A DNA stretch of 64,000 bases from Haliotis rubra. Lineage: Eukaryota. The position numbers and the translations under genes were made by a program. How positions within the stretch are numbered: position 1 is the first letter of the stretch; each line of letters opens with the position of its first letter. Below, piece by piece: positions 1 to 64,000 of the stretch. The stretch is taken from contig NW_025767357.1 in assembly GCF_003918875.1 (NCBI RefSeq), positions 1,054,001-1,118,000 of the forward strand. The letters are read 5' to 3'. The notes beneath the pieces are model-generated. The model saw only the letters and a program-made list of their open reading frames with translations, was not told the origin of the DNA and did no database searches.

Positions 1-366
1 AAGTAACGAGAGAATACTCGAAGCAACGAGAAATAACTGAAGCAACGAGTAATTTCACTGAAAAAAGTATGGGCTAAAAGTGACAACATTAGGCTTTTGT
101 TCTCTTTAGCTGCGTTAGGCTAATTAACAAGCAAGTTACCTCATGGGGCTGACACACTGCTATTTTGTCGCAGTTTGTCATGTTCATCATGTCAACACAG
201 GCAGCACACTTCAGTAGTTGAGTTTCTGTGAACAGGAAAGTATGAAATATCAATAATGTTTTATTGCCTGGAGGTGTGAACAGGGTCTTATGGAATTGTC
301 TTTAGTCTCATAGCAACATTTCACATTTTGGTTTGCGTTAACCTTGCAAGGTTGCGGTTAACTTAC

Positions 367-3300
367 CATGGCCACCACAAAGGAAGTTGTTACAGAAGTC
401 GTCTTCACAGCACTCCTCACAGGCGTGGACAGCCATGCTCTGTCGTCTCCTCCTCCCAATTAGGGGTTGACCAGTTGTCCGTGACTGACCTGCACGTCGT
501 TGTTCTATCTCCGCAGCACTGACCGTGAACCCGGCCGTGGAACAGATCTGAAGATGCAAGCTAAGAAAGTCGTTCCTTCTGCATACCGGGGAGGATGATA
601 TTCATTGTCATGGTTCCAATCTGGAGGAACCCATCTGGCATTTTGGGGGAGAAGACATCTCAGGAATCTTTCTCATGTGTGTTCCATTGTGAATTCATGA
701 TCGATTTTGTGTCGTCATTGTTCATGCTTTCAGGTTTTCTGGTTATATTATGCTTCCATTTTTGTGGAAGCCGCGATGGCTGAGTGGGTTAGGCGGCTGA
801 CATTGTGTGATGGCCATTAGAGTGTGGGTTCGAATCCCGGATGGCACTCAACCCAACAAAAGTACCAGAATCTGTACTTCACGAAGAAAGTGTAATCCCA
901 AATATAACATATGTTATATACTATACTATGTCATAGTATGACCCGCTTTTATTAGTGCCAGAATTCACTGTGCAGAGTTACGTCCCTTAGTTGTGCCAGG
1001 AACCTTTGATCTTGCCGCATGACCCTTAATTATCTTTCATATATGGTTTGAAATTAAATTTATACTTACCGACGCCAGTTTACAGCCGAGGTCATAGAAC
1101 ACAAAACCGTCCGACGTGACATACTGCTCGGACATGCATATCTGGAGGCAAGACAAGCGTTACTATCATCATATGAATACATTGTGACTAAACACTTATA
1201 AGCCTGAAGTATATGACTTTACGGTGTCATAGCTGTTACCACTGTGCCACAAATAGACAACTTGTCAAAGCAGTTTGATGTTGTTTGATGCTTAAAGAGA
1301 CATGCATATAATACGCCAAAGCCAGAGAATAAACAGTCTCGTCTATCCACCGAAATAGAATCCACTCTTCGTAAAGGGCAAAACAGCCGCACGAAGAGTA
1401 TGAGTGGATCAGAAAGTAAAACCTCAATTTTCCAGATTAAATAATGTACAGGTGTAAATAGCCATACGCATTTTAGGTCGGAGAAATACGCATGCAGCGT
1501 ATTCATAATAATTATATAGAGTGCTAATAATTTGGGATAAAAAGGCTATAAATGTTGTATCGTATGATAAAATATAATCTAGTTGAAGTATGAAAGAAGT
1601 GCTAAAAGGAGACATAATGATGCTAAAGTATGGACGAAAAGCTATGAGGAGATACCATGCAGCCAATGTATGGCCAAAAACTATGAGATATAATTTGTTG
1701 AAGTATGAAAGAAGTGGTATGAGAAGATATAATGAAGCTAAAGTATGGAAGAAGTGCTAAAAGTGGGTGATATGTAGCAAATGTGTGGACAAAAAGCTTT
1801 GAGAAGATATAATGTAGCTACATTATTTGGAAAAGTCCTAAAAGTGGGTGATATGTAGCAAATGTATGGACCAAAAGCTTTGAGAAGATATAATGTAGCT
1901 ACATTATTTGGAAAAGTGCTAAAAGTGGGTGTTATGTAGCAAATGTCTGGAGCAGAAGCTATGAGAAGATATAATGTAGCTATTTTTTGGAAAAGTGCTA
2001 AAAGTTGGTGTTATGTAGCAAATGTCTGGAGCAGAAGCTATGAAAAGATATAATGTAGCTACATTATTTGGAAAAGTTCTAAAAGTGGGTGATATGTAGC
2101 AAATTTGTGGACCAAACGTTTTGAGAAGATATAATGTAGCAAAATTATTTGGAAAAGAGCTAAAAGTGGGTGATATGTAGCAAATGTGTGGACAAAAAGC
2201 TTTGAGAAGATATAATGTAGCTACATTATTTGGAAAAGTTCTAAAAGTGGGTGATATGTAGAAAATTTGTGGACCAAAAGCTTTGAGAAGATATAATGTA
2301 GCAATATTTTTGGGAAAAGTGCTAAAAGTGGGTGTTATGTAGCAAATGTATGGACCAAAAGCTTTGAGAAGATATAATGTAGCAAAAGTATGGAAGAGGT
2401 GAGGAGTTGCAATGTAAGTTACGAATACAGTATAATTTAGAATGACAAGGCGTTTTGTGACATGTATAATTGTACCTAATATAGCATACAAATTGTATAA
2501 AATAAACAATATGGCGCATGTGTTTTGCACACAATCAGGTAGTACGACTGCATGTATGATAAAGAGTGTATACGTTAGTGTATACTTGATATGAGATCTG
2601 TTATCTGTTAAGGATGTGTATTTGGACATCAGGTTGTACGCATCAACCTGCATTGTTCTTACCTCACCCGGTGAACACAACACACTTGTTACACAGTCGT
2701 CGGGACTTGCAACTCGTTCACACTTTAAACAGTGAGCCTGAGTCGTTGGCGCTGTATGGAGTAAAAACATGCAAAAACAATTTCAAGTTTCAACAAAATT
2801 TTTACATTTCCAATTAATTACGTTCTGGGTTGTTTGTAAGAATGTACATGTGAGTTTCATAATGAAATCCGTGTTTTAAAATACGTTCATTCATGTCCTT
2901 TACTATTTTCGTAAAATATTTCGGAGATTATAATAATAATGGTTTAGCCCTTGATCACATGGACATCCAAGTTAATAGTACCACAGTCATACAATTACCA
3001 TAGCCTAGTAATCATGAACATAATGATGAATCACCTTAAAAGCAACAATGAACTGGTTTTAAATTTAAGTCAATGTCGCTAAGGGTCTCTCTAATTATCA
3101 AACATAAGCAATAACGTCGCCCATGTATGTTTTCTTCGGACATGTATATAATATATAACTAGTGCGACATGTATTCACATACGTTTATCACGACATCCGA
3201 TCGTTCTTAGTGTTAAAAAGGTAGGAGCCGGTTTATTATATAGCGTCGTATTGATGATAGATAACTGCTAGACTTGTTGAAGTGAGTGAGTGAGTTTAGT

Positions 3301-5772
3301 TTTACGCCGCCTGTAGCAATATACAGCAATATCACGGTGGGGACACCACAAATGGGCTTCACATATTGCACCCATGTGGGGAATCGAACCCGGGTCTTCA
3401 GCGTGACGAACGAACGCTTTACCCAGTAGGCTAACCCACCGCCCCTAGGTTTGTTGTCGATGTACAGTTACACAAACCTCGTTGTGATTGCCATACCACA
3501 ACAAATAATGTTATCATGAGATGTATAGACATGTAACATATGTTATATTTGGGATTACACTTTCTCAGTAAAGTATAGATTCTAGTTCTTTTGTTGGTTG
3601 AGTCCCATCCAGGATTCGAACCCACACTCTCAGAGCCAGGCACGTAATAGCCATCCCGCAAAGTCAACCATCTAACCCACTCAGTACTAGAATCTCTACT
3701 TTACTGAGAAAGTGTAATCCCAAATATAACTCTTTCTAAATGGCATTGTGTATTCACGTGCATAGACATGTTAACATATTGTACAACAGCCAATATACTG
3801 ATAAACTTATATCTCTTCTTTGTTGAGTGAAAGAGAGAGTTTTATTCAGTAAAGGGGCCACAGGCCCATTATACATCAGGTGTACAGAATATACAATCAT
3901 TAGAGCACCGTACAACATCATGAGAGCTGCACAATTATACATTTGTGGGTACGAAGACTGAAAGAAATTTATTTCGTTTTTCATGGCAAAAAATAGATAT
4001 TTTGCAAAACAATTTATAATATAAGTATTCTTTGATGTAAACAACTGAGCTAATTTCACTTCAGATGCATATATGTGATAATATTTAGGGAGGATATCAT
4101 TTCTTAATTTCCCATAAAAAGGGCATTCCAGGCAAAAGTGATATTCATTTTCTATGTTAGGTATGATACAAAGCGGGCACTCAACTTTGTTGAGTTGTCC
4201 ATATATTTCTTTGGTTGTGTTTTCTTTGTAATATTCCAACTGTACAGAAAAATGGAACTAGAACCAGTCAGTCGAGTGATTGACATCATGAGCATAGTTC
4301 AACGAAATTGGGATACTATGACATGTGCCACCACGTCAGCGAGCCTGACCACCCGATCCCGTTAGTCTCCTGATGACCATCCTAACCAGTATCTTCATAC
4401 ATGATGCCTATAAAGATCCACGATAGAGTAAAATTTTAACCTAACCTTACCACCCGTGAAGTTCGGGGTAGAATTGGTTTTCAGTAATCCATGCTTGTCG
4501 TAAGAGGCAACTAACGGGATCACTTACTTGGTTGACACATGTCATCGATCGATGTTCATGCTGTTGATCACTGGATTGTCTTGTACAGACTCGATTATTT
4601 ACAGACCGCCGACATATAGCTGGACTATTGCTGAGTGCGGCGTAAAACATTACTCACTCACTCACTCACTTTAACCTTACCGGTGTTGTTGGTAAGGTCA
4701 CCGAAACCATGACGGACACAGCTGAAGAGGCATACCAGCGCTACAAAAATATATGTTTCAAATTTCTGTGAAAATATATTCAATGTGTCATTTAAAATTT
4801 TCAAATATGTATAATGTTCCTGTATTTCCATTCAGTGGTCAGGGCTTTCTTCTGAAATGTCACGATTGTAGTCCAATTTGAATTACTTTCAACAAAACAC
4901 ATTTTGTAAAACGAGAAAAGACGTGTGTCTGAAACTGAAAAACACCAAAATGAGACCAAACCAAGAGCAGTTATATAAGCATCCATCACTGCAAATATAG
5001 CATGTCCAGCCACAGTACCAACATGAGAATATCACAACATATGTTATGAGTGAGTGAGTATAATTTTACGCCGTTTTAGCAATATTCCAGCAACATCACG
5101 GCGGGGGACACCAGAAATGGGCTTCACACATTGTACCCATGTGGGGATTCGAACCCAGGTCTTCGGCATGTCCAGCTTAACCATTAGGCTACCCGCATAT
5201 GTTATGAAGTATGATATGTAGTACAATACGTTTGGAAAATGCACCTTTAATAAACACGATACCTTATTTACCTGTTACTACCCATCAAAAGTTTAGACTC
5301 ACTTAAAGCACTCACTATATGTTATGTATATGTATGTGGTTACATCGAAGATGAATTTCTCCACCAACTTGGGGGAACCAACTGAAAACCTTATGCAGAT
5401 GAATTGCACAAGGATGATGCTTCAAATTGCGAAAGGCATGAGCAAATGTCGTGCATGTGAACAGATTCGTTTTGGTGTAAAGTTTTGTTAAGAATTCGCC
5501 AATTTTCACAGATTTTAATCATTTACTGAACTCATGACAATAATCTTTTCAATGTTACGAATATGTTTTACAATACACCAGTTCATAACTAAACAGTACC
5601 TTTAAACAGTATGGAATATTTTGCAAAAAGCTAGTTTAGAACAGTGGACAAGTAAGTGGCTACATTTACACTAGTGAGTCTAAACTTTTGATGGGTAGTA
5701 TATATCAAGATCAGCAATGATAAAATATTAATTGGAAAACAGGTACTTACAAACAACCACCTTCAGGAGCAT
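367..5772 (-). CDS. Secreted cysteine-rich Ly6/uPAR (three-finger)-like protein, 5' part; the gene continues beyond the left edge
   Basis: Hand-spliced exons 5772-5751, 4740-4681, 2751-2663, 1141-1070 and 547-367 all have GT/AG boundaries and compatible phases (1,1,0,0,1). They give MLLKVVVSLVCLFSCVRHGFG (signal-peptide-like) DLTNNTAPTTQAHCLKC...C...C...C...C...C...GRRRR...CEECCEDDFCNNFLC. CxxC at the start and CCxxxxCN at the end are LU-domain hallmarks. Confidence 0.8.
765..917 (+). mobile_element. tRNA-derived SINE family C (long-variable-arm tRNA-like head)
   Basis: A box (TGGCTGAGTGG) and B box (GGTTCGAATCC) are followed by a body ending AAAGTGTAATCCCAAATATAACATATGTTA. A second copy lies at about 3533-3690 on the minus strand. 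Confidence 0.6.
1560..2400. repeat. Intronic minisatellite, about 81-bp unit
   Basis: The motif GAAAAGTGCTAAAAGTGGGTGATATGTAGCAAAT...GAGAAGATATAATGTAGC recurs at 81-bp spacing (1754, 1835, 1916...) and decays towards 1560. Confidence 0.9.
3281..3445 (-). mobile_element. SINE family A (tRNA-Asp-like head, (ACTC)n tail)
   Basis: Matches the consensus GGGGCGGTGGGGTAGCCTAGTGGTTAAAGCGTTCGCTCGTCACGCCGAAGACCCGGGTTCGATTCCCCACATGGG...AATATTGCTAAAAGCGGCGTAAAA, seen more than 25 times in the window. Confidence 0.85.
3533..3690 (-). mobile_element. SINE family C copy
   Basis: Reverse-complement match to 765-917. Confidence 0.55.
3930..4240 (-). mobile_element. LINE ORF2 C-terminal fragment (zinc-knuckle region)
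   Basis: CPLC...IENEYHFCLECPFYGKLR is the typical CCHC C-terminus of non-LTR retrotransposon ORF2. Confidence 0.7.
4452..4670 (+). mobile_element. SINE family B (no tRNA head, Meta-like core, 3' tail shared with family A)
   Basis: ACCCGTGAAG...CATGCTTGTCGTAAGAGGC.ACTAACGGG...GCTGAGTGCGGCGTAAAAC(ACTC)n. Confidence 0.8.
5278..5698. mobile_element. Tc1/mariner-type MITE
   Basis: Perfect 26-bp TIR CTACCCATCAAAAGTTTAGACTCACT, flanked by TA on both sides. Confidence 0.85.
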
Positions 5773-6443
5773 ATTTCCAGACTGATACAGGGACCTAGTC
5801 TCTGAAATGGTTGCCCTAGAGTGAAGAATGTGGTGCTGAAAAACAGCTGGCGTGACCTACACAGTGCTGGGATCGACTGGAAATTAGGATTGATAAGAAA
5901 TCAAATGTCCTTATATAAATGAATGGCATTTTGGCCTAGGAACGTGAGAATGAAGATTTATGAACGTTCCCAGTGAAGGTTTTGCAAATTGTTCTGGAGA
6001 ATATGTTATCTTTAATGTTTTATTACAATTCGAAAACTACAAAATATTTATTTGACAGAAATATCGGGTAGAAGGCATTTGCTTCGCGCATTTTAAATAT
6101 AAACTTTGCATGTTTCGACAGATAATTCTCAGGAATTCTCAGGAATTCTCAGAAATCTCAGAAACAGATCGATTTGATATAAACGACTGAACACCGGTGA
6201 AAGTTATATGAACTGAAACTGTAAATCGGGAAGACCAACAGGTGTGTCATATAAGAAATATGTCTTGCTTCAGCTTCTCACTTTTTAAAAAAGTGTCTTT
6301 TACCGTGAATGAAGACAAAGGTCCCCCAGTGGTGAGAGCTCCCGGTAGAGCAGAACGTGTTTACTCGTGGGTGAACACCTGGTGTCATCATGGAGTATTG
6401 CAGGTCAATATAAGCGATAAACTCTTCCCATGATAAGATGACT

Positions 6444-6549
6444 CACATGGGTACAATGTGTGAAGCCCATTTCTGGTGTCCCCCGCCGTGATATAGCTGG
6501 AATATTGCTAAAAGCGGCGTAAAACTAAACTCACTCACTCACTCACTCA
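6444..6549 (+). mobile_element. 5'-truncated SINE family A with TSD
   Basis: 3' half of the family A consensus, flanked by the direct repeat CATGATAAGATGA. Confidence 0.8.
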
Positions 6550-6709
6550 TGATAAGATGAATGTCCGAGTCCTAATACAACATGAGAACGTAAACCACTG
6601 TGAAAGAGTGATGGTACCATGGTTTTGGGTATCCTGCTCCACCAGTTTAACCGAATCACTACACTCTAAGGGAGGCAAGACGGTTCACATAAACACATAT
6701 CATGCATGT

Positions 6710-6917
6710 TAGACTGACGTTTAGTCTTTGAATGTATATAATTTTGATAGTAACAAATAAATCCGTTTAAATTGAGAAGGAGTCCCAGTGAGGTGGTAAA
6801 TCCTGAACCTGGGGTAATCTAGACTTGCTTCATTTAGGGCTTTATCATTGCTAGGGCTAGGCAGTAGGGCTAGGCAGTAGGTAAAAAAATGTGGTTCAGG
6901 GACTGTGAGACAGACTA
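6710..6917. mobile_element. Academ-like non-autonomous DNA transposon
   Basis: TAGACT...AGACTA termini, a degenerate 9-bp TSD (CATGCATGT/CAGGCACGT), and homology to 22819-23016. Confidence 0.65.
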
Positions 6918-7233
6918 CAGGCACGTCCGAATAGGGAATTACATCAGTATCATTTTGCCACTGATGGGTTTTATTATCAAATGTCCCAACCATGTCTAGA
7001 AGGAAACTTTTGGGAACCTTTACTAAGATTTTGAATATTTGTTTGAACCCTGATCAAATACATCTGCGAAAAAGTCGCTTTTAAAATCGACAGAATGTTT
7101 GATTGTACCTCAGTTGTGAAATGGACAATGGACAGGTTAAAGTCCGGTTTTCATTTTTGATGTTTTAATGAAATTATCAATTTAAATCTTGCTGAATGAA
7201 AAGATTAATGTACTTATGTCTTGTATTTTTCAG

Positions 7234-7400
7234 GTTTCTACGCAAACCATTCATTGAGGGCAACTTGTGCATTACGACTATTCAACAACGGGGTGGATGA
7301 GCAGTTGATCGCACGAACCACTGGGCACAGAAGCAATGCAATCAGGGAGTACAAACGTGTTAACGAGCAACAACAGGTGATGGTGAGCAACATCCTGAAC
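7234..7400 (+). mobile_element. Crypton-type tyrosine recombinase C-terminal exon fragment
   Basis: NHSLRATCALRLF...GVDEQLI...TGHRS.AIREYKR carries the HxxR, H and Y catalytic motifs. A polypyrimidine-AG acceptor at 7233 precedes it. Confidence 0.75.
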
Positions 7401-8573
7401 CGCGGCAGAAACGGGGTTATGAATCCAGGGCGACGTCCACGACGACCACATGTGACGCTGGGTCTCTGGAATTTACGGTCAGTGTGAAGGTTGCAAAAAT
7501 GTAATTCCCGAAATAAAGTTGATTTGATGTTTTGCATTTCCGTGTCTCTTTAAGAAGCAGAGGCGAACAGACGTCTATCTTTCCTAATATGTATATAATT
7601 GAAAAATGTATGCATGTAAATATTAGGGAGCGGGTATTTTAAGTTGGATTACTTGTCCCCAATCCCTTTCACATTTGTGAATAAAATATGTTTAAATCAA
7701 TTAGTAGTCCCCATAGTATAACCAATATTTCGGTTGGCTATACTACACCCGAGAACAAAACAGTCGAAGTGTAAGTTGAAATATTCCCCTCTTGTCTTGT
7801 CTTGGGGATATGTTTCTAACTCTGAATTTGTTTTTAGAAATCGTTTACACTTCTCATAAGTACGACATTGGTTGGTTTACTATTACTGAACGATAGCAGA
7901 CCATCGCAGACAGATGTTTAAGGTAAACTCAGTAATGCCCAGTACAAAATCCGATTCCTTTTCCTTTCTTGTAACCATGACACCGACTTTACTGGAACCA
8001 GACCCAATACAATGACGCTGGCAGTTCGCTGCCACCTTTCCATTATTCTACTCAACAGTGGAATTCCGAAGTGGAGTTCGGTTTTCCTGACATCCATTAC
8101 GGTCGGTGACTGACCCTGAGGAAGCATTTGGGCACGTCTCACGCTTTAAAAATGCCACCTAGGCAATGCACTTTAATAATGTATTTGAACATAGAAAAGC
8201 AGAAAAGTGCTTGTGCACCATAATTAAGGGCTTGACCACACCCAGCCAACTAACTTTTCGGAAAAATTTCCATTTGTTGACATTCATAAAATAAAAACAT
8301 AATTTAATAAATACTTCGAACGCTTCAGGGGACAGTGATATCAATATTTTGTCAAAGAATAACATTATTTTTAGATCTCGTAATTCTAAATATACACCTT
8401 TACACCCACGTGCAAATAAATTTGTCTTTTTATCTGATAAATACACAAGAATAGATATTATCTCCGTTGTTTTGTCAGAGTAAGCACGACTATGATAGAC
8501 GCGACATACATTTGTCTCAGTACTTTACAAACGGATATAGGGAAAAAATTCGAGGTTTTGTTCGCCATGTTGG

Positions 8574-8806
8574 AGTTAGTGAGTGAGTTTAGTTTTACGC
8601 CTCACTCAGCAATATTCCAGCTATATGGCTGCGGTTTGTAAAATAATCGAGTCTGGACCAGACAATCCAGTGATCAATAGCATGAGCATCGATCTACGCA
8701 ATTGGGATACGATGACATGTGTCAACCAAGTCAGCGAGTCCCGTTAATCGCCCTTACAACAAGCATAGGTTACTGAAGACCAATTCTAACCCGGATCTTC
8801 ACGGGT
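8574..8806 (-). mobile_element. SINE family B
   Basis: Reverse-complement match to the family B consensus. Confidence 0.8.
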
Positions 8807-9290
8807 TGAAGCAATGTGTGAATCGTACTTTTGGTGTCGGAATATTGCTTCCAGCGGCGTACAATCATATTCACCCAGGTCAAAGATATAAACTCTATAA
8901 CTCAATGATAGATTATTCTCAGGACCAGACAGCCCCGTGATTGATGTTATGAGCCAGCTGCCGGGGCACTAGGCATAAAGTGACAAAGTCTTATATATAT
9001 ATCAACATTCATCTATCACTACCCAATCACTTTACATAAGTAAAAACTCAGCAACAGTAATGTGCCTCGATACTCGAGCACGGCTGTCAATAACGTTTAG
9101 AAAATAGTTACTTCCATCAGACCAATCACCATCAGACCAATCAACCCTAAGCCATGTCCTCAAGTTGCGATATTTTGCCTGTGTATGTAAGACAGGAAGG
9201 GGCGTCTGATCGGACGACCACCACTTCACCCACCTTCTGATGTACTGGTTGAGAGTCACGCGTTTTCTCACAGATAGACTTGTGGTTAAT

Positions 9291-9459
9291 GGGGTCGGTG
9301 GTGTAGTCCAATGGTTAAAGCGTTCGCTCGTACCGCCGTAGACCCGGGTTCGATTCTCCACATGAGTACAAAGTGTGAAGCCCATTCCTGGTGTCCCCCG
9401 CCGTGATATTGCTTGAATATTGCTATAAGAGGAGTAAAGCCATTCTCAATCACTCACTC
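9291..9459 (+). mobile_element. SINE family A
   Basis: Match to the family A consensus. Confidence 0.8.
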
Positions 9460-9692
9460 CAGACCTAGCGGCCAACACCAGCAGGAGCCGATATATTTGC
9501 TTCAGTATGCCGTTGTTGAGGATCCTTGGTAATTCCTAGACGAGTCCATCGAAGATCACCTGTCAGCTTAGGATCTCAGCTAAGGCCTATTTTTGTAAGC
9601 TTGGCAACTGCAGACACGTCAATAATACCATCACTACCTTTATAACATATTGGCATTGAACTGCTCGCTCACTCAACGTCTTGCCTTGTTAA

Positions 9693-10524
9693 AGGTCACA
9701 TGCAACCAAAGAAACAAACATAATTAAAACACAATTATCACTTATTCATGACATATAATATACATTTCTGATTATGAAAAAAACAAATAAACAAACTTTT
9801 AAGCGTACAATCGCAAATCAAAAGTGCAATATTTTGTACTTGGGTTTACTTCCCTCGAAACGAACCACTCGGGATACCGAACCCAGTCAGAGCGGGTGGG
9901 CGTGCCCTTAAGTGCAGCGAAGGCTTTCATTGGCTGGTTCATTTGCCGATACACTTTTTGTGTGCGTATAGAGATGTTGGGTTTTGTAAATACATGCTCA
10001 GTTTTTGTGTATAACAGTTCGCAATCAACAGACACCATAACTTGTCATGTGTACAAGTATCACACCTGCCTGCCTGTGTAATTACATATTGTGACAGAGA
10101 CAGAACTCGGGTGCACGAGCCATAAATCAATGCGTTTTGTTAATGATGTATGCAAATTGCATGTTGTCAGTGATCGAAGTTGTGTATTGCATATTGTCAT
10201 TAGCAGACAGGCAGGCAGACACATAAATGAAAATAAAACAGGCATTCAGTTTTGTCTGTGACAGAGGCCGGGCTTCCAAGCTGCGAGAACTTATTCACTG
10301 CGCATGCGCTATGAGCACAGTACAGCGCAGCGCAGCACAGCTGTTAAAACCACTTTTCACCCCAGCTGGGGTGAATTTAGTGAATCGTTTGAACTCCGAT
10401 TTCGAGGGGGCTTTTTCATCGCGTTATTTTTCAACTTTATAAGATGAATTTGTATTTTTGATCATTTCTTACTGTAAGTCCATTCCGAAAGGTGCAAAGT
10501 TGTGTTTTACGTAGCATGCGACCT
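9693..10524. mobile_element. Kolobok-like non-autonomous DNA transposon
   Basis: TIR AGGTCACATGCAAC / GTAGCATGCGACCT (12/14 match), flanked by TTAA and TTAG. Confidence 0.65.
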
Positions 10525-10643
10525 TTAGGAAAAGTACTGTTTTTGTACTGTCGTCATTTATATCAGTTCAGAAAACGACAATGCACATACTGCTAGTATA
10601 TAAAACTTATACCCATATGTGTCTGCCGCTTTCACGGCATGTT

Positions 10644-10795
10644 GGGCGGTAGGGTAGCCTAGTGGTTAAAGAGTCCGCCGAAGACCCGGGTTCGATTCTC
10701 CACACGGATACAATGTGTGAAGCCCATTTCTGGTGTCCTTCACCGTGATATTGCTGGAATATTGCTAAAAGCGGCGTAAAACCATACTCACTCAC
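10644..10795 (+). mobile_element. SINE family A
   Basis: Consensus match, with TSD TTTCAC(G/A)GCATGT. Confidence 0.8.
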
Positions 10796-10939
10796 TTTCA
10801 CAGCATGTGAACATGCAACCCAAAGCTATTGAGATATTGCGTGAAGCAGGTGCTTAACCTGTGCATTCCAATATGCTAGGGTTTGATGGTATGTTTGGAC
10901 CACAGTATCAAATACTGCTCTTGGATTCAGGTGATGCTT

Positions 10940-11112
10940 GGGGTGGTGGGGTAGCCTAGTGGTTGAAGCGTTGGTTCGTCACGCCGAAGACCCGGGTTCG
11001 AATCCCCACATGGGTACAATGTGTGAAGCCCATTTCTGGTGTCCCTCGCCGTGATGTTGCTGGAATATTGCTAAAAGCGGCGTAAAACCAAACTCAGTCA
11101 GTCAGTCAGTCA
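10940..11112 (+). mobile_element. SINE family A, (CAGT)n-tail subfamily
   Basis: Consensus match with a CAGTCAGT tail and TSD TGATGCTT. Confidence 0.85.
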
Positions 11113-11921
11113 GATGATGCTTATTTAATACTCATGCATATATTTTACTTTCACAGCGGAAGAGCAAAAGCAGCTACATAGATGATATCTTATACTGAAC
11201 TGAATACACTTGAGAATGTTTGAAAATCAGGACGATATGTTTGCCGTAATGTTTATTAGCATTCGTGAAATCCCGGAACGAGCCGCACGGCGACTCGGAT
11301 CCACTCGTGACCTCTCGACTTATTGCGTTAAACCAAATAGCTTCTTGTGCACCCTGATGCGTGAATGGAGACGAGTTAGTCTGCAGGTGCGGCTTGCTCA
11401 GGAAAGGTCAAAATCCTTAAATAAAATCTTATCTGATGTCATGGCTCAACATGCTAGGGAAGCCTAGTTCAAAGTAGTTCTAGAAATAGAACGCCATATC
11501 TCATCATGTGACCATGATAGTCATCTGAAATCTGGGTTAAAATCGAGGAGACACAATTGTTTGTTATGCAAGGGAATACACACCTCATAGTAGGGCGAGA
11601 TGGTTATATGACTGTTCTTTTTTGTGGTATACTCCCCAGGAAGCTGAGAATGAAGATCGAGTGAACTCTAATCCATTGCCCATTGCTTTTAGCATGCTTT
11701 AGGTGTGATTTCGAGCATTCAGATTTGCACATTATTATTACCGATGAGAATATTTAGCAGTTGTTTTGTTTTTATTTTGATAACGTGGAGCAGCATTCTA
11801 GTCATTTGATGCCGCATGAAATGAGCTTTACACACTGTAATCATGTCGACATGAGTATTAATCAAATTTGAATGTGTGTCATTAGTGTGGCTGGTCCCCT
11901 TGGACGTATCACGCTTTCTCC

Positions 11922-12147
11922 GCCCGTGAAGGTCCAGGTATTGGTCTGCAGCAGCCCATGCTTGTCGTAAGAGGCGACTAACAGGATCGGGTGATCAGAC
12001 TCGCTGTCTTGGTTGACACATGTCATCGTATCCCAACTGTATAGATCGATGCTCATGCTGTTGATCACTGGATTGTCTGGTCCAGACTCGAGTATTTACA
12101 GACCGCCTCTTACAGCTGGAATATTGCTGAGTGCGGTGTTAAACAAC
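11922..12147 (+). mobile_element. SINE family B
   Basis: Consensus match. Confidence 0.8.
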
Positions 12148-12388
12148 ACATGAATAAAGAACCAAACATTACGCTTGCTCCGCCCTGGTATAGTCGGTAG
12201 AGTGTCTGCCAGGGCAGTGGGGGACCGACTCTTCGATCCATAGCCGTGACATACTCAAATACGTCAAGATATGGTACTTTTAACCCCGTCCGACATTGTG
12301 GGGATAAAATGGATTCGCCGCCCATATCATGTGCCTTAACAGTTTCTCCATGTTAACCTCGTGCATGGTATCTTGTCGAGTACGTCCA

Positions 12389-12889
12389 GAACCATCCTCG
12401 ATAATCTCCAGGGTATACGTTACGATAACTCTCCACTATACCCTGAATGCATCTACGGCTCGGCCCGATGATTTTATTACTTCCCTTGGTTGGTTATTTA
12501 TCCAATCAGGTGTCTGCGCTGGGAAGTTGAGCGAACCAATCACAACTCACTTTCGCTTTTTAAATTATCTAACCGATTAAACTTGTCACCATAATAATAT
12601 ATTGTTGCAGATACTCTGAAAGAAGGAGTTCTTGAATATATTTTTTAAGGTTTCAGACCTGTCAATTTGTCTGTATGTTTTCCCCGAAATCTGAGTCGCA
12701 CTGCGAACAAACTTTGGCGGCTGCGACCGCTATTTTTGTTGACACTGGCAAGCTCGGTTGTAACGGCGGCTTATCTGATTGGCTACTGTGAGAATGCGGA
12801 GCAGCAAAGGGAGGTAATAAAATCATCGGGCCGTAGATGCATCCAGGGTATAGTGGAGAATTATCGTATCGGAGATTATCGAGGATGGT
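12389..12889. repeat. Long inverted repeat (about 100-bp arms), probable foldback or DNA-transposon relic
   Basis: ACCATCCTCGATAATCTCC...CTCCACTATACCCTGAATGCATCTACGG...CCCGATGATTTTATTAC recurs reverse-complemented at about 12806-12889. Confidence 0.7.
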
Positions 12890-13581
12890 CCAGAACAAGC
12901 AGCATGGTACGTCAAAAGGACTTAACTTGTCACGAGGAAATTATACATCAAGATGACATGCAATGTAACAAGGACATAATACTTCACAAGAACATGTTGC
13001 GTCATCATGACGTCATGACACGTCACGAGGACATATACATCAAGGTGACGTCAAGAGGACGCAATACGTCATATCGCCATGGTACGCCTCGTAACACAGC
13101 ACGTCAAGTCGTCAGGATACGCCTCCAGAACGCCATACGTAAGGATACGTAAGATACGTCACAGGGCTAATTTTATACGCATAATTTCACAAGAGTTCAT
13201 TTGGCACAGGCAGTATTCAGAACTCAGTCAAAGAAGCTAACTTTGTTATTTTCTGTATGTATCCATGTGTTTATTACTATACAGTACGACCAACCAGATA
13301 TTCAGCCACGAAGATGCAGAACACACTGATAATATTCATTTAATGAGCATCTTGATAACAGCAATTATCAGTCAGGTAAGTGATAACTATCTCAACATAT
13401 GCCACGTCATATACACGTAAGGCCAATATAACACCGGCCTACTTCTCCTCTTTCAGAAGAAGATGAACCATTATAGTTTCCGTTACAGCGTGTCCAGCGA
13501 GAATATTTTGTTTGTTTGTAATTGTTGTTTTTGTTCAATAATCTTTGCAGCAACAGTATTTCTGTCATTCTTTGGTCATGG

Positions 13582-14878
13582 CTAATAGAAGCTGGTATTT
13601 TCATTCCATACCGGTTCCCAGGAAGGCCCGTTAGGGTCACCGTCTTCGAAGTCGTACTCCACCACTCCAGACAACAGCTTCGCCTCCTTTGTCGTTGCAA
13701 CCTCCGGAAGACAGTCTCCTATCGGAGACTTGATTTCGCGATGATTAAAAGAATCACACTTGCCAAAGATGTTGATTCCTCTGGATGGCCAATGCCCAGT
13801 CATGAGCCGATGATTGTAAACCTTCTTCTTGTCAGAGATATCTTCAGCCCGAGCCCACTTGGCAGGCGTCATGCAGACGAACACCACAAAGCGCCACCTG
13901 TGGGAATTGAGGCGACCTTTCTCTGGTCTACAATTATCATGCACTGTCCGAGAATCCCAAAGGACCATCCCTCCTTTCGGAACTGGAACCTTAGTGGTAA
14001 CGCAGCCTTTCTCTCTGAACCAAGATTTGTCGTCTTCATTTAATTCATAATGACCGATTCTACTCTTCCTAGCAGCGGACTCAAATTCTTCAAAAAATTC
14101 GTTGAAATATTTATGTGATCCCGACAAAACCCGGAAGCAGAAGTCAGTTTCTGTCGCCTCCTCCAAATACAGGGCGCCTTGGTAACCATGGAGACCAACT
14201 CTCTCTGCCGGTTGGTCGACGTGCAACCATGCTTTCCCTGTGTCATAAATTACGAACTTTTCATCTTCTGGCGGGAAAGATATGGCTACTCCGTCAAAGC
14301 TTGTGAGGAGCTTCTCTGTCTCCCAGACATTAGCAAACACTGGCTTGGTTTTTAATCGGCAGTTCCAGGTGTTTTCGAAATGACCAATGTCATATCCCTG
14401 AATGACTGAATGCAAGTTAGAAGGCCAATCATCTTCCTCAAACTGGGATACCCAATCACGGTACTGGGATATGTACGCGTCACAGTCCTGCGCACTGCAA
14501 ACATCCGGTATTACGGCATATCCTTTCTCCTCAAGATCTTTCATAACTGAGTCCCTGATAAAGAAGGCAAAATATAATACTTTCAACACGGCAATGCAAG
14601 AGTCATCAACGAGGTAATCATGAGGTATCTGCACATGACGAATTTCTCTCTCTTGTGTCAGTGGATCAGCCTTTGTCTAGTTCGGCTTGCCGTGACTGGA
14701 TGCAAAATTGCTGATGAACAATGTTCACTCACATACTCCGATGTCCAATTGGTCATTGTTATATCGGACCGCCTCCGTGGTGTAGTCGTAAATAAATTTA
14801 AGCACGTAAAGACAGGCGTGCTGGAAGATTTACTCACCTGTCAAAAGACGGACTTCCAGGTACCTCACTTTTCGCCAT
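13582..14878 (-). CDS. PhyH-like Fe(II)/2-oxoglutarate dioxygenase, paralog 1
   Basis: Exon 1 14878-14838 (MAKSEVPGSPSFD-R, donor GTGAGT) and exon 2 14554-13582. Motifs WLHVDQ, GSH, GGMVLWDSRTVH and RWRFVVF give the HxD...H triad plus a candidate 2OG-binding Arg. Confidence 0.9.
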
Positions 14879-14883
14879 GATGG

Positions 14884-14929
14884 ATGTGTCGTCTGCTCGC
14901 ACGAGAACGCAAAGTGTCGTCTGCTCGTT
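14884..14929 (-). promoter_or_regulatory. Shared GAGCAGACGACAC motif (two copies) just upstream of the ATG
   Basis: The same motif sits just upstream of the ATG in paralogs 2 (about 26935) and 3 (about 36445), and a degenerate version in paralog 4 (about 42938). Confidence 0.5.
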
Positions 14930-15469
14930 GAGTTGATCGGCTCTATAAAGAGACGAAACGTCTAGACTGTTCTCTAGATGATTATTGCACAACCCAAGAA
15001 CATCGCGGGGAAAGCAGGTGATAAAGATAAGCCATTAGTTGATCCCATTTGTTGTGTATGAGCGATTGTTCCCAAGGTTCATGTCCAATAATTACTATGT
15101 TCATGACCCGGTACTTGAAGTCCCCAACTATTGGACAACAAACACTCACTACAGTCCACCTTAAGGATCAAATGTGAAGCTAAACAGCCATCATTTGTTG
15201 CACAGATTGTTAAGAAGCATTAACCTCATTTGTGATGCGTTATGTGGAATAAAATATAAGGGATGCCTAATTTCACCTGGACCCCATTCCACGAAGTAAT
15301 ATAATAGCTTTGACGATTGCACCTGTCAAAAGTCTGTTTGGTGGAGAAGATAAAAATTATCGGTCAAATCAGTGAGACGGCAACCCGACCGCGTCAGTCG
15401 CCCCTTATCAGTTAGAACTCAGGGTTAGAATAGATCTTCAGCAGCCCATGCTTGAAGAGACAGGCGACA

Positions 15470-15721
15470 AGTGTGAGTGAGTGAGTTTAGTTTTACGCTG
15501 CAATATCCCTGCTATATGGTGGCGATCTGTAAATAATCGAGTCTGGACCAGTCAATCCAGTGATCAACATCACGAACATCGATCTACGCAATTGAGATAC
15601 GATGACATGTGTCATCCAGTTTTCAACCAAGTCAGCGAGCCTGACCACCAGATCCCATTAGACGCCTCTTACGACAAGCATGGGTTACCGAAGATCAATT
15701 CTAACCCGGATCTTCACGGGT
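15470..15721 (-). mobile_element. SINE family B nested in an older, opposite-strand family B copy
   Basis: Consensus match with TSD AGACAGGCG(A/C)CAA. Confidence 0.8.
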
Positions 15722-16024
15722 AGACAGGCGCCAAATGAGATCGGGTGGTCAGGCTCGCTGTCTTAGTTGGCACAAGTCATCGTAATCCAGGTTGCTTATC
15801 GTTGCGCATGCTGCCCATCTCTTATATTGATCTGCTGTTGATCCTTACCATAGGTACTGGTTCCTGAAGACCATGTTTTGTCCTTTCATCAGCTTTCCTG
15901 CATTAGCTCAACCATGAATCCCCACTTACATTATTACACACCAAAGTTACGTCGTGTTTGCATATTTCCTTTCTGAATGGATCAGATCGTATGGGTAAGT
16001 TAAGGCGTTGATCGTATAAATATC

Positions 16025-16124
16025 TCACCCTCGTGTCTTTTGATATCAAATATATCACCACAAGTTCATCAAAGTGAAAAGATTGCCGAATGGTGATATA
16101 TTTGATATCAAAAGACACGAGGGT
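16025..16124. repeat. Hairpin with about 34-bp perfect arms (internal part of a non-autonomous element)
   Basis: CACCCTCGTGTCTTTTGATATCAAATATATCACC ... GGTGATATATTTGATATCAAAAGACACGAGGGTG. Confidence 0.75.
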
Positions 16125-16629
16125 GCGATTTTATTTATCATCCTTTCATTGTTAAATCAAACAAAACCAAATCTTACAAAATTACAAAACGAGAGTTTTT
16201 GTGGCGTAGAAATGCATCACTCTAAGTTAGTGAACAGAAAACAAACCAAGGTCATTCTTTTCAGCACACTTTCATCACAAAAATAGTTTCAGTTACAATT
16301 TATTAAATATCCCAGGAAACATTTATTATGTGTGATAATTAAATAGAATTCAAAGAGAAAGTGGATAATAAACACCACGGTATATTGGGATTTCTAATTT
16401 TACGACAACAGAACAAATTACAGCAGGAACGTGTACTGCAAAAGTGAAAGTCATTTCAAAGTTTGTCACAGAAGCTAGAGGTGTCAATCATTCAGAATCT
16501 TGAAAAACACAATTATCAGTCAGGCACGTGATAATTACCTCAATGAAATATGTGCAAAGCAAGGTGAGCTTATTTAAATACGACTGGAGTACAAACATGA
16601 GGAACGAGTGAACATAGCAAACAATAATG

Positions 16630-18773
16630 AGGCCTGTATTACACGTCATATACACATAAGGTCTATATTACACGTCATACACACATAAGGTCTATATTAC
16701 ACGTCATATACACATAAGGTCTATATTACACGTCATTCACACATAAGGTCTATATTACACGTCATTCACACATAATGTCTATATACACATACACATAAGG
16801 TCTATATTACACGTCATTCACACGTCATTACACACATAAGGTCTATATTACATGTCATATACACATAAGGTCTATAGTACACGTCATATACACTTATGGT
16901 CTATATTACACGTCATAGACACATAAGGTCTATATTACACGTCATTCACACATAAGGTCTATATTACACGTCATTCACACATAAGGTCTATATTACACGT
17001 CATTCACACATAAGGTCTATATTACACGTCATACACACATAAGGTCTATATTACACGTCATACACACATAAGGTCTATATTACACGTCATATATTACACG
17101 TCATATACACATAAGGTCTATTACAACGTCACACACATAAGGTCTATATTACACGTCATATACACATAAGGTCTATATTACACGTCATAGACACATAAGG
17201 TCTATATTACACGTCATATACACATAAGGTCTATATTACACGTCATTCACACATAAGGTCTATATTACACGTCATATACACATAAGGTCTATAGTAACGT
17301 CATATACACTTATGGTCTATATTACACGTCATACACACATAAGGTATAAAGTTAACGTCATATACACATAAGGTATATACACGTCATATACACTTATGGT
17401 CTATATTACACGTCATACACACATAAGGTCTATATTACACGTCATATACACATAAGGTCCATATTAACGTCATACGTCATATACACTTATGGTCTATATT
17501 ACACGTCATACACACATAAGGTCTAAAGTAAACGTCATAAACACTTATGGTCTATATTACACGTCATATACACATAACGTCTATATTACAAGTCATATAC
17601 ACATAAGGTCTATATTACACGTCATATACACATATGGTCTATATTACACGTCATATACACATAAGGTCTATATTACACGTCATACACACATATGGTCTAT
17701 ATTACACGTCATATACACACATAAGGTCTATATTACACGTCATATACACATAAGGTCTACATATACACATAAGGTCTATACGTCATATACACATATGGTC
17801 TATATTACACGTCATACACACATAAGGTCTATATTACACGTCATATACACATATGGTCTATATTACACGTCATATACACATAAGGTCTATATTACACGTC
17901 ATATATACATAAGGTCTATATTACACGTCATATACACATAAGGTCTATATTACACGTCATCATAAGGTCTATATTACACGTCATATACACATAAGGTCTA
18001 TATTACACGTCATATACACGTCATATACACATAAGGTCTATATTACACGTCATATACACATAAGGTCTATATTACACGTCATATACACATATGGTCTATA
18101 TTTCATATAGGTCTATATTACACGTCATATACACATAAGGTTATGGTCTATATTACACGTCATATACACATAAGGCCCATATTACACGTCATATACACAT
18201 AAGGTCTATATTACACGTCATATACACATAAGGTCTATATTACACGTCATACACACATAAGGTCTATATTACACGTCATATACACATAAGGTCTATATTA
18301 CACGTCATACATACACATAAGGTCTATATTACACGTCATATACACATAAGGTCTATATTACACGTCATATACACATAAGGTCTATATTACACGTCATATA
18401 CACATAAGGTCTATATTACACGTCATATACACATAAGGTCTATATTACACGTCATATACACATAAGGTCTATATTACACGTCATATATTACGTCATATAC
18501 ACATAAGGTCTATATTACACGTCATATACACATAAGGTCTATATTACACGTCATTCACACATAAGGTCTATATTACACGTCATATCACACATAAGGTCTA
18601 TATTACACGTCATATACACATAAGGTCTATATTACACGTCATATACACATAAGGTCTATATTACACGTCATATACACATAAGGTCTATATTACACGTCAT
18701 ATACACATAAGGTCTATATTACACGTCATATACACATAAGGTCTATATTACACGTCATATACACATAAGGTCT
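16630..18773. repeat. Satellite/minisatellite array, 29-bp unit ACACGTCATATACACATAAGGTCTATATT
   Basis: About 70 tandem near-identical units are directly visible. Confidence 0.97.
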
Positions 18774-18777
18774 CGAG

Positions 18778-19905
18778 GTGGACTTGGAATACCCCAAGGC
18801 ATTACACACATCACACAACAGCTACCCCCTGGCCCCCGAACGTATGAGGATTAACCCAGACTGGATGTCTGAGTACCAACATAACTTGCTAGGTGGGCGG
18901 GTGGCAGACGTTGAAAAACTCGTGCCCAACTTAATGGATAAGACCAAGTACATCGTTCACTATCGCAACCTACAGCTGTACCTGTCGTTGGGTATGAGGC
19001 TGACCAAAATACACAGGGTGCTCGTGTTCGACCAGAGCCCCTGGATGGAGCCCTACATCAGAATGAACACGGACCTGAGAAAGCTGGCCACCAGTGACTT
19101 TGAGAATAACCTCTACAAGCTCATGAACAACTCGGTGTTCGGTAAGACTATGGAGAACCTGAGGAAACGCGTGACCGTTAAGCTGGTTCGGTCGAGAGAG
19201 GACGACAAGCTCAGGAGGCTGATAGCCAGCCCGGCATTCAACCGGAGCAAGATATTCACCGACGACCTGGTTGTCCTACACATGAAGAAAAGCCACATCA
19301 AATTCAACCGGCCTGTTTACGTGGGGATGAGCATCCTCGATTTATCCAAACACCTGATGTACGACTTTTACTACAACGAGCTCAAGAAACAGTACGGCGA
19401 CAGGTGCGAAGTGCTGTACACTGACACGGATTCCCTGCTGATGGAGATTCGAACCGAGGACGTGTACGAGGACATGAAGAAACGCCTCGATTTGTACGAC
19501 ACCAGCGACTACCCCAAGGACCATGCCATACACAGCACGGTAAATAAAAAGGTCCTAGGTAAGATGAAGGACGAGTGTGCTGGCACGCCCATAGCCGAGT
19601 ACATAGGCTTGAGGCCCAAGATGTACTCCATCCTGAAGGCCGACAATGGTGAGATCCAAAAGGCGAAGGGTGTTAAGAAGTACGTGGTTAAACAACACAT
19701 CAAACACGCCAGATTCAAGGAAGCCCTGTTCAAGACCCGTACCTTCAGGCATAAAATGAACACGCTTAGAAGTGATGGGCATAGGATATACGGACTGACG
19801 ATAAACAAGACGTCCCTGTCGCCGATGGACACTAAGCGTTTGATAGCTATTGATGGGATAAACACGTACGCGTACGGGCATGAGAAAATTGAACCAAGAA
19901 CATAG
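18778..19905 (+). CDS. Protein-primed family B DNA polymerase, C-terminal part (Polinton/adintovirus type)
   Basis: EVDLEYP, KLMNNSVFGK, YTDTDS, GKMKDE and LRPKMYS motifs. The N-terminus is missing and the ORF abuts the satellite. Confidence 0.92.
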   Translation: MDLEYPKALHTSHNSYPLAPERMRINPDWMSEYQHNLLGGRVADVEKLVPNLMDKTKYIVHYRNLQLYLSLGMRLTKIHRVLVFDQSPWMEPYIRMNTDLRKLATSDFENNLYKLMNNSVFGKTMENLRKRVTVKLVRSREDDKLRRLIASPAFNRSKIFTDDLVVLHMKKSHIKFNRPVYVGMSILDLSKHLMYDFYYNELKKQYGDRCEVLYTDTDSLLMEIRTEDVYEDMKKRLDLYDTSDYPKDHAIHSTVNKKVLGKMKDECAGTPIAEYIGLRPKMYSILKADNGEIQKAKGVKKYVVKQHIKHARFKEALFKTRTFRHKMNTLRSDGHRIYGLTINKTSLSPMDTKRLIAIDGINTYAYGHEKIEPRT

Positions 19906-19911
19906 GTCGGG

Positions 19912-20886
19912 ATGTCACGGAACCAGAGAAAGTTTGAGGCTATTTACTACAGCCCGCGTGGGTACTTGAAAGGAGCTAGCGCCGTACATAAGCTGGCTAA
20001 AATGGCGCGAGTACCCCCAAACGAGGCCAAAGCGTGGCTTGAAAAACAAGCCCTGTGGCAGATCTATTTACCGGCACCACGCTACGTGCCTAGAAGGAAG
20101 TTCGGTATTAACATACCCAATAGCGTTCACCAGGCCGACCTCCTGTTCCTACCCCACGATAAGAGGTACAAGTATACCTTAACCGTCGTGGACGTGGCCA
20201 GTCGCTACAAGGAAGCCGAACCCTTAACCGCGAAAGACTTGGCCCAGGTAGCCCGCGGATTCGAACGCATATACAAACGCAGCCCGCTGACGTGGCCCAC
20301 AGAGCTGCAAGTCGACCCCGGGCGGGAGTTCATGGGTGCTGTGTCACACCTGCTAGACAAACACGATACCAAGGTCAGGCATGACACGGCCGGAGCCCAT
20401 CGCAGCCAAGCCATAGTTGAGAGATTCAATAGGACTTTGGCTGAGCGCTTATTCGGGCATCAGTATGCGAGAGAGATGGCCAACCCGGGAAAACGATTGA
20501 CTGAATGGGTAGCGCGTCTACCTCAGATGGTGTCAGCCATCAACCATGAAACCACTCGGCTCACTGGTAAGAAACCAGCCGACGCTATCAAACTAAAATC
20601 AATAGTGGCTGAGTCGGCTGCACCATTGCGTGGGAAGGAGAAACAGATACCAGATAGGACCCTCGTGAAGTACCTCTACCAGTCGGGGGAACACGAGGGT
20701 GATAGTCGTAAGCGAGCCACCGATCCGATATGGTCAGTCAAAACTTACAATATAGATAAAGTGGACATCAAAGCCGACGAGCCGAACTTGTACTACTTGA
20801 GAGATGGGCCAGGGAGAGGTTTCGTTAGAGAGGAATTATTGATCATACCGTACGACACAATGTTACCCCCCAAGCAAAATATTTAA
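19912..20886 (+). CDS. Retroviral-like DDE integrase (Polinton c-integrase)
   Basis: HQADL (D), LTVVDVASRY, QVDPGREF (D) and IVERFNRTL (E) in an uninterrupted 324-aa ORF. Confidence 0.92.
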   Translation: MSRNQRKFEAIYYSPRGYLKGASAVHKLAKMARVPPNEAKAWLEKQALWQIYLPAPRYVPRRKFGINIPNSVHQADLLFLPHDKRYKYTLTVVDVASRYKEAEPLTAKDLAQVARGFERIYKRSPLTWPTELQVDPGREFMGAVSHLLDKHDTKVRHDTAGAHRSQAIVERFNRTLAERLFGHQYAREMANPGKRLTEWVARLPQMVSAINHETTRLTGKKPADAIKLKSIVAESAAPLRGKEKQIPDRTLVKYLYQSGEHEGDSRKRATDPIWSVKTYNIDKVDIKADEPNLYYLRDGPGRGFVREELLIIPYDTMLPPKQNI

Positions 20887-21339
20887 CACTTACTGTTGAG
20901 TAATCCCAATAGTATCCTGTATCACATTAAACTGTTTTATCGATGGTCAACAGGACATAAGAGCTATCACGTGATCAGGAAGTGGAACAATAGTGTCACG
21001 TGTGGCCGGGAAGTTAACTGGGGGTTAAAAAGTAGTAGACAATGGTGGGCGAGATCTAAGGGCCTGACAAAAGCTTTATTTTTGAAATAAAGCTTTGCAG
21101 AGGCTTTTGTTGGACTTGATCTCGGACCGCTATTGTCTCTACTACTTATACATATATACGTCATAGATATATACGTCATATATATATAGTATTACAAAGG
21201 CGATGCTATTGAAACCAGTAATACATTTAATTATATATATTTAGGTGTTAATTTTACAAACCATCTTTCATAGTCCATGCATACAATTCATGCCTCATTG
21301 CAAGGTAAAAAATATTTTAATAGGCATTATGAAACATAA

Positions 21340-22276
21340 AACAAGAATCAACAAAAGATGACATAACACAAAACGTTTCCATGGAAACCGAGAAAAATAA
21401 AATGACAAAAATCTGTAAATAGCAAAAGGCACCACTTTGGGATCTGCCTCATATATCTGCCAAGTCTTGCTGGAAGATATTAAGAAGTTTTCGAGTTGTG
21501 CTCCGGAAACGAAACCCACCCCTCCCTTTTGTGACAAAGTCCACATCGTTTCCATGAAAACCAAGAAAAAGAAAAATGACAAAAATCTGCAAATAGCAAA
21601 AGGCACCACCTTAGATTCTGTTTGATATATCTACCAATTTTTGCAGAAAAATATTTAACGGTTTTTGAGTTATCCTACGGAAACGAAGCCCACCCCTCCC
21701 TTTAAGACTAAGTCCAAAACGTTTCCATCGTAACCGGGAAAAATAAAAATGACAAAAATCTACAAATAGCAAACGGCACCACTTCAAGATCTGTCCCGCA
21801 TGTCTGCCAAGATTTGCTGAAAGATATTAAGACGTTTTCGAGTTGTGCTCCGGATACGAAACCCACCACTCTCCTTTGAGACAAAGTCCAAATCGTTTCC
21901 ATAGAAACCAAGAAATATAAAAATGGAAACAATCTGTAAATAGCAAAAGACACCACTTCAAGATCTGTCTCATACATCTACCAAGTTGTGTTGAAAGATA
22001 TTGAACGGGTTTTCAGTTGTGCTCCGGAAACGAAGCCCAACGCTCCCTTTTGAGACTAAGTCCAAATCGTATCCATGGAAACCGAGAAAAATACAAATGA
22101 CAAATATCTGTAAATAACAAAAGCACCACCTTAGGTTCTGTTTGATATAACTACCAATTTTTGCTGAAAATATTTAACGTTTTTTAGTTATGCTCCGGAA
22201 ACAAAATGATAACGGACGGGGACGGACAGACGGACGAGGCGTCTACTATATCCCCCGCATTACATGGGGAAAATAA
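21340..22276. mobile_element. Helentron/HINE-like non-autonomous element with five internal repeats of about 174 bp
   Basis: It starts AACAAGA and has TTTCCAT.GAAACC units at about 21376, 21549, 21722, 21897 and 22071. It ends with a (GACG)n microsatellite and a CCCCC...GGGGG hairpin before an A-run. Confidence 0.65.
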
Positions 22277-22329
22277 GAACACTTGGTGACTTATCATACA
22301 ACTCTTTTTTCAAGATTTTTTATTCTAAA

Positions 22330-23340
22330 ATATGCCCCATCTTTTTGTTTGGCGCTGAGATCTGGGGAACCAAAGCGTCCGATGCGATAGAAAAATTCAT
22401 TTGTATGCTTGTAAGAAATATCTTGGGTACAAATTAATACATATAATTCAGCAGTATATGGCGAGTGTGGTAGATTCCCCTTATATATTGAAGCGAATAC
22501 GAAAGTTGTTAAATATTGGCTGAAATTATTGAGCATGGCTCCAAGCAGATTACAAAAAAGTGTTATAATATGATTATTGTTTATGATAGAAATGGGGGAA
22601 GGAATTGGGTAACAGATGTAAAAGAATTACTATTTTCTGTTGGATTCGGTAAGGCATGGTATGAACAGCATATAAAATCTCACTCGTTATTACTGCTATC
22701 TGTTAAACAATATGTACATGCAAAACTGGAATGAAAACTTATCTCTTTCTAGCAAATACTTTACTATAAAATGATTAAACAATCTATCCATAAAGAACAG
22801 TATCTGCCTGTGTTAAACTAGACTAAGGCTTAGTCTCTGAATATATATAATTTTGATAGTAACAAACAAGCCCATTTATATTGAAAAGGAGCCCTAGGGA
22901 GACCAGAGATTCAGAACCTGAGGAAATCTAGACTTGCTATATTTAGGGCTTTAGCACTGCAGAGAGGGCTTGGCAGTGGGGAAAATAATGTGGTTCAGGG
23001 ACTGTGAGACAGACTAGTGTTAAACGTAAGAAAATTCAGAATAAACCTTGCGCAATTCCGCTGTTCATGTCATGATTTACGAATAGAATCTGGTAGGTTC
23101 TTAGGCTTAATAAAAGAACATAAGATATGTAAAATGCGTAATCTGAATGTAACTGAAGACGAGTGCTATTTCCTTTGTATATGTCCAGCCTATTATATGT
23201 CGAGAAAAAAGTATATTAAGAGCTACTACTATGTACATTCTGACAATTACAAATTCATATCCCTTTTAACTAATTCTAGTAAGGTACATTTATAAAGATT
23301 GTCTATGTATATCTATTACGCTACCACATACAGAAACAAT
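22330..23340 (+). mobile_element. Degenerate LINE ORF2 3' fragment
   Basis: AEIWG, YGECGRFPL, KYWLK, NWVTDVKELL, FRCSCHDLRIESGR and EDECYFLCIC motifs, with frameshifts. Confidence 0.75.
22819..23016. mobile_element. Academ-like MITE with a perfect 9-bp TSD, inserted in the LINE
   Basis: GTGTTAAAC [TAGACT...AGACTA] GTGTTAAAC. Confidence 0.8.
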
Positions 23341-23967
23341 CACATTCTCAGAAAATCCACTAACTGATCAATTGTTCAGTGTATTTGTACTATAGGCCAG
23401 AGTGAGTGAGTGAGTTATTGTTTAACGTCACATCGGCAATATTGCAGCCATATCGTGACGAACTATAGGCCAGAGGCCTCCTGAGTACGGAAATAAATAT
23501 TGATTGATACTGACAACGCCCATACACATAAGGCCTGTATGATATATGTCCATACACATAAGCACTATATAAAGTATTTCTATACACAAAAGGTCTATAT
23601 AACACAGGCCTATATGGTGCAGTGTACACACCTAAAACCTATATGACAAGGCCCATACACATAAGGCCTATATGGTGCAGTCTACACACATAAAACCTAT
23701 ATGACAAGGCCCATACACATAAGGCCTCCATGACAGTGGCCTATAAATATAAGGCCTGTGTAACACATGCCTACCTGTCACATAAACACAATCTATCACA
23801 TCAAGCCTATGCACAGCAGGCCTCTTTAACAAAGGCCTATTTCTTCTCTTTAAGCAGAAGATGAACAATGATATTTTCAAAGTCCGTTAGCAGTCTCAAG
23901 TAATTGTTGTCATGTTCTTGTTCAATAGCCTTTGCAACAAACTATTTCTGGCCTCCCTTGGTCATGA

Positions 23968-26922
23968 CTAATAGATGCTGGTATTTTCATTCCACGCCGG
24001 TTCCCAGGAAGGCCCGTTGGGTTCGCCGTCTTCGAAGTCGTACTCCACCACTCCAGACAACAGCTTCGCCTCCTTTGTCGTTGCAACCTCCGGAAGACAG
24101 TCTCCTATCGGAGACTTGATTTCGCGATGATTAAAAGGATCACATTTGTCAAAGATGTTGATTCCTCTGGATGGCCAGTGTGATGTCATCATCCTATGAT
24201 TGTAAGCCCTGAGTTTGGAGGGAATATCATCGGCCCGAGCCCACTTGGCGGGCGTCATGCAGACGAAAACTACAAAGCGCCACCTGTCGGAATTCGGGCG
24301 GCCTTTCTCTGGTCTACAATTATCATGCACTGTCCGAGAATCCCAAAGGACCATCCCTCCTTTCGGAACTGGAACCTTAGTGGTAACGCAGCCTTTCTCT
24401 CTGAACCAAGATTTGTCGTCTTCATTTAATCTATAATAATCGATTCTATTACTCTTCCTAGCAGCGGCCTCAAATTCTTCAAAGAATTCGTTGAAATATT
24501 TATGTGATCCCGACAAAACCCGGAGGCAGAAGTCAGTTTCTGTCGCCTCCTCCAAATACAGGGCGCCTTGGTAACCATGGAGACCAACTCTCTCTGCCGG
24601 TTGGTCGACGTGCAACCATGCTTTCCCTGTGTCATAAATTCCGAACTTTTCATCTTCTGGCGGAAAGGATATGGCTACTGCGTCAAAGCTTGTGAGGAGC
24701 TTCTCTGTCTCCCACACTTTAGCAAACACTGGCTTGGCTTTTAATCGACAGTTCCAGGTGTTTTCGAAATGACCAATGTCATATCCCTGAATGACTGAAT
24801 GCATGTTAGACGGCCAATCATCTTCCTCAAACTGGGACAGCCAATCACGGTACTGGGATATGTACGCGTCACAGTCCTGCGCACTGCAAACATCCGGTAT
24901 TACGGCATATCCTTTCTCCTCAAGATCTTTCATAACCGAGTCCCTGATAAAGAAGGCAAAGAAATAAGTGTAACGTTCAACACGACAAATACAAAGTCAT
25001 CAACCGTATATAATGTATCTGAAAATGGTCAGCTTGTGTGCGTTGATCAGTCTCGTCTTGTTCGGCTTGCTGATGAACTATATTCACTCACTCACTCACT
25101 TGTCCAATTGGTCATTGTTATATTCCGTCCTATTCAGTTACAAACTTAGGTGAAGTGAGTGTGTTGTAGGCCTCCTTGTAACCACACACCTTGTTATTAA
25201 CGTCGGGAACATGAGAATATACCTCGTGACCTGTGTTCTTAACGTGACCTTGGTAACTGTGTGTCATTGTACCTTCTATGTCACGTGAACTTGGCCAGAG
25301 GGTGTCACTGTACTTTCTACATCACTTTAAAAGGTCAACATTTGATTTTGAATATATTATTGTGAAGAGTGAGTGAGTGAGTTTAGTTTTACGCCTCACT
25401 CAGCAATATTCCAGGCATATGGCGGCGGTATCTAAATAATCGAGTCTGGACCAGACAATCCAGTGATCAACAGCATGAGCATCGATCTGCGCAATTGGGA
25501 ACCGATGACATGTGTCAACCAAGTCAGCGAGCCTGTCCATCCGATCCCGTTAGTCGCCTCTTACGACAAGCATAGTCGCCTTTTGTGGCAAGCATGGGTT
25601 GCTGAAGACCTATTCTACCCCGGATCTTCACGGGTCTTATTGTGAAGACTGACTGACTGAGTTTGGTTTTACGCCGCTTTTAGCAATATTCCAGCAATAT
25701 CACGGTGGGGGCACCAGAAATGGGCTTTACTAATTGTACCCATGTGGGGATTCGAACCCGGGTCTTCGGCGTGACGAGCCCACGCTTTAACCACTAGACT
25801 ACCCCACCGCCCCTTATTGTGAAGAGAGTGAGGGAATGAGTGAGTATTATTTTATGACGATTTTAGAAGTATTCCAGCTAAAAAGAGGGAAATGGACTTT
25901 ACATTTATACCAAAGTGGGAAATCGGACCAGGGGCCTTCAGTGACACCATCTGACACTGTAAAGACCCGACCTTGCAACCCCGCCGCCACTCACTTACAT
26001 CTTACTGTACCGTGTTATCTCCCTTGGACTATAGCCACAGAAATCTTATTTGCGAAATGATACACAAGGACCACCGGTCCACCTTATGATTTTATTAATA
26101 ACAGGAGTAGTAACCAAGGAAACGTAAAACGAGTACGATCACACACCTATGTGTCTCTCGTGATCTTTTTAAATGATATAGGGATATATTTATAGCAGTT
26201 CGGGGCTTTATTTCATTTTCCTTTCCAAAACAACCGGACCGGGACAAGGCTCGAGCATACAGAATTACATACATTTTGTTTCGTATTGTGTTGCCTTGTA
26301 ACAATTGTTAATGTGCTGTTGATACTGGAGACTTTGACAACTACACATGCATGACCTTGGGAGTTTGTTGCTTTTTAGTGTCTTTTTGTCATTCTATCTA
26401 TAAGGTACAGACCTCCCAGAACTCCCAACGACAAACCAGTGATTAATAACATGGAGTTCACTTTGGCAGCCAAAATATTTCAGTCGAATTTTAAGACTCC
26501 GACCATTTGTTTGCCAGATTAACTAAAAAGTACTCATAAGTTCAAATATGCTTAAGCTAGGATAAGAATCCAGAAAGATTAACGTAATAATATATTTTCA
26601 GCGAATGCTTAAAATGAGAAATAATTAGGCATGTTATAAATTGCCAAANNNNNNNNNNNNNNNNNNNNNNNNNNNNNNNNNNNNNNNNNNNNNNNNNNNN
26701 NNNNNNNNNNNNNNNNNNNNNNNNNNNNNNNNNNNNNNNNNNNNNNNNNNNNNNNNNNNNNNNNNNNNNNNNNNNNNNNNNNNNNNNNNNNNNNNNNNNN
26801 NNNNNNNNNNNNNNNNNNNNNNNNNNNNNNNGCTATCGTAAATAAATTAAGTAGGCCTACGTACAGGCAGGATTTACTAACCTGTCAAAAGACGGACTAC
26901 CAGGTACCTCACTTTTCGCCAT
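23968..26922 (-). CDS. PhyH-like Fe(II)/2OG dioxygenase, paralog 2
   Basis: Exon 1 26922-26882 (MAKSEVPGSPSFD-R, donor GTTAGT) and exon 2 24943-23968. WLHVDQ and SRTVH are intact. The intron spans an N gap. Confidence 0.88.
25367..25636 (-). mobile_element. SINE family B (duplicated-hairpin variant)
   Basis: Consensus match with TSD TTATTGTGAAGA. Confidence 0.85.
25648..25813 (-). mobile_element. SINE family A, CAGT-tail subfamily
   Basis: Consensus match with TSD TTATTGTGAAGA. Confidence 0.85.
26649..26831. other. Assembly gap
   Basis: Run of N. Confidence 1.
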
Positions 26923-28109
26923 GATGGATGGATGTGTCGTCTGCTCGTTGAGATGATCAGCGTAGAGGCAAAACTTCTAGACTGTTCTCTATGTATCTAG
27001 GAAGGGTGTTGCACAAGCCGTGGACATCTCGGGGAAAGACGGTGATAAAGATAACGATAGCCATTAGTTGATCCTATTAGTTGTGTTCGAGCGATTGTTT
27101 CCAAGGTTCATGTTCAATAATGACTATGTTCATGACCCGGAACTTGAAGTCCCCACCTCATGGGCAACAAAACACTCACTACAGTCCACCTTAAAGGAGA
27201 ATACTAGACAACTGCAATAATTTGCTTGGTGAAAGATAAAGTCATCAGAAACATGTACCCCATTTTTTATTTCAAAAATGTGGTATATTATGTTTTTATC
27301 GCGAAAACAGTTATCTGAGCTTCGGTCATTATGCATATTCCGCTGGAACTCACGTGACCTTTCCGCTCGTGACGTCATATGTGACAAGCGTCCGCCATAT
27401 TGCCAAGGAACAAGCGCTACAGTAATACAAATTGCGTTGTTTCTGTCGTTTTTGTAAATGTTACGATGGTGTATTCCGTTGCCTGGGGATGCACGGAATC
27501 ATCGAACAATGGAAAGAGCCACCATTTCTTCCGTTTTCAAGTAAAGAGACAGATTTAGGCACGATAAATGCTCCGATCACTCCGAATCGGACGCATATGA
27601 AAGCGACATGCACACAGGGGGTATGAAAATCCCAAAGCTAGGCTTAAGAGAGAAGAAGTACCCACGAGATTCATTTATACTCCATCATTCCGTTACAACT
27701 TACTGTCAGTGGTATTTTTAACATAAATTAGATTATGGATCAAATGTGAAGCTTACCAACTATCATGAGACGCACAGATTGCTAGGAAGCATTTGCCAGA
27801 TTTGTGGCGCGACCTGTGGACTAGAATATAAGGGGCGCCTGTAGACTGTAATTACACCTGGTCCCCAATCCACGAAGTGATAGAAGAGCTATGACGATTG
27901 CACCTGTTAAAAGTCTATTTGTTTATTCTTTAACACCTCATTACGTAATATGCCAGCTGTACATAGAAGTCGGTCTGTAAATAATCAAGTTTGGACCGAA
28001 CAGTCCAGTGAGTGACAGCATGAACATCGCTATTTCGAGAAGATAACAATTATCAGTGAAATCAACGAAATGGCAACCCGACTCCGTTAGTCGCCCTTGA
28101 CCAGAACTC

Positions 28110-28338
28110 GTGTAGATCCGGGTAGAATTGATCTTCAGTCACCCATGCTTGTCGTAAGAGGCGACTAACGGGATCGGGTGGTCAGACTCGCTGACTTGGC
28201 TGACACATGTCATTCTATCCCAAATGCGTAGATCGATGCTCATATTATTGATCACTGGATTGTCTGGTCCAGATTCAATTATCTGCAGACCGCCGCCATA
28301 TAACTGGAATATTGCTGAGTGCGGCGTTAAACAACGAA
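28110..28338 (+). mobile_element. SINE family B
   Basis: Consensus match. Confidence 0.8.
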
Positions 28339-28732
28339 CACACAACAAAACTCCAGACCAAAGGCATTGGTTGCTGAAGACCATGCACTGTCCTTTCTTC
28401 AGTTTTCCTGCCTCTTACGAAACTCCCGAATCTCCACTTACAGATTACACACCAAAGTTACCATATGCCCACATTCTAAATGGATGTGACTGTGTCGCTA
28501 AGTCAAGAAGCTGATCGCATAAATGTCTTCATTTATTGCTTAATACGCTAAGCGCGGGCATGTTATTCTCAGCTCCTCGCAGCGACAGGATGTTGTCTGT
28601 GGTGATCAGGACCAATACGCCACGTTGTGATAACGCTCTATACACTACTCAAAAGAATTTATAGGCCACCACGACAGATATACGATTGTAGTATGAAAGA
28701 ATCGAATGTTCTGTAACTTCTTATTAGTAGAA

Positions 28733-28896
28733 GGGGCGTTAGGATAGCCTAGTGGTTAAAGCGTTCGCTCGTCACGCCGAACACTCGGGTTCGATTCCCC
28801 ACATGGGTACAATGTGTGGAGCGCATTTCGGGTGTTCCCCGCCGTGATATAGCTGGAATGTTGATAAAAGCAGCGTAAAACGTAACTCGCTCACTC
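28733..28896 (+). mobile_element. SINE family A
   Basis: Consensus match. Confidence 0.8.
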
Positions 28897-30114
28897 GTTA
28901 TTAGAAGTAAAGCAAAGAAAACAACAAGCCTATGGACTGAAGCAGTTTTCATTGTGACATTATATGTTGTAAACGATGTCTCAGCAACCTTGATAAATCA
29001 CGCAAACAAAACACAACACAAATAATTAACACTTTTCAATAACAAGATAAAGACTTTGTTTCAAGAGTTGACGTTAGAAACGTTTCGGGCTGGATGAAAA
29101 GTTTATATCTCAGGTTTGTTTTGATTTTGTTATAATATAAACCCCCATGACTGTGTCCTGTCTAATACACAGACAGACACTTTATTCGGTAACATACGGC
29201 CTTATGGCTTATTTTACAGTTGATATATATATATAATGTATTTATAATGTCACGTGAGCACAAATTAAAGTAATTATCTAGCAATAAATATATGTTTTAA
29301 CAATGCTGCAACTGTGAAACTGTAGGATCCCTTGAGTTTTTATTAAACTGCAACTTTGACCTGTTTATAAAAGATCTAAAATTACATTATAAATACTGAA
29401 ACATACCAGAACAAATGTAAGTGAGAAAGTGAAATCTTTATGTGCATAGTGTTTAACACTTATGACAAGTGTATATCTAACTTGTGACTAACAATTGTTT
29501 AACCCCAACACCCTGGTATGTCCATCCACGTGACACTGTACAGGGGATGTAAAATCGTGGAATTGTATTGCTAATAAATGATGCAACTGCATGTATAACA
29601 AGAGGATTTTGAAAGTTTAATAACTTTAAAATTAACATATTGTTATCATGGACATGTTTAATACGTGGAAAATATTTCTCTCTCAGATCTTCATATTTAT
29701 CACAAACTAATAATACATGAAATGGTGTCCTCCCATTACGCAGACAGCCAGTTCGCAGACACCTTAAAACAACAACATTTACGGTTCAGTGAACAGATTA
29801 TCTACTACCTGATACCTATACATTATAATGGAATAGTCCAAATAAAAACACAGGAACAAACTGAAGCTATATTATTTATTTTGAAAGATGGACGAAAAGA
29901 CAGTAATTTGATTTTTTATTGCTGCAATATAAAAACAGTTTATTTTATAAACATTCCGGTTTAACTTTCTAGTCTAACGGGAATCGGCATCATCATATTG
30001 ACAACATTAGCTTAACTATTTGAAATTGCGACACTGTTCTATCATATAAATCAAATAAAGACAAATGTGAACCTAAATATTCATAGGGAATAAAGAAGTT
30101 ACATGTTTGCACAC

Positions 30115-30115
<1 letters not shown>

Positions 30116-30160
<45 letters not shown>

Positions 30161-30212
30161 GCATATATATATACACACACACACATACACACACATATAT
30201 ACATACATATAT
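30116..30212. repeat. (AT)n/(AC)n microsatellite
   Basis: Directly visible. Confidence 0.9.
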
Positions 30213-30836
30213 GAGACGAGTGCACTTAATTACGATTTATTTAGAATAAATATTTAAAATATGACGCATCATGTCAATGTGGCCATGGATGTGAGAATGT
30301 TTTTTCAATTACTTACTTGAATGTCCATTGTATACTACTCAAAGACATAAACTGTTACAATCTTTAGAAAGTATTGTTAATATTAGAACACTGATTGGTA
30401 ATTAATGTATCTTACATGGCAATGCAGGTGTCTCATTTACTGCAAATCAGAATGTTTTCAAATATGTACATATCTATATCTCTCCAACAAAACGTTTTCT
30501 CAGTTAACGTCTGTTGTACATATGCTATTATTGGGAGGGGACCTTTCTATCAATAAACACAATCAAACCTCTCAGTGACAAACCTGTTTTTATATTCGAT
30601 AGTATTTGATAGTTGAGAAGAGAAATCATTTATCATTTAATCACAACAAAGTTCTATTTACAATCAAACTTCTCAGTAACGAACCTGTTTCAGGCTCACC
30701 CTGCTCTACTCACCAGACAGTGGACTGTTCCATTATACCCGTAGGTGTGACCCTAATTAACCTTCTAGTTCAGTGTCTGTCAATTGGGTGTCTGTCAAAT
30801 GGGTGTCTGTCAAACCATTTCATCTTCAATAAAGCC

Positions 30837-33400
30837 CAATGTACATTTTGCAGATTTAATTAGATCAATATCATCTTTCTTATACCTTCTAGAAAAATTC
30901 GCTTTAAAATTGTGTAGGGGAAGTCTAAATTTACACATGGCTCTTATCTTATGGTTATTGTCTAATGATGATAAATATTTCTCCGGTTCTATAGCTGACT
31001 TAATCGAATTATAATGACATAAAAAAGGATGAAGATGAAATACTTTTGAGCCAGTTTTGATAATACATATCTTGTAATCTTTGTTTTAATGAATATAGAA
31101 ATAAATCTTCATCGCTAAAGTCTTGCGCAATCCAACCAAAAGAATACCCACAAGTAAAAAGCAAAGATCTAACATTTGAAACCCAATTACAACTGGTCTT
31201 ACTATTATCATCAAGAGTTTTTAATAAATATAGCATTGATAAGGATATCGTTGTCGTTCCACCTTTAATAATTTACACCAATATTTAACCACTCTTGGCT
31301 GAGAATGAAAAAAGCATAACGCCCTGTATCGCCTAAAATGGCCTTACTTGAAGCAAACTTCCCAACCCGTAAAAAGCGTTCAATCCAGTGTTTGCCACTG
31401 ATGTGGCAATGTCCCCCGACGCTAAAGAATGGAATATCTATATTTACTACTTTTTAATTTTTGGTCACATACAAGATAAGGTACCCAATGTCTTCAAAAC
31501 TTGTGTTCAGTGTCAAGTGACCTTGAAAATAAGGTCAAGGTCACAAAAATAAACTGGTGTCTGCGTAATCCCCCAATGTAGGCTGTCACCAATTTCAAGA
31601 CATTGGGTACAACAGTCCATGAGATGTCGCGTAACAAGAGTTTGAAAAGTGTTCATTGTCATGGTGACCTTGAAAATAAGGTCACATACAAGATGCCTGA
31701 AATGACTATTGTCTGCATAATCACCCAATGTAGGCTGTCAACATACTTGAAAACATTTGGTGCAATGTTTTATGAGATATCGCTTTTAAATAAGTTTGAA
31801 AAGCGGTCAAAGTGTCGTGGTGACCTTGAAGATAAGGTCAAGGTCACCCAAATAAACTGGTGTCTGCGTAATCTCCCACTGTAGGCTGTCACCAAATTTG
31901 AAGACATTGGATACAACAGTTCATGAGATATCGCGTTAACAAGAATCGGGACGTACCACGTCAAAACATTGATTACACAACAGTCTCGTTTCCTGTTGAC
32001 TGGTTCCCGTTCTATTGCGGAACTTAGTACAATAACCAGTCCAGACTTTTGAGACCAATTCATTTACCTGGATACATAATTATTAATCAGTATTATTTGA
32101 TACATCTAAGTACTTGTATAATGCAACACTACGCTCCTTCTAATCCTTGCAAACACGTGGTGCAACGTGCTCTGTCGTACAGCGAGCTCTGACAAACGGA
32201 AACCTGGAAATCGTGGAAATCTCAAAACGAGGCTCGGCCGCTAGAAACGTTTGGCGGTCTGGTACGGACTTGATATTATATCACTTACATTATGCGTTAC
32301 GGAACTACACTGAATACGCGCAAAGAACACATAACAGGTGTAACCAGTGAGCCAGATGCATTATGAATCATTTTACGACCTCATCAAACAGGGTCAGTCT
32401 GTGACGTCTTAGTTAAGGTCATGCTGTCTACACCTCGCCATAAAATAAAGAAATACGATATTATTAAAGTTTAAAATTATAATTCATTTGTAAATACCAT
32501 TTTCGTATGAAACAAGGAATTGGAATTCAGTGTAACCATAGTTGTTTGTGATTTCTATTTCCACTTTCACACGAGAAAATTCGGATCGGCTGAAAAGTAG
32601 GTCATTGTCTGAATAGGTTAATGAGACTCATGTTTCGGTTTGTACGGACGGACGCCGCTGAATACATATTCCCCAGTTCCGCGTTGCGGTGGGGACAATT
32701 AGATGATTGGACTTTCTCTATTGCCTCATTGTAATTAGTGCCCCATATCTCTGCCCTATATAACAAAATCGGTGCAATTTTACCATCAAAAGCAGAACAT
32801 GCTATAGAAGGTTTACATTTACAAAAAATTAAAAAATGTATATACTGGAATAACAGCTTTAGAGGCTTGTCATGCTATTGTTTACAAGATTCTGATCATG
32901 ATAATCTGGAATATATAACTAATCCTAATTACTTATAATATGTCTTAATTTCATATGCCCAGTGTTCATGCTTAGCAAGTTTACCTCCATTTATGAATAC
33001 AACGACACTTTTTTTTTTGTGAGTTGACTTCTAAACCCCATTTCTTGCAAAAGAAAGACAGTACATTTAATTGTTTCTGCAGGCAAGTAACAGTATATGA
33101 AAACATGAATACATCTTCAGCAAAAAGAACATTAAATCAACAATATCCTGTTTCACAAATACACCATAACTACACTCATTACATACTTATATACAAGTTC
33201 ATCAATGAAACAGATAAATAAAGGTGGGCTTAATATGCAACCCTGTTTCACACCACTAGAAGTGGACAACTCTTCCATTCTACCAGATGAAGGTTTAATA
33301 CATGCCTTTACAGAAGAATACATATTTCTAATGACATTAAACAATTTTCCATGACAACCTTTAGTAGGGTCTTGCTTCTTAAAATAATGACATGTTATAA
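30837..33400 (-). mobile_element. Degenerate LINE reverse transcriptase/ORF2 fragment split by an insertion
   Basis: GVKQGCILSPPLF (RT motif), AEIWG, GDTGRY, NWVSNVRSLLF and EPEKYLS motifs, with stops and frameshifts. Confidence 0.75.
31381..32699. mobile_element. Helentron-like non-autonomous element inserted in the LINE
   Basis: Internal TGACCTTGAAAATAAGGTCAAGGTCA repeats, a 3' CGGACGGACG plus CCCC...GGGG hairpin, and the LINE reading resumes on both sides. Confidence 0.6.
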
Positions 33401-33764
33401 CCAAAGCACAGACTAGTTATATATGCTGGGAGATTCTGCCACAAAACTATAAGCACCAAGCCAATTTTGTAGAGCGGATTACAGGTTCATACTAATCCCG
33501 ACATTTGGGGTAAAGGAGCTGATTAAAAAGACAATGCCAGTCATTTGTTTATAGTACATGGTTTTAAGGAACAAAATATCTTCCCTTCTCAAATCACAAA
33601 TCCGACATTGTTCAATCTCACCTGCCCAACAGATAATCCTCGGTTAGAGATATTCATTATTTCAGGCGTCCGAACGTCTTACAGTCTGAAGAATACTTGT
33701 GAGATTTATCCCCCATTCATACCACGCCCAGCTCGCTCACTCTCAGAATGACTAGTATTTTTCG

Positions 33765-36437
33765 TTAAAGACTAGTATTTTTCTTCCACACAGGTTCCCA
33801 GGAAGGTCCGTTGGGTTCACCGTCGGAAAAGTCGTACTCCTCAACTCCAGACAACAACTTGGCCTCCTTTGTCGCTGCAACTTCCGGAAGACTGTTACCG
33901 ATCGGAGATTTAATCTTACTGTGATCTGAAGGGGGATCGGACTTCTCAAAGATAATGATACCTTGGGATGGCCAATGCCCAGTCATCAGCCTATGATTGT
34001 AAGCTTTCTTCTTGTCAGAGATATCTTCAGGACGTGCCCACTTGGCGGGCGTCATGCAGACGAACACCACAAAGCGCCACCTGTCGGAATTGGGGCGGCC
34101 TTTCTCTGGTCTACAATTATCATGAACTGTCCGAGAATCCCATAGGACCATCCCTCCTTTCGGAACTGGAACCTTAGTGGTAACGCACCCTCTCTCCTTG
34201 AACCAAGATTTGTCGTCTTCCCGTAACATATAGAACTTATCGATGTTGCTTTTTTTCGCAGAGGCCTCAAATTCTTCAAAGAATGCGCTGAAATGTTTAT
34301 GTGATCCCGACAAAACACGGAAGCAGTAATCAGTTTCTGTAGTCTCCTCCAAATATAGGGCGCCTTGGTAACCATGGAGACCAATTCTTTGTGCCGGTTG
34401 GTCAAGATGAAGCCATTTTTTCCCAGTATCATACATTCCAGTTTCTCGGGCTTCGGGTGGTTCAGATATGGCTATAGCGTCAAAGCTTGTGTGAAGTTTC
34501 TCAGTCTCCCAGACTTTAGCAAATACTGGCTTGGCTTTAATGCGACAGTTCCAGGTGTTTTCGAAATGACCGACATCATAACCTTGGATTATTGAATGCC
34601 CTTGGTACGGACATTCGTCTTCCTTAAACTGGGACAGCCAATCACGGTACTGGGATATGTACATGTCACAGTCCTGCGCACTGCAAACATCCGGTATTAC
34701 GGCATACCCTTTCTCCTCCAACTCTCGAATAACTGCATCCCTGACAAGATGAAAAAAAAAAACTGTTATAAACGAGGCGATCTTGAGCAACTTACATATA
34801 TTTAAACGTGTGTTAAAACAATCGTATTCCACTTTATCCCAGATAGGAATTGTCGATTCAGCTGACAGCCGACCATCTGATATTCTGGGCACGGCTACGG
34901 AATATGTGTGCGGGTAATGTAGACAATGGAGGTCAAACCAAATATGTTTAAGGTCTGAAATACAAGCACGATCTCTATAGTGAGTGAGTGAGTATGGTTT
35001 TACGCCGCTTTTAGCTATATTCCAGCAATATCACGGCGGGGACACCAGAAATGGGCTTCACACATTGTGCCCATGTGGGGAATCGAACCCGGGTCTTCGG
35101 CGTGACGAGCCAACGCTTTAACCACTAGGCTACCCCACCGTCCCCGATCTCTATAGCCATACTGTGATGATAATGTTCCCATATTTCATAAAGGAACATC
35201 CTTGATGCCGTTCACAACCATAACATAGATACAGTGCCAACCCATGAAAAAAAATGTGTACATCAGGATTTGCTTCTGTATCATGATCAAACCACCAAAC
35301 CAATGCGTGATCAGCCGTTCATGTCGTAGTATAGATGATGGGGTACAACGTTCGCATCTCTAATGTCGTAGCCCAGTATTCCGTCCGTGAATTTAGAGCA
35401 CGTCAAAATATTGACATCCTATGACGTCATTTGCATATTGGAGTGATATATGACGTCACCCCACCCAGCAGTTCTGAATCAGCTCAGGTCTCGCTGTCAC
35501 ACCCTATAGTCTACGATGCTGCTGCTGCTGATGATGATATGTGATTATAACGCTGCGAAATTCAACTCCGGTCACTGAATCAGCCATACTGTACCGCTCC
35601 AGCATGGTGAATTATCACAGCCAGCCAACAAAGCAGTATTGTGATCTGACGAAGCAGTATTGTGATCTGAACAATCAGTATTGTGATCTGGCGAAGCTCT
35701 ATTGTGATCTGAACAAGCAGTAGTATTATCTGACTCAGTATTATTATCTGAAACAGTATTGTGATCTAACGAAGCGGTATTGTGATCTGACGAAGCAGTA
35801 TTGTGATCTGAAGCAGTATTATTATCTGAATAAGTATTCTGATCTGAAACAGTATTGTGTTCTGAAGAAGCAGTATTGTGGTCTGACGAAGCAGTATTGT
35901 GGTCTGACGAAGCGGTATTGTGGTCCGACGAAGCAGTATTGTGGTCCGACGAAGCAGTATTGTATTCTGAAGAAGCAGTATTATGATCTGAAGCAGTGTT
36001 GTGATCTAACGAAGCAGTATTGTGATCTGACGAAGCAGTATTGTGATCTAACGAAGCAGTATTGTGATCTGAAGAAGCAGTATTGTAATCTGAAGCAGTA
36101 TTATTATCTGAATAAGTATTCTTATCTGAAACAGTATTGTGTTCTGAAGAAGCAGTATTGTGATCTGACGAAGCAGTATTGTGGTCTGACGAAGCAGTAT
36201 TGTGGTCCGACGAAGCAGTATTGTATTCTGAAGAAGCAGTATTATGATCTGAAGCAGTATTGTGTCTGAAACAGTGTTGTGATCTGAAGAAGCAGTATTA
36301 TGATCTGACGAAGAAGTATCTACCTGGGCATTTGGTCGACAATAGATCAATAAATTCAGTTTGGACTGTACACTAGTATCAGTCTGAACGTACCTGTCAA
36401 AATTCGCTAGTCCTTCCACGTTGATTTCTGCCGCCAT
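33765..36437 (-). CDS. PhyH-like Fe(II)/2OG dioxygenase, paralog 3
   Basis: Exon 1 36437-36394 (MAAEINVEGLANFD-R, donor GTACGT) and exon 2 34740-33765. WLHLDQ and SRTVH are intact. Confidence 0.88.
34980..35145 (-). mobile_element. SINE family A
   Basis: Consensus match with TSD GATCTCTATAG. Confidence 0.85.
35630..36320. repeat. Intronic minisatellite, 18-21-bp unit GAAGCAGTATTGTGATCTGAC
   Basis: Directly visible tandem array. Confidence 0.92.
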
Positions 36438-36984
36438 GTTTGAGGTGTCGTCTGCTCGCTCCAGAACGTAAATTATCGCCACTCGTTATCGTCAAATTGA
36501 CAACGTTGTCCAATGACTTCAGAACACCCAAAAACACTACACTACACTACAAAACTTTATACCTAGGGTATTAAGCAGAGCAGGGTCGCCCCTGGAAGGC
36601 ATTTCGTAAGAGGACTTTCCGCTGGGATATAAATAGCGCATACTCATCCGAGGTGCGTTCGAGCAATGAGTTACTAACATTTAAACCAGTACGAGAGTCA
36701 CGTGTTTAGATAGCTAAACATACATGTAAACTACCTCCAAACACATGTAGGTAGTGTATTATAAATATCAAATGATTAAATTGTTGTTGAAAACATCATT
36801 AGGCAATCAAAACCATTAGTTTGTTAAACATCGATCCACTCAATTATGATACCATGTCATGTCACAACTTACTCAGCGAGCCTAACAGCCGTTAGTCATG
36901 GAAAGGATGGGTTGCTGAAGAGTAATACCTTGAGCAAATGACTTCAGCTTCTATAAATTCGGAAGCTTGCTTCTTATGAAAATA

Positions 36985-37160
36985 GGGGCGGTGGGGTAGC
37001 CTAGTGGGTAAAGCGTTCGCTCGTCACGCCGAAGGCCCGGGTTCGATTCCCCACTTGGGTAAAATGTGTGAAGCCCATTTCTGGTGTCCCTCGCCGTGAT
37101 ATTGCTGGAATATTGCTAAAAGCGGCGTAAAATCAAACTCACTCACTCACTCACTCACTC
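36985..37160 (+). mobile_element. SINE family A
   Basis: Consensus match. Confidence 0.85.
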
Positions 37161-37712
37161 TAATGAAAATAATGGATATGAATCTCGGGGCATACCAGAT
37201 TTCCAATTCCCACTTGTCAGATATCGTCATTCTCGTTATGTACAGGTTATGGGGAATTAACTGTTGTAACTGGATATAACGTTGCGTCTTAAAACAACAT
37301 TCAACCGACAGGCCTGGAATAGATTTTCTTTGCATGTTTAGTTGTGTGCCCCTACAAAAGCAGGAACACGGAACGAATCGCACAACACATACCTTCGACT
37401 CATATCAACCTTCTATTTTTAGCTTCACGTGGCAGATTTTCTCGACAACGCTAAGTTGTTAGTCATGAATATTTACACTTATGAACCTTGACCCTCGAGC
37501 GCATACCATGTCTTGATAATACGGTCAACCTCTCTAAACCGATATTTCTGTGTTGGTGCTGTTTAACTATATGGAGGAAAACGTCTACATAAGTAAATAC
37601 AATTTAACCACTTTATATTTAATGAATAGGCAGGTAATGCAATTTGGAGTGTGAGTGAGTGAGTTGGGTTTGAAGCCGCTTGTAACAGTGTTCCATTTGT
37701 ATCACGGGGAGA

Positions 37713-38468
37713 AGTGAGTGAGTTTAGTTTTACGCCGCCTTTAGCAATATTACAGCAATATCACGGCGGGGGACACCAGAAATGGGCTTCGCAAATTGTA
37801 CCCATGTGGGGAATCGAACCCGGGTCTTCCGTGTGACGAGTGAACGCTTTAACCACTAGGCTACCTCCATCGCCTTTAACCATGAGGACAATCTGCCGAA
37901 AACAGACTCCTTCGAAAGACATGGCCCACATCATGACAACGTGTTTATAAATCACTGACTGACTGACTAAGTTTGGTTTTACGCCGCTTTTAGCAATATT
38001 CCAGCAACATCACGGCGGGGGACACCAGAAATGGGCTTCACACATTGTGCCCATGTGGGGATTCGAACCCGGGTCTTCGGCGTGACGAGCCAACGGTTTA
38101 ACCATTAGGCTACCCCTCCGCCCTTTATAAATCACAGTGAAACAGGGATGATATACATGTATACCGGGTGTTCGTGAAAGGGTGAGCGTATTCTTTGTTC
38201 TTCCGCGTTGGTGAAACCCACAAGAGCAGATATGGCGCCAACAACCGAGGGTCAAACCGGGATTCGAACCCACAGTCCTTGGTTTCTGGCGTACAGCTAT
38301 AACTGACTGACTGAGTTTGGTTTTACGCCGCTTTTAGCAATATTCCAGCAACATCACGGCGGGGGACACCAGAAATGGGCTTCACACATTGTACCAATGT
38401 GGGGATTCGAACCCGGGTCTTCGGCGTGCCGAGCCAACGCTTTAACCACTAGGCTACCCCACCGCCCC
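37713..38468 (-). mobile_element. Three clustered SINE family A copies (about 37713-37873, 37953-38123, 38302-38468)
   Basis: Consensus matches, with TSDs TTTATAAATCAC and CGTACAGCTATAA on the last two. Confidence 0.85.
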
Positions 38469-39287
38469 TCGTACAGCTATAATGATGTGAGGTATAAATC
38501 ATACACTGACAGAGACAAGAGCAAAGATTTGGTCCAGAATATTCTCGAATGCAATAATAATTTGTTTGCGGCACTTTCGGGGTTTAAGTACCACAAATAT
38601 TGCGAGTGTAATCCCTGGCACTCGGCGCATGCGTAAGTACTGGGACTGCACGGTATTACCGGTAAACCGGTATATCTCAATACGCCTTTCAAACGAAACC
38701 TATTGCAATATTTTTTTCTCAGAACCGTTACATTGGGTAATACAATATATATGAAGTTTCGTGATTACCTCTGTCGTTTAAGTTAAAATCTACATAGACT
38801 TTCATTCACACTGACGTTTTCCATTGTAATTAATTGACAAAACAGCATACTTTACATGCAAAGAATTTTAGGAAATACAATCCCTCAAAATCAATTCGAA
38901 ATTTGAAAATATCTGTTATCACAACCATTAAGTATATTTTTATGACTTTAGTGTGTAGAAAATAGGATGTGCATGTACAGTCGATGTCACTCACAGTCAA
39001 ACACTTAGGCTCCTAATGTATCGCAATACAATGTATTTGCCAATACACAGACCTGGTACTAATTAAGCCTCCAAACTACCCCTTGGCGTCCTAACCCCAG
39101 CTGACTGACCTGTGCATGTTAAAGCGTTGGCTCGTCACGCCAAAGACCAGGGTTCGAATCCCCACATGGGTACAATGTGTGAAGCCCATTTCTGGTGTCC
39201 CCCGCCGTGATGTTGCTGGAATATTGCTAAAAGCGGCGTAAAACCAAACTCAGTCAGTCCAATTGCTTTTAATACTCCTTAATAGTC

Positions 39288-39510
39288 AGTTGTTTGTTGT
39301 GTAACGCCGCAATGTTCCATCTGTATGGCGTCGGTCTGTAAATAATCGAGTCTGGACCAGACAATCCAGTGATCAGTCAATGCATGAGCATCGATCTACC
39401 GAAATGGGATACGATGACGTGTGTCAACCAAGTCAGCGATCCTGACCACCCGATCCCGTTACAACAAGCATGGGTTGCTGAAGATCAGTTCTAACCCGGA
39501 TCTTTAGGGT
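39288..39510 (-). mobile_element. SINE family B
   Basis: Consensus match. Confidence 0.75.
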
Positions 39511-39736
39511 ATTTTCCCAAGACGTTTATTTGTTATTTCAACTTTGATAACCTTGGCTACGACATCATGGGTTTCAAAGATATTAAATTTCTGTTTGCTG
39601 ACGGCGTGTCTTTGGACAGGTTGTGTCACAGGTTGTACGAGTTTTCTTCATCAAAAGACTTTCGTCAGAGATCAGTCTATATATTTCGTCATTCCTATAG
39701 ATGTGGACACACTGTTGAAGCTATGGGTACGATGTA

Positions 39737-40000
39737 CAGTCAAATCCCGATGAGTCGAATCTCTGGGGACCAAGTAATAAATTCGATTTATCGATGTATT
39801 CGAGACATAGGTATGTCTATGAGGGTAGAAAAAAAGATGATCCAGTTCTTCTCGAGTCATCGTGTGTATTTATGAGTCGAATTCGTGTAACCGGTATTCA
39901 AATAATGACAACTATAACAGGGAATGGTCGGGACCGACAGGTACTTCGAGTTATGCATAATATTCGAGACACCGGCATTCGACTCATCGGGATTTGACTG
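39737..40000. mobile_element. pogo/Tigger-type MITE
   Basis: Perfect 24-bp TIR CAGTCAAATCCCGATGAGTCGAAT with a TA duplication. Confidence 0.85.
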
Positions 40001-40472
40001 TATATGTTTCTGGATATCCAGAGTTCTGTGTTCCCCGTACCGACACAACATGTGGAGTCCCGACATGATAACTGTGAAATATTGCTAAAAGCGGGAAAAG
40101 CTGACTTTCTCACTTTTCTCACTTAATCTGCAATGCAACAGCAAACAAATGTGGACTTATTCCTTTATTCCCGATCGGAAACACCCTGAATGACAGAGCT
40201 AGAGGTATTACGTGTCAGTAGAGGTATTATACCGTTCTAAGATCAGTTGTTCATAGTGACTCTTGTTCACAGATTGCACAGACTAGTATAACAAATGCTC
40301 ACAGATATATCTATTCGGGTTTTCGTAGGATAAATGCGTTTTTTATGCGAAACTGTAACCCTAGAGTCGCATTTATAATCGCACGAATATACCGTAAATA
40401 TTGTTATAACAAACCATCCTTATCTTTTAAATCTGGTTTAGTGAGAGGACACCCTGTATAGAGGTGAGTGTT

Positions 40473-42333
40473 TTACTTCCAGACGTTTTCCCAGGAAGGC
40501 CCGTTGGGTTCACCGTCGTTGAAGTCGTACTCCTCCACTCCGGACAACAACTTCGCCTCTTTTGTCGTAGCAACTTCCGGAAGACAGTCGCCGATAGGAG
40601 ATGTAATGTCGCTGAAATGTGGAGGATGGGAAGCTTCAAAAACTTGGACTCCCAGAGACGGAAAATTGTCGGTCGTCATGATTTTCTTGTAAGCCTTTTT
40701 TCTGGCTTCCATGTCACCAGGGTTAGCCCACTGCGCAGGCGTCATGGATACAAGAACCACAAAGCGCCACCTGTCAGGATTAGGGCGGCCTTTAACTGGT
40801 CTGCAATTGTCATATACTGTTCGCGAATCCCAAAGGACCATTCCTCCTTTGGGGACGGGAACCTTGGTGGCAATGCATCCTTTTTCTTTGAACCAAGCCT
40901 TTTCATCCTCCCCTAATTTATTGAATTTGTCTCTGGTACTCTTCCTGGCATTGTCTTCAAATTCTTCATAGTATGTTTCGAAGTGTTTATGTGACCCCGA
41001 CAGGACCCGGAAGCAGTAGTCCGTTTCTGACGCCTCTTCCAGAAACATTGCACCCTGGTAACCATGGAGACCAATTCTTTGTGGCGATTGGTCAGCAAGG
41101 AACAAGTCTTTCCCGTAGTCATAAATACCAAATCTTTCAGTTTCAGGTGGGAATGATACAGATACTCCTTCGAAACTTGTAAGTAGCTTCTCTGTCTCCC
41201 AAATTTTAGCAAAAACTGGCTTGGCTTTTAATCGGCAGTTCCAGGTATTTGCAAAATGACTTATATCATAACTCTGTATGACAGATTCCACTTGAAATGG
41301 CCAATCATCTTCCTCAAACTGGGACAGCCAGTCGCGGTACTGGGATATGTACGTGTCACAGTCCTGCGCACTGCAAACATCTGATATCACAGCATATCCT
41401 TTCTCCTCTAGGTCTCGTATAACAGATTCCCTGAGAACAAATATAACAAAAGGATTAAAAGCAATTAGAGTGAGTGAGTTTGGTTTTACGTCGCTATTAG
41501 CAATATTCCAGCAATATCACGGCGGGGTACACCGGAAATGGAATTCGCACATTGTACCTATGTGGGGAATCGAAAGCGGGTGTTCGGCGTGACTAGCGAA
41601 CACTTTAACCACTAGGCTACCCCACCGCCCCACAAATGCAATAAGAAGGCATTACGGTGAACATTTGCGGTAATGTATAGGTTAGTGCACAGGGGTTTGA
41701 ATCACTGTTTGGACAATAATTAAAAAAACTATGAATCTAGATTTTATATCTTATGAGTAACTTATACTTCAAATTTGAACGAAATCGGTAAACAAATGGA
41801 TTTTTTAGAAAATTCTCACGGTTGCAAAAATCTAGATTTTTATTTTTTTAAATCATTGTCGAAACAGTGATTCGACCCCCTGTGGGTTAGTACCCTGCGA
41901 CTTCGACTACCCAGCGTATGATTGCTCCGTTCTGGTATAAGCTGTACCCTGAGCCTATTCGTGAATGGAACTTGGTCTTCGATCTGACCAAACAGCCATC
42001 CAATCAGATTAACCCAATGAGAATAACAAGGAACCAATGCACAAACGAAATATTTGCTGCTTTGAAATAGTAGTTGACAACATGGAAGGAATATTTCAAC
42101 CTCTTATGAGATTTGAGAAATATATCATTCGCCTTGACTTTGAAACTAGTTGCACGGCGTTTAAGGGGTCCACAAGTATATACAGCATAGTGCATAGTGT
42201 TTGAGGGTAACATTAGGTATGATTTTTGGGGTAAATGTTTAATTTCGAACCTTTCGTTTTAACGGTATGTGATTTTTGTGTTCAAGAAGTGGAAGAACAG
42301 TTGATGTCTTCATACGACTATAGTAAATCCATC

Positions 42334-42364
<31 letters not shown>

Positions 42365-42923
42365 AAAAACACACTCAAAAACACACAGACACAATTTGAC
42401 AATGGTGACATGGCTCATTTGTTGGTAGCGCCGCAATTATCTGCGCAGAGTTGCGTCCTTTAGTCGTGCCAGAGTCGTGAGATCGAATCCAAAATGAGTC
42501 TATAAGACTACTCTTATACCCTGCTCGCATGTTTCACTCAAGTGATCTACATGTCATTTTGTCTTTCCTCCCGCATAAAGCTATTATGTTATTATTTGAC
42601 AGAAATACTGTGTTAAGCGGCTCTAAACCAAACCGGGCGATGGGGTAGCTTAGTGGTTAAAGCGTTCGCTCGTCACGCCGAAGACCCAGGTTCGATTCCC
42701 TACATTTGTACAATGTGTGAAGCCCATTTCTGGTGTCCCCCGCCGTGATATTGCTGGAATATTGCTAAAACTAAACTCACTCACTAACTCTAAACCGAGC
42801 CAGCACACCCACTCGTGGTCTGATAATCAATTCAACAAAGTGACTATCAGTGTATGAAGTACTAGTGCACGCTACCAACCTGTTGATACCGGATAGGTCA
42901 TGGATCTCGCCCTCTGACGCCAT
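40473..42923 (-). CDS. PhyH-like dioxygenase paralog 4, predicted catalytically inactive (pseudoenzyme)
   Basis: Exon 1 42923-42880 (MASEGEIHDLSGIN-R, donor GTTGGT) and exon 2 41430-40473 form an open frame. HxD has become LAD and the distal H has become Y (SRTVYDN). Confidence 0.85.
41468..41631 (-). mobile_element. SINE family A
   Basis: Consensus match. Confidence 0.8.
42635..42790 (+). mobile_element. SINE family A
   Basis: Consensus match. Confidence 0.8.
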
Positions 42924-43470
42924 CTCATACAGGTGATGTGTCGCTGCACGTCAAGGGTAAATGTTGAAAACTATTGCTGTACCCAGCCCCCGATGTAAAA
43001 GGAAGTTCTAGGTTGTGCCATCGCTTTTTACTGTCCGGAGCATATTGCACAATTTGGTGAAACCTACCCACAAGGGTATAAATAGCACACTATGATTTTA
43101 TCTATAGACTGTTACCTAGTCTACTACTGAGACGCAGCTTGAGCGGGAACCAGTTCAAAGTGAAAGCGCGATATCGGTTTTGTTCGGACGAATGTTTTGT
43201 GAAAAACGGAGAAGCTGTCACATTCACTCTCTTTTCACATATCGTTTAGATTTCGACTTTGAAAACAGATTTACCCATACAACCATTTGTAACAAATTAA
43301 TGCCTAAAACATAGTTGTGAAATTACGAGTGAGGATGGTTTGGCTTGGCTGTAAATATTATATGGTATATCACAACGATCTCGGCTGCATGTAGAATTAT
43401 TCCAAGACGTTTACCATATTTGGTGGAACCCACGTGGACAGGTACCGTGCTGGCAAGCCCTGAAACAAAA

Positions 43471-43644
43471 GGGAGCGGTGGGGTAGTCTAGTGGTTAAAG
43501 CGTTCGCTCGTCACACCGAAGACCGGGTTCGAATCCCCACATGGAAACAATGTGTGAAGCCCATTTCTGGTGTCCCCCGCTGTGATATTGCTGGAATATT
43601 GCTAAAATTAGCGTTATACCGTATTCACACATTCACTCACTCAC
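43471..43644 (+). mobile_element. SINE family A
   Basis: Consensus match. Confidence 0.8.
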
Positions 43645-44260
43645 TATAAAACAAAGGTTATCATATCCCTAAGGGGCGTAGCTCAAGGCGTATTACGTCG
43701 CCTGGAACAACTGGTTCATCGGGGAAGGGGGGGGGCTGACAAAGGGAGCCTCTGAAACAAACGGCAAGCCAGCTTCAACCAGAGTCTGAGACCATATAAT
43801 AGATATATTATATGGTCTCTGATTCAACCCAAATTATACTTACACAAATCAGGGCTTAACTGAAGAAGAGGTTAGCTGTAGCTATTGGGTTATCTATTCG
43901 TCAATACAATGATTCTGGTTAGATACAAATATTGACTGATCTACGGCGCCTCGTTCTTTTACACGCAAGCCCGGGAATTACTGCAATGTCGTCATTCGGG
44001 TAAAACAGAAACAGGTGAAACGTGTCACTCGAACGCAACACACGAGTAAACAAATATTTGAACAGCCCTGACCTACACCAGCTAGCAGTGTACGTTATAT
44101 GTGTGTCAAACAGGCATGCTGACTGTTCAGTTTCGGTTTCGATGTCAGGTATTAGTCAAACATTGTTAATTTAGTAAATATATTGTTGGTTCTTAAATAT
44201 GCGCAATATTCAGTTAACGCGAACAGGTGTGGACCGATGTTTTCAGGTGGGACCCAGCAG

Positions 44261-44495
44261 TAGACTAGCATCTAGTCTCTGTAATAAACATAATTTACAG
44301 AAAAAACGGTTCCTTAATTATATTCACAAAATATAATAAAAAAGAGCCCAAAGACTTCATTTTCAGAAACTGCAGTAATCTACACTTATAGAACATTATA
44401 GAAACTGTGGTAATCTAGACTTGCCACAGGTTCTAGACTTGCTTGGGCTGCATTGGGTATGTGTGTTTCAGGGTTTGTATGACAATCTGACACTA
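44261..44495. mobile_element. Diverged Academ-like MITE relative
   Basis: Starts TAGACTAGCATCTAGTCT and shares the internal GTAATCTAGACTTGC with the 6710 and 22819 copies. Confidence 0.45.
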
Positions 44496-45151
44496 CAGCT
44501 GTGACAATATGATACTCTGGTAAATTACTTCAGTTACAGCCATTTACAGGGAAAAGGTGTCATTATCATTCATTTGGGAATTATGATTAAACTGACAACC
44601 ACGTCCTAGGGGAAATGTTGCAAGTGTAGGTTTGTTGCAAACTGACAAGTTTGATTCAAGTTTGAAACAGCCATTGCTGGAAATGTTGCTTCATTTTCAA
44701 ATGTTTGTTGGGGCGGTGGAGTAGCGCAGTGGTAAAAGCGTTGGCGCGTTACGCCGAGGGTTCGATTCCCCACGTTGATATAATGTGTGAAGCATTCTGG
44801 TGTCCACCGCCGTAATATTGATTACATGTTGCTTTTTGTGGCGTAATGCTAATTCTGCCACAAAAAGGTTGGCCTTTTTGAGTGAGTAATGTTTTACGCC
44901 GTTTTTAGCAATATTCCAGTAATATCACGGCGGGGGACACCAGAAATGGGCTTCACACGTTGTGCTCGTGTGGGGAATCGAACCCGGATCGTGACGAGCG
45001 AACGCTACCCCACCGCCCTGGCAATTTTGAGCTCGAAATAACCGTAAACAGTGTCAGTGGCAATTTCTACTAGGCAATCACGTGGTTGACACCATCGGAA
45101 ACAAACCAACCCAGGGAGCACCATGTTAAACAATAGTTGGATTCCAGGTAA

Positions 45152-45386
45152 TAGTGAGTGAGTTTTGTTTTTTACCGCACTCAGCAACAGTCCACCTATA
45201 TGGCGGCGGTCTGTAAATAATTGAGTCTGGACCAGACAATCCAGTGATCAACAGCATAAGTATCGGTCTACACAATTGGGATACAATGACATGTGTCAAC
45301 CAAATCAGCTAGCCTGACCACCCGATCCCGTTAGTCGCCTCTTACGGGTTAATGAAGACCATTTCTAACCCGGATCTTCACGGGTA
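45152..45386 (-). mobile_element. SINE family B
   Basis: Consensus match. Confidence 0.8.
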
Positions 45387-45533
45387 CCAAGGTAAGAAGA
45401 AATTCCAAGCAGTCTATGCTTGTCGTGAGAGACAAAGTGGATCGGTTGGTCAGAGACTTAGTCGATTGGCGGTCATCGGATCCAGATTCCACTGTGTAAG
45501 CCTTTACGGTTAAACAATAGTGTTTTGTGATCA

Positions 45534-45668
45534 GGGGGCGGTGGGGTAGCCTAGTGGTTAAAGCGTTGGCTCGTCACGCCGAAGACCCGAGTTCGAATCC
45601 CCTCATGGGTACAATGAGTGAAGCCAATTTCTGGTGTCCCCCGCCGTGATATTACTGGAACAGTCAGT
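45534..45668 (+). mobile_element. SINE family A
   Basis: Consensus match with an internal deletion near the tail. Confidence 0.8.
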
Positions 45669-46577
45669 TTTGTGATCACTTGATAGTAAACAATCACTGC
45701 GTGTTCAAGACCCCCAACAAACGCGCCAACATCCTAATTTTGCGTCGCGAACGTATATACCATGCCGTCATATGATTCCGTGGTACTTACGTTTCCGTGG
45801 TATTTTCTTATGACATAATTTCTCACGAGCCACTCACCAAATTGCGCCGTCTATCGATTGTTTACGTTCATCAGTCGATCGTCACGGCTCTGAGCAAAAA
45901 ATGCTCAGACTTTCATCAATTTGCGTACGTACAGTCACCAACTATTAAAAACTGTTGCAACTTTATGTCTAGAACGTAATGCACTGTTTGTGCGATCTTT
46001 ACAAACATTTTCTATAGACTTATTCAGCTTCAAAGTTTTCCAAACATCGCTCTTCTGCTAGCTGATGTAATCAATAAAAACAATCACGCGATCTAAGGAG
46101 GGAATCCCATGTCTATTTTTTAAACTATGGAAGCCCGATAGGGTCATCTCTTAAGTCGTTTTTGCACTTTTCATTTCACGTATCCCGTTGATCAACTCTA
46201 CATATTTTATGAACTGGATATTTATGCTGAAGAAATGTGACTATTGTGTTAATTCTACAAAATCGTTGACTGCATTACAATTTATCAACTTCGTTATTTA
46301 TGACAACGTGTGGGATTGTGACATGTGCCGTGCGCCCGTAACTTGATCTGTAGGGAATACCACGGAAACATATGACGTCACCAGAGTTTGTGCACAATGG
46401 CCGCCTGTCGTCCGATACGGACAATGAACTTCAGAGTGACAAACGTGTTTCATTGACATTAAATGATACAAAGGTATGTCGTCTAACACTATGTTATGTC
46501 TATATTACTTGACAATATCAGCGTATTCATAGTCGTAAATTTCTTAATACCACGGAAACCCATGACGCGAGGGTATA

Positions 46578-46973
46578 CTATTCACACTTTGCTAAGGATG
46601 AAATCATGGATTCAACAGAAAACTATGATGTGGGGTCAAATTTGGTTTAAATATCTAAGCTTATTGTAAGCATGGATCCTAGGTTTCAGTTTGTCATTTC
46701 ATCTTGTGGAACCTATACCTGCTATTCGACAGGTGTTGTGTATTTGTCAATGACTCGTTCCATGACTTGCAAAATAGTTGATTGGTGCCATGAAAACCAT
46801 TTTTATCGTTACTCCTGTATCAAGTGCATACGGTTAGCTTAAAGTGGCTGTTTTCCTAAAGATGTGTTACCATATCATAATTTGTCCATTTTTAAATCGA
46901 TACAATTTCAAATTATAAATCTACGTTTAAGTAAAGTTGCGAATTTTTGTGACCCTTAGCAAAGTTTGAGTAG
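46578..46973. mobile_element. Tc1/mariner-type MITE
   Basis: TIR CTATTCACACTTTGCTAAGG / CCTTAGCAAAGTTTGAGTAG with TA flanks. Confidence 0.7.
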
Positions 46974-47081
46974 TATACATGACGCCAACATTGTACATCA
47001 CGATCTTAAAGTTGAGGAGAATGTTTTTGAAAACTGCATCATTTAATTTTAGAATACAATTATTGTCATTGAGGTTTATTT

Positions 47082-47257
47082 GACTGACTGACTGACTGAC
47101 TGAGTTTGGTTTTACGCCGCTTTTAGCAATATTCCAGCAATATCACGGCGGGGGACACCAGAAATGGGCTTCACTCATTGTACCCATGTGGGGATTCGAA
47201 CCCGGGTCTTCGGCGTGACGAGCCAACGCTTTAACCACTAGACTATCCCACCGCCCC
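47082..47257 (-). mobile_element. SINE family A, CAGT-tail subfamily
   Basis: Consensus match. Confidence 0.85.
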
Positions 47258-47355
47258 TGATGTTTATTTGAAACAGAGTTACTTTTCCGTTAGTTTATAG
47301 CCTGAGTTGACTAAATGTGACAATTTATATTACTCGTTCCTTCAAACAATCATCC

Positions 47356-47602
47356 GACCCGTGAAGAACCGGGGTAGAGTAGGTCTTCAGCAACCCATGC
47401 TTACCACAAAAAGGCGACTATGCTTGTCGTAAGAGGCAACAAATGGGATCGGGTGGTCAGGCTCGCTGACTTGGTTGACACATGTCATCGGTTCCCAATT
47501 GCCCATATCGATGCTCATGCTGTTGATCACTGGATTGTCTGGTCCAGACTTGATTATTTAGAGACCGCCGCCATATAGCTGGAATATTCCTGAGTGAGGC
47601 GT
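47356..47602 (+). mobile_element. SINE family B (duplicated-hairpin variant)
   Basis: Consensus match with TSD TCAAACAATCATCC. Confidence 0.85.
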
Positions 47603-47959
47603 AAAACTAAACTCACTCACTCAAACAATCATCCAAAAGATCTAAAAACGGAATCCCTTACTGATATCAATACTCAATATGAATGCGTTCAACACGAACA
47701 TAATGCTTACAATTATACTAATAATTGTACAGGGACTACTAACAAGGTCACAGCTTGCACACAAAATTCTGATAATCCATAATTCGGCCCAGCTTCGTGT
47801 ATCTTAAAGCAAGGACATATTTTTGTATTTTTTGTACATCAGTGGATTTATTTCTTCCTGTCTGTCGACATGAGTATTGGCTGCAGCAAACGACTTAATA
47901 CAGGTTTTGTCTGTCTGTGAACTATGAGTTTGATATGGATATTTGATATCGTTTTGGAT

Positions 47960-48185
47960 TGGTTTGGCTGTTGTTTAACCCCGCACACAGCAATATTCCA
48001 CCTACATGGCGGCGGTCTGTAAATAATCAAGTCTGGACCAGACAATCCAGTGATCGACAACATGAACATCGATCTACGTAATTGGCCAACGAAGTCACAG
48101 AGTCTGACCTCCCGATCCCGTTAGTCGCCTGTTACGACAAACATGGATTGCTGAAGACCAATTCTAACCCGGATCTTCACGGGTC
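47960..48185 (-). mobile_element. SINE family B
   Basis: Consensus match. Confidence 0.75.
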
Positions 48186-49522
48186 TTTTGATACCGTGAT
48201 CGGGACGCTGGCTGACTGGCTGAGTATGGTTTTACGCCGTTTTTAGCAATATTCCAGCAATATCACGGCGGGGGACACCAGAAACTGGCTTCATGATCGG
48301 GACGCACGTAGAAACAGAAGATAAGCAAAAGTCATTTAAACAATATTTATTCAAGAAAAAAGTAGCTGAAATAAAATATTTGAATACACGTCTAAGTAAA
48401 CAAATGTACAGACCGTGTATATATACGACTGAAAAGAAGATAAAATATGCCTTATATCATGTATTTACAGATTAAGAGTACAAATTAAAAATCGTGTTTT
48501 ATTAACTTCTGTTGAGTACTATCTGTCAGTGGTATGTTATAAGGCTGGACAATAGCATACAGCCGTACCCTCGGCGCAAGTTCCGGGTTCGAATCCAGAC
48601 GTGTAAAGATATACTTTGAAGACACTCACAGTAGTTAAATAGTACATAAATAAATATCAGGGCAACATCTCAAGGACTAAAGACACGATTTGCATATTGT
48701 AAAATGCTTTCTAACTTCCCCAGGTGAAAACTGACACCGCCTGGAAATGGTATGTAAACTTATTTGGAAACAATATATACAAGCTGGACGGACGTAGTCC
48801 TTTCTTATATGACCACATTTGCGGTTTTCAGTGGGATGGTGTCAAAGAGGAAAAATAAATGCATCATTAATCAACATTGACTTGCAGCAGTAAATCAAAG
48901 GTATCCATGGGTGGTCACGATTAACCTTCGCCTCAACATATGCATAATGAAAAAGCCAATTGGATTTTTGGTTTGGTTTCATTGTTTAAAGCCGTACTCA
49001 GCAATATTCCACCTATATGGCGGCAGTCTGTAAATAATCGAGTCTGGACCAGATAATCCAGTGATCAACAGCATGAGCATCGATCTACGCAACTGGGATA
49101 CGATGACACGAGTGACCCTGACCACCCGATCCCGTTACGACAGGCATGGGATGCTGAAGATCAATTGGATTTAACGCCGCATTGAATATTGCTCCATATC
49201 ACTACGTTTCAAATCGATCCCAAAGTGATATGAGTATATAATGTCCAACACTGTCCTGAAACCCCCGACTACGGGTGTTGGGCTGACAAAACTTAAAACA
49301 TAAGCGGTGAACTGGGATTCGTAGACCTTTGCTCTAGACAATGTGACGCAGTTCTACATAACAAGTTCCGGTGACTTACCTAATGTAAGATTATTATCAT
49401 ATCAATATCAATTCATGTGCAAGTTTATGAACACAAAATTAGCAGTCAGAGTATGTACTCAGTCGTCGACATGTACAAAAATAATTTTTTTGTACATTTC
49501 ATTCAAATCCCGTGACATTACA

Positions 49523-51949
49523 TTAGGTCATCGTGTGGTCCCATTCGGGTTCCCAACCGGGGCCATTTGATTGGCCATCATCAAAATCGTACTCGTCCAC
49601 AGCAGCCAATAGGCGAGCAGAGGGAGTACTTCCTTCTAGAGGGATTCCTTCTGGCGGCATGACGTCAACACAATACATAGGATCGCCATTGTGCTTTGGC
49701 TGGTTGCTCTTAAACACTTCTGTTTCCTGAGAAGCCCAGTGATTGGTCAATTTAATTTCATTATAGGCACCTGCACGTTTCTGTTTGTCTTTATCAGCTG
49801 CCCAATGAGCAGGCATCATGCAGATAAAGACGACCCAGCGCCACCTATCGTCATGAGGACGCCCGAGAACTGGTGGGACATTATCGTGGACGGTTCTCGA
49901 GTCCCAAAGCACGACCCCGCCTTTTGGGACTGAAACTTTGACTTCTTCGCAACCCCGTTTCTCATACCACGCAGTTTGAGGTTTCGTAAGCCTGTAGAAC
50001 TCGCTCTTCAAGCTCCTTTTCCTGGCGTTGTCGAAATGGCTGAAAAATTCCTCGAAGTATCGGTGTGAATGTGACAATACTCTGAAGCAATGGTCCATTT
50101 CTGTCGCTTCTTCGAGATACAGAGCCCCCTGGTAGCCATGGAGACCTTTCCTCGACGGCTTCTGGTCGAGGTGAAACCATTTCTTGCCCTCATCAAAGAC
50201 TCCATCAGCCTCCTCAGGCGGCCTCGATATAGCAACGCCATCAAAACTAGACAGGAGTTTCTCCGTATCCCAGACCGAGGCGTACACTGGTTTGACCTTC
50301 AACCTCGCAGACCACGAGGCCCCAAAGTGTCCAATCCGGTACTGGTGTATAATTGACCTTCGACTCTTTGGGAAGTCGCCATTTTGAAATGTTCCAAGCC
50401 ATGATTTGTATTGTCCAATCAGCTCATCGCATTCTTTGGCAGTTATGACGTCAGGAATGACACAATATCCTTTTGTTGCCAGTTCCTTTTTCGTTGCTTC
50501 GCTGCAATCAAACAGATGTATTTCAAATATTACGCAAATGCTAAATGGAAATACTTCCCATACAGGCATCGGGTAACTGAAACTCTGAAACAGATCGGTC
50601 CCGTTCCCGTAAAAAACGTCCGGAATGTATTAAAATGTATTAAAAATTAAAATGGGCCCAGAATGAGCATACGTTATAAAATACTTCCTTTCCAGTCGCT
50701 ATACTTAGAAATGTTGTAATTAACACCTGTCTAAAGATTCATTTAAAAACTGCTAAACACTTTCAGGAAATCAAAATAATTATTTGGAACTGGATATAAA
50801 TTAGCACCTGCCGATCTGATTTTAAAGAAATATATAAAGAACAAAAAATATAAAGTCCGGTCTATCATAGCATGGGGCGTGGGGAAGACCAGTGGGTAAA
50901 GCGTTCGCTCGTCCCGGGTTCGATTCCCAACATGGGTACAATGTGTGAATCCCATTTCAGGTGTCCCTCTCCGTGATACGTGATATTGCTGGAATATTGC
51001 TAAAAGCGGCGTAAACCCCAACTCACTCACGCACGCACTCACTCACTCACTCACTCACTCACTCACGCACTCACTCACTATCATAGCATCCTCGCAATAA
51101 ATCTCTCTTACAGACCCTACACAATATGAATAAAGAGACCTTGACTCACATCCACTGACCTTTTCTCAGCTCAAGCATCATATAAATGCATTCCTACATA
51201 TAATATATATATATATATATACATGGCTATACGACCGTTTGGCGACATCCTGCTCGCTGCCCGTATAAATGCATTCTGTGAAACAAACCTATTTTACAGT
51301 TACTCTTTTATTAGGACTCAACAACGATTAACCATTCACACCAGCTACGGCCGAACACATTGACGTGCACGACATGTACTTTCCCGTACAGTGAGTGACC
51401 TTTGTTTTACGCCACTTACTACTATTCCTGCGATACTGCGACAATGAGCACTAGAAATTGGTTTCACACATTTTACATTTTACCCATGTAGGGAATTAAA
51501 CCCGGGACTTAGCCAGGCTACCCTGCTGTTGTAAAACAGGGTGCATTTACGTGCTTGTTATGTCTCCTAATCAACAGTAATCGTGCTATTGTCAATACGG
51601 AATCAACGTCTAGACTTTTAATCAATAAAACTTGACAAATTTATCCAACACCCGGGGTGGTGGGGCAGCCTAGTGGTTAAAGCGTTCGCTCGTCACGCCG
51701 AAAACCCGGGTTCGATTCTCCACATGGGTACAATGTGTGAAGCCCATTTCTGGTGTCATTGCTGACATTGCTGGAATATTGCTAAAAGCGGCGTTAAACG
51801 TAACTCAATCAATATCCAACACCCGATTACCATAAACAACTTTCAGCAATATGTCAACACATTTTCAGAGTAACACAACACTGTACAACGACAAGTCGAA
51901 CATTAGTTCAAATATTCTACCTGTCAATTGAAAGCGCTGACTCCGCCAT
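49523..51949 (-). CDS. PhyH-like Fe(II)/2OG dioxygenase, paralog 5 (most divergent)
   Basis: Exon 1 51949-51921 (MAESALSID-S, donor GTAGAA) and exon 2 50501-49523. WFHLDQ, GGVVLWDSRTVH and RWRWVVF are intact. Confidence 0.87.
50874..51078 (+). mobile_element. SINE family A with a long (ACTC)n tail
   Basis: Consensus match with TSD CTATCATAGCAT. Confidence 0.8.
51654..51811 (+). mobile_element. SINE family A
   Basis: Consensus match with TSD TATCCAACACCC. Confidence 0.8.
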
Positions 51950-53419
51950 TGTCGTTGTTGCCAGCGTCGGAATTATGATATTGGCAACCTGCTGCTCTCG
52001 CTCAGACTGAGCTGATTCAATTGCCAGTGTAGTATATATACACTCTGAATTAAGCCTCGTCTTCAGAACGTTGACAAAGCGAAAAGCTTTATGCTCTGTT
52101 TAACGTCATGGGCTATTTTTAGAACAAATCGCTGACCGGCGCCAAAAGACTGATCGATCTCTGATTGATATTGCACCATTGTTTGTTTCGTTAATACAAG
52201 AAAATATTTCGTCAACTTTTCGCTCAATTCCAACCCACCCTCCTCTTTCCGTTTGTGGTCCAAACGGGAGTGAATTTCCATGGTAACTGTGTTCGGGTGT
52301 CGTCACTTGTGAGCATTAAACATTGTAATCAACGTTGTAATCACGTTGTACAACCGGTTACATGATTACAACGCTTGACATAACGTTAGGCCCCATCCTA
52401 CATCCATGTAAAGCCCACGTTGTCCGTCGATAACAACGATGTCCTTTTGGCTGTCACTTGTTCGTGTTTCCTGGATTGGTCTGTTAGTAGTCAAAGGGAG
52501 ACAACCTCGCATGAACGACAAACACTGAAATCCAATTCATTGATTGAATGCAATGGTGGTGTTGACAAAATTCAAATTATAAGTTCGTTGAAATGGTGTC
52601 GTCAATATCAGTTGGATCACATGTACAGTTTCCTAGATGTCTGTTTTCATCGTCTATACATATATTTTGTTTTGTCTTTTCTTTTGCTTTATTTATGTTT
52701 GCTTTCTTGTGTATGTGTGCGTGTGCGTGTGCGTGGGAGTGCGCGCGTCTGTGTGGGCGTGTCTTAAACGATGCGCAGCCCAACAGTTAGAAATAATTTG
52801 GTTTGAGGCAATACCTTGGAGAATAGGTTGAAACATCTGGCGAACATTGACTAAGACAAATATAAATCAACTTCAACTCAAAATGGAATCAATCACGAAA
52901 TGTATGGCACCTTCACAGTGTCACGTAATGTTTGAACAAGGCACAAGGGCATATTGTCCTTGTTCTAGGGTAATAATATTGGGGAGGCTACACTCACGCA
53001 CGCACACGCACATGCAAACGCACACTATGTTGCGGATCCCAACTTGGACAATATCCATACGGGGTTTCCAAACAGGACAATCCCTCGCTCGACAATTCTC
53101 CACTCGACAATACCCAACATTCCACATACAAGATCCGGGTTAGACTTGGTCTTCAGTAACCCATGCTTGTCGTAAGAGGCGACTAACGGGATCGGGTGGT
53201 CAGGCTCGCTGATTTGGTTGACACCTGTCATCATATTACAATCGGGTGAATGTGCATGTCACTTCATTCTGTGGTCTAGACTGGATTATCAACAGACGCC
53301 TTCATAGAACTGAGAGAGGCGTCAGAAATGGGCTTCACACATTGTACCCATGTAGGGAATCGAATCGGGGTCTTCGACGTGATGAGCGAACGCTTCAACC
53401 ACTAGGCTAAACTGTTGCC

Positions 53420-53720
53420 CCCAAACCCTAGAGGATCTGTATACGAAATAGCATGCAACTGCGGAGACAAATACATAGGAGAGACATCACGTCCCATAGA
53501 GACCAGAATAAAAGAACATATGACCTCTGTTGAAATATCTGACATGAAATCTGCCCTTTCAGAACACCTCATCAAAAATCCCGACCACCATATTTCTTGA
53601 CATCAAACCAAGATTCTGTTGACCAACATCAACCACTGGACAAATAGGAAACGTCAAGAAAGAATGGAAACCCAAAGAATGAAGCCAGCCATTAACTGAG
53701 ACCAAGGCATCTACTTTCCC
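53420..53720 (+). mobile_element. Penelope-like element GIY-YIG endonuclease fragment
   Basis: GSVYEIACNCGDKYIGETSRPIETRIKEH...SALSEH...HHI, with in-frame stops downstream. Confidence 0.8.
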
Positions 53721-53840
53721 TGTGTGAACTCCATTGTGCTATAATCATTGACTTTGTCTTTAATTGGTGTCATTGTACATTAATCCTATCTATTTATACA
53801 TTCTCCCACCTTGCCTTGTGTTAACATGCTCTATCTATAT

Positions 53841-53971
53841 ATATTCATGCCAATAATGTTTGTCATCCACCTCCCCGTCCCAACCCCACACACACCTCAC
53901 ACCCCCACCCCACACCCTCTCCAATTAAAAAAAAATTGAAGGGGGTGACAACCATTATTGGCATGAGTATA
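53841..53971. mobile_element. Tiny TA-targeting MITE (same family as 60649-60739)
   Basis: TIR TA(C/T)TCATGCCAATAATG.TTGTCA. Confidence 0.7.
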
Positions 53972-55215
53972 TATTAACTCTGTGCACTGACCCAGCGTAA
54001 CAAGGGAAAATATCAAACTTCAAATTCTAAACTAAAACATCTACTCAAAAAACACTAAAAAACTACCATAAACCCAGAAATATTGACAGATCGATAACCA
54101 AATTGCAAACAGGTCACACAAAATTAAATTCCGATCCACATGAAATTAAAAAAACAACAACAAACAGACAAATGCACACACTGCAACAAACAGAAACGTC
54201 CCAACATGCCGTATTACACTGCAATCACTACCAACAAACAAAATGGTGCTCCAGAGTTCACTGGACACAAACACACATCTAAAATCTACAAACACTCCTT
54301 AGCACATTAAATAACACCCAGAACCTTCATAGCCTTAGGTATATTTCTTATCAAAACTGGCATTTTAGGTCGATTATAATCCCACATAACCAACTAGTGC
54401 TAACATAGAAGAATAATACAAAACGAAACATAAAAGCAAACAAAACAAATGCCAACCAAACCACCCTCCATCCCATTCGTGACCAACTCGTGTTATTCCG
54501 GGACAAGCGTCTTCTTGGAGGTTACGGAAAGGGGCGAATGGTGACGAATGCCTCCATCCAACTGTAGGGCAATATTTGCACCCGTCATGGTTCGATTTGG
54601 CCGATGCGTGGAAAGAGTTGTCTCCCTTCGACCGATTCACTGATCAAAGCACTGCCACATTTGCGTGAAATTTGTCAGTGTCATTTACGACAGATTACAC
54701 ATTGTATCTGTAATTACCAAAGATATCATTATTTCGTTCCTTTGATTGAACGTATAATGATTTAAGAAGAAATTGGCCTTATTTTAGATGGAGGTTAGTC
54801 TGAGGTCATCTAGAAATATACAAAGGTTGCGCTATGTGAGATAGTGAATATTAACTCTTATTTAACCAGTCGTCAAAATAGCTGCCTCGTTTTGATTATA
54901 AAGTTATATGAAAACCTTGACTACATAGTTATAAATATTTTTAAAATCGATGCTGAAAACACGTCTGTCGAGCGCAGTTTTCTGAAAGGCGTGAGTTTTG
55001 GGTTGTTGTTTTTCTTCTTTTAGCTGGTCTTTATTGTATTTTTATTGATTTTTTTAATTTTTTATTCATATTTGTATTAAAAACGATTGTCAAGATAAAT
55101 TAATGAAAATTTATTTTATTCTTGGGATACTTGCAGGGCAGAAAGAAATTAATTATCAATACAAGTTTGACACTCTTCTTCACATTATTGCGGATGCTAT
55201 TTTGTTATCAGCCAG

Positions 55216-55322
55216 GGTCTAGATTTTCGAAGCTCTCTTAGCGCTAAGATAGTCGTAAGTGCCATACATTAACATAAACTTACGACTATCTTAGCTCTAA
55301 GAGCGCTTCGAAAATCTAGGCC
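55216..55322. mobile_element. PIF/Harbinger-type hairpin MITE with CAG TSD
   Basis: Near-perfect 45-bp arms. An empty site is visible in the duplicated segment at about 56165. Confidence 0.85.
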
Positions 55323-55914
55323 CAGGATAATAACTGAAGCGCGGGATTTTAAAGTGATTTGTCATTTTTCCTAATCTATTTTTTTCCTTCTTTTTTTAGC
55401 TGAAAAGATGCATGCTTGAAAAACGAATGTATTGTCGCACAGTGTGTTCGAAGCGCCTGTAAAATATACACGATGTCATCACATTTTGTTGCAATTGTCC
55501 AAAGATCTTTGGCAGTCGTTCCCGATTTTTGTTTTTGACACCGCTTTGAGCAGCTGTTAATCATAAAGATGCACACTCTATTGGAATTACGTCACGTTTT
55601 GATTGTGTGTGTACGTGCGTGCGTGTGCGTGTGAGTCTGTTTCTATTTAAAGCGTGTACACATCCCATAGTTTGGTAGCACCCTGCTGAATTTCATTGAT
55701 AATTGACAAAACCATCATTCAGTCATCCATGCGAACATGGTATCAGCTTATGGTATGGTGTTCTTTCCTTCCCCTTCCCAGTGTTGATGTCCCTTCCCAA
55801 TGAGAGCAGCGTTGTTCAAAAGGGGGAAAGGGAGGGTAGACGATGATCCAAGATCAACTGCCACCACTTAGGAAAATGTTGATAATACATATTATTGATC
55901 ACTGATGATCTACG

Positions 55915-56093
55915 ACTGACTGACTGACTGACTGACTGAGTTTGGTTTTACGCCGCTTTTAGCAATATTCCAGCAACATCACGGCGGGCGACACCAGAAA
56001 TGGGCTTCACACATTGTACCCACGTGGGGATTCGAACCCGGGTCTTCGGCGTGACGAGCCAACGCTTTAACCACTAGGCTACCCCACCACCCC
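55915..56093 (-). mobile_element. SINE family A, CAGT-tail subfamily
   Basis: Consensus match with TSD GATGATCTACGA. Confidence 0.85.
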
Positions 56094-56348
56094 GATGATC
56101 TACGAGCATTATCAATACAAGTTTGACACTCTCCTTCACATTATTGCGGATGCTATTTTGTTATCAGCCAGGAAAATAACTGAAGCGCGGGATTTTAAAG
56201 TGATTTGTCATTTTTCCTAAACTTTTACTAATCTTTCTACGATCATCAGGACCGGTCAGCAGGCATCTCTCATGAGAGAGGTGGGAACATTCTGAGCAGT
56301 GAACTGCGCATGGCAAGGTTTCAGGACGCTGGGTTCCAAGGCTCCTAG

Positions 56349-56850
56349 ACACGTGAAGATCCGGGCTAAAATAGGTCTTCAACAACCCATGCTTATCGCA
56401 AGAACAGGCTAAGAGGATGGGTGGTGAGGCTCGCTGACTTGGTTGACACATGTCATCGTATCCCAATTGTGTAGCTCTATGCTCGTGGACCCGTGAAAGT
56501 CCGGGTTAGAATATTGATCTTCAGTAACCCATGCTTGTCGTAAGAGGCGACTAACGGGATCGGGTGGTCAGGCTCGTTGACTTGGTTGATACATGTCATC
56601 GCTTCCCAATTGCGCAGATCGATGCTCATGCTGTTGATCACTGGAATGTGTGGTCCGGACTCGATTATTTACAGACTGCCGCCATATAGCTGGAATATTG
56701 CTGAGTGTGGCGTAAAACTAAAGTCACTCACTGACGCGTGCTGCTGATAAATAGATTGTCTTGTCCAGATTCGAATATTTACAGCACGCCACCAAGTAGG
56801 TGGAATATTGCTGAGTGCGGGGTTAAACAATAAACCACTCACTCACTCAC
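56349..56850 (+). mobile_element. SINE family B with a younger family B copy (56488-56732) nested inside
   Basis: Two consensus matches, with the outer copy split around the inner one. Confidence 0.8.
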
Positions 56851-57224
56851 TGTGTTCCAGGACATGATTTTCACTCAACTACCAGATGCAGAAGAAGAAA
56901 ACGAAGAGGAAGAGTGTTGATGTTGTAGGGTGCCGCGTAAAAACAACAAAGAAACAAACAAATGGCCCAGCTTTATCATCTCGCGAGAATTTTCGTCGTT
57001 TCGCGAAACAAATGCAGCTGATTTTGTTGAGCGATGTTTAACCATTAGTGAGTCTTGAGTTCACCACTTTCAACCATAGAAAGATCTGACGAAACAAAAG
57101 TCAGGGGAAACACCTGACGAATAACTTCCGGTAAAGAAAGGAAAGTCGGTTTCATCACAAGGCAAGGTATTGGCTGGGTCAAATTAATCCTACTCATAGT
57201 GATGGACTGCCTCCCGAGAGACCA

Positions 57225-57405
57225 GGGCCCACGCGCACCAAGCAATCATAGTGTTAGGACGATCGTAACTCCTAAGACGCTTTGTGCAAGTGGGCCTGGG
57301 CCCCGTTCCTGAAAGCGATCGTAGCGCTAAGGTGATCGTAACTCCCATACTTTAACATAGACTTACGACTGTCGTAGCGCTACGATTGCTTTGAGGATCG
57401 GGACC
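57225..57405. mobile_element. Two adjacent Harbinger-type hairpin MITEs
   Basis: GGCCCAC...GTGGGCC and GGCCCCG...CGGGACC palindromic units with CWG flanks, related to 55216-55322. Confidence 0.6.
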
Positions 57406-57891
57406 CTGACCATTAACGGTCAATATGGCGATCTGCTTGCGCAACGACTAGAGAATACCAAGGCTCATTGTCGTGCAAGCTCACTAAAGGTGTGTTGTTC
57501 TCCCCGAATATTGTACCTGTGCAACATGCCTATTGTTGTCGTGACGGCAATTAATGCATGACTGTGAGTTTGAATTCAACGAACATCCGTAGCATTCACC
57601 AGACTTTTCAGGGACTGAGTTACCCATCCTCCAAATCTTGAAGAAAGATCTTTCTGGCAGGCTTCATGTCAATAATGTCATTCTGCTGTTGGGGACCTTT
57701 TGCCCCACCAAGAGGAAGCCATCTGCCCCAGTGGGATCCAAGCACTCCGACATCGTTGGTACATCGGAGGGGATTATAATAGCTTAACACCAAACTCCTC
57801 CAACGTCGCCAATCACAGTCAGACTGAAAGAGATTGTCCACACCTCGTCAAACGGAAATACACCTTCAGACACCTATATCAGCTTGCTATG

Positions 57892-58029
57892 TGAGTGAGT
57901 GAGTGAGTATGGTTTTACGCCGCTTTTAGCAATATTCCAGCAATATCACGGCGGAGGAACCAGAACACATATCGAACCCGTGTCTTCGGCGTCAGAGCAC
58001 GCTTTAACCACTGAACTACCCACCGCCCC
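57892..58029 (-). mobile_element. SINE family A (internally deleted)
   Basis: Consensus match with TSD AGCTTGCTATGT. Confidence 0.75.
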
Positions 58030-58267
58030 AGCTTGCTATGTATTTCACTAGGTCTACACATCAGTGTTTATGTTACTGGGCCTCCACACCTGCGTGTTGG
58101 ATTTCCCTGAGTCTATATGATACACTTCGATCTATAGTCGAGGGACACTTGGCGATTGGAGCGAAATCTGTCCAAGGTGACTCAACTGAACGTTTGGCGT
58201 TCTGCGCGTGACAGCTGCAGGCGGGGATAGGAAAAGCGTACACTTTCGCTGTGCATTTTGGTCGTAG

Positions 58268-58460
58268 TTGTTAAACGCAGCATGCCGACGGTCTGTAAAT
58301 AAGGAAATCTGGACCAGACAATCCAGTGATTGACATCATGAGCATCGATATACGAAATTGGGATACGATGAAATGTGACCTGACCACCCGATCCCGTAAG
58401 CCGCCTCTTACGACAAGCTGGGTTGCAGAAGACCAAATTCTAACCCGGATCTTCACGGGT
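58268..58460 (-). mobile_element. SINE family B
   Basis: Consensus match. Confidence 0.75.
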
Positions 58461-58639
58461 ATGTGTGTGTTGGAGGAGGGTTGTGGGAGGTGGCCAGTGT
58501 CCATGTGGGATGTGTCCGGTGTATGAAGGACATTAATCTGTGCAGTGATTGCTTGGAAGCATGTTTCTATTCAGTTTATGTATCTCTGATATCCTATAAT
58601 ATCGTGACCTAAATAAAGAACACATCAAACGAGTTTAAA

Positions 58640-58770
58640 TATACTGAACAACATTAGAAACGCACCAAACTAAAATGCACCGACGATGCTTAGATATCAT
58701 GGGTACATTTCAGTCTGACGGGGATATTTCGTATTATGTGGGTGGTGCGTTTCTAATGTTGTTCAGTATA
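58640..58770. mobile_element. Short Tc1-type MITE
   Basis: Perfect arms TATACTGAACAACATTAGAAACGCACCA. Confidence 0.8.
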
Positions 58771-59747
58771 TTTCTTCCAAAAGGCATGCAGTCCCCTTGC
58801 TTGTCGGTACAACAACCCATATGACGAACGTTAGAACGGAGCTTCAAGTAAAATCATGGTACTCGTATCCTCAGTGAATATCAAGGCCCTCGATATTTAC
58901 GAGTACTAATAATGTCTTAATCATATGACAGTGAACTTGTCAGCTCGGTGGAAAGAAACAAAAACTGACCAGATACAATGAACATTAGGTTGAAGTTAAA
59001 CCTGCTTCGCAACAATGTTAACCATGTACACACCATTGTTGACGTGATATTCAGTGACGTAAATACATTATGACGTTATACTTGTGACCTTGCGTGTACT
59101 ATGACGTTATACTTCTGACGTCATCACTAGAAGTTGCTGCTTTTACTGTCCAGCGGTGTGTTACTAATGGGCCATGAAAACTGCATAAGCCTGTGTCTTG
59201 ACACTGAAAACGTACGCGAGTGTAATAATCTGAAATATACTGACATTTCTATAAATTTCTCATGGAAAAAAATATTTCACCTTCAAATGCAAAATGTATG
59301 TTGCTGCGACTATCATAACATGAACATTTTGGAAAAAGAACTTCGGCTAAACAGGGGCACAAACTGTCCAGTGGTCTTGCATGAAGCCTTTGATTGCGTT
59401 CCTTAGTCGTTCCAGGATCCGCAGGTCGTGACCGTATTTTCGCCCCGATCGCGATGATTGTTTTTTCTGCATCACATCCACGTGAGTGAGTGAGTGAGTG
59501 ATATCACGTCGTGGCTGGAATATTGCTAAAAGCGGCGTAAAACCATACTCACTCACTCACTCACTCGCAAGTCTAGGTTACCACAGTATCAGGAAATGAA
59601 GAACGTCTCTGGGCTCCTTTTTAGCATATTTTATGAATATTATCTACGAACTGTTTTTTCTGTTTGAAAAGATCATTTACAAAACTACATGCAAAACTAT
59701 GATGACAATGCTGCAAAATAAATTTCCTTTGGGATAATAAAGAAATT

Positions 59748-59813
59748 ATCTTGTCTTATCTTATCTTATCTTATCTTATCTTATCTTATCTTATCTTATC
59801 TTATCTTATCTTA
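59748..59813. repeat. (TCTTA)n microsatellite
   Basis: Directly visible. Confidence 0.95.
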
Positions 59814-60226
59814 CATGTTAGTCTACCATATTTGGTAAGTGAACATTTGGCTACATTTGTAGCGCTTCATAAATCTTGTTTTTTCATATATTTGACATTC
59901 TAAAGCATTTACTTGCCAGTTTACCCGAACGTATCAGATCCCATATAACTATATATACACGAAGAAAAAGGTCAATAACAGGTTAAGCAGCAATATCCTC
60001 CAATTACACATATCCCGAGCCTTGAACGTCTTTTGACGTCATTTGTATTGCAGATATACGGCTGAAACCTGCTGAAGTTGCTCAAGGCGGTCAAAATGCG
60101 TTATTCCACATGCAAATAGTGAGTGAGTGAGTGAGTGCAGCATTATAGTTATTCCACGGCGTGTCAACAAGGCTTAGAGGTCAGCCTGTCTTAAACTTCC
60201 ACCGGTACTCGCACGTGACTCCCACG

Positions 60227-60394
60227 AGTGAGTGAGTGAGTATGGTTTTACGCCGCTTTTAGCAACATTCCAGCAATATCACGACGGAGGTCACCAGAAA
60301 TGGGCTTCACACATTGTACCCATGTGGGGAATCGAACCTGGGTCTTCGGAGTGACGAGCGAACACTCTAACCACTGGGCTACCCCACAGCACCC
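60227..60394 (-). mobile_element. SINE family A
   Basis: Consensus match. Confidence 0.8.
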
Positions 60395-60472
60395 CACGAG
60401 CACGGGTATTGTGCTGACAAAGCATATTTATGGGACGAACAGGGATTCAAACTCAAGAAGGGGCGTTTCTGA

Positions 60473-60784
60473 GGTGATCTTCAGTAACCCATGCTTGTCG
60501 TAAGAGGCGACTAACGGGATCGGGTGGTCAGGCTCGCTGACTTGGTTGACACATGTCATCGGTTCCCAATTGCGCAGATCGATGCTCATGCTGTTGATCA
60601 CTGGATTGTGTGGTCCAGACTCGATTATTTACAGACCACCGCCATATATACTCATGCCAATAATGGTTGTCACCCCCTCAATATTTTTAATTGGAGGTGG
60701 GGTGGGGTTGTGGGGTGACAACCATTATTGGCATGAGTATAGCTGGAATATTGCTGAGTGCGGCCTAAAACTAAACTCACTCAC
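60473..60784 (+). mobile_element. SINE family B interrupted by a 91-bp MITE (60649-60739) at a TA
   Basis: The SINE consensus GCCATA-TA-GCTGG is split as GCCATA-TA-[TACTCATG...CATGAGTA]-TA-GCTGG. Confidence 0.85.
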
Positions 60785-63700
60785 CCCTTGAACACCTTTT
60801 TACAGGTACGTAATTTATAACCCAGTAGATGTACACCCATGCACGGGGAGAAATGATGATTTTTATTTGTATTATATTGCTATTCCCGGGTATATTTACG
60901 AGCAAAACCTTGTGAATGATTATTTGTTTTTGTAGAGTGAATGACCTGTTTTTATATCTAATGCATATAAATACATATTAATGTCATTTGTTTCAGCAAT
61001 GTACCTATAATATTGATCAGCTACTGACACGTCAGTGCCCAGGGCATTGCACTGATCACACTTGCACTCTCTCTGACGTCATCCATGCGTGTCCCTATAA
61101 GACACGTGACCCGTCACGCTTTCTGACACTGCAGTGATGGCCAAGGGAAAGTCAAAAGACACCACGTGGAGTTTGAGGATGGCCTGGCTTCCAGCTTGTT
61201 GATGGGTGGATATTCATTTTTTAAGCTGGGCGGCATTCGGGATACGGAACAGCTGAAAACCGTTTACATACAAAAACATAACACGCACATGTGAAGGATG
61301 CTCAAAATGATGCAAATATCGTGTTGTTGGGGTGGGGATTTTATTACATCTGTAAAATAAACAGATTGTTTTGCACAGGGACGAGACAGGTCGCAAATGA
61401 TGCAGGTTTGATAGATGCGGAGTACAGTGACGTCATACTTATTCGTAGATATAATTATTTATTATCATAATAAATATGATTTCTTTTCATTTTCAGAATG
61501 TTGTCAGTTTCAACGGAATAAACTAGTTCGATACATGTCTGTGGTCTCTATGGTAATGTTGTCTATCCGTATAGATATAAATAATTCGTATAAATATATA
61601 CTAATGATGAATCGTCAGAATTATCAGTGTCGCTTCCTGAATGATATACATCTCATATTTGACATGATATATAACATATATCACGCAGTCGTTTGATGCA
61701 CTAGATACTGACACACACGAGGTGATTACATGCACAGGTTAATTCATACGCCTGGATGACAATTCCAAACTGACCTCGGCTCGAATCGTTGACTGCCGAT
61801 TACGTAATGCATTTAACCATCAATCCCATGTGAGAGGTTAAGGTATAATTCTCCATTCCGCGAATACAGACTTAAACATATGTCTGTACGTATTAATAAC
61901 CAACACCACGAGAGCACGAGCCGCGTGCTGGGAGGCAACCTGCATACATGCAAGAACGTGTCATTGCAATGGCGCCGCTAACGACGAGGGATGAACTTGA
62001 GAACAAAGTTTATTTAAGAACAGTTGAATGATTTCAGTTGTGTTTTAGTAGTAGAACACATTTGTCATGCTGAACATTTCAAAACCTGGTCTGTAGCTTG
62101 CTTTTAGCTGTTCCTCGTGCGGACGCGGCCCAGTCGGGAGAAATTATTGACCGAATTGTCTGCTTAGCTGTACCGATTTAGGACCCCTCCGTTCTTCAAT
62201 GCTTAAACGTGTATCTATACAAGATCGACTGTACATTTCTTCGGAATCGTTTAATTAGTCCACTGTTTGTGAATACTGCTATTCGTAACCCTGTCTAATG
62301 TCCCTGTACAGCTGTCTTCACGCATAATTACCACATACGTCCCTCGGTATACATGCAGCCAAAACACCTCTACTGGTTAGATATCATCAAAAGAATGTCA
62401 CTGTGTATAAAAGAATACAGCAAGGCTGCAGAGCTTTCATAAATATATCATATACTTTTCTCACCTAACTAAATCACTGTAATGAACGATAAGAATTGTA
62501 TCTATTACAGTGTAAGCTGAGAAGCGATACTTCCTAACATCACTGGCTATATTGCGCTTCTCACTACTTCGTCACATCAGTAAGCCCTGTCCGCCATATT
62601 GGAGAAATGCACCATTGTAGGATACTTAAATGGCGATTCTACAACTGTCAACAAGACTCATACACCTGAATATAGCGCATGTTTAGGGGATGTTAGTGAT
62701 GGTATGGTAATATCTAAGAGTAGGCTACCGTTTGGTATGACATAATGCCGTATCGGAGTGTTATTGCTCTGCATGCTTTGGCCTATAAATATCTGCACTG
62801 GCTAGGAATTGAGATACGGGCCCCTTTCACAACAATACATGATCACTAAAGTAAATGTCCTTCCACACGTCTCTGTGTTATGAGCAGTAGATTCAGATTA
62901 GCATAAAGGTTACTTTCATCAATTGGGACATAAGGCAGATTTTTTTTTCTAAATGTACACACAAGGATGTTTTATCATAATTTCCGCCTATTGTTCGTTA
63001 TGATGATTTTGTTGTCTCAGAAGCATTATTTTGCTGAAGAATGTATATGTGATGAGTTTGTTGGGGTATATATGTATGTACTATCTGTTAGCAACACCGA
63101 GATTACAAGCGCCTACGTGCAGTAAACCTGACAATGGGGTCAGATCTAGGGGTCATGGAAACTGAGAGCCCTTGTTTAAATATTTTCTGTCGTTAAACTA
63201 ATAATTGCTAGTCAGACATCAAACTACTGTTATATGAACCGCAAAATCGTCTTGTCATATATTCCCAATTACTCTTCATTTATAGTCTTATTAACAATAC
63301 CAACACCTCCATGTGTAATCACTATACGGATCAGTCTATTCTAACAATAGGGGCGTTTGGGTGGTAAGCCGGCACTCGGTCGATACTAACATGTTGTCTT
63401 TTCGACAGTGTTTATAAATATTACACTGCTATATTGCCAGGTTACGTATGGGTTTGTCTCAGACAGTTGCATTGAGGAGAACTTGCGAGCAGGTACAAAA
63501 TTTGGCCTTTAAGCTAAAAGTGTCCATTCTCATTACCCACTACGAGAAGAGTCCAATTAAACATGAGCTCGCGCAAATAAAGAATGCTTGAAGTGAGAGA
63601 CGAATATACTGCCTCAAAGTCATTGACAACACGGAAAGTTGGAAACCTAGAGTTTACAACGGGTATGACAGATATCAAATTAGGTGTAGCTCTTTTAACT

Positions 63701-64000
63701 TCGATGACACAAGCATATCTCTAGAGGAAACTGTTGTTACGAATAAGTTTGGAGGAAACAATTTACTCCCTCTATAAGGATCTAGCCTAATGGGTAATAG
63801 GATTTTAGTAATATTATCAATCGAGCTTAAAATTAGCATGTATTGTGATTTATATCATTACTATTATATATCATTTGCAAAATTGTTGTTACGAGTAGTG
63901 TATCATTCTTATTAAGGCGAAACGATATTTTCGTTAGCTCCCAGTCCGTTCCCAATGTATGTAGATAGTGCAGAGAGGGCTCGCTGCATCCAGTTAAGAT

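What the first reader, a model, noticed from the sequence alone, without database searches (positions are those of the whole stretch)
13582..51949. Five-gene tandem cluster of uncharacterised PhyH-like Fe(II)/2OG dioxygenases in an animal genome
Seen: five co-oriented paralogs share one architecture, a 29-44-nt coding exon 1, a phase-2 intron and the whole catalytic domain in one exon of about 960-980 nt. Divergence ranges from near-identical (1 vs 2) to deep (5). Known: HxD...H plus a downstream Arg defines 2OG oxygenases of the PhyH type. Inference: this is a lineage-specific expansion that may form a specialised-metabolism or dietary-detoxification module. From memory, similar WDSRTxH-type proteins are patchily distributed (fungi, microbes, large DNA viruses), so the single-exon domain could reflect an old horizontal or retro-origin. 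I could not verify that here.
Basis: partly seen in the sequence, partly recalled or inferred. Interest (0 to 1): 0.75.

Follow-up and report, generated by a model that had tools for sequence, protein, structure and literature searches.

The report
Abalone tandem PhyH-like dioxygenase genes
Five neighbouring, intact copies of an uncharacterised iron/2-oxoglutarate dioxygenase gene sit in the blacklip abalone genome. The array is real and shared by other abalones, one copy has lost its iron-binding histidines, and the gene family is common in molluscs and already annotated, so the finding is solid but only moderately novel.

Summary
The window is Haliotis rubra, contig C2467. It carries exactly five minus-strand paralogs. 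Each has a short coding exon 1 (41, 41, 44, 44 and 29 nt), a phase-2 GT-AG intron and one 958-979-nt exon that encodes the whole PhyH-type (PF05721) domain. The N gap lies inside the intron of gene 2, and its flanks are collinear with gene 1.

All five genes are already RefSeq "uncharacterized protein" models. The same five orthologue groups occur in H. asinina and H. rufescens (four in H. cracherodii). The H. rubra genome holds at least 11 family members.

The family is multi-copy across molluscs and present in an annelid. It has about 28-31% identical relatives in giant-virus MAGs, bacteria and fungi. It is not orthologous to PHYH or PHYHD1. The nearest solved folds are Gig2 and YbiU (DUF1479), whose function I found no report of.

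Genes 1, 2, 3 and 5 keep HxD...H and the downstream Arg. Gene 4 has lost both histidines in three abalone species, yet it is as conserved as its catalytic neighbours, so it is probably a non-catalytic partner.

The scan had noted gene 4 and a related PhyH/thioesterase locus elsewhere in this genome.

The parts
13582..14554 (-). g1 exon 2 (973 nt, stop included). It encodes the whole catalytic domain. RefSeq LOC124257097, 337 aa.
   Evidence: ORF; acceptor and frame; PF05721 39.8 bits; equals the C-terminus of P0510.
14838..14878 (-). g1 coding part of exon 1 (41 nt, ends in phase 2). The intron 14555-14837 is 283 nt.
   Evidence: the N-terminus equals P0510.
23968..24943 (-). g2 exon 2 (976 nt). 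338-aa protein, annotated as LOC124257096 isoform X3.
   Evidence: PF05721 43 bits; equals the C-terminus of P0509.
26882..26922 (-). g2 coding part of exon 1 (41 nt, phase 2).
   Evidence: Read directly. It is 92% identical to, and collinear with, g1 exon 1.
26649..26831 (.). Assembly gap inside the g2 intron (24944-26881). It does not touch coding sequence and was not filled.
   Evidence: the flanks are collinear with g1.
33765..34740 (-). g3 exon 2 (976 nt). LOC124257096 isoform X1, 339 aa, equal to P0003.
   Evidence: AF2 model with mean pLDDT 92.7.
36394..36437 (-). g3 coding part of exon 1 (44 nt, phase 2).
40473..41430 (-). g4 exon 2 (958 nt). LOC124257098, 333 aa, equal to P0004. The His of HxD is Leu and the distal His is Tyr, while Asp and Arg are kept. 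Candidate pseudoenzyme.
   Evidence: PF05721 31.8 bits.
42880..42923 (-). g4 coding part of exon 1 (44 nt, phase 2).
49523..50501 (-). g5 exon 2 (979 nt). LOC124257100, 335 aa, equal to P0020. It is the most divergent copy, about 49-51% identical to g1-g4.
   Evidence: groups with H. rufescens P0021.
51921..51949 (-). g5 coding part of exon 1a (29 nt, phase 2).
51223..51248 (-). g5 alternative coding exon 1b (26 nt, also phase 2), used by RefSeq isoform X2 (P0518).

Best explanation
This is an old tandem array, shared within the genus Haliotis, of five intact genes. They belong to a divergent, uncharacterised branch of the PhyH clan of Fe(II)/2-oxoglutarate dioxygenases.

Shown:
- The gene structures, the intact frames and purifying selection.
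- Conservation of the array in several abalone species.
- A confidently predicted double-stranded beta-helix fold.
- Strict conservation of the H-x-D...H metal triad and a downstream Arg in g1, g2, g3 and g5.

Inferred:
- Those four proteins bind Fe(II) and 2-oxoglutarate and hydroxylate, or otherwise oxidise, small-molecule substrates that differ between paralogs.
- They probably act in the cytosol. I saw no obvious N-terminal signal peptide, no C-terminal SKL-type peroxisomal signal and no membrane anchor, but this was judged by eye.
- The substrates are most plausibly diet-derived or lipid-like metabolites.

g4 has lost both histidine ligands but is conserved as strongly as its neighbours. 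It most likely no longer turns over 2-oxoglutarate and instead serves as a non-catalytic partner or ligand-binding paralog. The precedent is TlxI, a dysfunctional paralog that forms a heterodimer with the active TlxJ.

The conserved phase-2 intron after a very short first coding exon is a trait of this sub-clade. The more distant paralogs in the same genome can be read as a single uninterrupted ORF.
For: Structure and frames:
- Gene structures and frames.
- Exon translations equal RefSeq models.

Family and fold:
- PF05721 is matched over its cut-off.
- AF2 model with mean pLDDT 92.7 and pTM 0.91.
- Fold matches: Gig2 6akz Z 20.9 and YbiU 4rgk Z 20.3, then ColD, GriE and SnoN at Z about 17.
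- H126, D128, H221 and R237, plus the D216-S217-R218 motif, are invariant in 50 sequences from molluscs, an annelid, giant-virus MAGs, bacteria and fungi.

Selection and conservation:
- Pairwise dN/dS is 0.17-0.29 for every measurable pair, including those with g4.
- Orthologs of all five genes exist in H. asinina and H. rufescens, and consecutive LOC numbers in H. rufescens suggest the same gene order (inference from numbering).
- g4 orthologs share H->L and H->Y. They are 92.8% and 86.5% identical to H. rubra g4, against 89.7/85.1% for g3 and 84.2/76.7% for g5.

Literature:
- The TlxI/TlxJ precedent: PMC12141560.
Against: - No member of this sub-family has a known substrate or a demonstrated activity.
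- The nearest solved folds, Gig2 and YbiU, are themselves of unknown function as far as I could find (E. coli y-ome papers).
- No RNA evidence could be obtained for H. rubra.
- No co-clustered partner enzyme lies in or next to the window. The neighbouring 53 kb shows only VWA-domain exons.
- The scallop result is at Pfam-domain level and may include other PhyH proteins.
- The localisation is judged by eye, not by a predictor.
- The pairwise dN/dS for g4 averages two lineages, and its terminal branch is long (0.23).
- The partner role for g4 is by analogy only.
Confidence: 0.6

Rival explanations
1. The family entered a spiralian ancestor by horizontal transfer from a giant virus, a bacterium or a fungus, and then expanded. 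The intron-poor gene structure would be a remnant of that origin. This concerns origin and does not exclude the functional reading above.
For: - Named animal hits are only molluscs and the annelid Owenia. An Atlas feature search lists a cluster that is mostly eukaryotic with Rotifera the commonest phylum.
- The animal-type sequences form one clade (SH-like 95-97, FastTree).
- Two high-scoring representatives outside the animal-type clade lie on compact metagenome contigs with ORFans and ankyrin genes, which looks giant-virus-like.
- A GVMAG homolog, a large metagenomic clade around it, and cyanobacterial, myxobacterial, actinobacterial, chytrid and basidiomycete homologs exist at 28-31% identity.
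- Four other H. rubra paralogs can be read as one ATG-to-stop ORF.
Against:
- The word-based search misses distant kin.
- The tree is unrooted and weakly resolved outside the animal clade, and composition bias was flagged.
- Identity to any candidate donor is only about 30%, so vertical descent with losses fits equally well.
- Intron-poor genes also arise by retroposition.
Confidence: 0.2
2. The proteins hydroxylate macromolecules (proteins or nucleic acids) rather than small molecules, in the manner of ribosomal or JmjC-type oxygenases.
For: The closest folds, Gig2 and YbiU, have no substrate that I could find, so the fold does not exclude this. The conserved Arg and His positions outside the triad (for example R81, R218 and H270) could bind an anionic polymer.
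Against: - Every other strong structural neighbour acts on a small molecule: proline hydroxylase, GriE, SnoK/SnoN, KanJ, EctD, ColD and PrhA.
- The proteins are single-domain with no recognisable targeting or binding module.
- Rapid tandem duplication and 50% divergence between paralogs are typical of enzymes acting on diverse small substrates.
Confidence: 0.1
3. Some copies, above all g4 and perhaps g1, are silent or decaying duplicates, and only part of the array is functional.
For: g4 lacks two of the three metal ligands and has the longest terminal branch of the g1-g4 copies (0.23). g1 evolves faster than g2: it is 83.6-86.6% identical to the 'a' copies of other species, against 91.1-93.8% for g2 and the 'b' copies. 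Expression could not be checked.
Against: - All five frames are open with intact GT-AG sites.
- dN/dS is 0.17-0.29.
- g4 has full-length 333-aa orthologs with the same two substitutions in H. asinina and H. rufescens, at 86-93% identity. A neutrally decaying gene would not show this.
Confidence: 0.1

Closest known systems
Pfam PhyH family PF05721 (human PHYH and PHYHD1 as characterised animal members)
   Same: The Pfam model is matched above its cut-off. The fold is a double-stranded beta-helix. HxD...H and a downstream Arg are conserved.
   Different: - They are not orthologs. The family profile finds no PDB chain at E<=10, and a broad profile reaches PHYH and PHYHD1 only at E 0.055-0.066.
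- Canonical multi-exon PhyH genes lie elsewhere in the genome.
- I saw no PTS-like signal (by eye).
- There is an extra conserved C-terminal segment, about residues 300-335 of P0003, modelled confidently up to about residue 330.
Gig2-like / DUF1479 proteins (C. albicans Gig2 6akz; YbiU 4rgk, 2csg, 2dbi)
   Same: These are the best structural matches (Z 18.5-20.9, 263-282 aligned residues). Some bacterial, fungal and metagenomic relatives of the family also give sub-threshold or precomputed PF07350 hits.
   Different: The abalone proteins are about 100 residues shorter and 12-17% identical to them. The window proteins do not match PF07350. I found no reported function for DUF1479 either, so the resemblance gives no substrate.
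Microbial natural-product and amino-acid PhyH-type oxygenases (SnoK/SnoN, GriE, proline hydroxylase H11, ColD, KanJ, EctD, PrhA, SptF)
   Same: They share the fold (Z about 16-17.5). There is a weak sequence link to SnoK (E 5e-6) in which the distal-His motif aligns. All are single-domain small-molecule oxidases.
   Different: Identity is 11-18%. Those enzymes sit in multi-enzyme biosynthetic clusters. Here the neighbours are only paralogs, repeats and a VWA-repeat gene.
TlxI/TlxJ and TlxA/TlxC heterodimeric 2OG oxygenases of Talaromyces (PDB 7vbq)
   Same: A dysfunctional paralog is encoded beside active paralogs of the same fold, which is the proposed analog for g4 (PMC12141560). 7vbq is among the fold matches (Z 16.8).
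   Different: TlxI lacks the 2OG-binding Arg, whereas g4 keeps the Arg and the Asp but lacks both His. No interaction has been tested here. One system is fungal secondary metabolism, the other an animal gene array.

Membership tests
PhyH family (PF05721, cupin clan 2OG oxygenases) | Match to the Pfam model above the gathering score (22 bits) | tested here: met
   g1 39.8, g2 43.0, g3 34.4 and g5 34.1 bits. g4 scores 31.8 bits in the genome scan, and its orthologs score 37-38 bits. The truncated g4 ORF alone scored 21.1 bits.
PhyH family (PF05721, cupin clan 2OG oxygenases) | Double-stranded beta-helix fold like solved family members | tested here: met
   AF2 model with mean pLDDT 92.7. Foldseek probability is 1.00 to proline hydroxylase, SnoK, KanJ and EctD. 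VIA-align Z is 16-21.
PhyH family (PF05721, cupin clan 2OG oxygenases) | H-x-D...H iron-binding triad | tested here: met
   H126, D128 and H221 (P0003 numbering) are invariant in 50 diverse relatives and present in g1, g2, g3 and g5. This is NOT met by g4, which has L-x-D...Y, as do its orthologs.
PhyH family (PF05721, cupin clan 2OG oxygenases) | Basic residue downstream of the distal His that binds the 2OG C5 carboxylate | tested here: inconclusive
   R237 is invariant and present in all five genes. It lies at the start of a predicted strand. Its contact with 2OG is inferred, because no coordinates or ligand were available.
PhyH family (PF05721, cupin clan 2OG oxygenases) | Fe(II)- and 2OG-dependent turnover | not testable with these tools
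   This needs recombinant protein and a succinate or CO2 release assay.
Orthologs of animal PHYH / PHYHD1 | Close sequence relationship to the solved human enzymes (2a1x, 2opw) | tested here: not met
   No PDB hit with one protein or with the family profile. With a much broader profile the E-values are only 0.055 and 0.066. Separate multi-exon PhyH genes exist on other contigs.
Gig2-like / DUF1479 (PF07350) | Match to the Pfam model above the gathering score (27 bits) | tested here: not met
   No PF07350 hit for any window protein at E<=1. Distant relatives give only sub-threshold hits of 19-22 bits. It is nevertheless the nearest solved fold.

The most novel reading that the evidence does not exclude
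A PhyH-clan dioxygenase family was acquired once by a spiralian ancestor from a giant virus or a microbe. It then radiated in molluscs into tandem arrays that oxidise diet-derived metabolites. In abalones one copy became a conserved iron-less paralog that acts as an obligatory heteromeric partner of its neighbours. This would be an animal counterpart of the fungal TlxI/TlxJ arrangement.
Probability: 0.12. Interest if true: 0.65.

Novelty: new member of a known kind. Interest (0 to 1): 0.35.

Why it matters
If the enzymes are active, they form a large and wholly uncharacterised set of oxygenases in commercially important molluscs. There are at least 11 genes in this abalone and many in bivalves. 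They may bear on how grazers and filter feeders handle algal metabolites and toxins.

The conserved iron-less paralog g4 gives a clean test case for pseudoenzyme evolution within an animal tandem array.

The phyletic pattern (spiralians, giant viruses, bacteria, fungi) makes the family a reasonable candidate for a study of gene transfer into animals.

None of this changes current understanding yet. The genes are annotated, the fold is familiar and the chemistry is unknown.

Tried and rejected
- Naming unnamed homologs with the listing of cluster members gave no organism names. The look-up of encoding contigs gave only sample codes.
- PDB sequence searches with one protein and with the family profile found nothing relevant.
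- Gene neighbourhoods of the two bacterial homologs were uninformative: a beta-lactamase-fold gene and an RNA polymerase subunit.
- PF01643 (acyl-ACP thioesterase, N-terminal model) has no match in the genome, although a PF20791 C-terminal-domain ORF lies near a distant paralog.
- Literature searches for this family in abalone found nothing. One search was badly framed and useless.
- Other ORFs in the window have no Pfam match and are mostly repeat-derived.
- Rejected: orthology to PHYH or PHYHD1.
- Rejected: a multi-enzyme metabolic gene cluster, because no partner enzyme was found within about 80 kb.
- Rejected: a sixth hidden copy in the window.
Full-length searches used database proteins identical to the exon translations. 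One script joined exon 1 and exon 2 in memory only to check the frame, and printed 32 residues.

Full report
**What is there.** The window is Haliotis rubra contig C2467, positions 1,054,001-1,118,000. Three annotated H. rubra proteins equal the window's exon translations exactly. ORF listing and tblastn find exactly five copies of one gene family, all on the minus strand, and no further fragments.

**Gene models.** Each gene has a short coding first exon, a GT-AG intron in phase 2, and a single second exon that carries the entire domain.

| Gene | Coding exon 1 | Exon 2 | Protein | RefSeq model |
|---|---|---|---|---|
| g1 | 14838-14878 (41 nt) | 13582-14554 (973 nt) | 337 aa | LOC124257097 |
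| g2 | 26882-26922 (41 nt) | 23968-24943 (976 nt) | 338 aa | LOC124257096 isoform X3 |
| g3 | 36394-36437 (44 nt) | 33765-34740 (976 nt) | 339 aa | LOC124257096 isoform X1 |
| g4 | 42880-42923 (44 nt) | 40473-41430 (958 nt) | 333 aa | LOC124257098 |
| g5 | 51921-51949 (29 nt) | 49523-50501 (979 nt) | 335 aa | LOC124257100 |

Where a full-length protein was needed I used the identical database proteins.

**The gap.** The N run at 26649-26831 begins 51 nt after the g2 donor site, so it lies inside the g2 intron (24944-26881). BLAST of the g1 region against the g2 region shows the same order and orientation on both sides of the gap:
- exon 2 and its flanks: g1 13526-14610 against g2 23913-25004, 92.6% identical;
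- an intron piece: g1 14708-14764 against g2 25067-25123;
- exon 1 with its donor: g1 14827-14899 against g2 26871-26947;
- the 5' flank: g1 14914-15167 against g2 26934-27198.

The gap therefore sits in g2-specific intronic material and has no bearing on the reading frame. I did not try to fill it.

**What the proteins are.**
- All five match Pfam PhyH (PF05721) above its cut-off.
- An AlphaFold model of the g3 product, built on 48 homologs, is confident (mean pLDDT 92.7, pTM 0.91).
- Foldseek matches PhyH-clan small-molecule oxygenases with probability 1.0 but TM-scores of only about 0.45-0.56.
- Re-alignment with VIA-align puts Candida Gig2 (6akz, Z 20.9) and enterobacterial YbiU (4rgk, 2csg, 2dbi; Z 18.5-20.3) on top. 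ColD, GriE, SnoN, SptF, proline hydroxylase, PrhA and KanJ follow at Z about 16-17.5.
- I found no reported function for DUF1479/YbiU; the papers that mention it include the E. coli y-ome surveys.
- By sequence the family is isolated. Neither one protein nor the family profile finds any PDB chain, even at E<=10.
- A much broader profile reaches SnoK (E 5e-6), Gig2 (1.5e-3), human PHYH (0.055) and PHYHD1 (0.066).
- The genome also holds separate multi-exon PhyH genes on other contigs.

The refutation condition '1:1 orthologs of a characterised animal enzyme' is therefore not met.

**Catalytic residues.** I aligned 50 sequences spanning molluscs, an annelid, giant-virus MAGs, bacteria, fungi and unnamed metagenomic proteins (24-77% identical to g3). 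Fourteen columns are invariant. They include H126, D128, H221 and R237 in g3 numbering, and the D216-S217-R218 motif that precedes the distal His. g1, g2, g3 and g5 have all of them. The role of R237 in binding 2-oxoglutarate is inferred from its position, not shown.

**Gene 4.**
- g4 reads L-x-D instead of H-x-D, and Y instead of the distal His, while keeping D128 and R237.
- Its 333-aa orthologs in H. asinina and H. rufescens carry the same two substitutions.
- These orthologs are 92.8% and 86.5% identical to H. rubra g4. That is at least as conserved as g3 (89.7% and 85.1%) or g5 (84.2% and 76.7%).
- Pairwise dN/dS of g4 against g1-g3 is 0.17-0.23.

This is the pattern of a maintained pseudoenzyme, not of a decaying duplicate. 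A documented precedent is the fungal TlxI/TlxJ pair. There a dysfunctional PhyH-type paralog forms a heterodimer with an active one and raises its catalytic efficiency about 80-fold (PMC12141560; PDB 7vbq appears among the fold matches). That g4 works this way is only an analogy.

**Evolution of the array.**
- The genome has at least 11 family members. Five are in the window. Two nearly identical copies lie on the plus strand 54-62 kb upstream on the same contig. Three lie on contig C2189 and one on C247.
- In a 135-sequence maximum-likelihood tree (LG+G4), g1-g4 form a clade with only Haliotis sequences (SH-aLRT 100). g4 branches first, and g3 is orthologous to an H. cracherodii protein.
- In the same tree g5 pairs with an H. 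rufescens ortholog. It is sister to the group holding the two upstream copies.
- The four copies on other contigs fall in a second, mollusc-wide clade.
- Cluster membership shows orthologs of all five genes in H. asinina and H. rufescens, and of g1/g2, g3 and g5 in H. cracherodii. Consecutive LOC numbers on one H. rufescens contig suggest the same order, though this is an inference from the numbering.
- The array therefore predates the split of these species. It is genus-level, not specific to H. rubra. g1 and g2 are 92% identical (dS 0.14), which is not near-identical.
- The four distant paralogs can each be read as one ATG-to-stop ORF, and two of them end in a hydrophobic tail. The short first exon and the phase-2 intron therefore characterise the C2467 sub-clade.

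**Wider distribution.**
- The word-based search lists named hits from gastropods, bivalves, a chiton and the annelid Owenia at 46-92% identity.
- The exhaustive profile search finds 480 representative clusters at E<=1e-30 and 3,623 at E<=1e-3. The top-scoring named ones are again molluscs and Owenia.
- A giant-virus MAG encodes a 28% identical homolog with the same motifs. It heads a large metagenomic clade.
- Cyanobacterial (Hormoscilla) and myxobacterial (Nannocystaceae) MAGs carry 29% identical copies.
- A chytrid, a basidiomycete yeast, and actinobacterial and alphaproteobacterial MAGs appear at 28-31%.
- Two high-scoring representatives outside the animal-type clade sit on compact contigs with ORFans and ankyrin genes.

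Most hits are unnamed, the FastTree backbone is weak, and absence from other animal phyla was not demonstrated. Horizontal origin therefore stays an open possibility, which I put at about 0.2.

**Function.** There is no direct evidence.
- The window and about 80 kb around it contain no recognisable partner enzyme. What is there: repeats, a Polinton-like fragment, and minus-strand VWA-domain exons between the upstream pair and the window. This is a paralog array, not a multi-enzyme cluster.
- Second lead: an ORF with an acyl-ACP-thioesterase C-terminal domain lies about 6 kb upstream of a distant paralog on C2189.

Both leads are compatible with diet-related or acyl-type small-molecule substrates, but they prove nothing about the window genes.

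**Verdict.** The finding is a new, uncharacterised branch of a known enzyme kind. It is already annotated as hypothetical proteins, and it includes a conserved iron-less paralog. Interest is moderate.

Noticed in passing
window 23968-36437 (g2 and g3): RefSeq merges g2 and g3 into one locus, LOC124257096. Isoform X1 is g3 and X3 is g2. Isoform X2 (P0512) is a chimera whose first 195 aa equal g3 and whose last 151 aa equal g2. It is either a mapping artefact between paralogs or a real trans-paralog splice.
   Followed up: partly
window 51223-51248 (-): g5 has an alternative 26-nt coding first exon inside its intron, also ending in phase 2. It is used by RefSeq isoform X2.
   Followed up: partly
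window 18778-20886 (+): Polinton/Maverick-like fragment between g1 and g2. It has a DNA-polymerase-like ORF (phrog_1907, E 6.8e-7; no Pfam hit) followed directly by an rve integrase ORF (PF00665).
   Followed up: partly
window 16630-18773: A 2.1-kb array of a 29-bp unit abuts the Polinton-like fragment, and short related repeats occur at 23606-23727 near g2. An earlier first-reader note (s1-328065) treats this as the birth of a satellite.
   Followed up: no
window 25365-25812 (g2 intron): SINE-like insertions, one with a tRNA-like head, account for much of the size difference between the g2 intron (1938 nt) and the g1 intron (283 nt). Related copies lie near 12000-12147, 15469-15782 and 28106-28335.
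   Followed up: no
window 35631-36319 (g3 intron): A 21-bp minisatellite of about 34 copies lies inside the g3 intron.
   Followed up: no
window 1720-2383: An 81-bp tandem repeat (8 copies) makes up much of the 283-aa ORF at 1919-2770, which has no Pfam match and is most likely not a gene.
   Followed up: partly
L020-L024 (G000:C2467:1001500-1051499): At least five minus-strand exons encode VWA domains (PF00092, up to 95 bits). They lie between the two upstream PhyH copies and the window, which points to a VWA-repeat gene interrupting the seven-gene PhyH region.
   Followed up: partly
L006, L009, L017 (G000:C2189 about 4.948 Mb and 5.065-5.073 Mb): Distant paralogs can be read as a single uninterrupted ORF, and two end in a hydrophobic C-terminal tail. 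An ORF with an Acyl-ACP_TE_C domain (PF20791, 26 bits) lies about 6 kb upstream of one of them.
   Followed up: partly

Follow-up and report, generated by a model that had tools for sequence, protein, structure and literature searches.

A transcribed paralog in a tandem array of PhyH-type oxygenase genes of Haliotis rubra has lost both iron-ligand histidines and is probably maintained as a pseudoenzyme

The DNA analyzed here (64,000 nucleotides of Haliotis rubra, contig NW_025767357.1, positions 1,054,001 to 1,118,000; hereafter the window) carries five paralogous genes arranged head to tail on the minus strand, the main exons of which end at 13582, 23968, 33765, 40473 and 49523. At the sites of interest below, the neighbors of paralog 4 read LH(V/L)DQ, TVHDN and T(G/S)HWPS. 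In all five of the paralogs, a pyrimidine-rich AG acceptor occurs at one shared codon, just before a (D/E)xVxxxLExKGY motif. The order of the array is conserved in three Haliotis species (H. rubra, H. asinina and H. rufescens). The fourth gene, paralog 4, corresponds to LOC124257098. It encodes 333 amino acids in two exons on the minus strand, is 69-70% identical to paralogs 1-3 and 49% identical to paralog 5, and shares with all four of them the two-exon structure, the acceptor position and the fold. The first exons of the other paralogs were placed via the N-termini of the corresponding NCBI proteins, since a search for exon-1-like sequences (cut-off of at least 30 of 44 identities) matched only the exon 1 of paralog 4 itself.

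Splicing 42923-42880 to 41430-40473 on the minus strand yields a product that matches XP_046547044.1 at 100% identity. The annotation of LOC124257098 consists solely of the designation "uncharacterized protein". The reading frame is open over all 333 codons, and the ends of the intron are GT and AG. Within the intron are two tRNA-derived SINE copies in opposite orientations, together with a (GT)n run. The features of paralog 4, and one gap in the window, are as follows.

42924..43030, minus strand: 5' UTR, minimum extent, from transcript contigs (X3 to 43030, X1 to 42987, X15 to 42969)
42880..42923, minus strand: coding part of exon 1, MASEGEIHDLSGIN plus 2 bases; ATG...CAACAG, followed by the GT donor
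41431..42879, minus strand: single intron, GT...AG, 1449 bp, absent from contigs X1, X3 and X15
40473..41430, minus strand: coding part of exon 2, residues 15-333, PhyH domain; acceptor ttctcag|G
41097..41099, minus strand: Leu126, codon CTT, motif FLADQ; replaces the histidine of HxD
41091..41093, minus strand: Asp128, codon GAC; carboxylate of the former HxD motif, kept
40812..40814, minus strand: Tyr221, codon TAT, motif TVYDN; replaces the distal histidine
40764..40766, minus strand: Arg237, codon CGC; invariant Arg, 16 residues past the distal position, kept
40662..40667, minus strand: Asn270-Phe271, AAT TTT; stands where the MTxHWPS motif has a near-invariant His-Trp
40473-40475, minus strand: TAA stop at the end of the coding part of exon 2
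40300..40472, minus strand: 3' UTR; transcript contigs extend past 40300 by ~90-150 bases
26649-26831: N run in the window, left untouched in the analysis

Exon 1 and exon 2 were found joined in single contigs of 1352-1378 nt from three public runs belonging to two studies (X1, X3 and X15). These contigs cover 42879 to 42969, 42987 or 43030 and continue without a gap at 41429-40300, such that the junction connects 42879/42880 to 41429/41430. As they lack the 1449-bp intron and include both 5' and 3' UTRs, they represent spliced mRNA of paralog 4; the spliced form itself identifies the runs as RNA, an origin for which the run metadata hold no record. Seven positions of the coding sequence differ between the contigs and the window (four non-synonymous changes, two synonymous changes and one double change in a single codon), and no difference occurs at 41097-41099 or 40812-40814 in the contigs of four public runs from the two studies. 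Paralog 4 is thus transcribed and spliced with its Leu and Tyr codons, an observation at the level of mRNA on which the contigs are silent as to amount and tissue.

Paralog 4 matches the Pfam PhyH family (PF05721) with 32.5 bits (gathering cut-off 22, E=1.4e-7), and all five of the paralogs exceed the gathering score, the other four with 34-43 bits. An AlphaFold (AF2) model of paralog 4, built from the family alignment, reached a pLDDT of 92.3 and a pTM of 0.91. In Foldseek, this predicted model was matched with a probability of 1.0 to proline hydroxylase H11, AviO1, SnoK/SnoN, GriE, PtlH, EctD and PHYHD1. VIA-align gave Z scores of 18-20 between the model and the DUF1479 proteins GIG2 and YbiU, with 265-282 residues aligned, and of 16-17.6 to ColD, GriE, SnoN, OkaE, KanJ, PrhA and the TlxIJ heterodimer. 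The Pfam match and the predicted model together place paralog 4 in the PhyH-type fold family of Fe(II)/2-oxoglutarate (2OG) oxygenases. The sequence statements of an earlier note on paralog 4, that on the retained scaffold included, all hold. Searches of PDB sequences with one active paralog and with the profile of the 118-sequence family, up to E=10, returned no usable match; residues could therefore not be mapped onto a solved enzyme, and the ligand assignment is motif-based.

The catalytic residues were assigned within an alignment of paralog 4 and 117 relatives from molluscs, a chiton, a brachiopod and transcriptomes (118 sequences in total). The family pattern H126-x-D128...(95 residues)...H221...(16 residues)...R237 is the canonical HxD...H...R of PhyH-type Fe(II)/2OG oxygenases. 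From this motif, which is unambiguous, and from the Pfam membership and the fold match, H126, D128 and H221 are the putative metal ligands. His occupies column 126 in 115 of the 118 sequences, with Leu in the three paralog-4 orthologs only, and column 221 in 114 of 118, with Tyr in the three paralog-4 orthologs and in one unrelated family member (P0113), which reads H-D-Y at the three ligand columns. Among the members other than paralog 4, column 126 is thus His in 115/115 and column 221 in 114/115. Where the 2-His-1-carboxylate facial triad would read HxD/E...H, the sequence is L126-A-D128...Y221 in H. rubra, H. asinina, H. rufescens and H. cracherodii. The codons at both histidine positions in the other paralogs are CAT or CAC, so that each of the two changes in paralog 4 is a single base step from His. 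The replacement of both histidines, and its description as two one-base changes, therefore stand as the earlier note had proposed them.

The remainder of the motif is retained. Column 128 is Asp in 118/118 sequences, paralog 4 included, and the basic residues downstream of the distal position are likewise kept in paralog 4 (the R237 column is Arg in 118/118, the R235 column in 113/118). Arg237 is the presumed binder of the C5-carboxylate of 2OG, a role given to it by analogy with PhyH only. The change of TGHWPS to TDNFPS is also real, and it affects columns that are otherwise His in 116/118 (column 270) and Trp in 114/118 (column 271). The change of HSVIQ to ESVIQ is equally real; the weight placed on it was not warranted, as the H63 column varies across the family (His in 32/118, Glu in 10).

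In terms of the conserved columns as a whole, 68 positions are at least 90% conserved among the other 115 members. The paralog-4 orthologs deviate at 7-8 of these, against a family median of 2 and a maximum of 8. Five of the deviations (D102E, H126L, Y144F, H221Y and W271F) are fixed in all three orthologs, while the sister Haliotis clades show 0-1 such deviations; five further conserved columns (F88, W124, D254, H270 and P330) vary inside the paralog-4 clade. About 60 of the 68 conserved positions are kept in paralog 4, including D128, H137, Q140, R218, R235 and R237, and changes within paralog 4 affect 5 of the 68 conserved columns versus 50 of the remaining 265 (p=0.03). Approximately 30% of residues differ between paralog 4 and paralogs 1-3, and 22 of these differences are fixed. 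The earlier note had held that the changes concentrate on the active site. Just 5 of the 22 fixed differences fall in family-conserved columns, and the claim does not hold in so simple a form, although the sister clades show no more than 0-1 deviations of this kind; several of the 22 flank the two motifs (125, 126, 130 and 131; 221 and 227; 258-283). Judged from these columns, the pocket of paralog 4 looks remodelled rather than abandoned.

The 90% protein cluster of paralog 4 contains two further members, both of 333 amino acids: XP_067658991.1 of H. asinina (P0121 in the alignment; 93% identical to paralog 4) and XP_046369741.1 of H. rufescens (P0122; 86% identical). Both have intact frames and both carry FLADQ, TVYDN, ESVIQ and Phe271; in the H. 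rufescens ortholog, Phe271 is accompanied by a retained His270. The codon for position 126 is CTT in H. asinina, H. rufescens and H. cracherodii as well, and that for position 221 is TAT or TAC in these species. The H. asinina and H. rufescens orthologs lie between the orthologs of paralogs 5 and 3, as in H. rubra. In both codon and protein trees, the paralog-4 orthologs from three species form a clade with a support of 100/100. This clade is nested among paralogs 1-4, an expansion specific to Haliotis with caenogastropod sequences as its sister group, and paralog 5 falls into an older clade. The stem of the paralog-4 clade measures 0.25 at the protein level, 3-7 times the stems of the sister clades. 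Leu126 and Tyr221 are common to four species and accordingly old, both histidines having probably been lost before the sampled Haliotis species diverged. Gene conversion was considered as a source of the intact frame and was rejected: each ortholog clusters with its own paralog at 100% support, and under conversion the His codons would have returned.

The fourth species, H. cracherodii, contributed an unannotated copy (exon 1 at L004:4369-4413, exon 2 at L004:6353-7316). Its exon 2 differs from that of H. rufescens at 19 of 955 aligned positions (~98% identity), with 8 synonymous and 9 non-synonymous codon differences, and it carries the same Leu and Tyr codons. A 1-bp insertion (an extra A) in an A-run at codon ~259 shifts the frame of the last ~75 residues, and D32N and D234N are found at otherwise conserved positions. 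The insertion may be a recent, real loss in black abalone or a homopolymer sequencing error; together with the changes at D32 and D234, it may indicate that paralog 4 is dispensable in at least one lineage. The frameshift is without effect on the result for the other three species. The evidence for paralog 4 covers three or four species, and mRNA rather than protein.

Selection was analyzed both pairwise, by Goldman-Yang estimates of dN/dS on exon 2, and with a branch model on a 12-gene tree, for which our own pruning likelihood summed over ancestors and produced no ancestral sequences. Among the paralog 4 orthologs, pairwise omega was 0.12-0.17, with likelihood-ratio tests against omega=1 giving p from 4e-14 to 2e-25. 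These values equal those of the active paralog 3 (0.14-0.17); the active paralog 2 gave 0.08, and paralog 5 was higher than paralog 4, at 0.24-0.33. In the branch model, omega of the paralog-4 crown was 0.146, which differed strongly from omega=1 (2dlnL=129, p=6e-30) and not from the background of 0.189 (p=0.16). Raised dN/dS was confined to the paralog-4 stem branch, where omega was unbounded, above background (p=0.006) and not distinguishable from 1 (p=0.5). Purifying selection on paralog 4 in three species has thus been as strong since the loss of the histidines as on its active neighbors. Taken together, the raised stem omega, the long protein stem and the low crown omega describe a gene that, once duplicated, went through a burst of change, relaxed or adaptive, in the course of which both histidines went, and that then returned to ordinary purifying selection.

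The loss of essential catalytic residues, purifying selection across species and the presence of spliced mRNA are the marks of a pseudoenzyme, and all were found in paralog 4. The gene is most probably a tandem-duplicate pseudoenzyme, i.e., an oxygenase fold that lacks Fe(II)/2OG catalysis and is nevertheless transcribed and held under purifying selection. The reading of the earlier note, that the pseudoenzyme is intact and not a copy in decay, is supported, as are the exon 1, frame and splice sites on which it relied (an uninterrupted 333 amino acids, with splicing matched by the transcript contigs). The checks that it named turned out in the same direction: the substitutions are shared by intact, syntenic orthologs, dN/dS is not near 1 (p<1e-13 in the pairwise comparisons), and spliced mRNA with both codons occurs in three runs of two studies, the contigs showing no His codon at either site.

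Alternative explanations of the missing histidines differ in what they predict for the rest of the gene. That the Leu and Tyr codons are errors of assembly or sequencing, or alleles of the reference animal, is scarcely credible: nothing was found in favor of it, three further Haliotis genomes, each with an assembly of its own, carry the same replacements, and the contigs of four public runs from two studies differ from the window elsewhere but never at either codon. Sequencing error at Leu126 and Tyr221 was therefore rejected. A young pseudogene, in which a stop or frameshift is merely still to come, would account for the absence of both catalytic histidines, for a stem omega not different from 1 and for the insertion that breaks the H. 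cracherodii frame ~75 codons before its end. The replacements are, however, old, being common to four species, and the 333-residue frames are intact in three species despite a divergence of ~0.27-0.56 substitutions per codon. Some 5% of point changes in the paralog 4 coding sequence would create a stop, so that three intact frames at such divergence are unexpected for neutral sequence; moreover, neutrality of the crown was rejected and the mRNA is correctly spliced. Decay of this kind is very improbable, and for H. rubra, H. asinina and H. rufescens it is refuted by omega, the intact frames and the spliced mRNA.

Somewhat less remote, yet still improbable, is that paralog 4 remains an enzyme, either with an atypical metal site (e.g., Asp128, Tyr221 and new ligands) or by metal-independent chemistry in the old pocket. 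Strong purifying selection and the retention of Asp128, Arg218, Arg237, His137 and Gln140 would fit any function that depends on the pocket, and P0113 also reads H-D-Y. PHF2-type JmjC proteins tolerate a distal His-to-Tyr change, two protein ligands suffice for AspH, and metal-free isomerases exist among the cupin-fold proteins. Against this, Leu126 cannot ligate a metal, so that at most Asp and Tyr remain, and no Fe(II)/2OG oxygenase is known to us to function with both histidines missing. Near-invariant neighbors have also changed or become free to vary (W124, Y144F, H270N and W271F), as would be expected once catalytic geometry stops mattering.

The history that best fits a pseudoenzyme would begin with the tandem duplication of a gene for a PhyH-type Fe(II)/2-oxoglutarate oxygenase, one product of which was paralog 4. 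This copy would then have exchanged His126 for Leu and His221 for Tyr before the sampled Haliotis species split, and it has since been kept as a spliced, protein-coding gene under purifying selection. Since Leu cannot ligate iron, the facial triad would be unable to assemble and Fe(II)/2OG catalysis would be lost. The retention of Asp128, Arg218, Arg235/237, His137 and Gln140, among the ~60 of 68 conserved positions, suggests that the pocket is still constrained, in which case the preserved function would draw on the fold and on a large part of the former pocket.

What that function might be can be stated only tentatively. The roles of binder, carrier or regulator, suggested by the earlier note, are ones that we infer rather than observe. 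The preferred proposal, held with a confidence well short of even, is a non-catalytic binding subunit that would pair with the active paralogs encoded alongside, in the manner of TlxI/TlxC with TlxJ/TlxA. In a stricter form, which is possible but doubtful, paralog 4 would be an obligate non-catalytic subunit; by heterodimerizing with the active oxygenases next to it, it would influence the specificity of these partners or the shape of their substrate pocket. Ranked second, and similarly uncertain, is a protein that acts alone as a binder or sensor, either of 2OG or of the family's substrate; the kept Arg237 and Asp128, dispensable in TlxI-type proteins, lean slightly towards continued binding of 2OG or a related acid. 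It is the precedent of TlxI/TlxC in the same structural family that places the partner role first, the binder second and residual or new catalysis third. The remaining weight lies with other non-catalytic roles and with the rival explanations above.

The closest points of comparison lie both within the array and outside it. Paralogs 1-3 and 5 keep H-x-D...H, H270 and W271, in contrast to the five fixed deviations of paralog 4 at conserved columns. The best structural matches to the paralog 4 model were the DUF1479 (PF07350) proteins GIG2 and YbiU (6AKZ, 4RGK, 2CSG and 2DBI), with an identity of 10-15% and no match at the sequence level; the functions of these proteins are themselves poorly known, and one member of the PhyH-like family also carries a precomputed PF07350 match. 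Literature searches on the PhyH-like family in abalone or molluscs and on 2OG oxygenase pseudoenzymes returned nothing specific, and no paper on LOC124257098 was found; the DUF1479/Gig2 literature dealt mostly with a fish gene that shares the name but is unrelated.

Inactive members of the 2OG-oxygenase superfamily are already known, including JARID2, the PHF2/Epe1-type variants and TlxI/TlxC. JARID2 and the PHF2/Epe1-type JmjC proteins have lost metal ligands and are nevertheless conserved, acting by binding or scaffolding, and in the PHF2/Epe1 type it is likewise the distal His that has become Tyr, as in paralog 4. These are, however, chromatin proteins of a different subfamily, and PHF2, with its first His in place, remains able to bind iron. 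Natural pseudoenzymes are useful entry points where the evolutionary evidence is clean, as it is for paralog 4, in which both metal ligands were lost long ago, constraint was then renewed and mRNA is expressed: the PhyH fold in a family expanded in molluscs would serve a function that is open to selection and independent of iron chemistry, and the gene offers a ready negative control or partner for the study of the active paralogs.

The nearest precedent is provided by TlxI and TlxC, catalytically incompetent paralogs of αKG oxygenases in fungal talaromyolide biosynthesis, which are encoded beside the active TlxJ and TlxA (PMC12141560). Each heterodimerizes with its active partner and lends a loop to the substrate site of the latter, the inactive subunit raising kcat/Km from 0.02 to 1.63 per min per µM, or ~80-fold (PMC12141560). 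TlxI/TlxC (PDB 7VBQ) have a PhyH-type double-stranded beta-helix fold like that predicted for paralog 4 (Z of 16.6 between the model and 7vbq_B); in both systems the gene adjoins active paralogs and has been kept after the loss of a residue essential for Fe/2OG. The residues differ, as TlxI lacks the 2OG-binding Arg, whereas paralog 4 keeps the Arg (R237) and the Asp and lacks both iron-ligand histidines. In addition, the identity is ~10%, the host is a fungus in one case and an animal in the other, and the heterodimer is known for Tlx, whereas paralog 4 is known from sequence and mRNA. If the partner model were true, the arrangement of a dead subunit beside a live paralog, so far one of fungal biosynthetic clusters, would extend to a tandem array in an animal; it would be the first animal pair of dead and live PhyH oxygenases of the TlxI/TlxJ type and would provide a handle on the chemistry of a large lophotrochozoan oxygenase family. 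Relative to the known cases, what paralog 4 adds is a well-supported PhyH-type example from an animal, in which both histidines are replaced, in a family that is itself uncharacterized.

Over the second exon of paralog 4 (LOC124257098; window 40473-41430), the contigs from all four sequencing runs compared (X1, X3, X15 and X17) carry the same seven coding-sequence differences from the window. The shared differences in the coding sequence are the replacements D48E, I134V, S243T and G253N, together with two silent changes; two of the residues found in the runs, V134 and T243, are those of H. asinina. Two readings fit this pattern: the allele is a common one, or the runs come from a sister taxon bearing the same organism label.

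An unannotated ortholog of paralog 4 was located in the H. cracherodii assembly, in two segments:

L004:4369-4413 and L004:6353-7316, H. cracherodii (GCA_022045235.1), paralog 4 ortholog

The replacements D32N and D234N are also present in this copy, and its A-run contains a 1-bp insertion at the position orthologous to codon ~259. Either black abalone has recently lost the gene, or the assembly is in error at this homopolymer.

The intron of paralog 4 contains these repeats:

41470-41640, minus strand, tRNA-derived SINE copy
42330-42390, microsatellite of the (GT)n / GTTTTTGAGTGT type
42640-42790, plus strand, tRNA-derived SINE copy

The microsatellite, being a repeat, was left out of contig placement. 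The two SINE copies lie in opposite orientation with about 1 kb between them, and the end of one is separated from the intron acceptor by ~40 nt; such opposed copies might base-pair with each other in the pre-mRNA. The depth of contigs across them is enormous, as would fit a genome-wide repeat. Other SINE heads occur in the window at 10652, 28742, 35135, 38459, 45544 and 56084, and the one at 35135 has the same placement relative to paralog 3, upstream of exon 2.

Paralogs 3 and 2 (window 23968-36437) are represented in the NCBI models as isoforms of a single gene, LOC124257096. The start of its isoform X2 (protein P0126) resembles paralog 3 and the end resembles paralog 2, a hybrid attributable either to read-through or chimeric splicing across the tandem paralogs or to an artefact of the model.

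Paralog 5 and its orthologs lie at these positions:

49523-50500, paralog 5; orthologs at L002:3970-4968 and L003:5608-6627

It retains the HxD...H facial triad, and its omega of 0.24-0.33 indicates faster evolution than in paralogs 2-4. Paralog 5 and the LOC124257145-type genes fall together in an older clade.

Elsewhere in the family, P0136 (H. rufescens LOC124144409) has HVE where HVD is expected, which is a normal variant of the triad. The 320-aa ENA protein P0113 carries Tyr at the distal His (H-D-Y), the only member to do so apart from the paralog 4 orthologs, and departs from the family at 8 conserved columns. P0113 is thus a possible further case, independent of paralog 4, of an inactive or variant family member.
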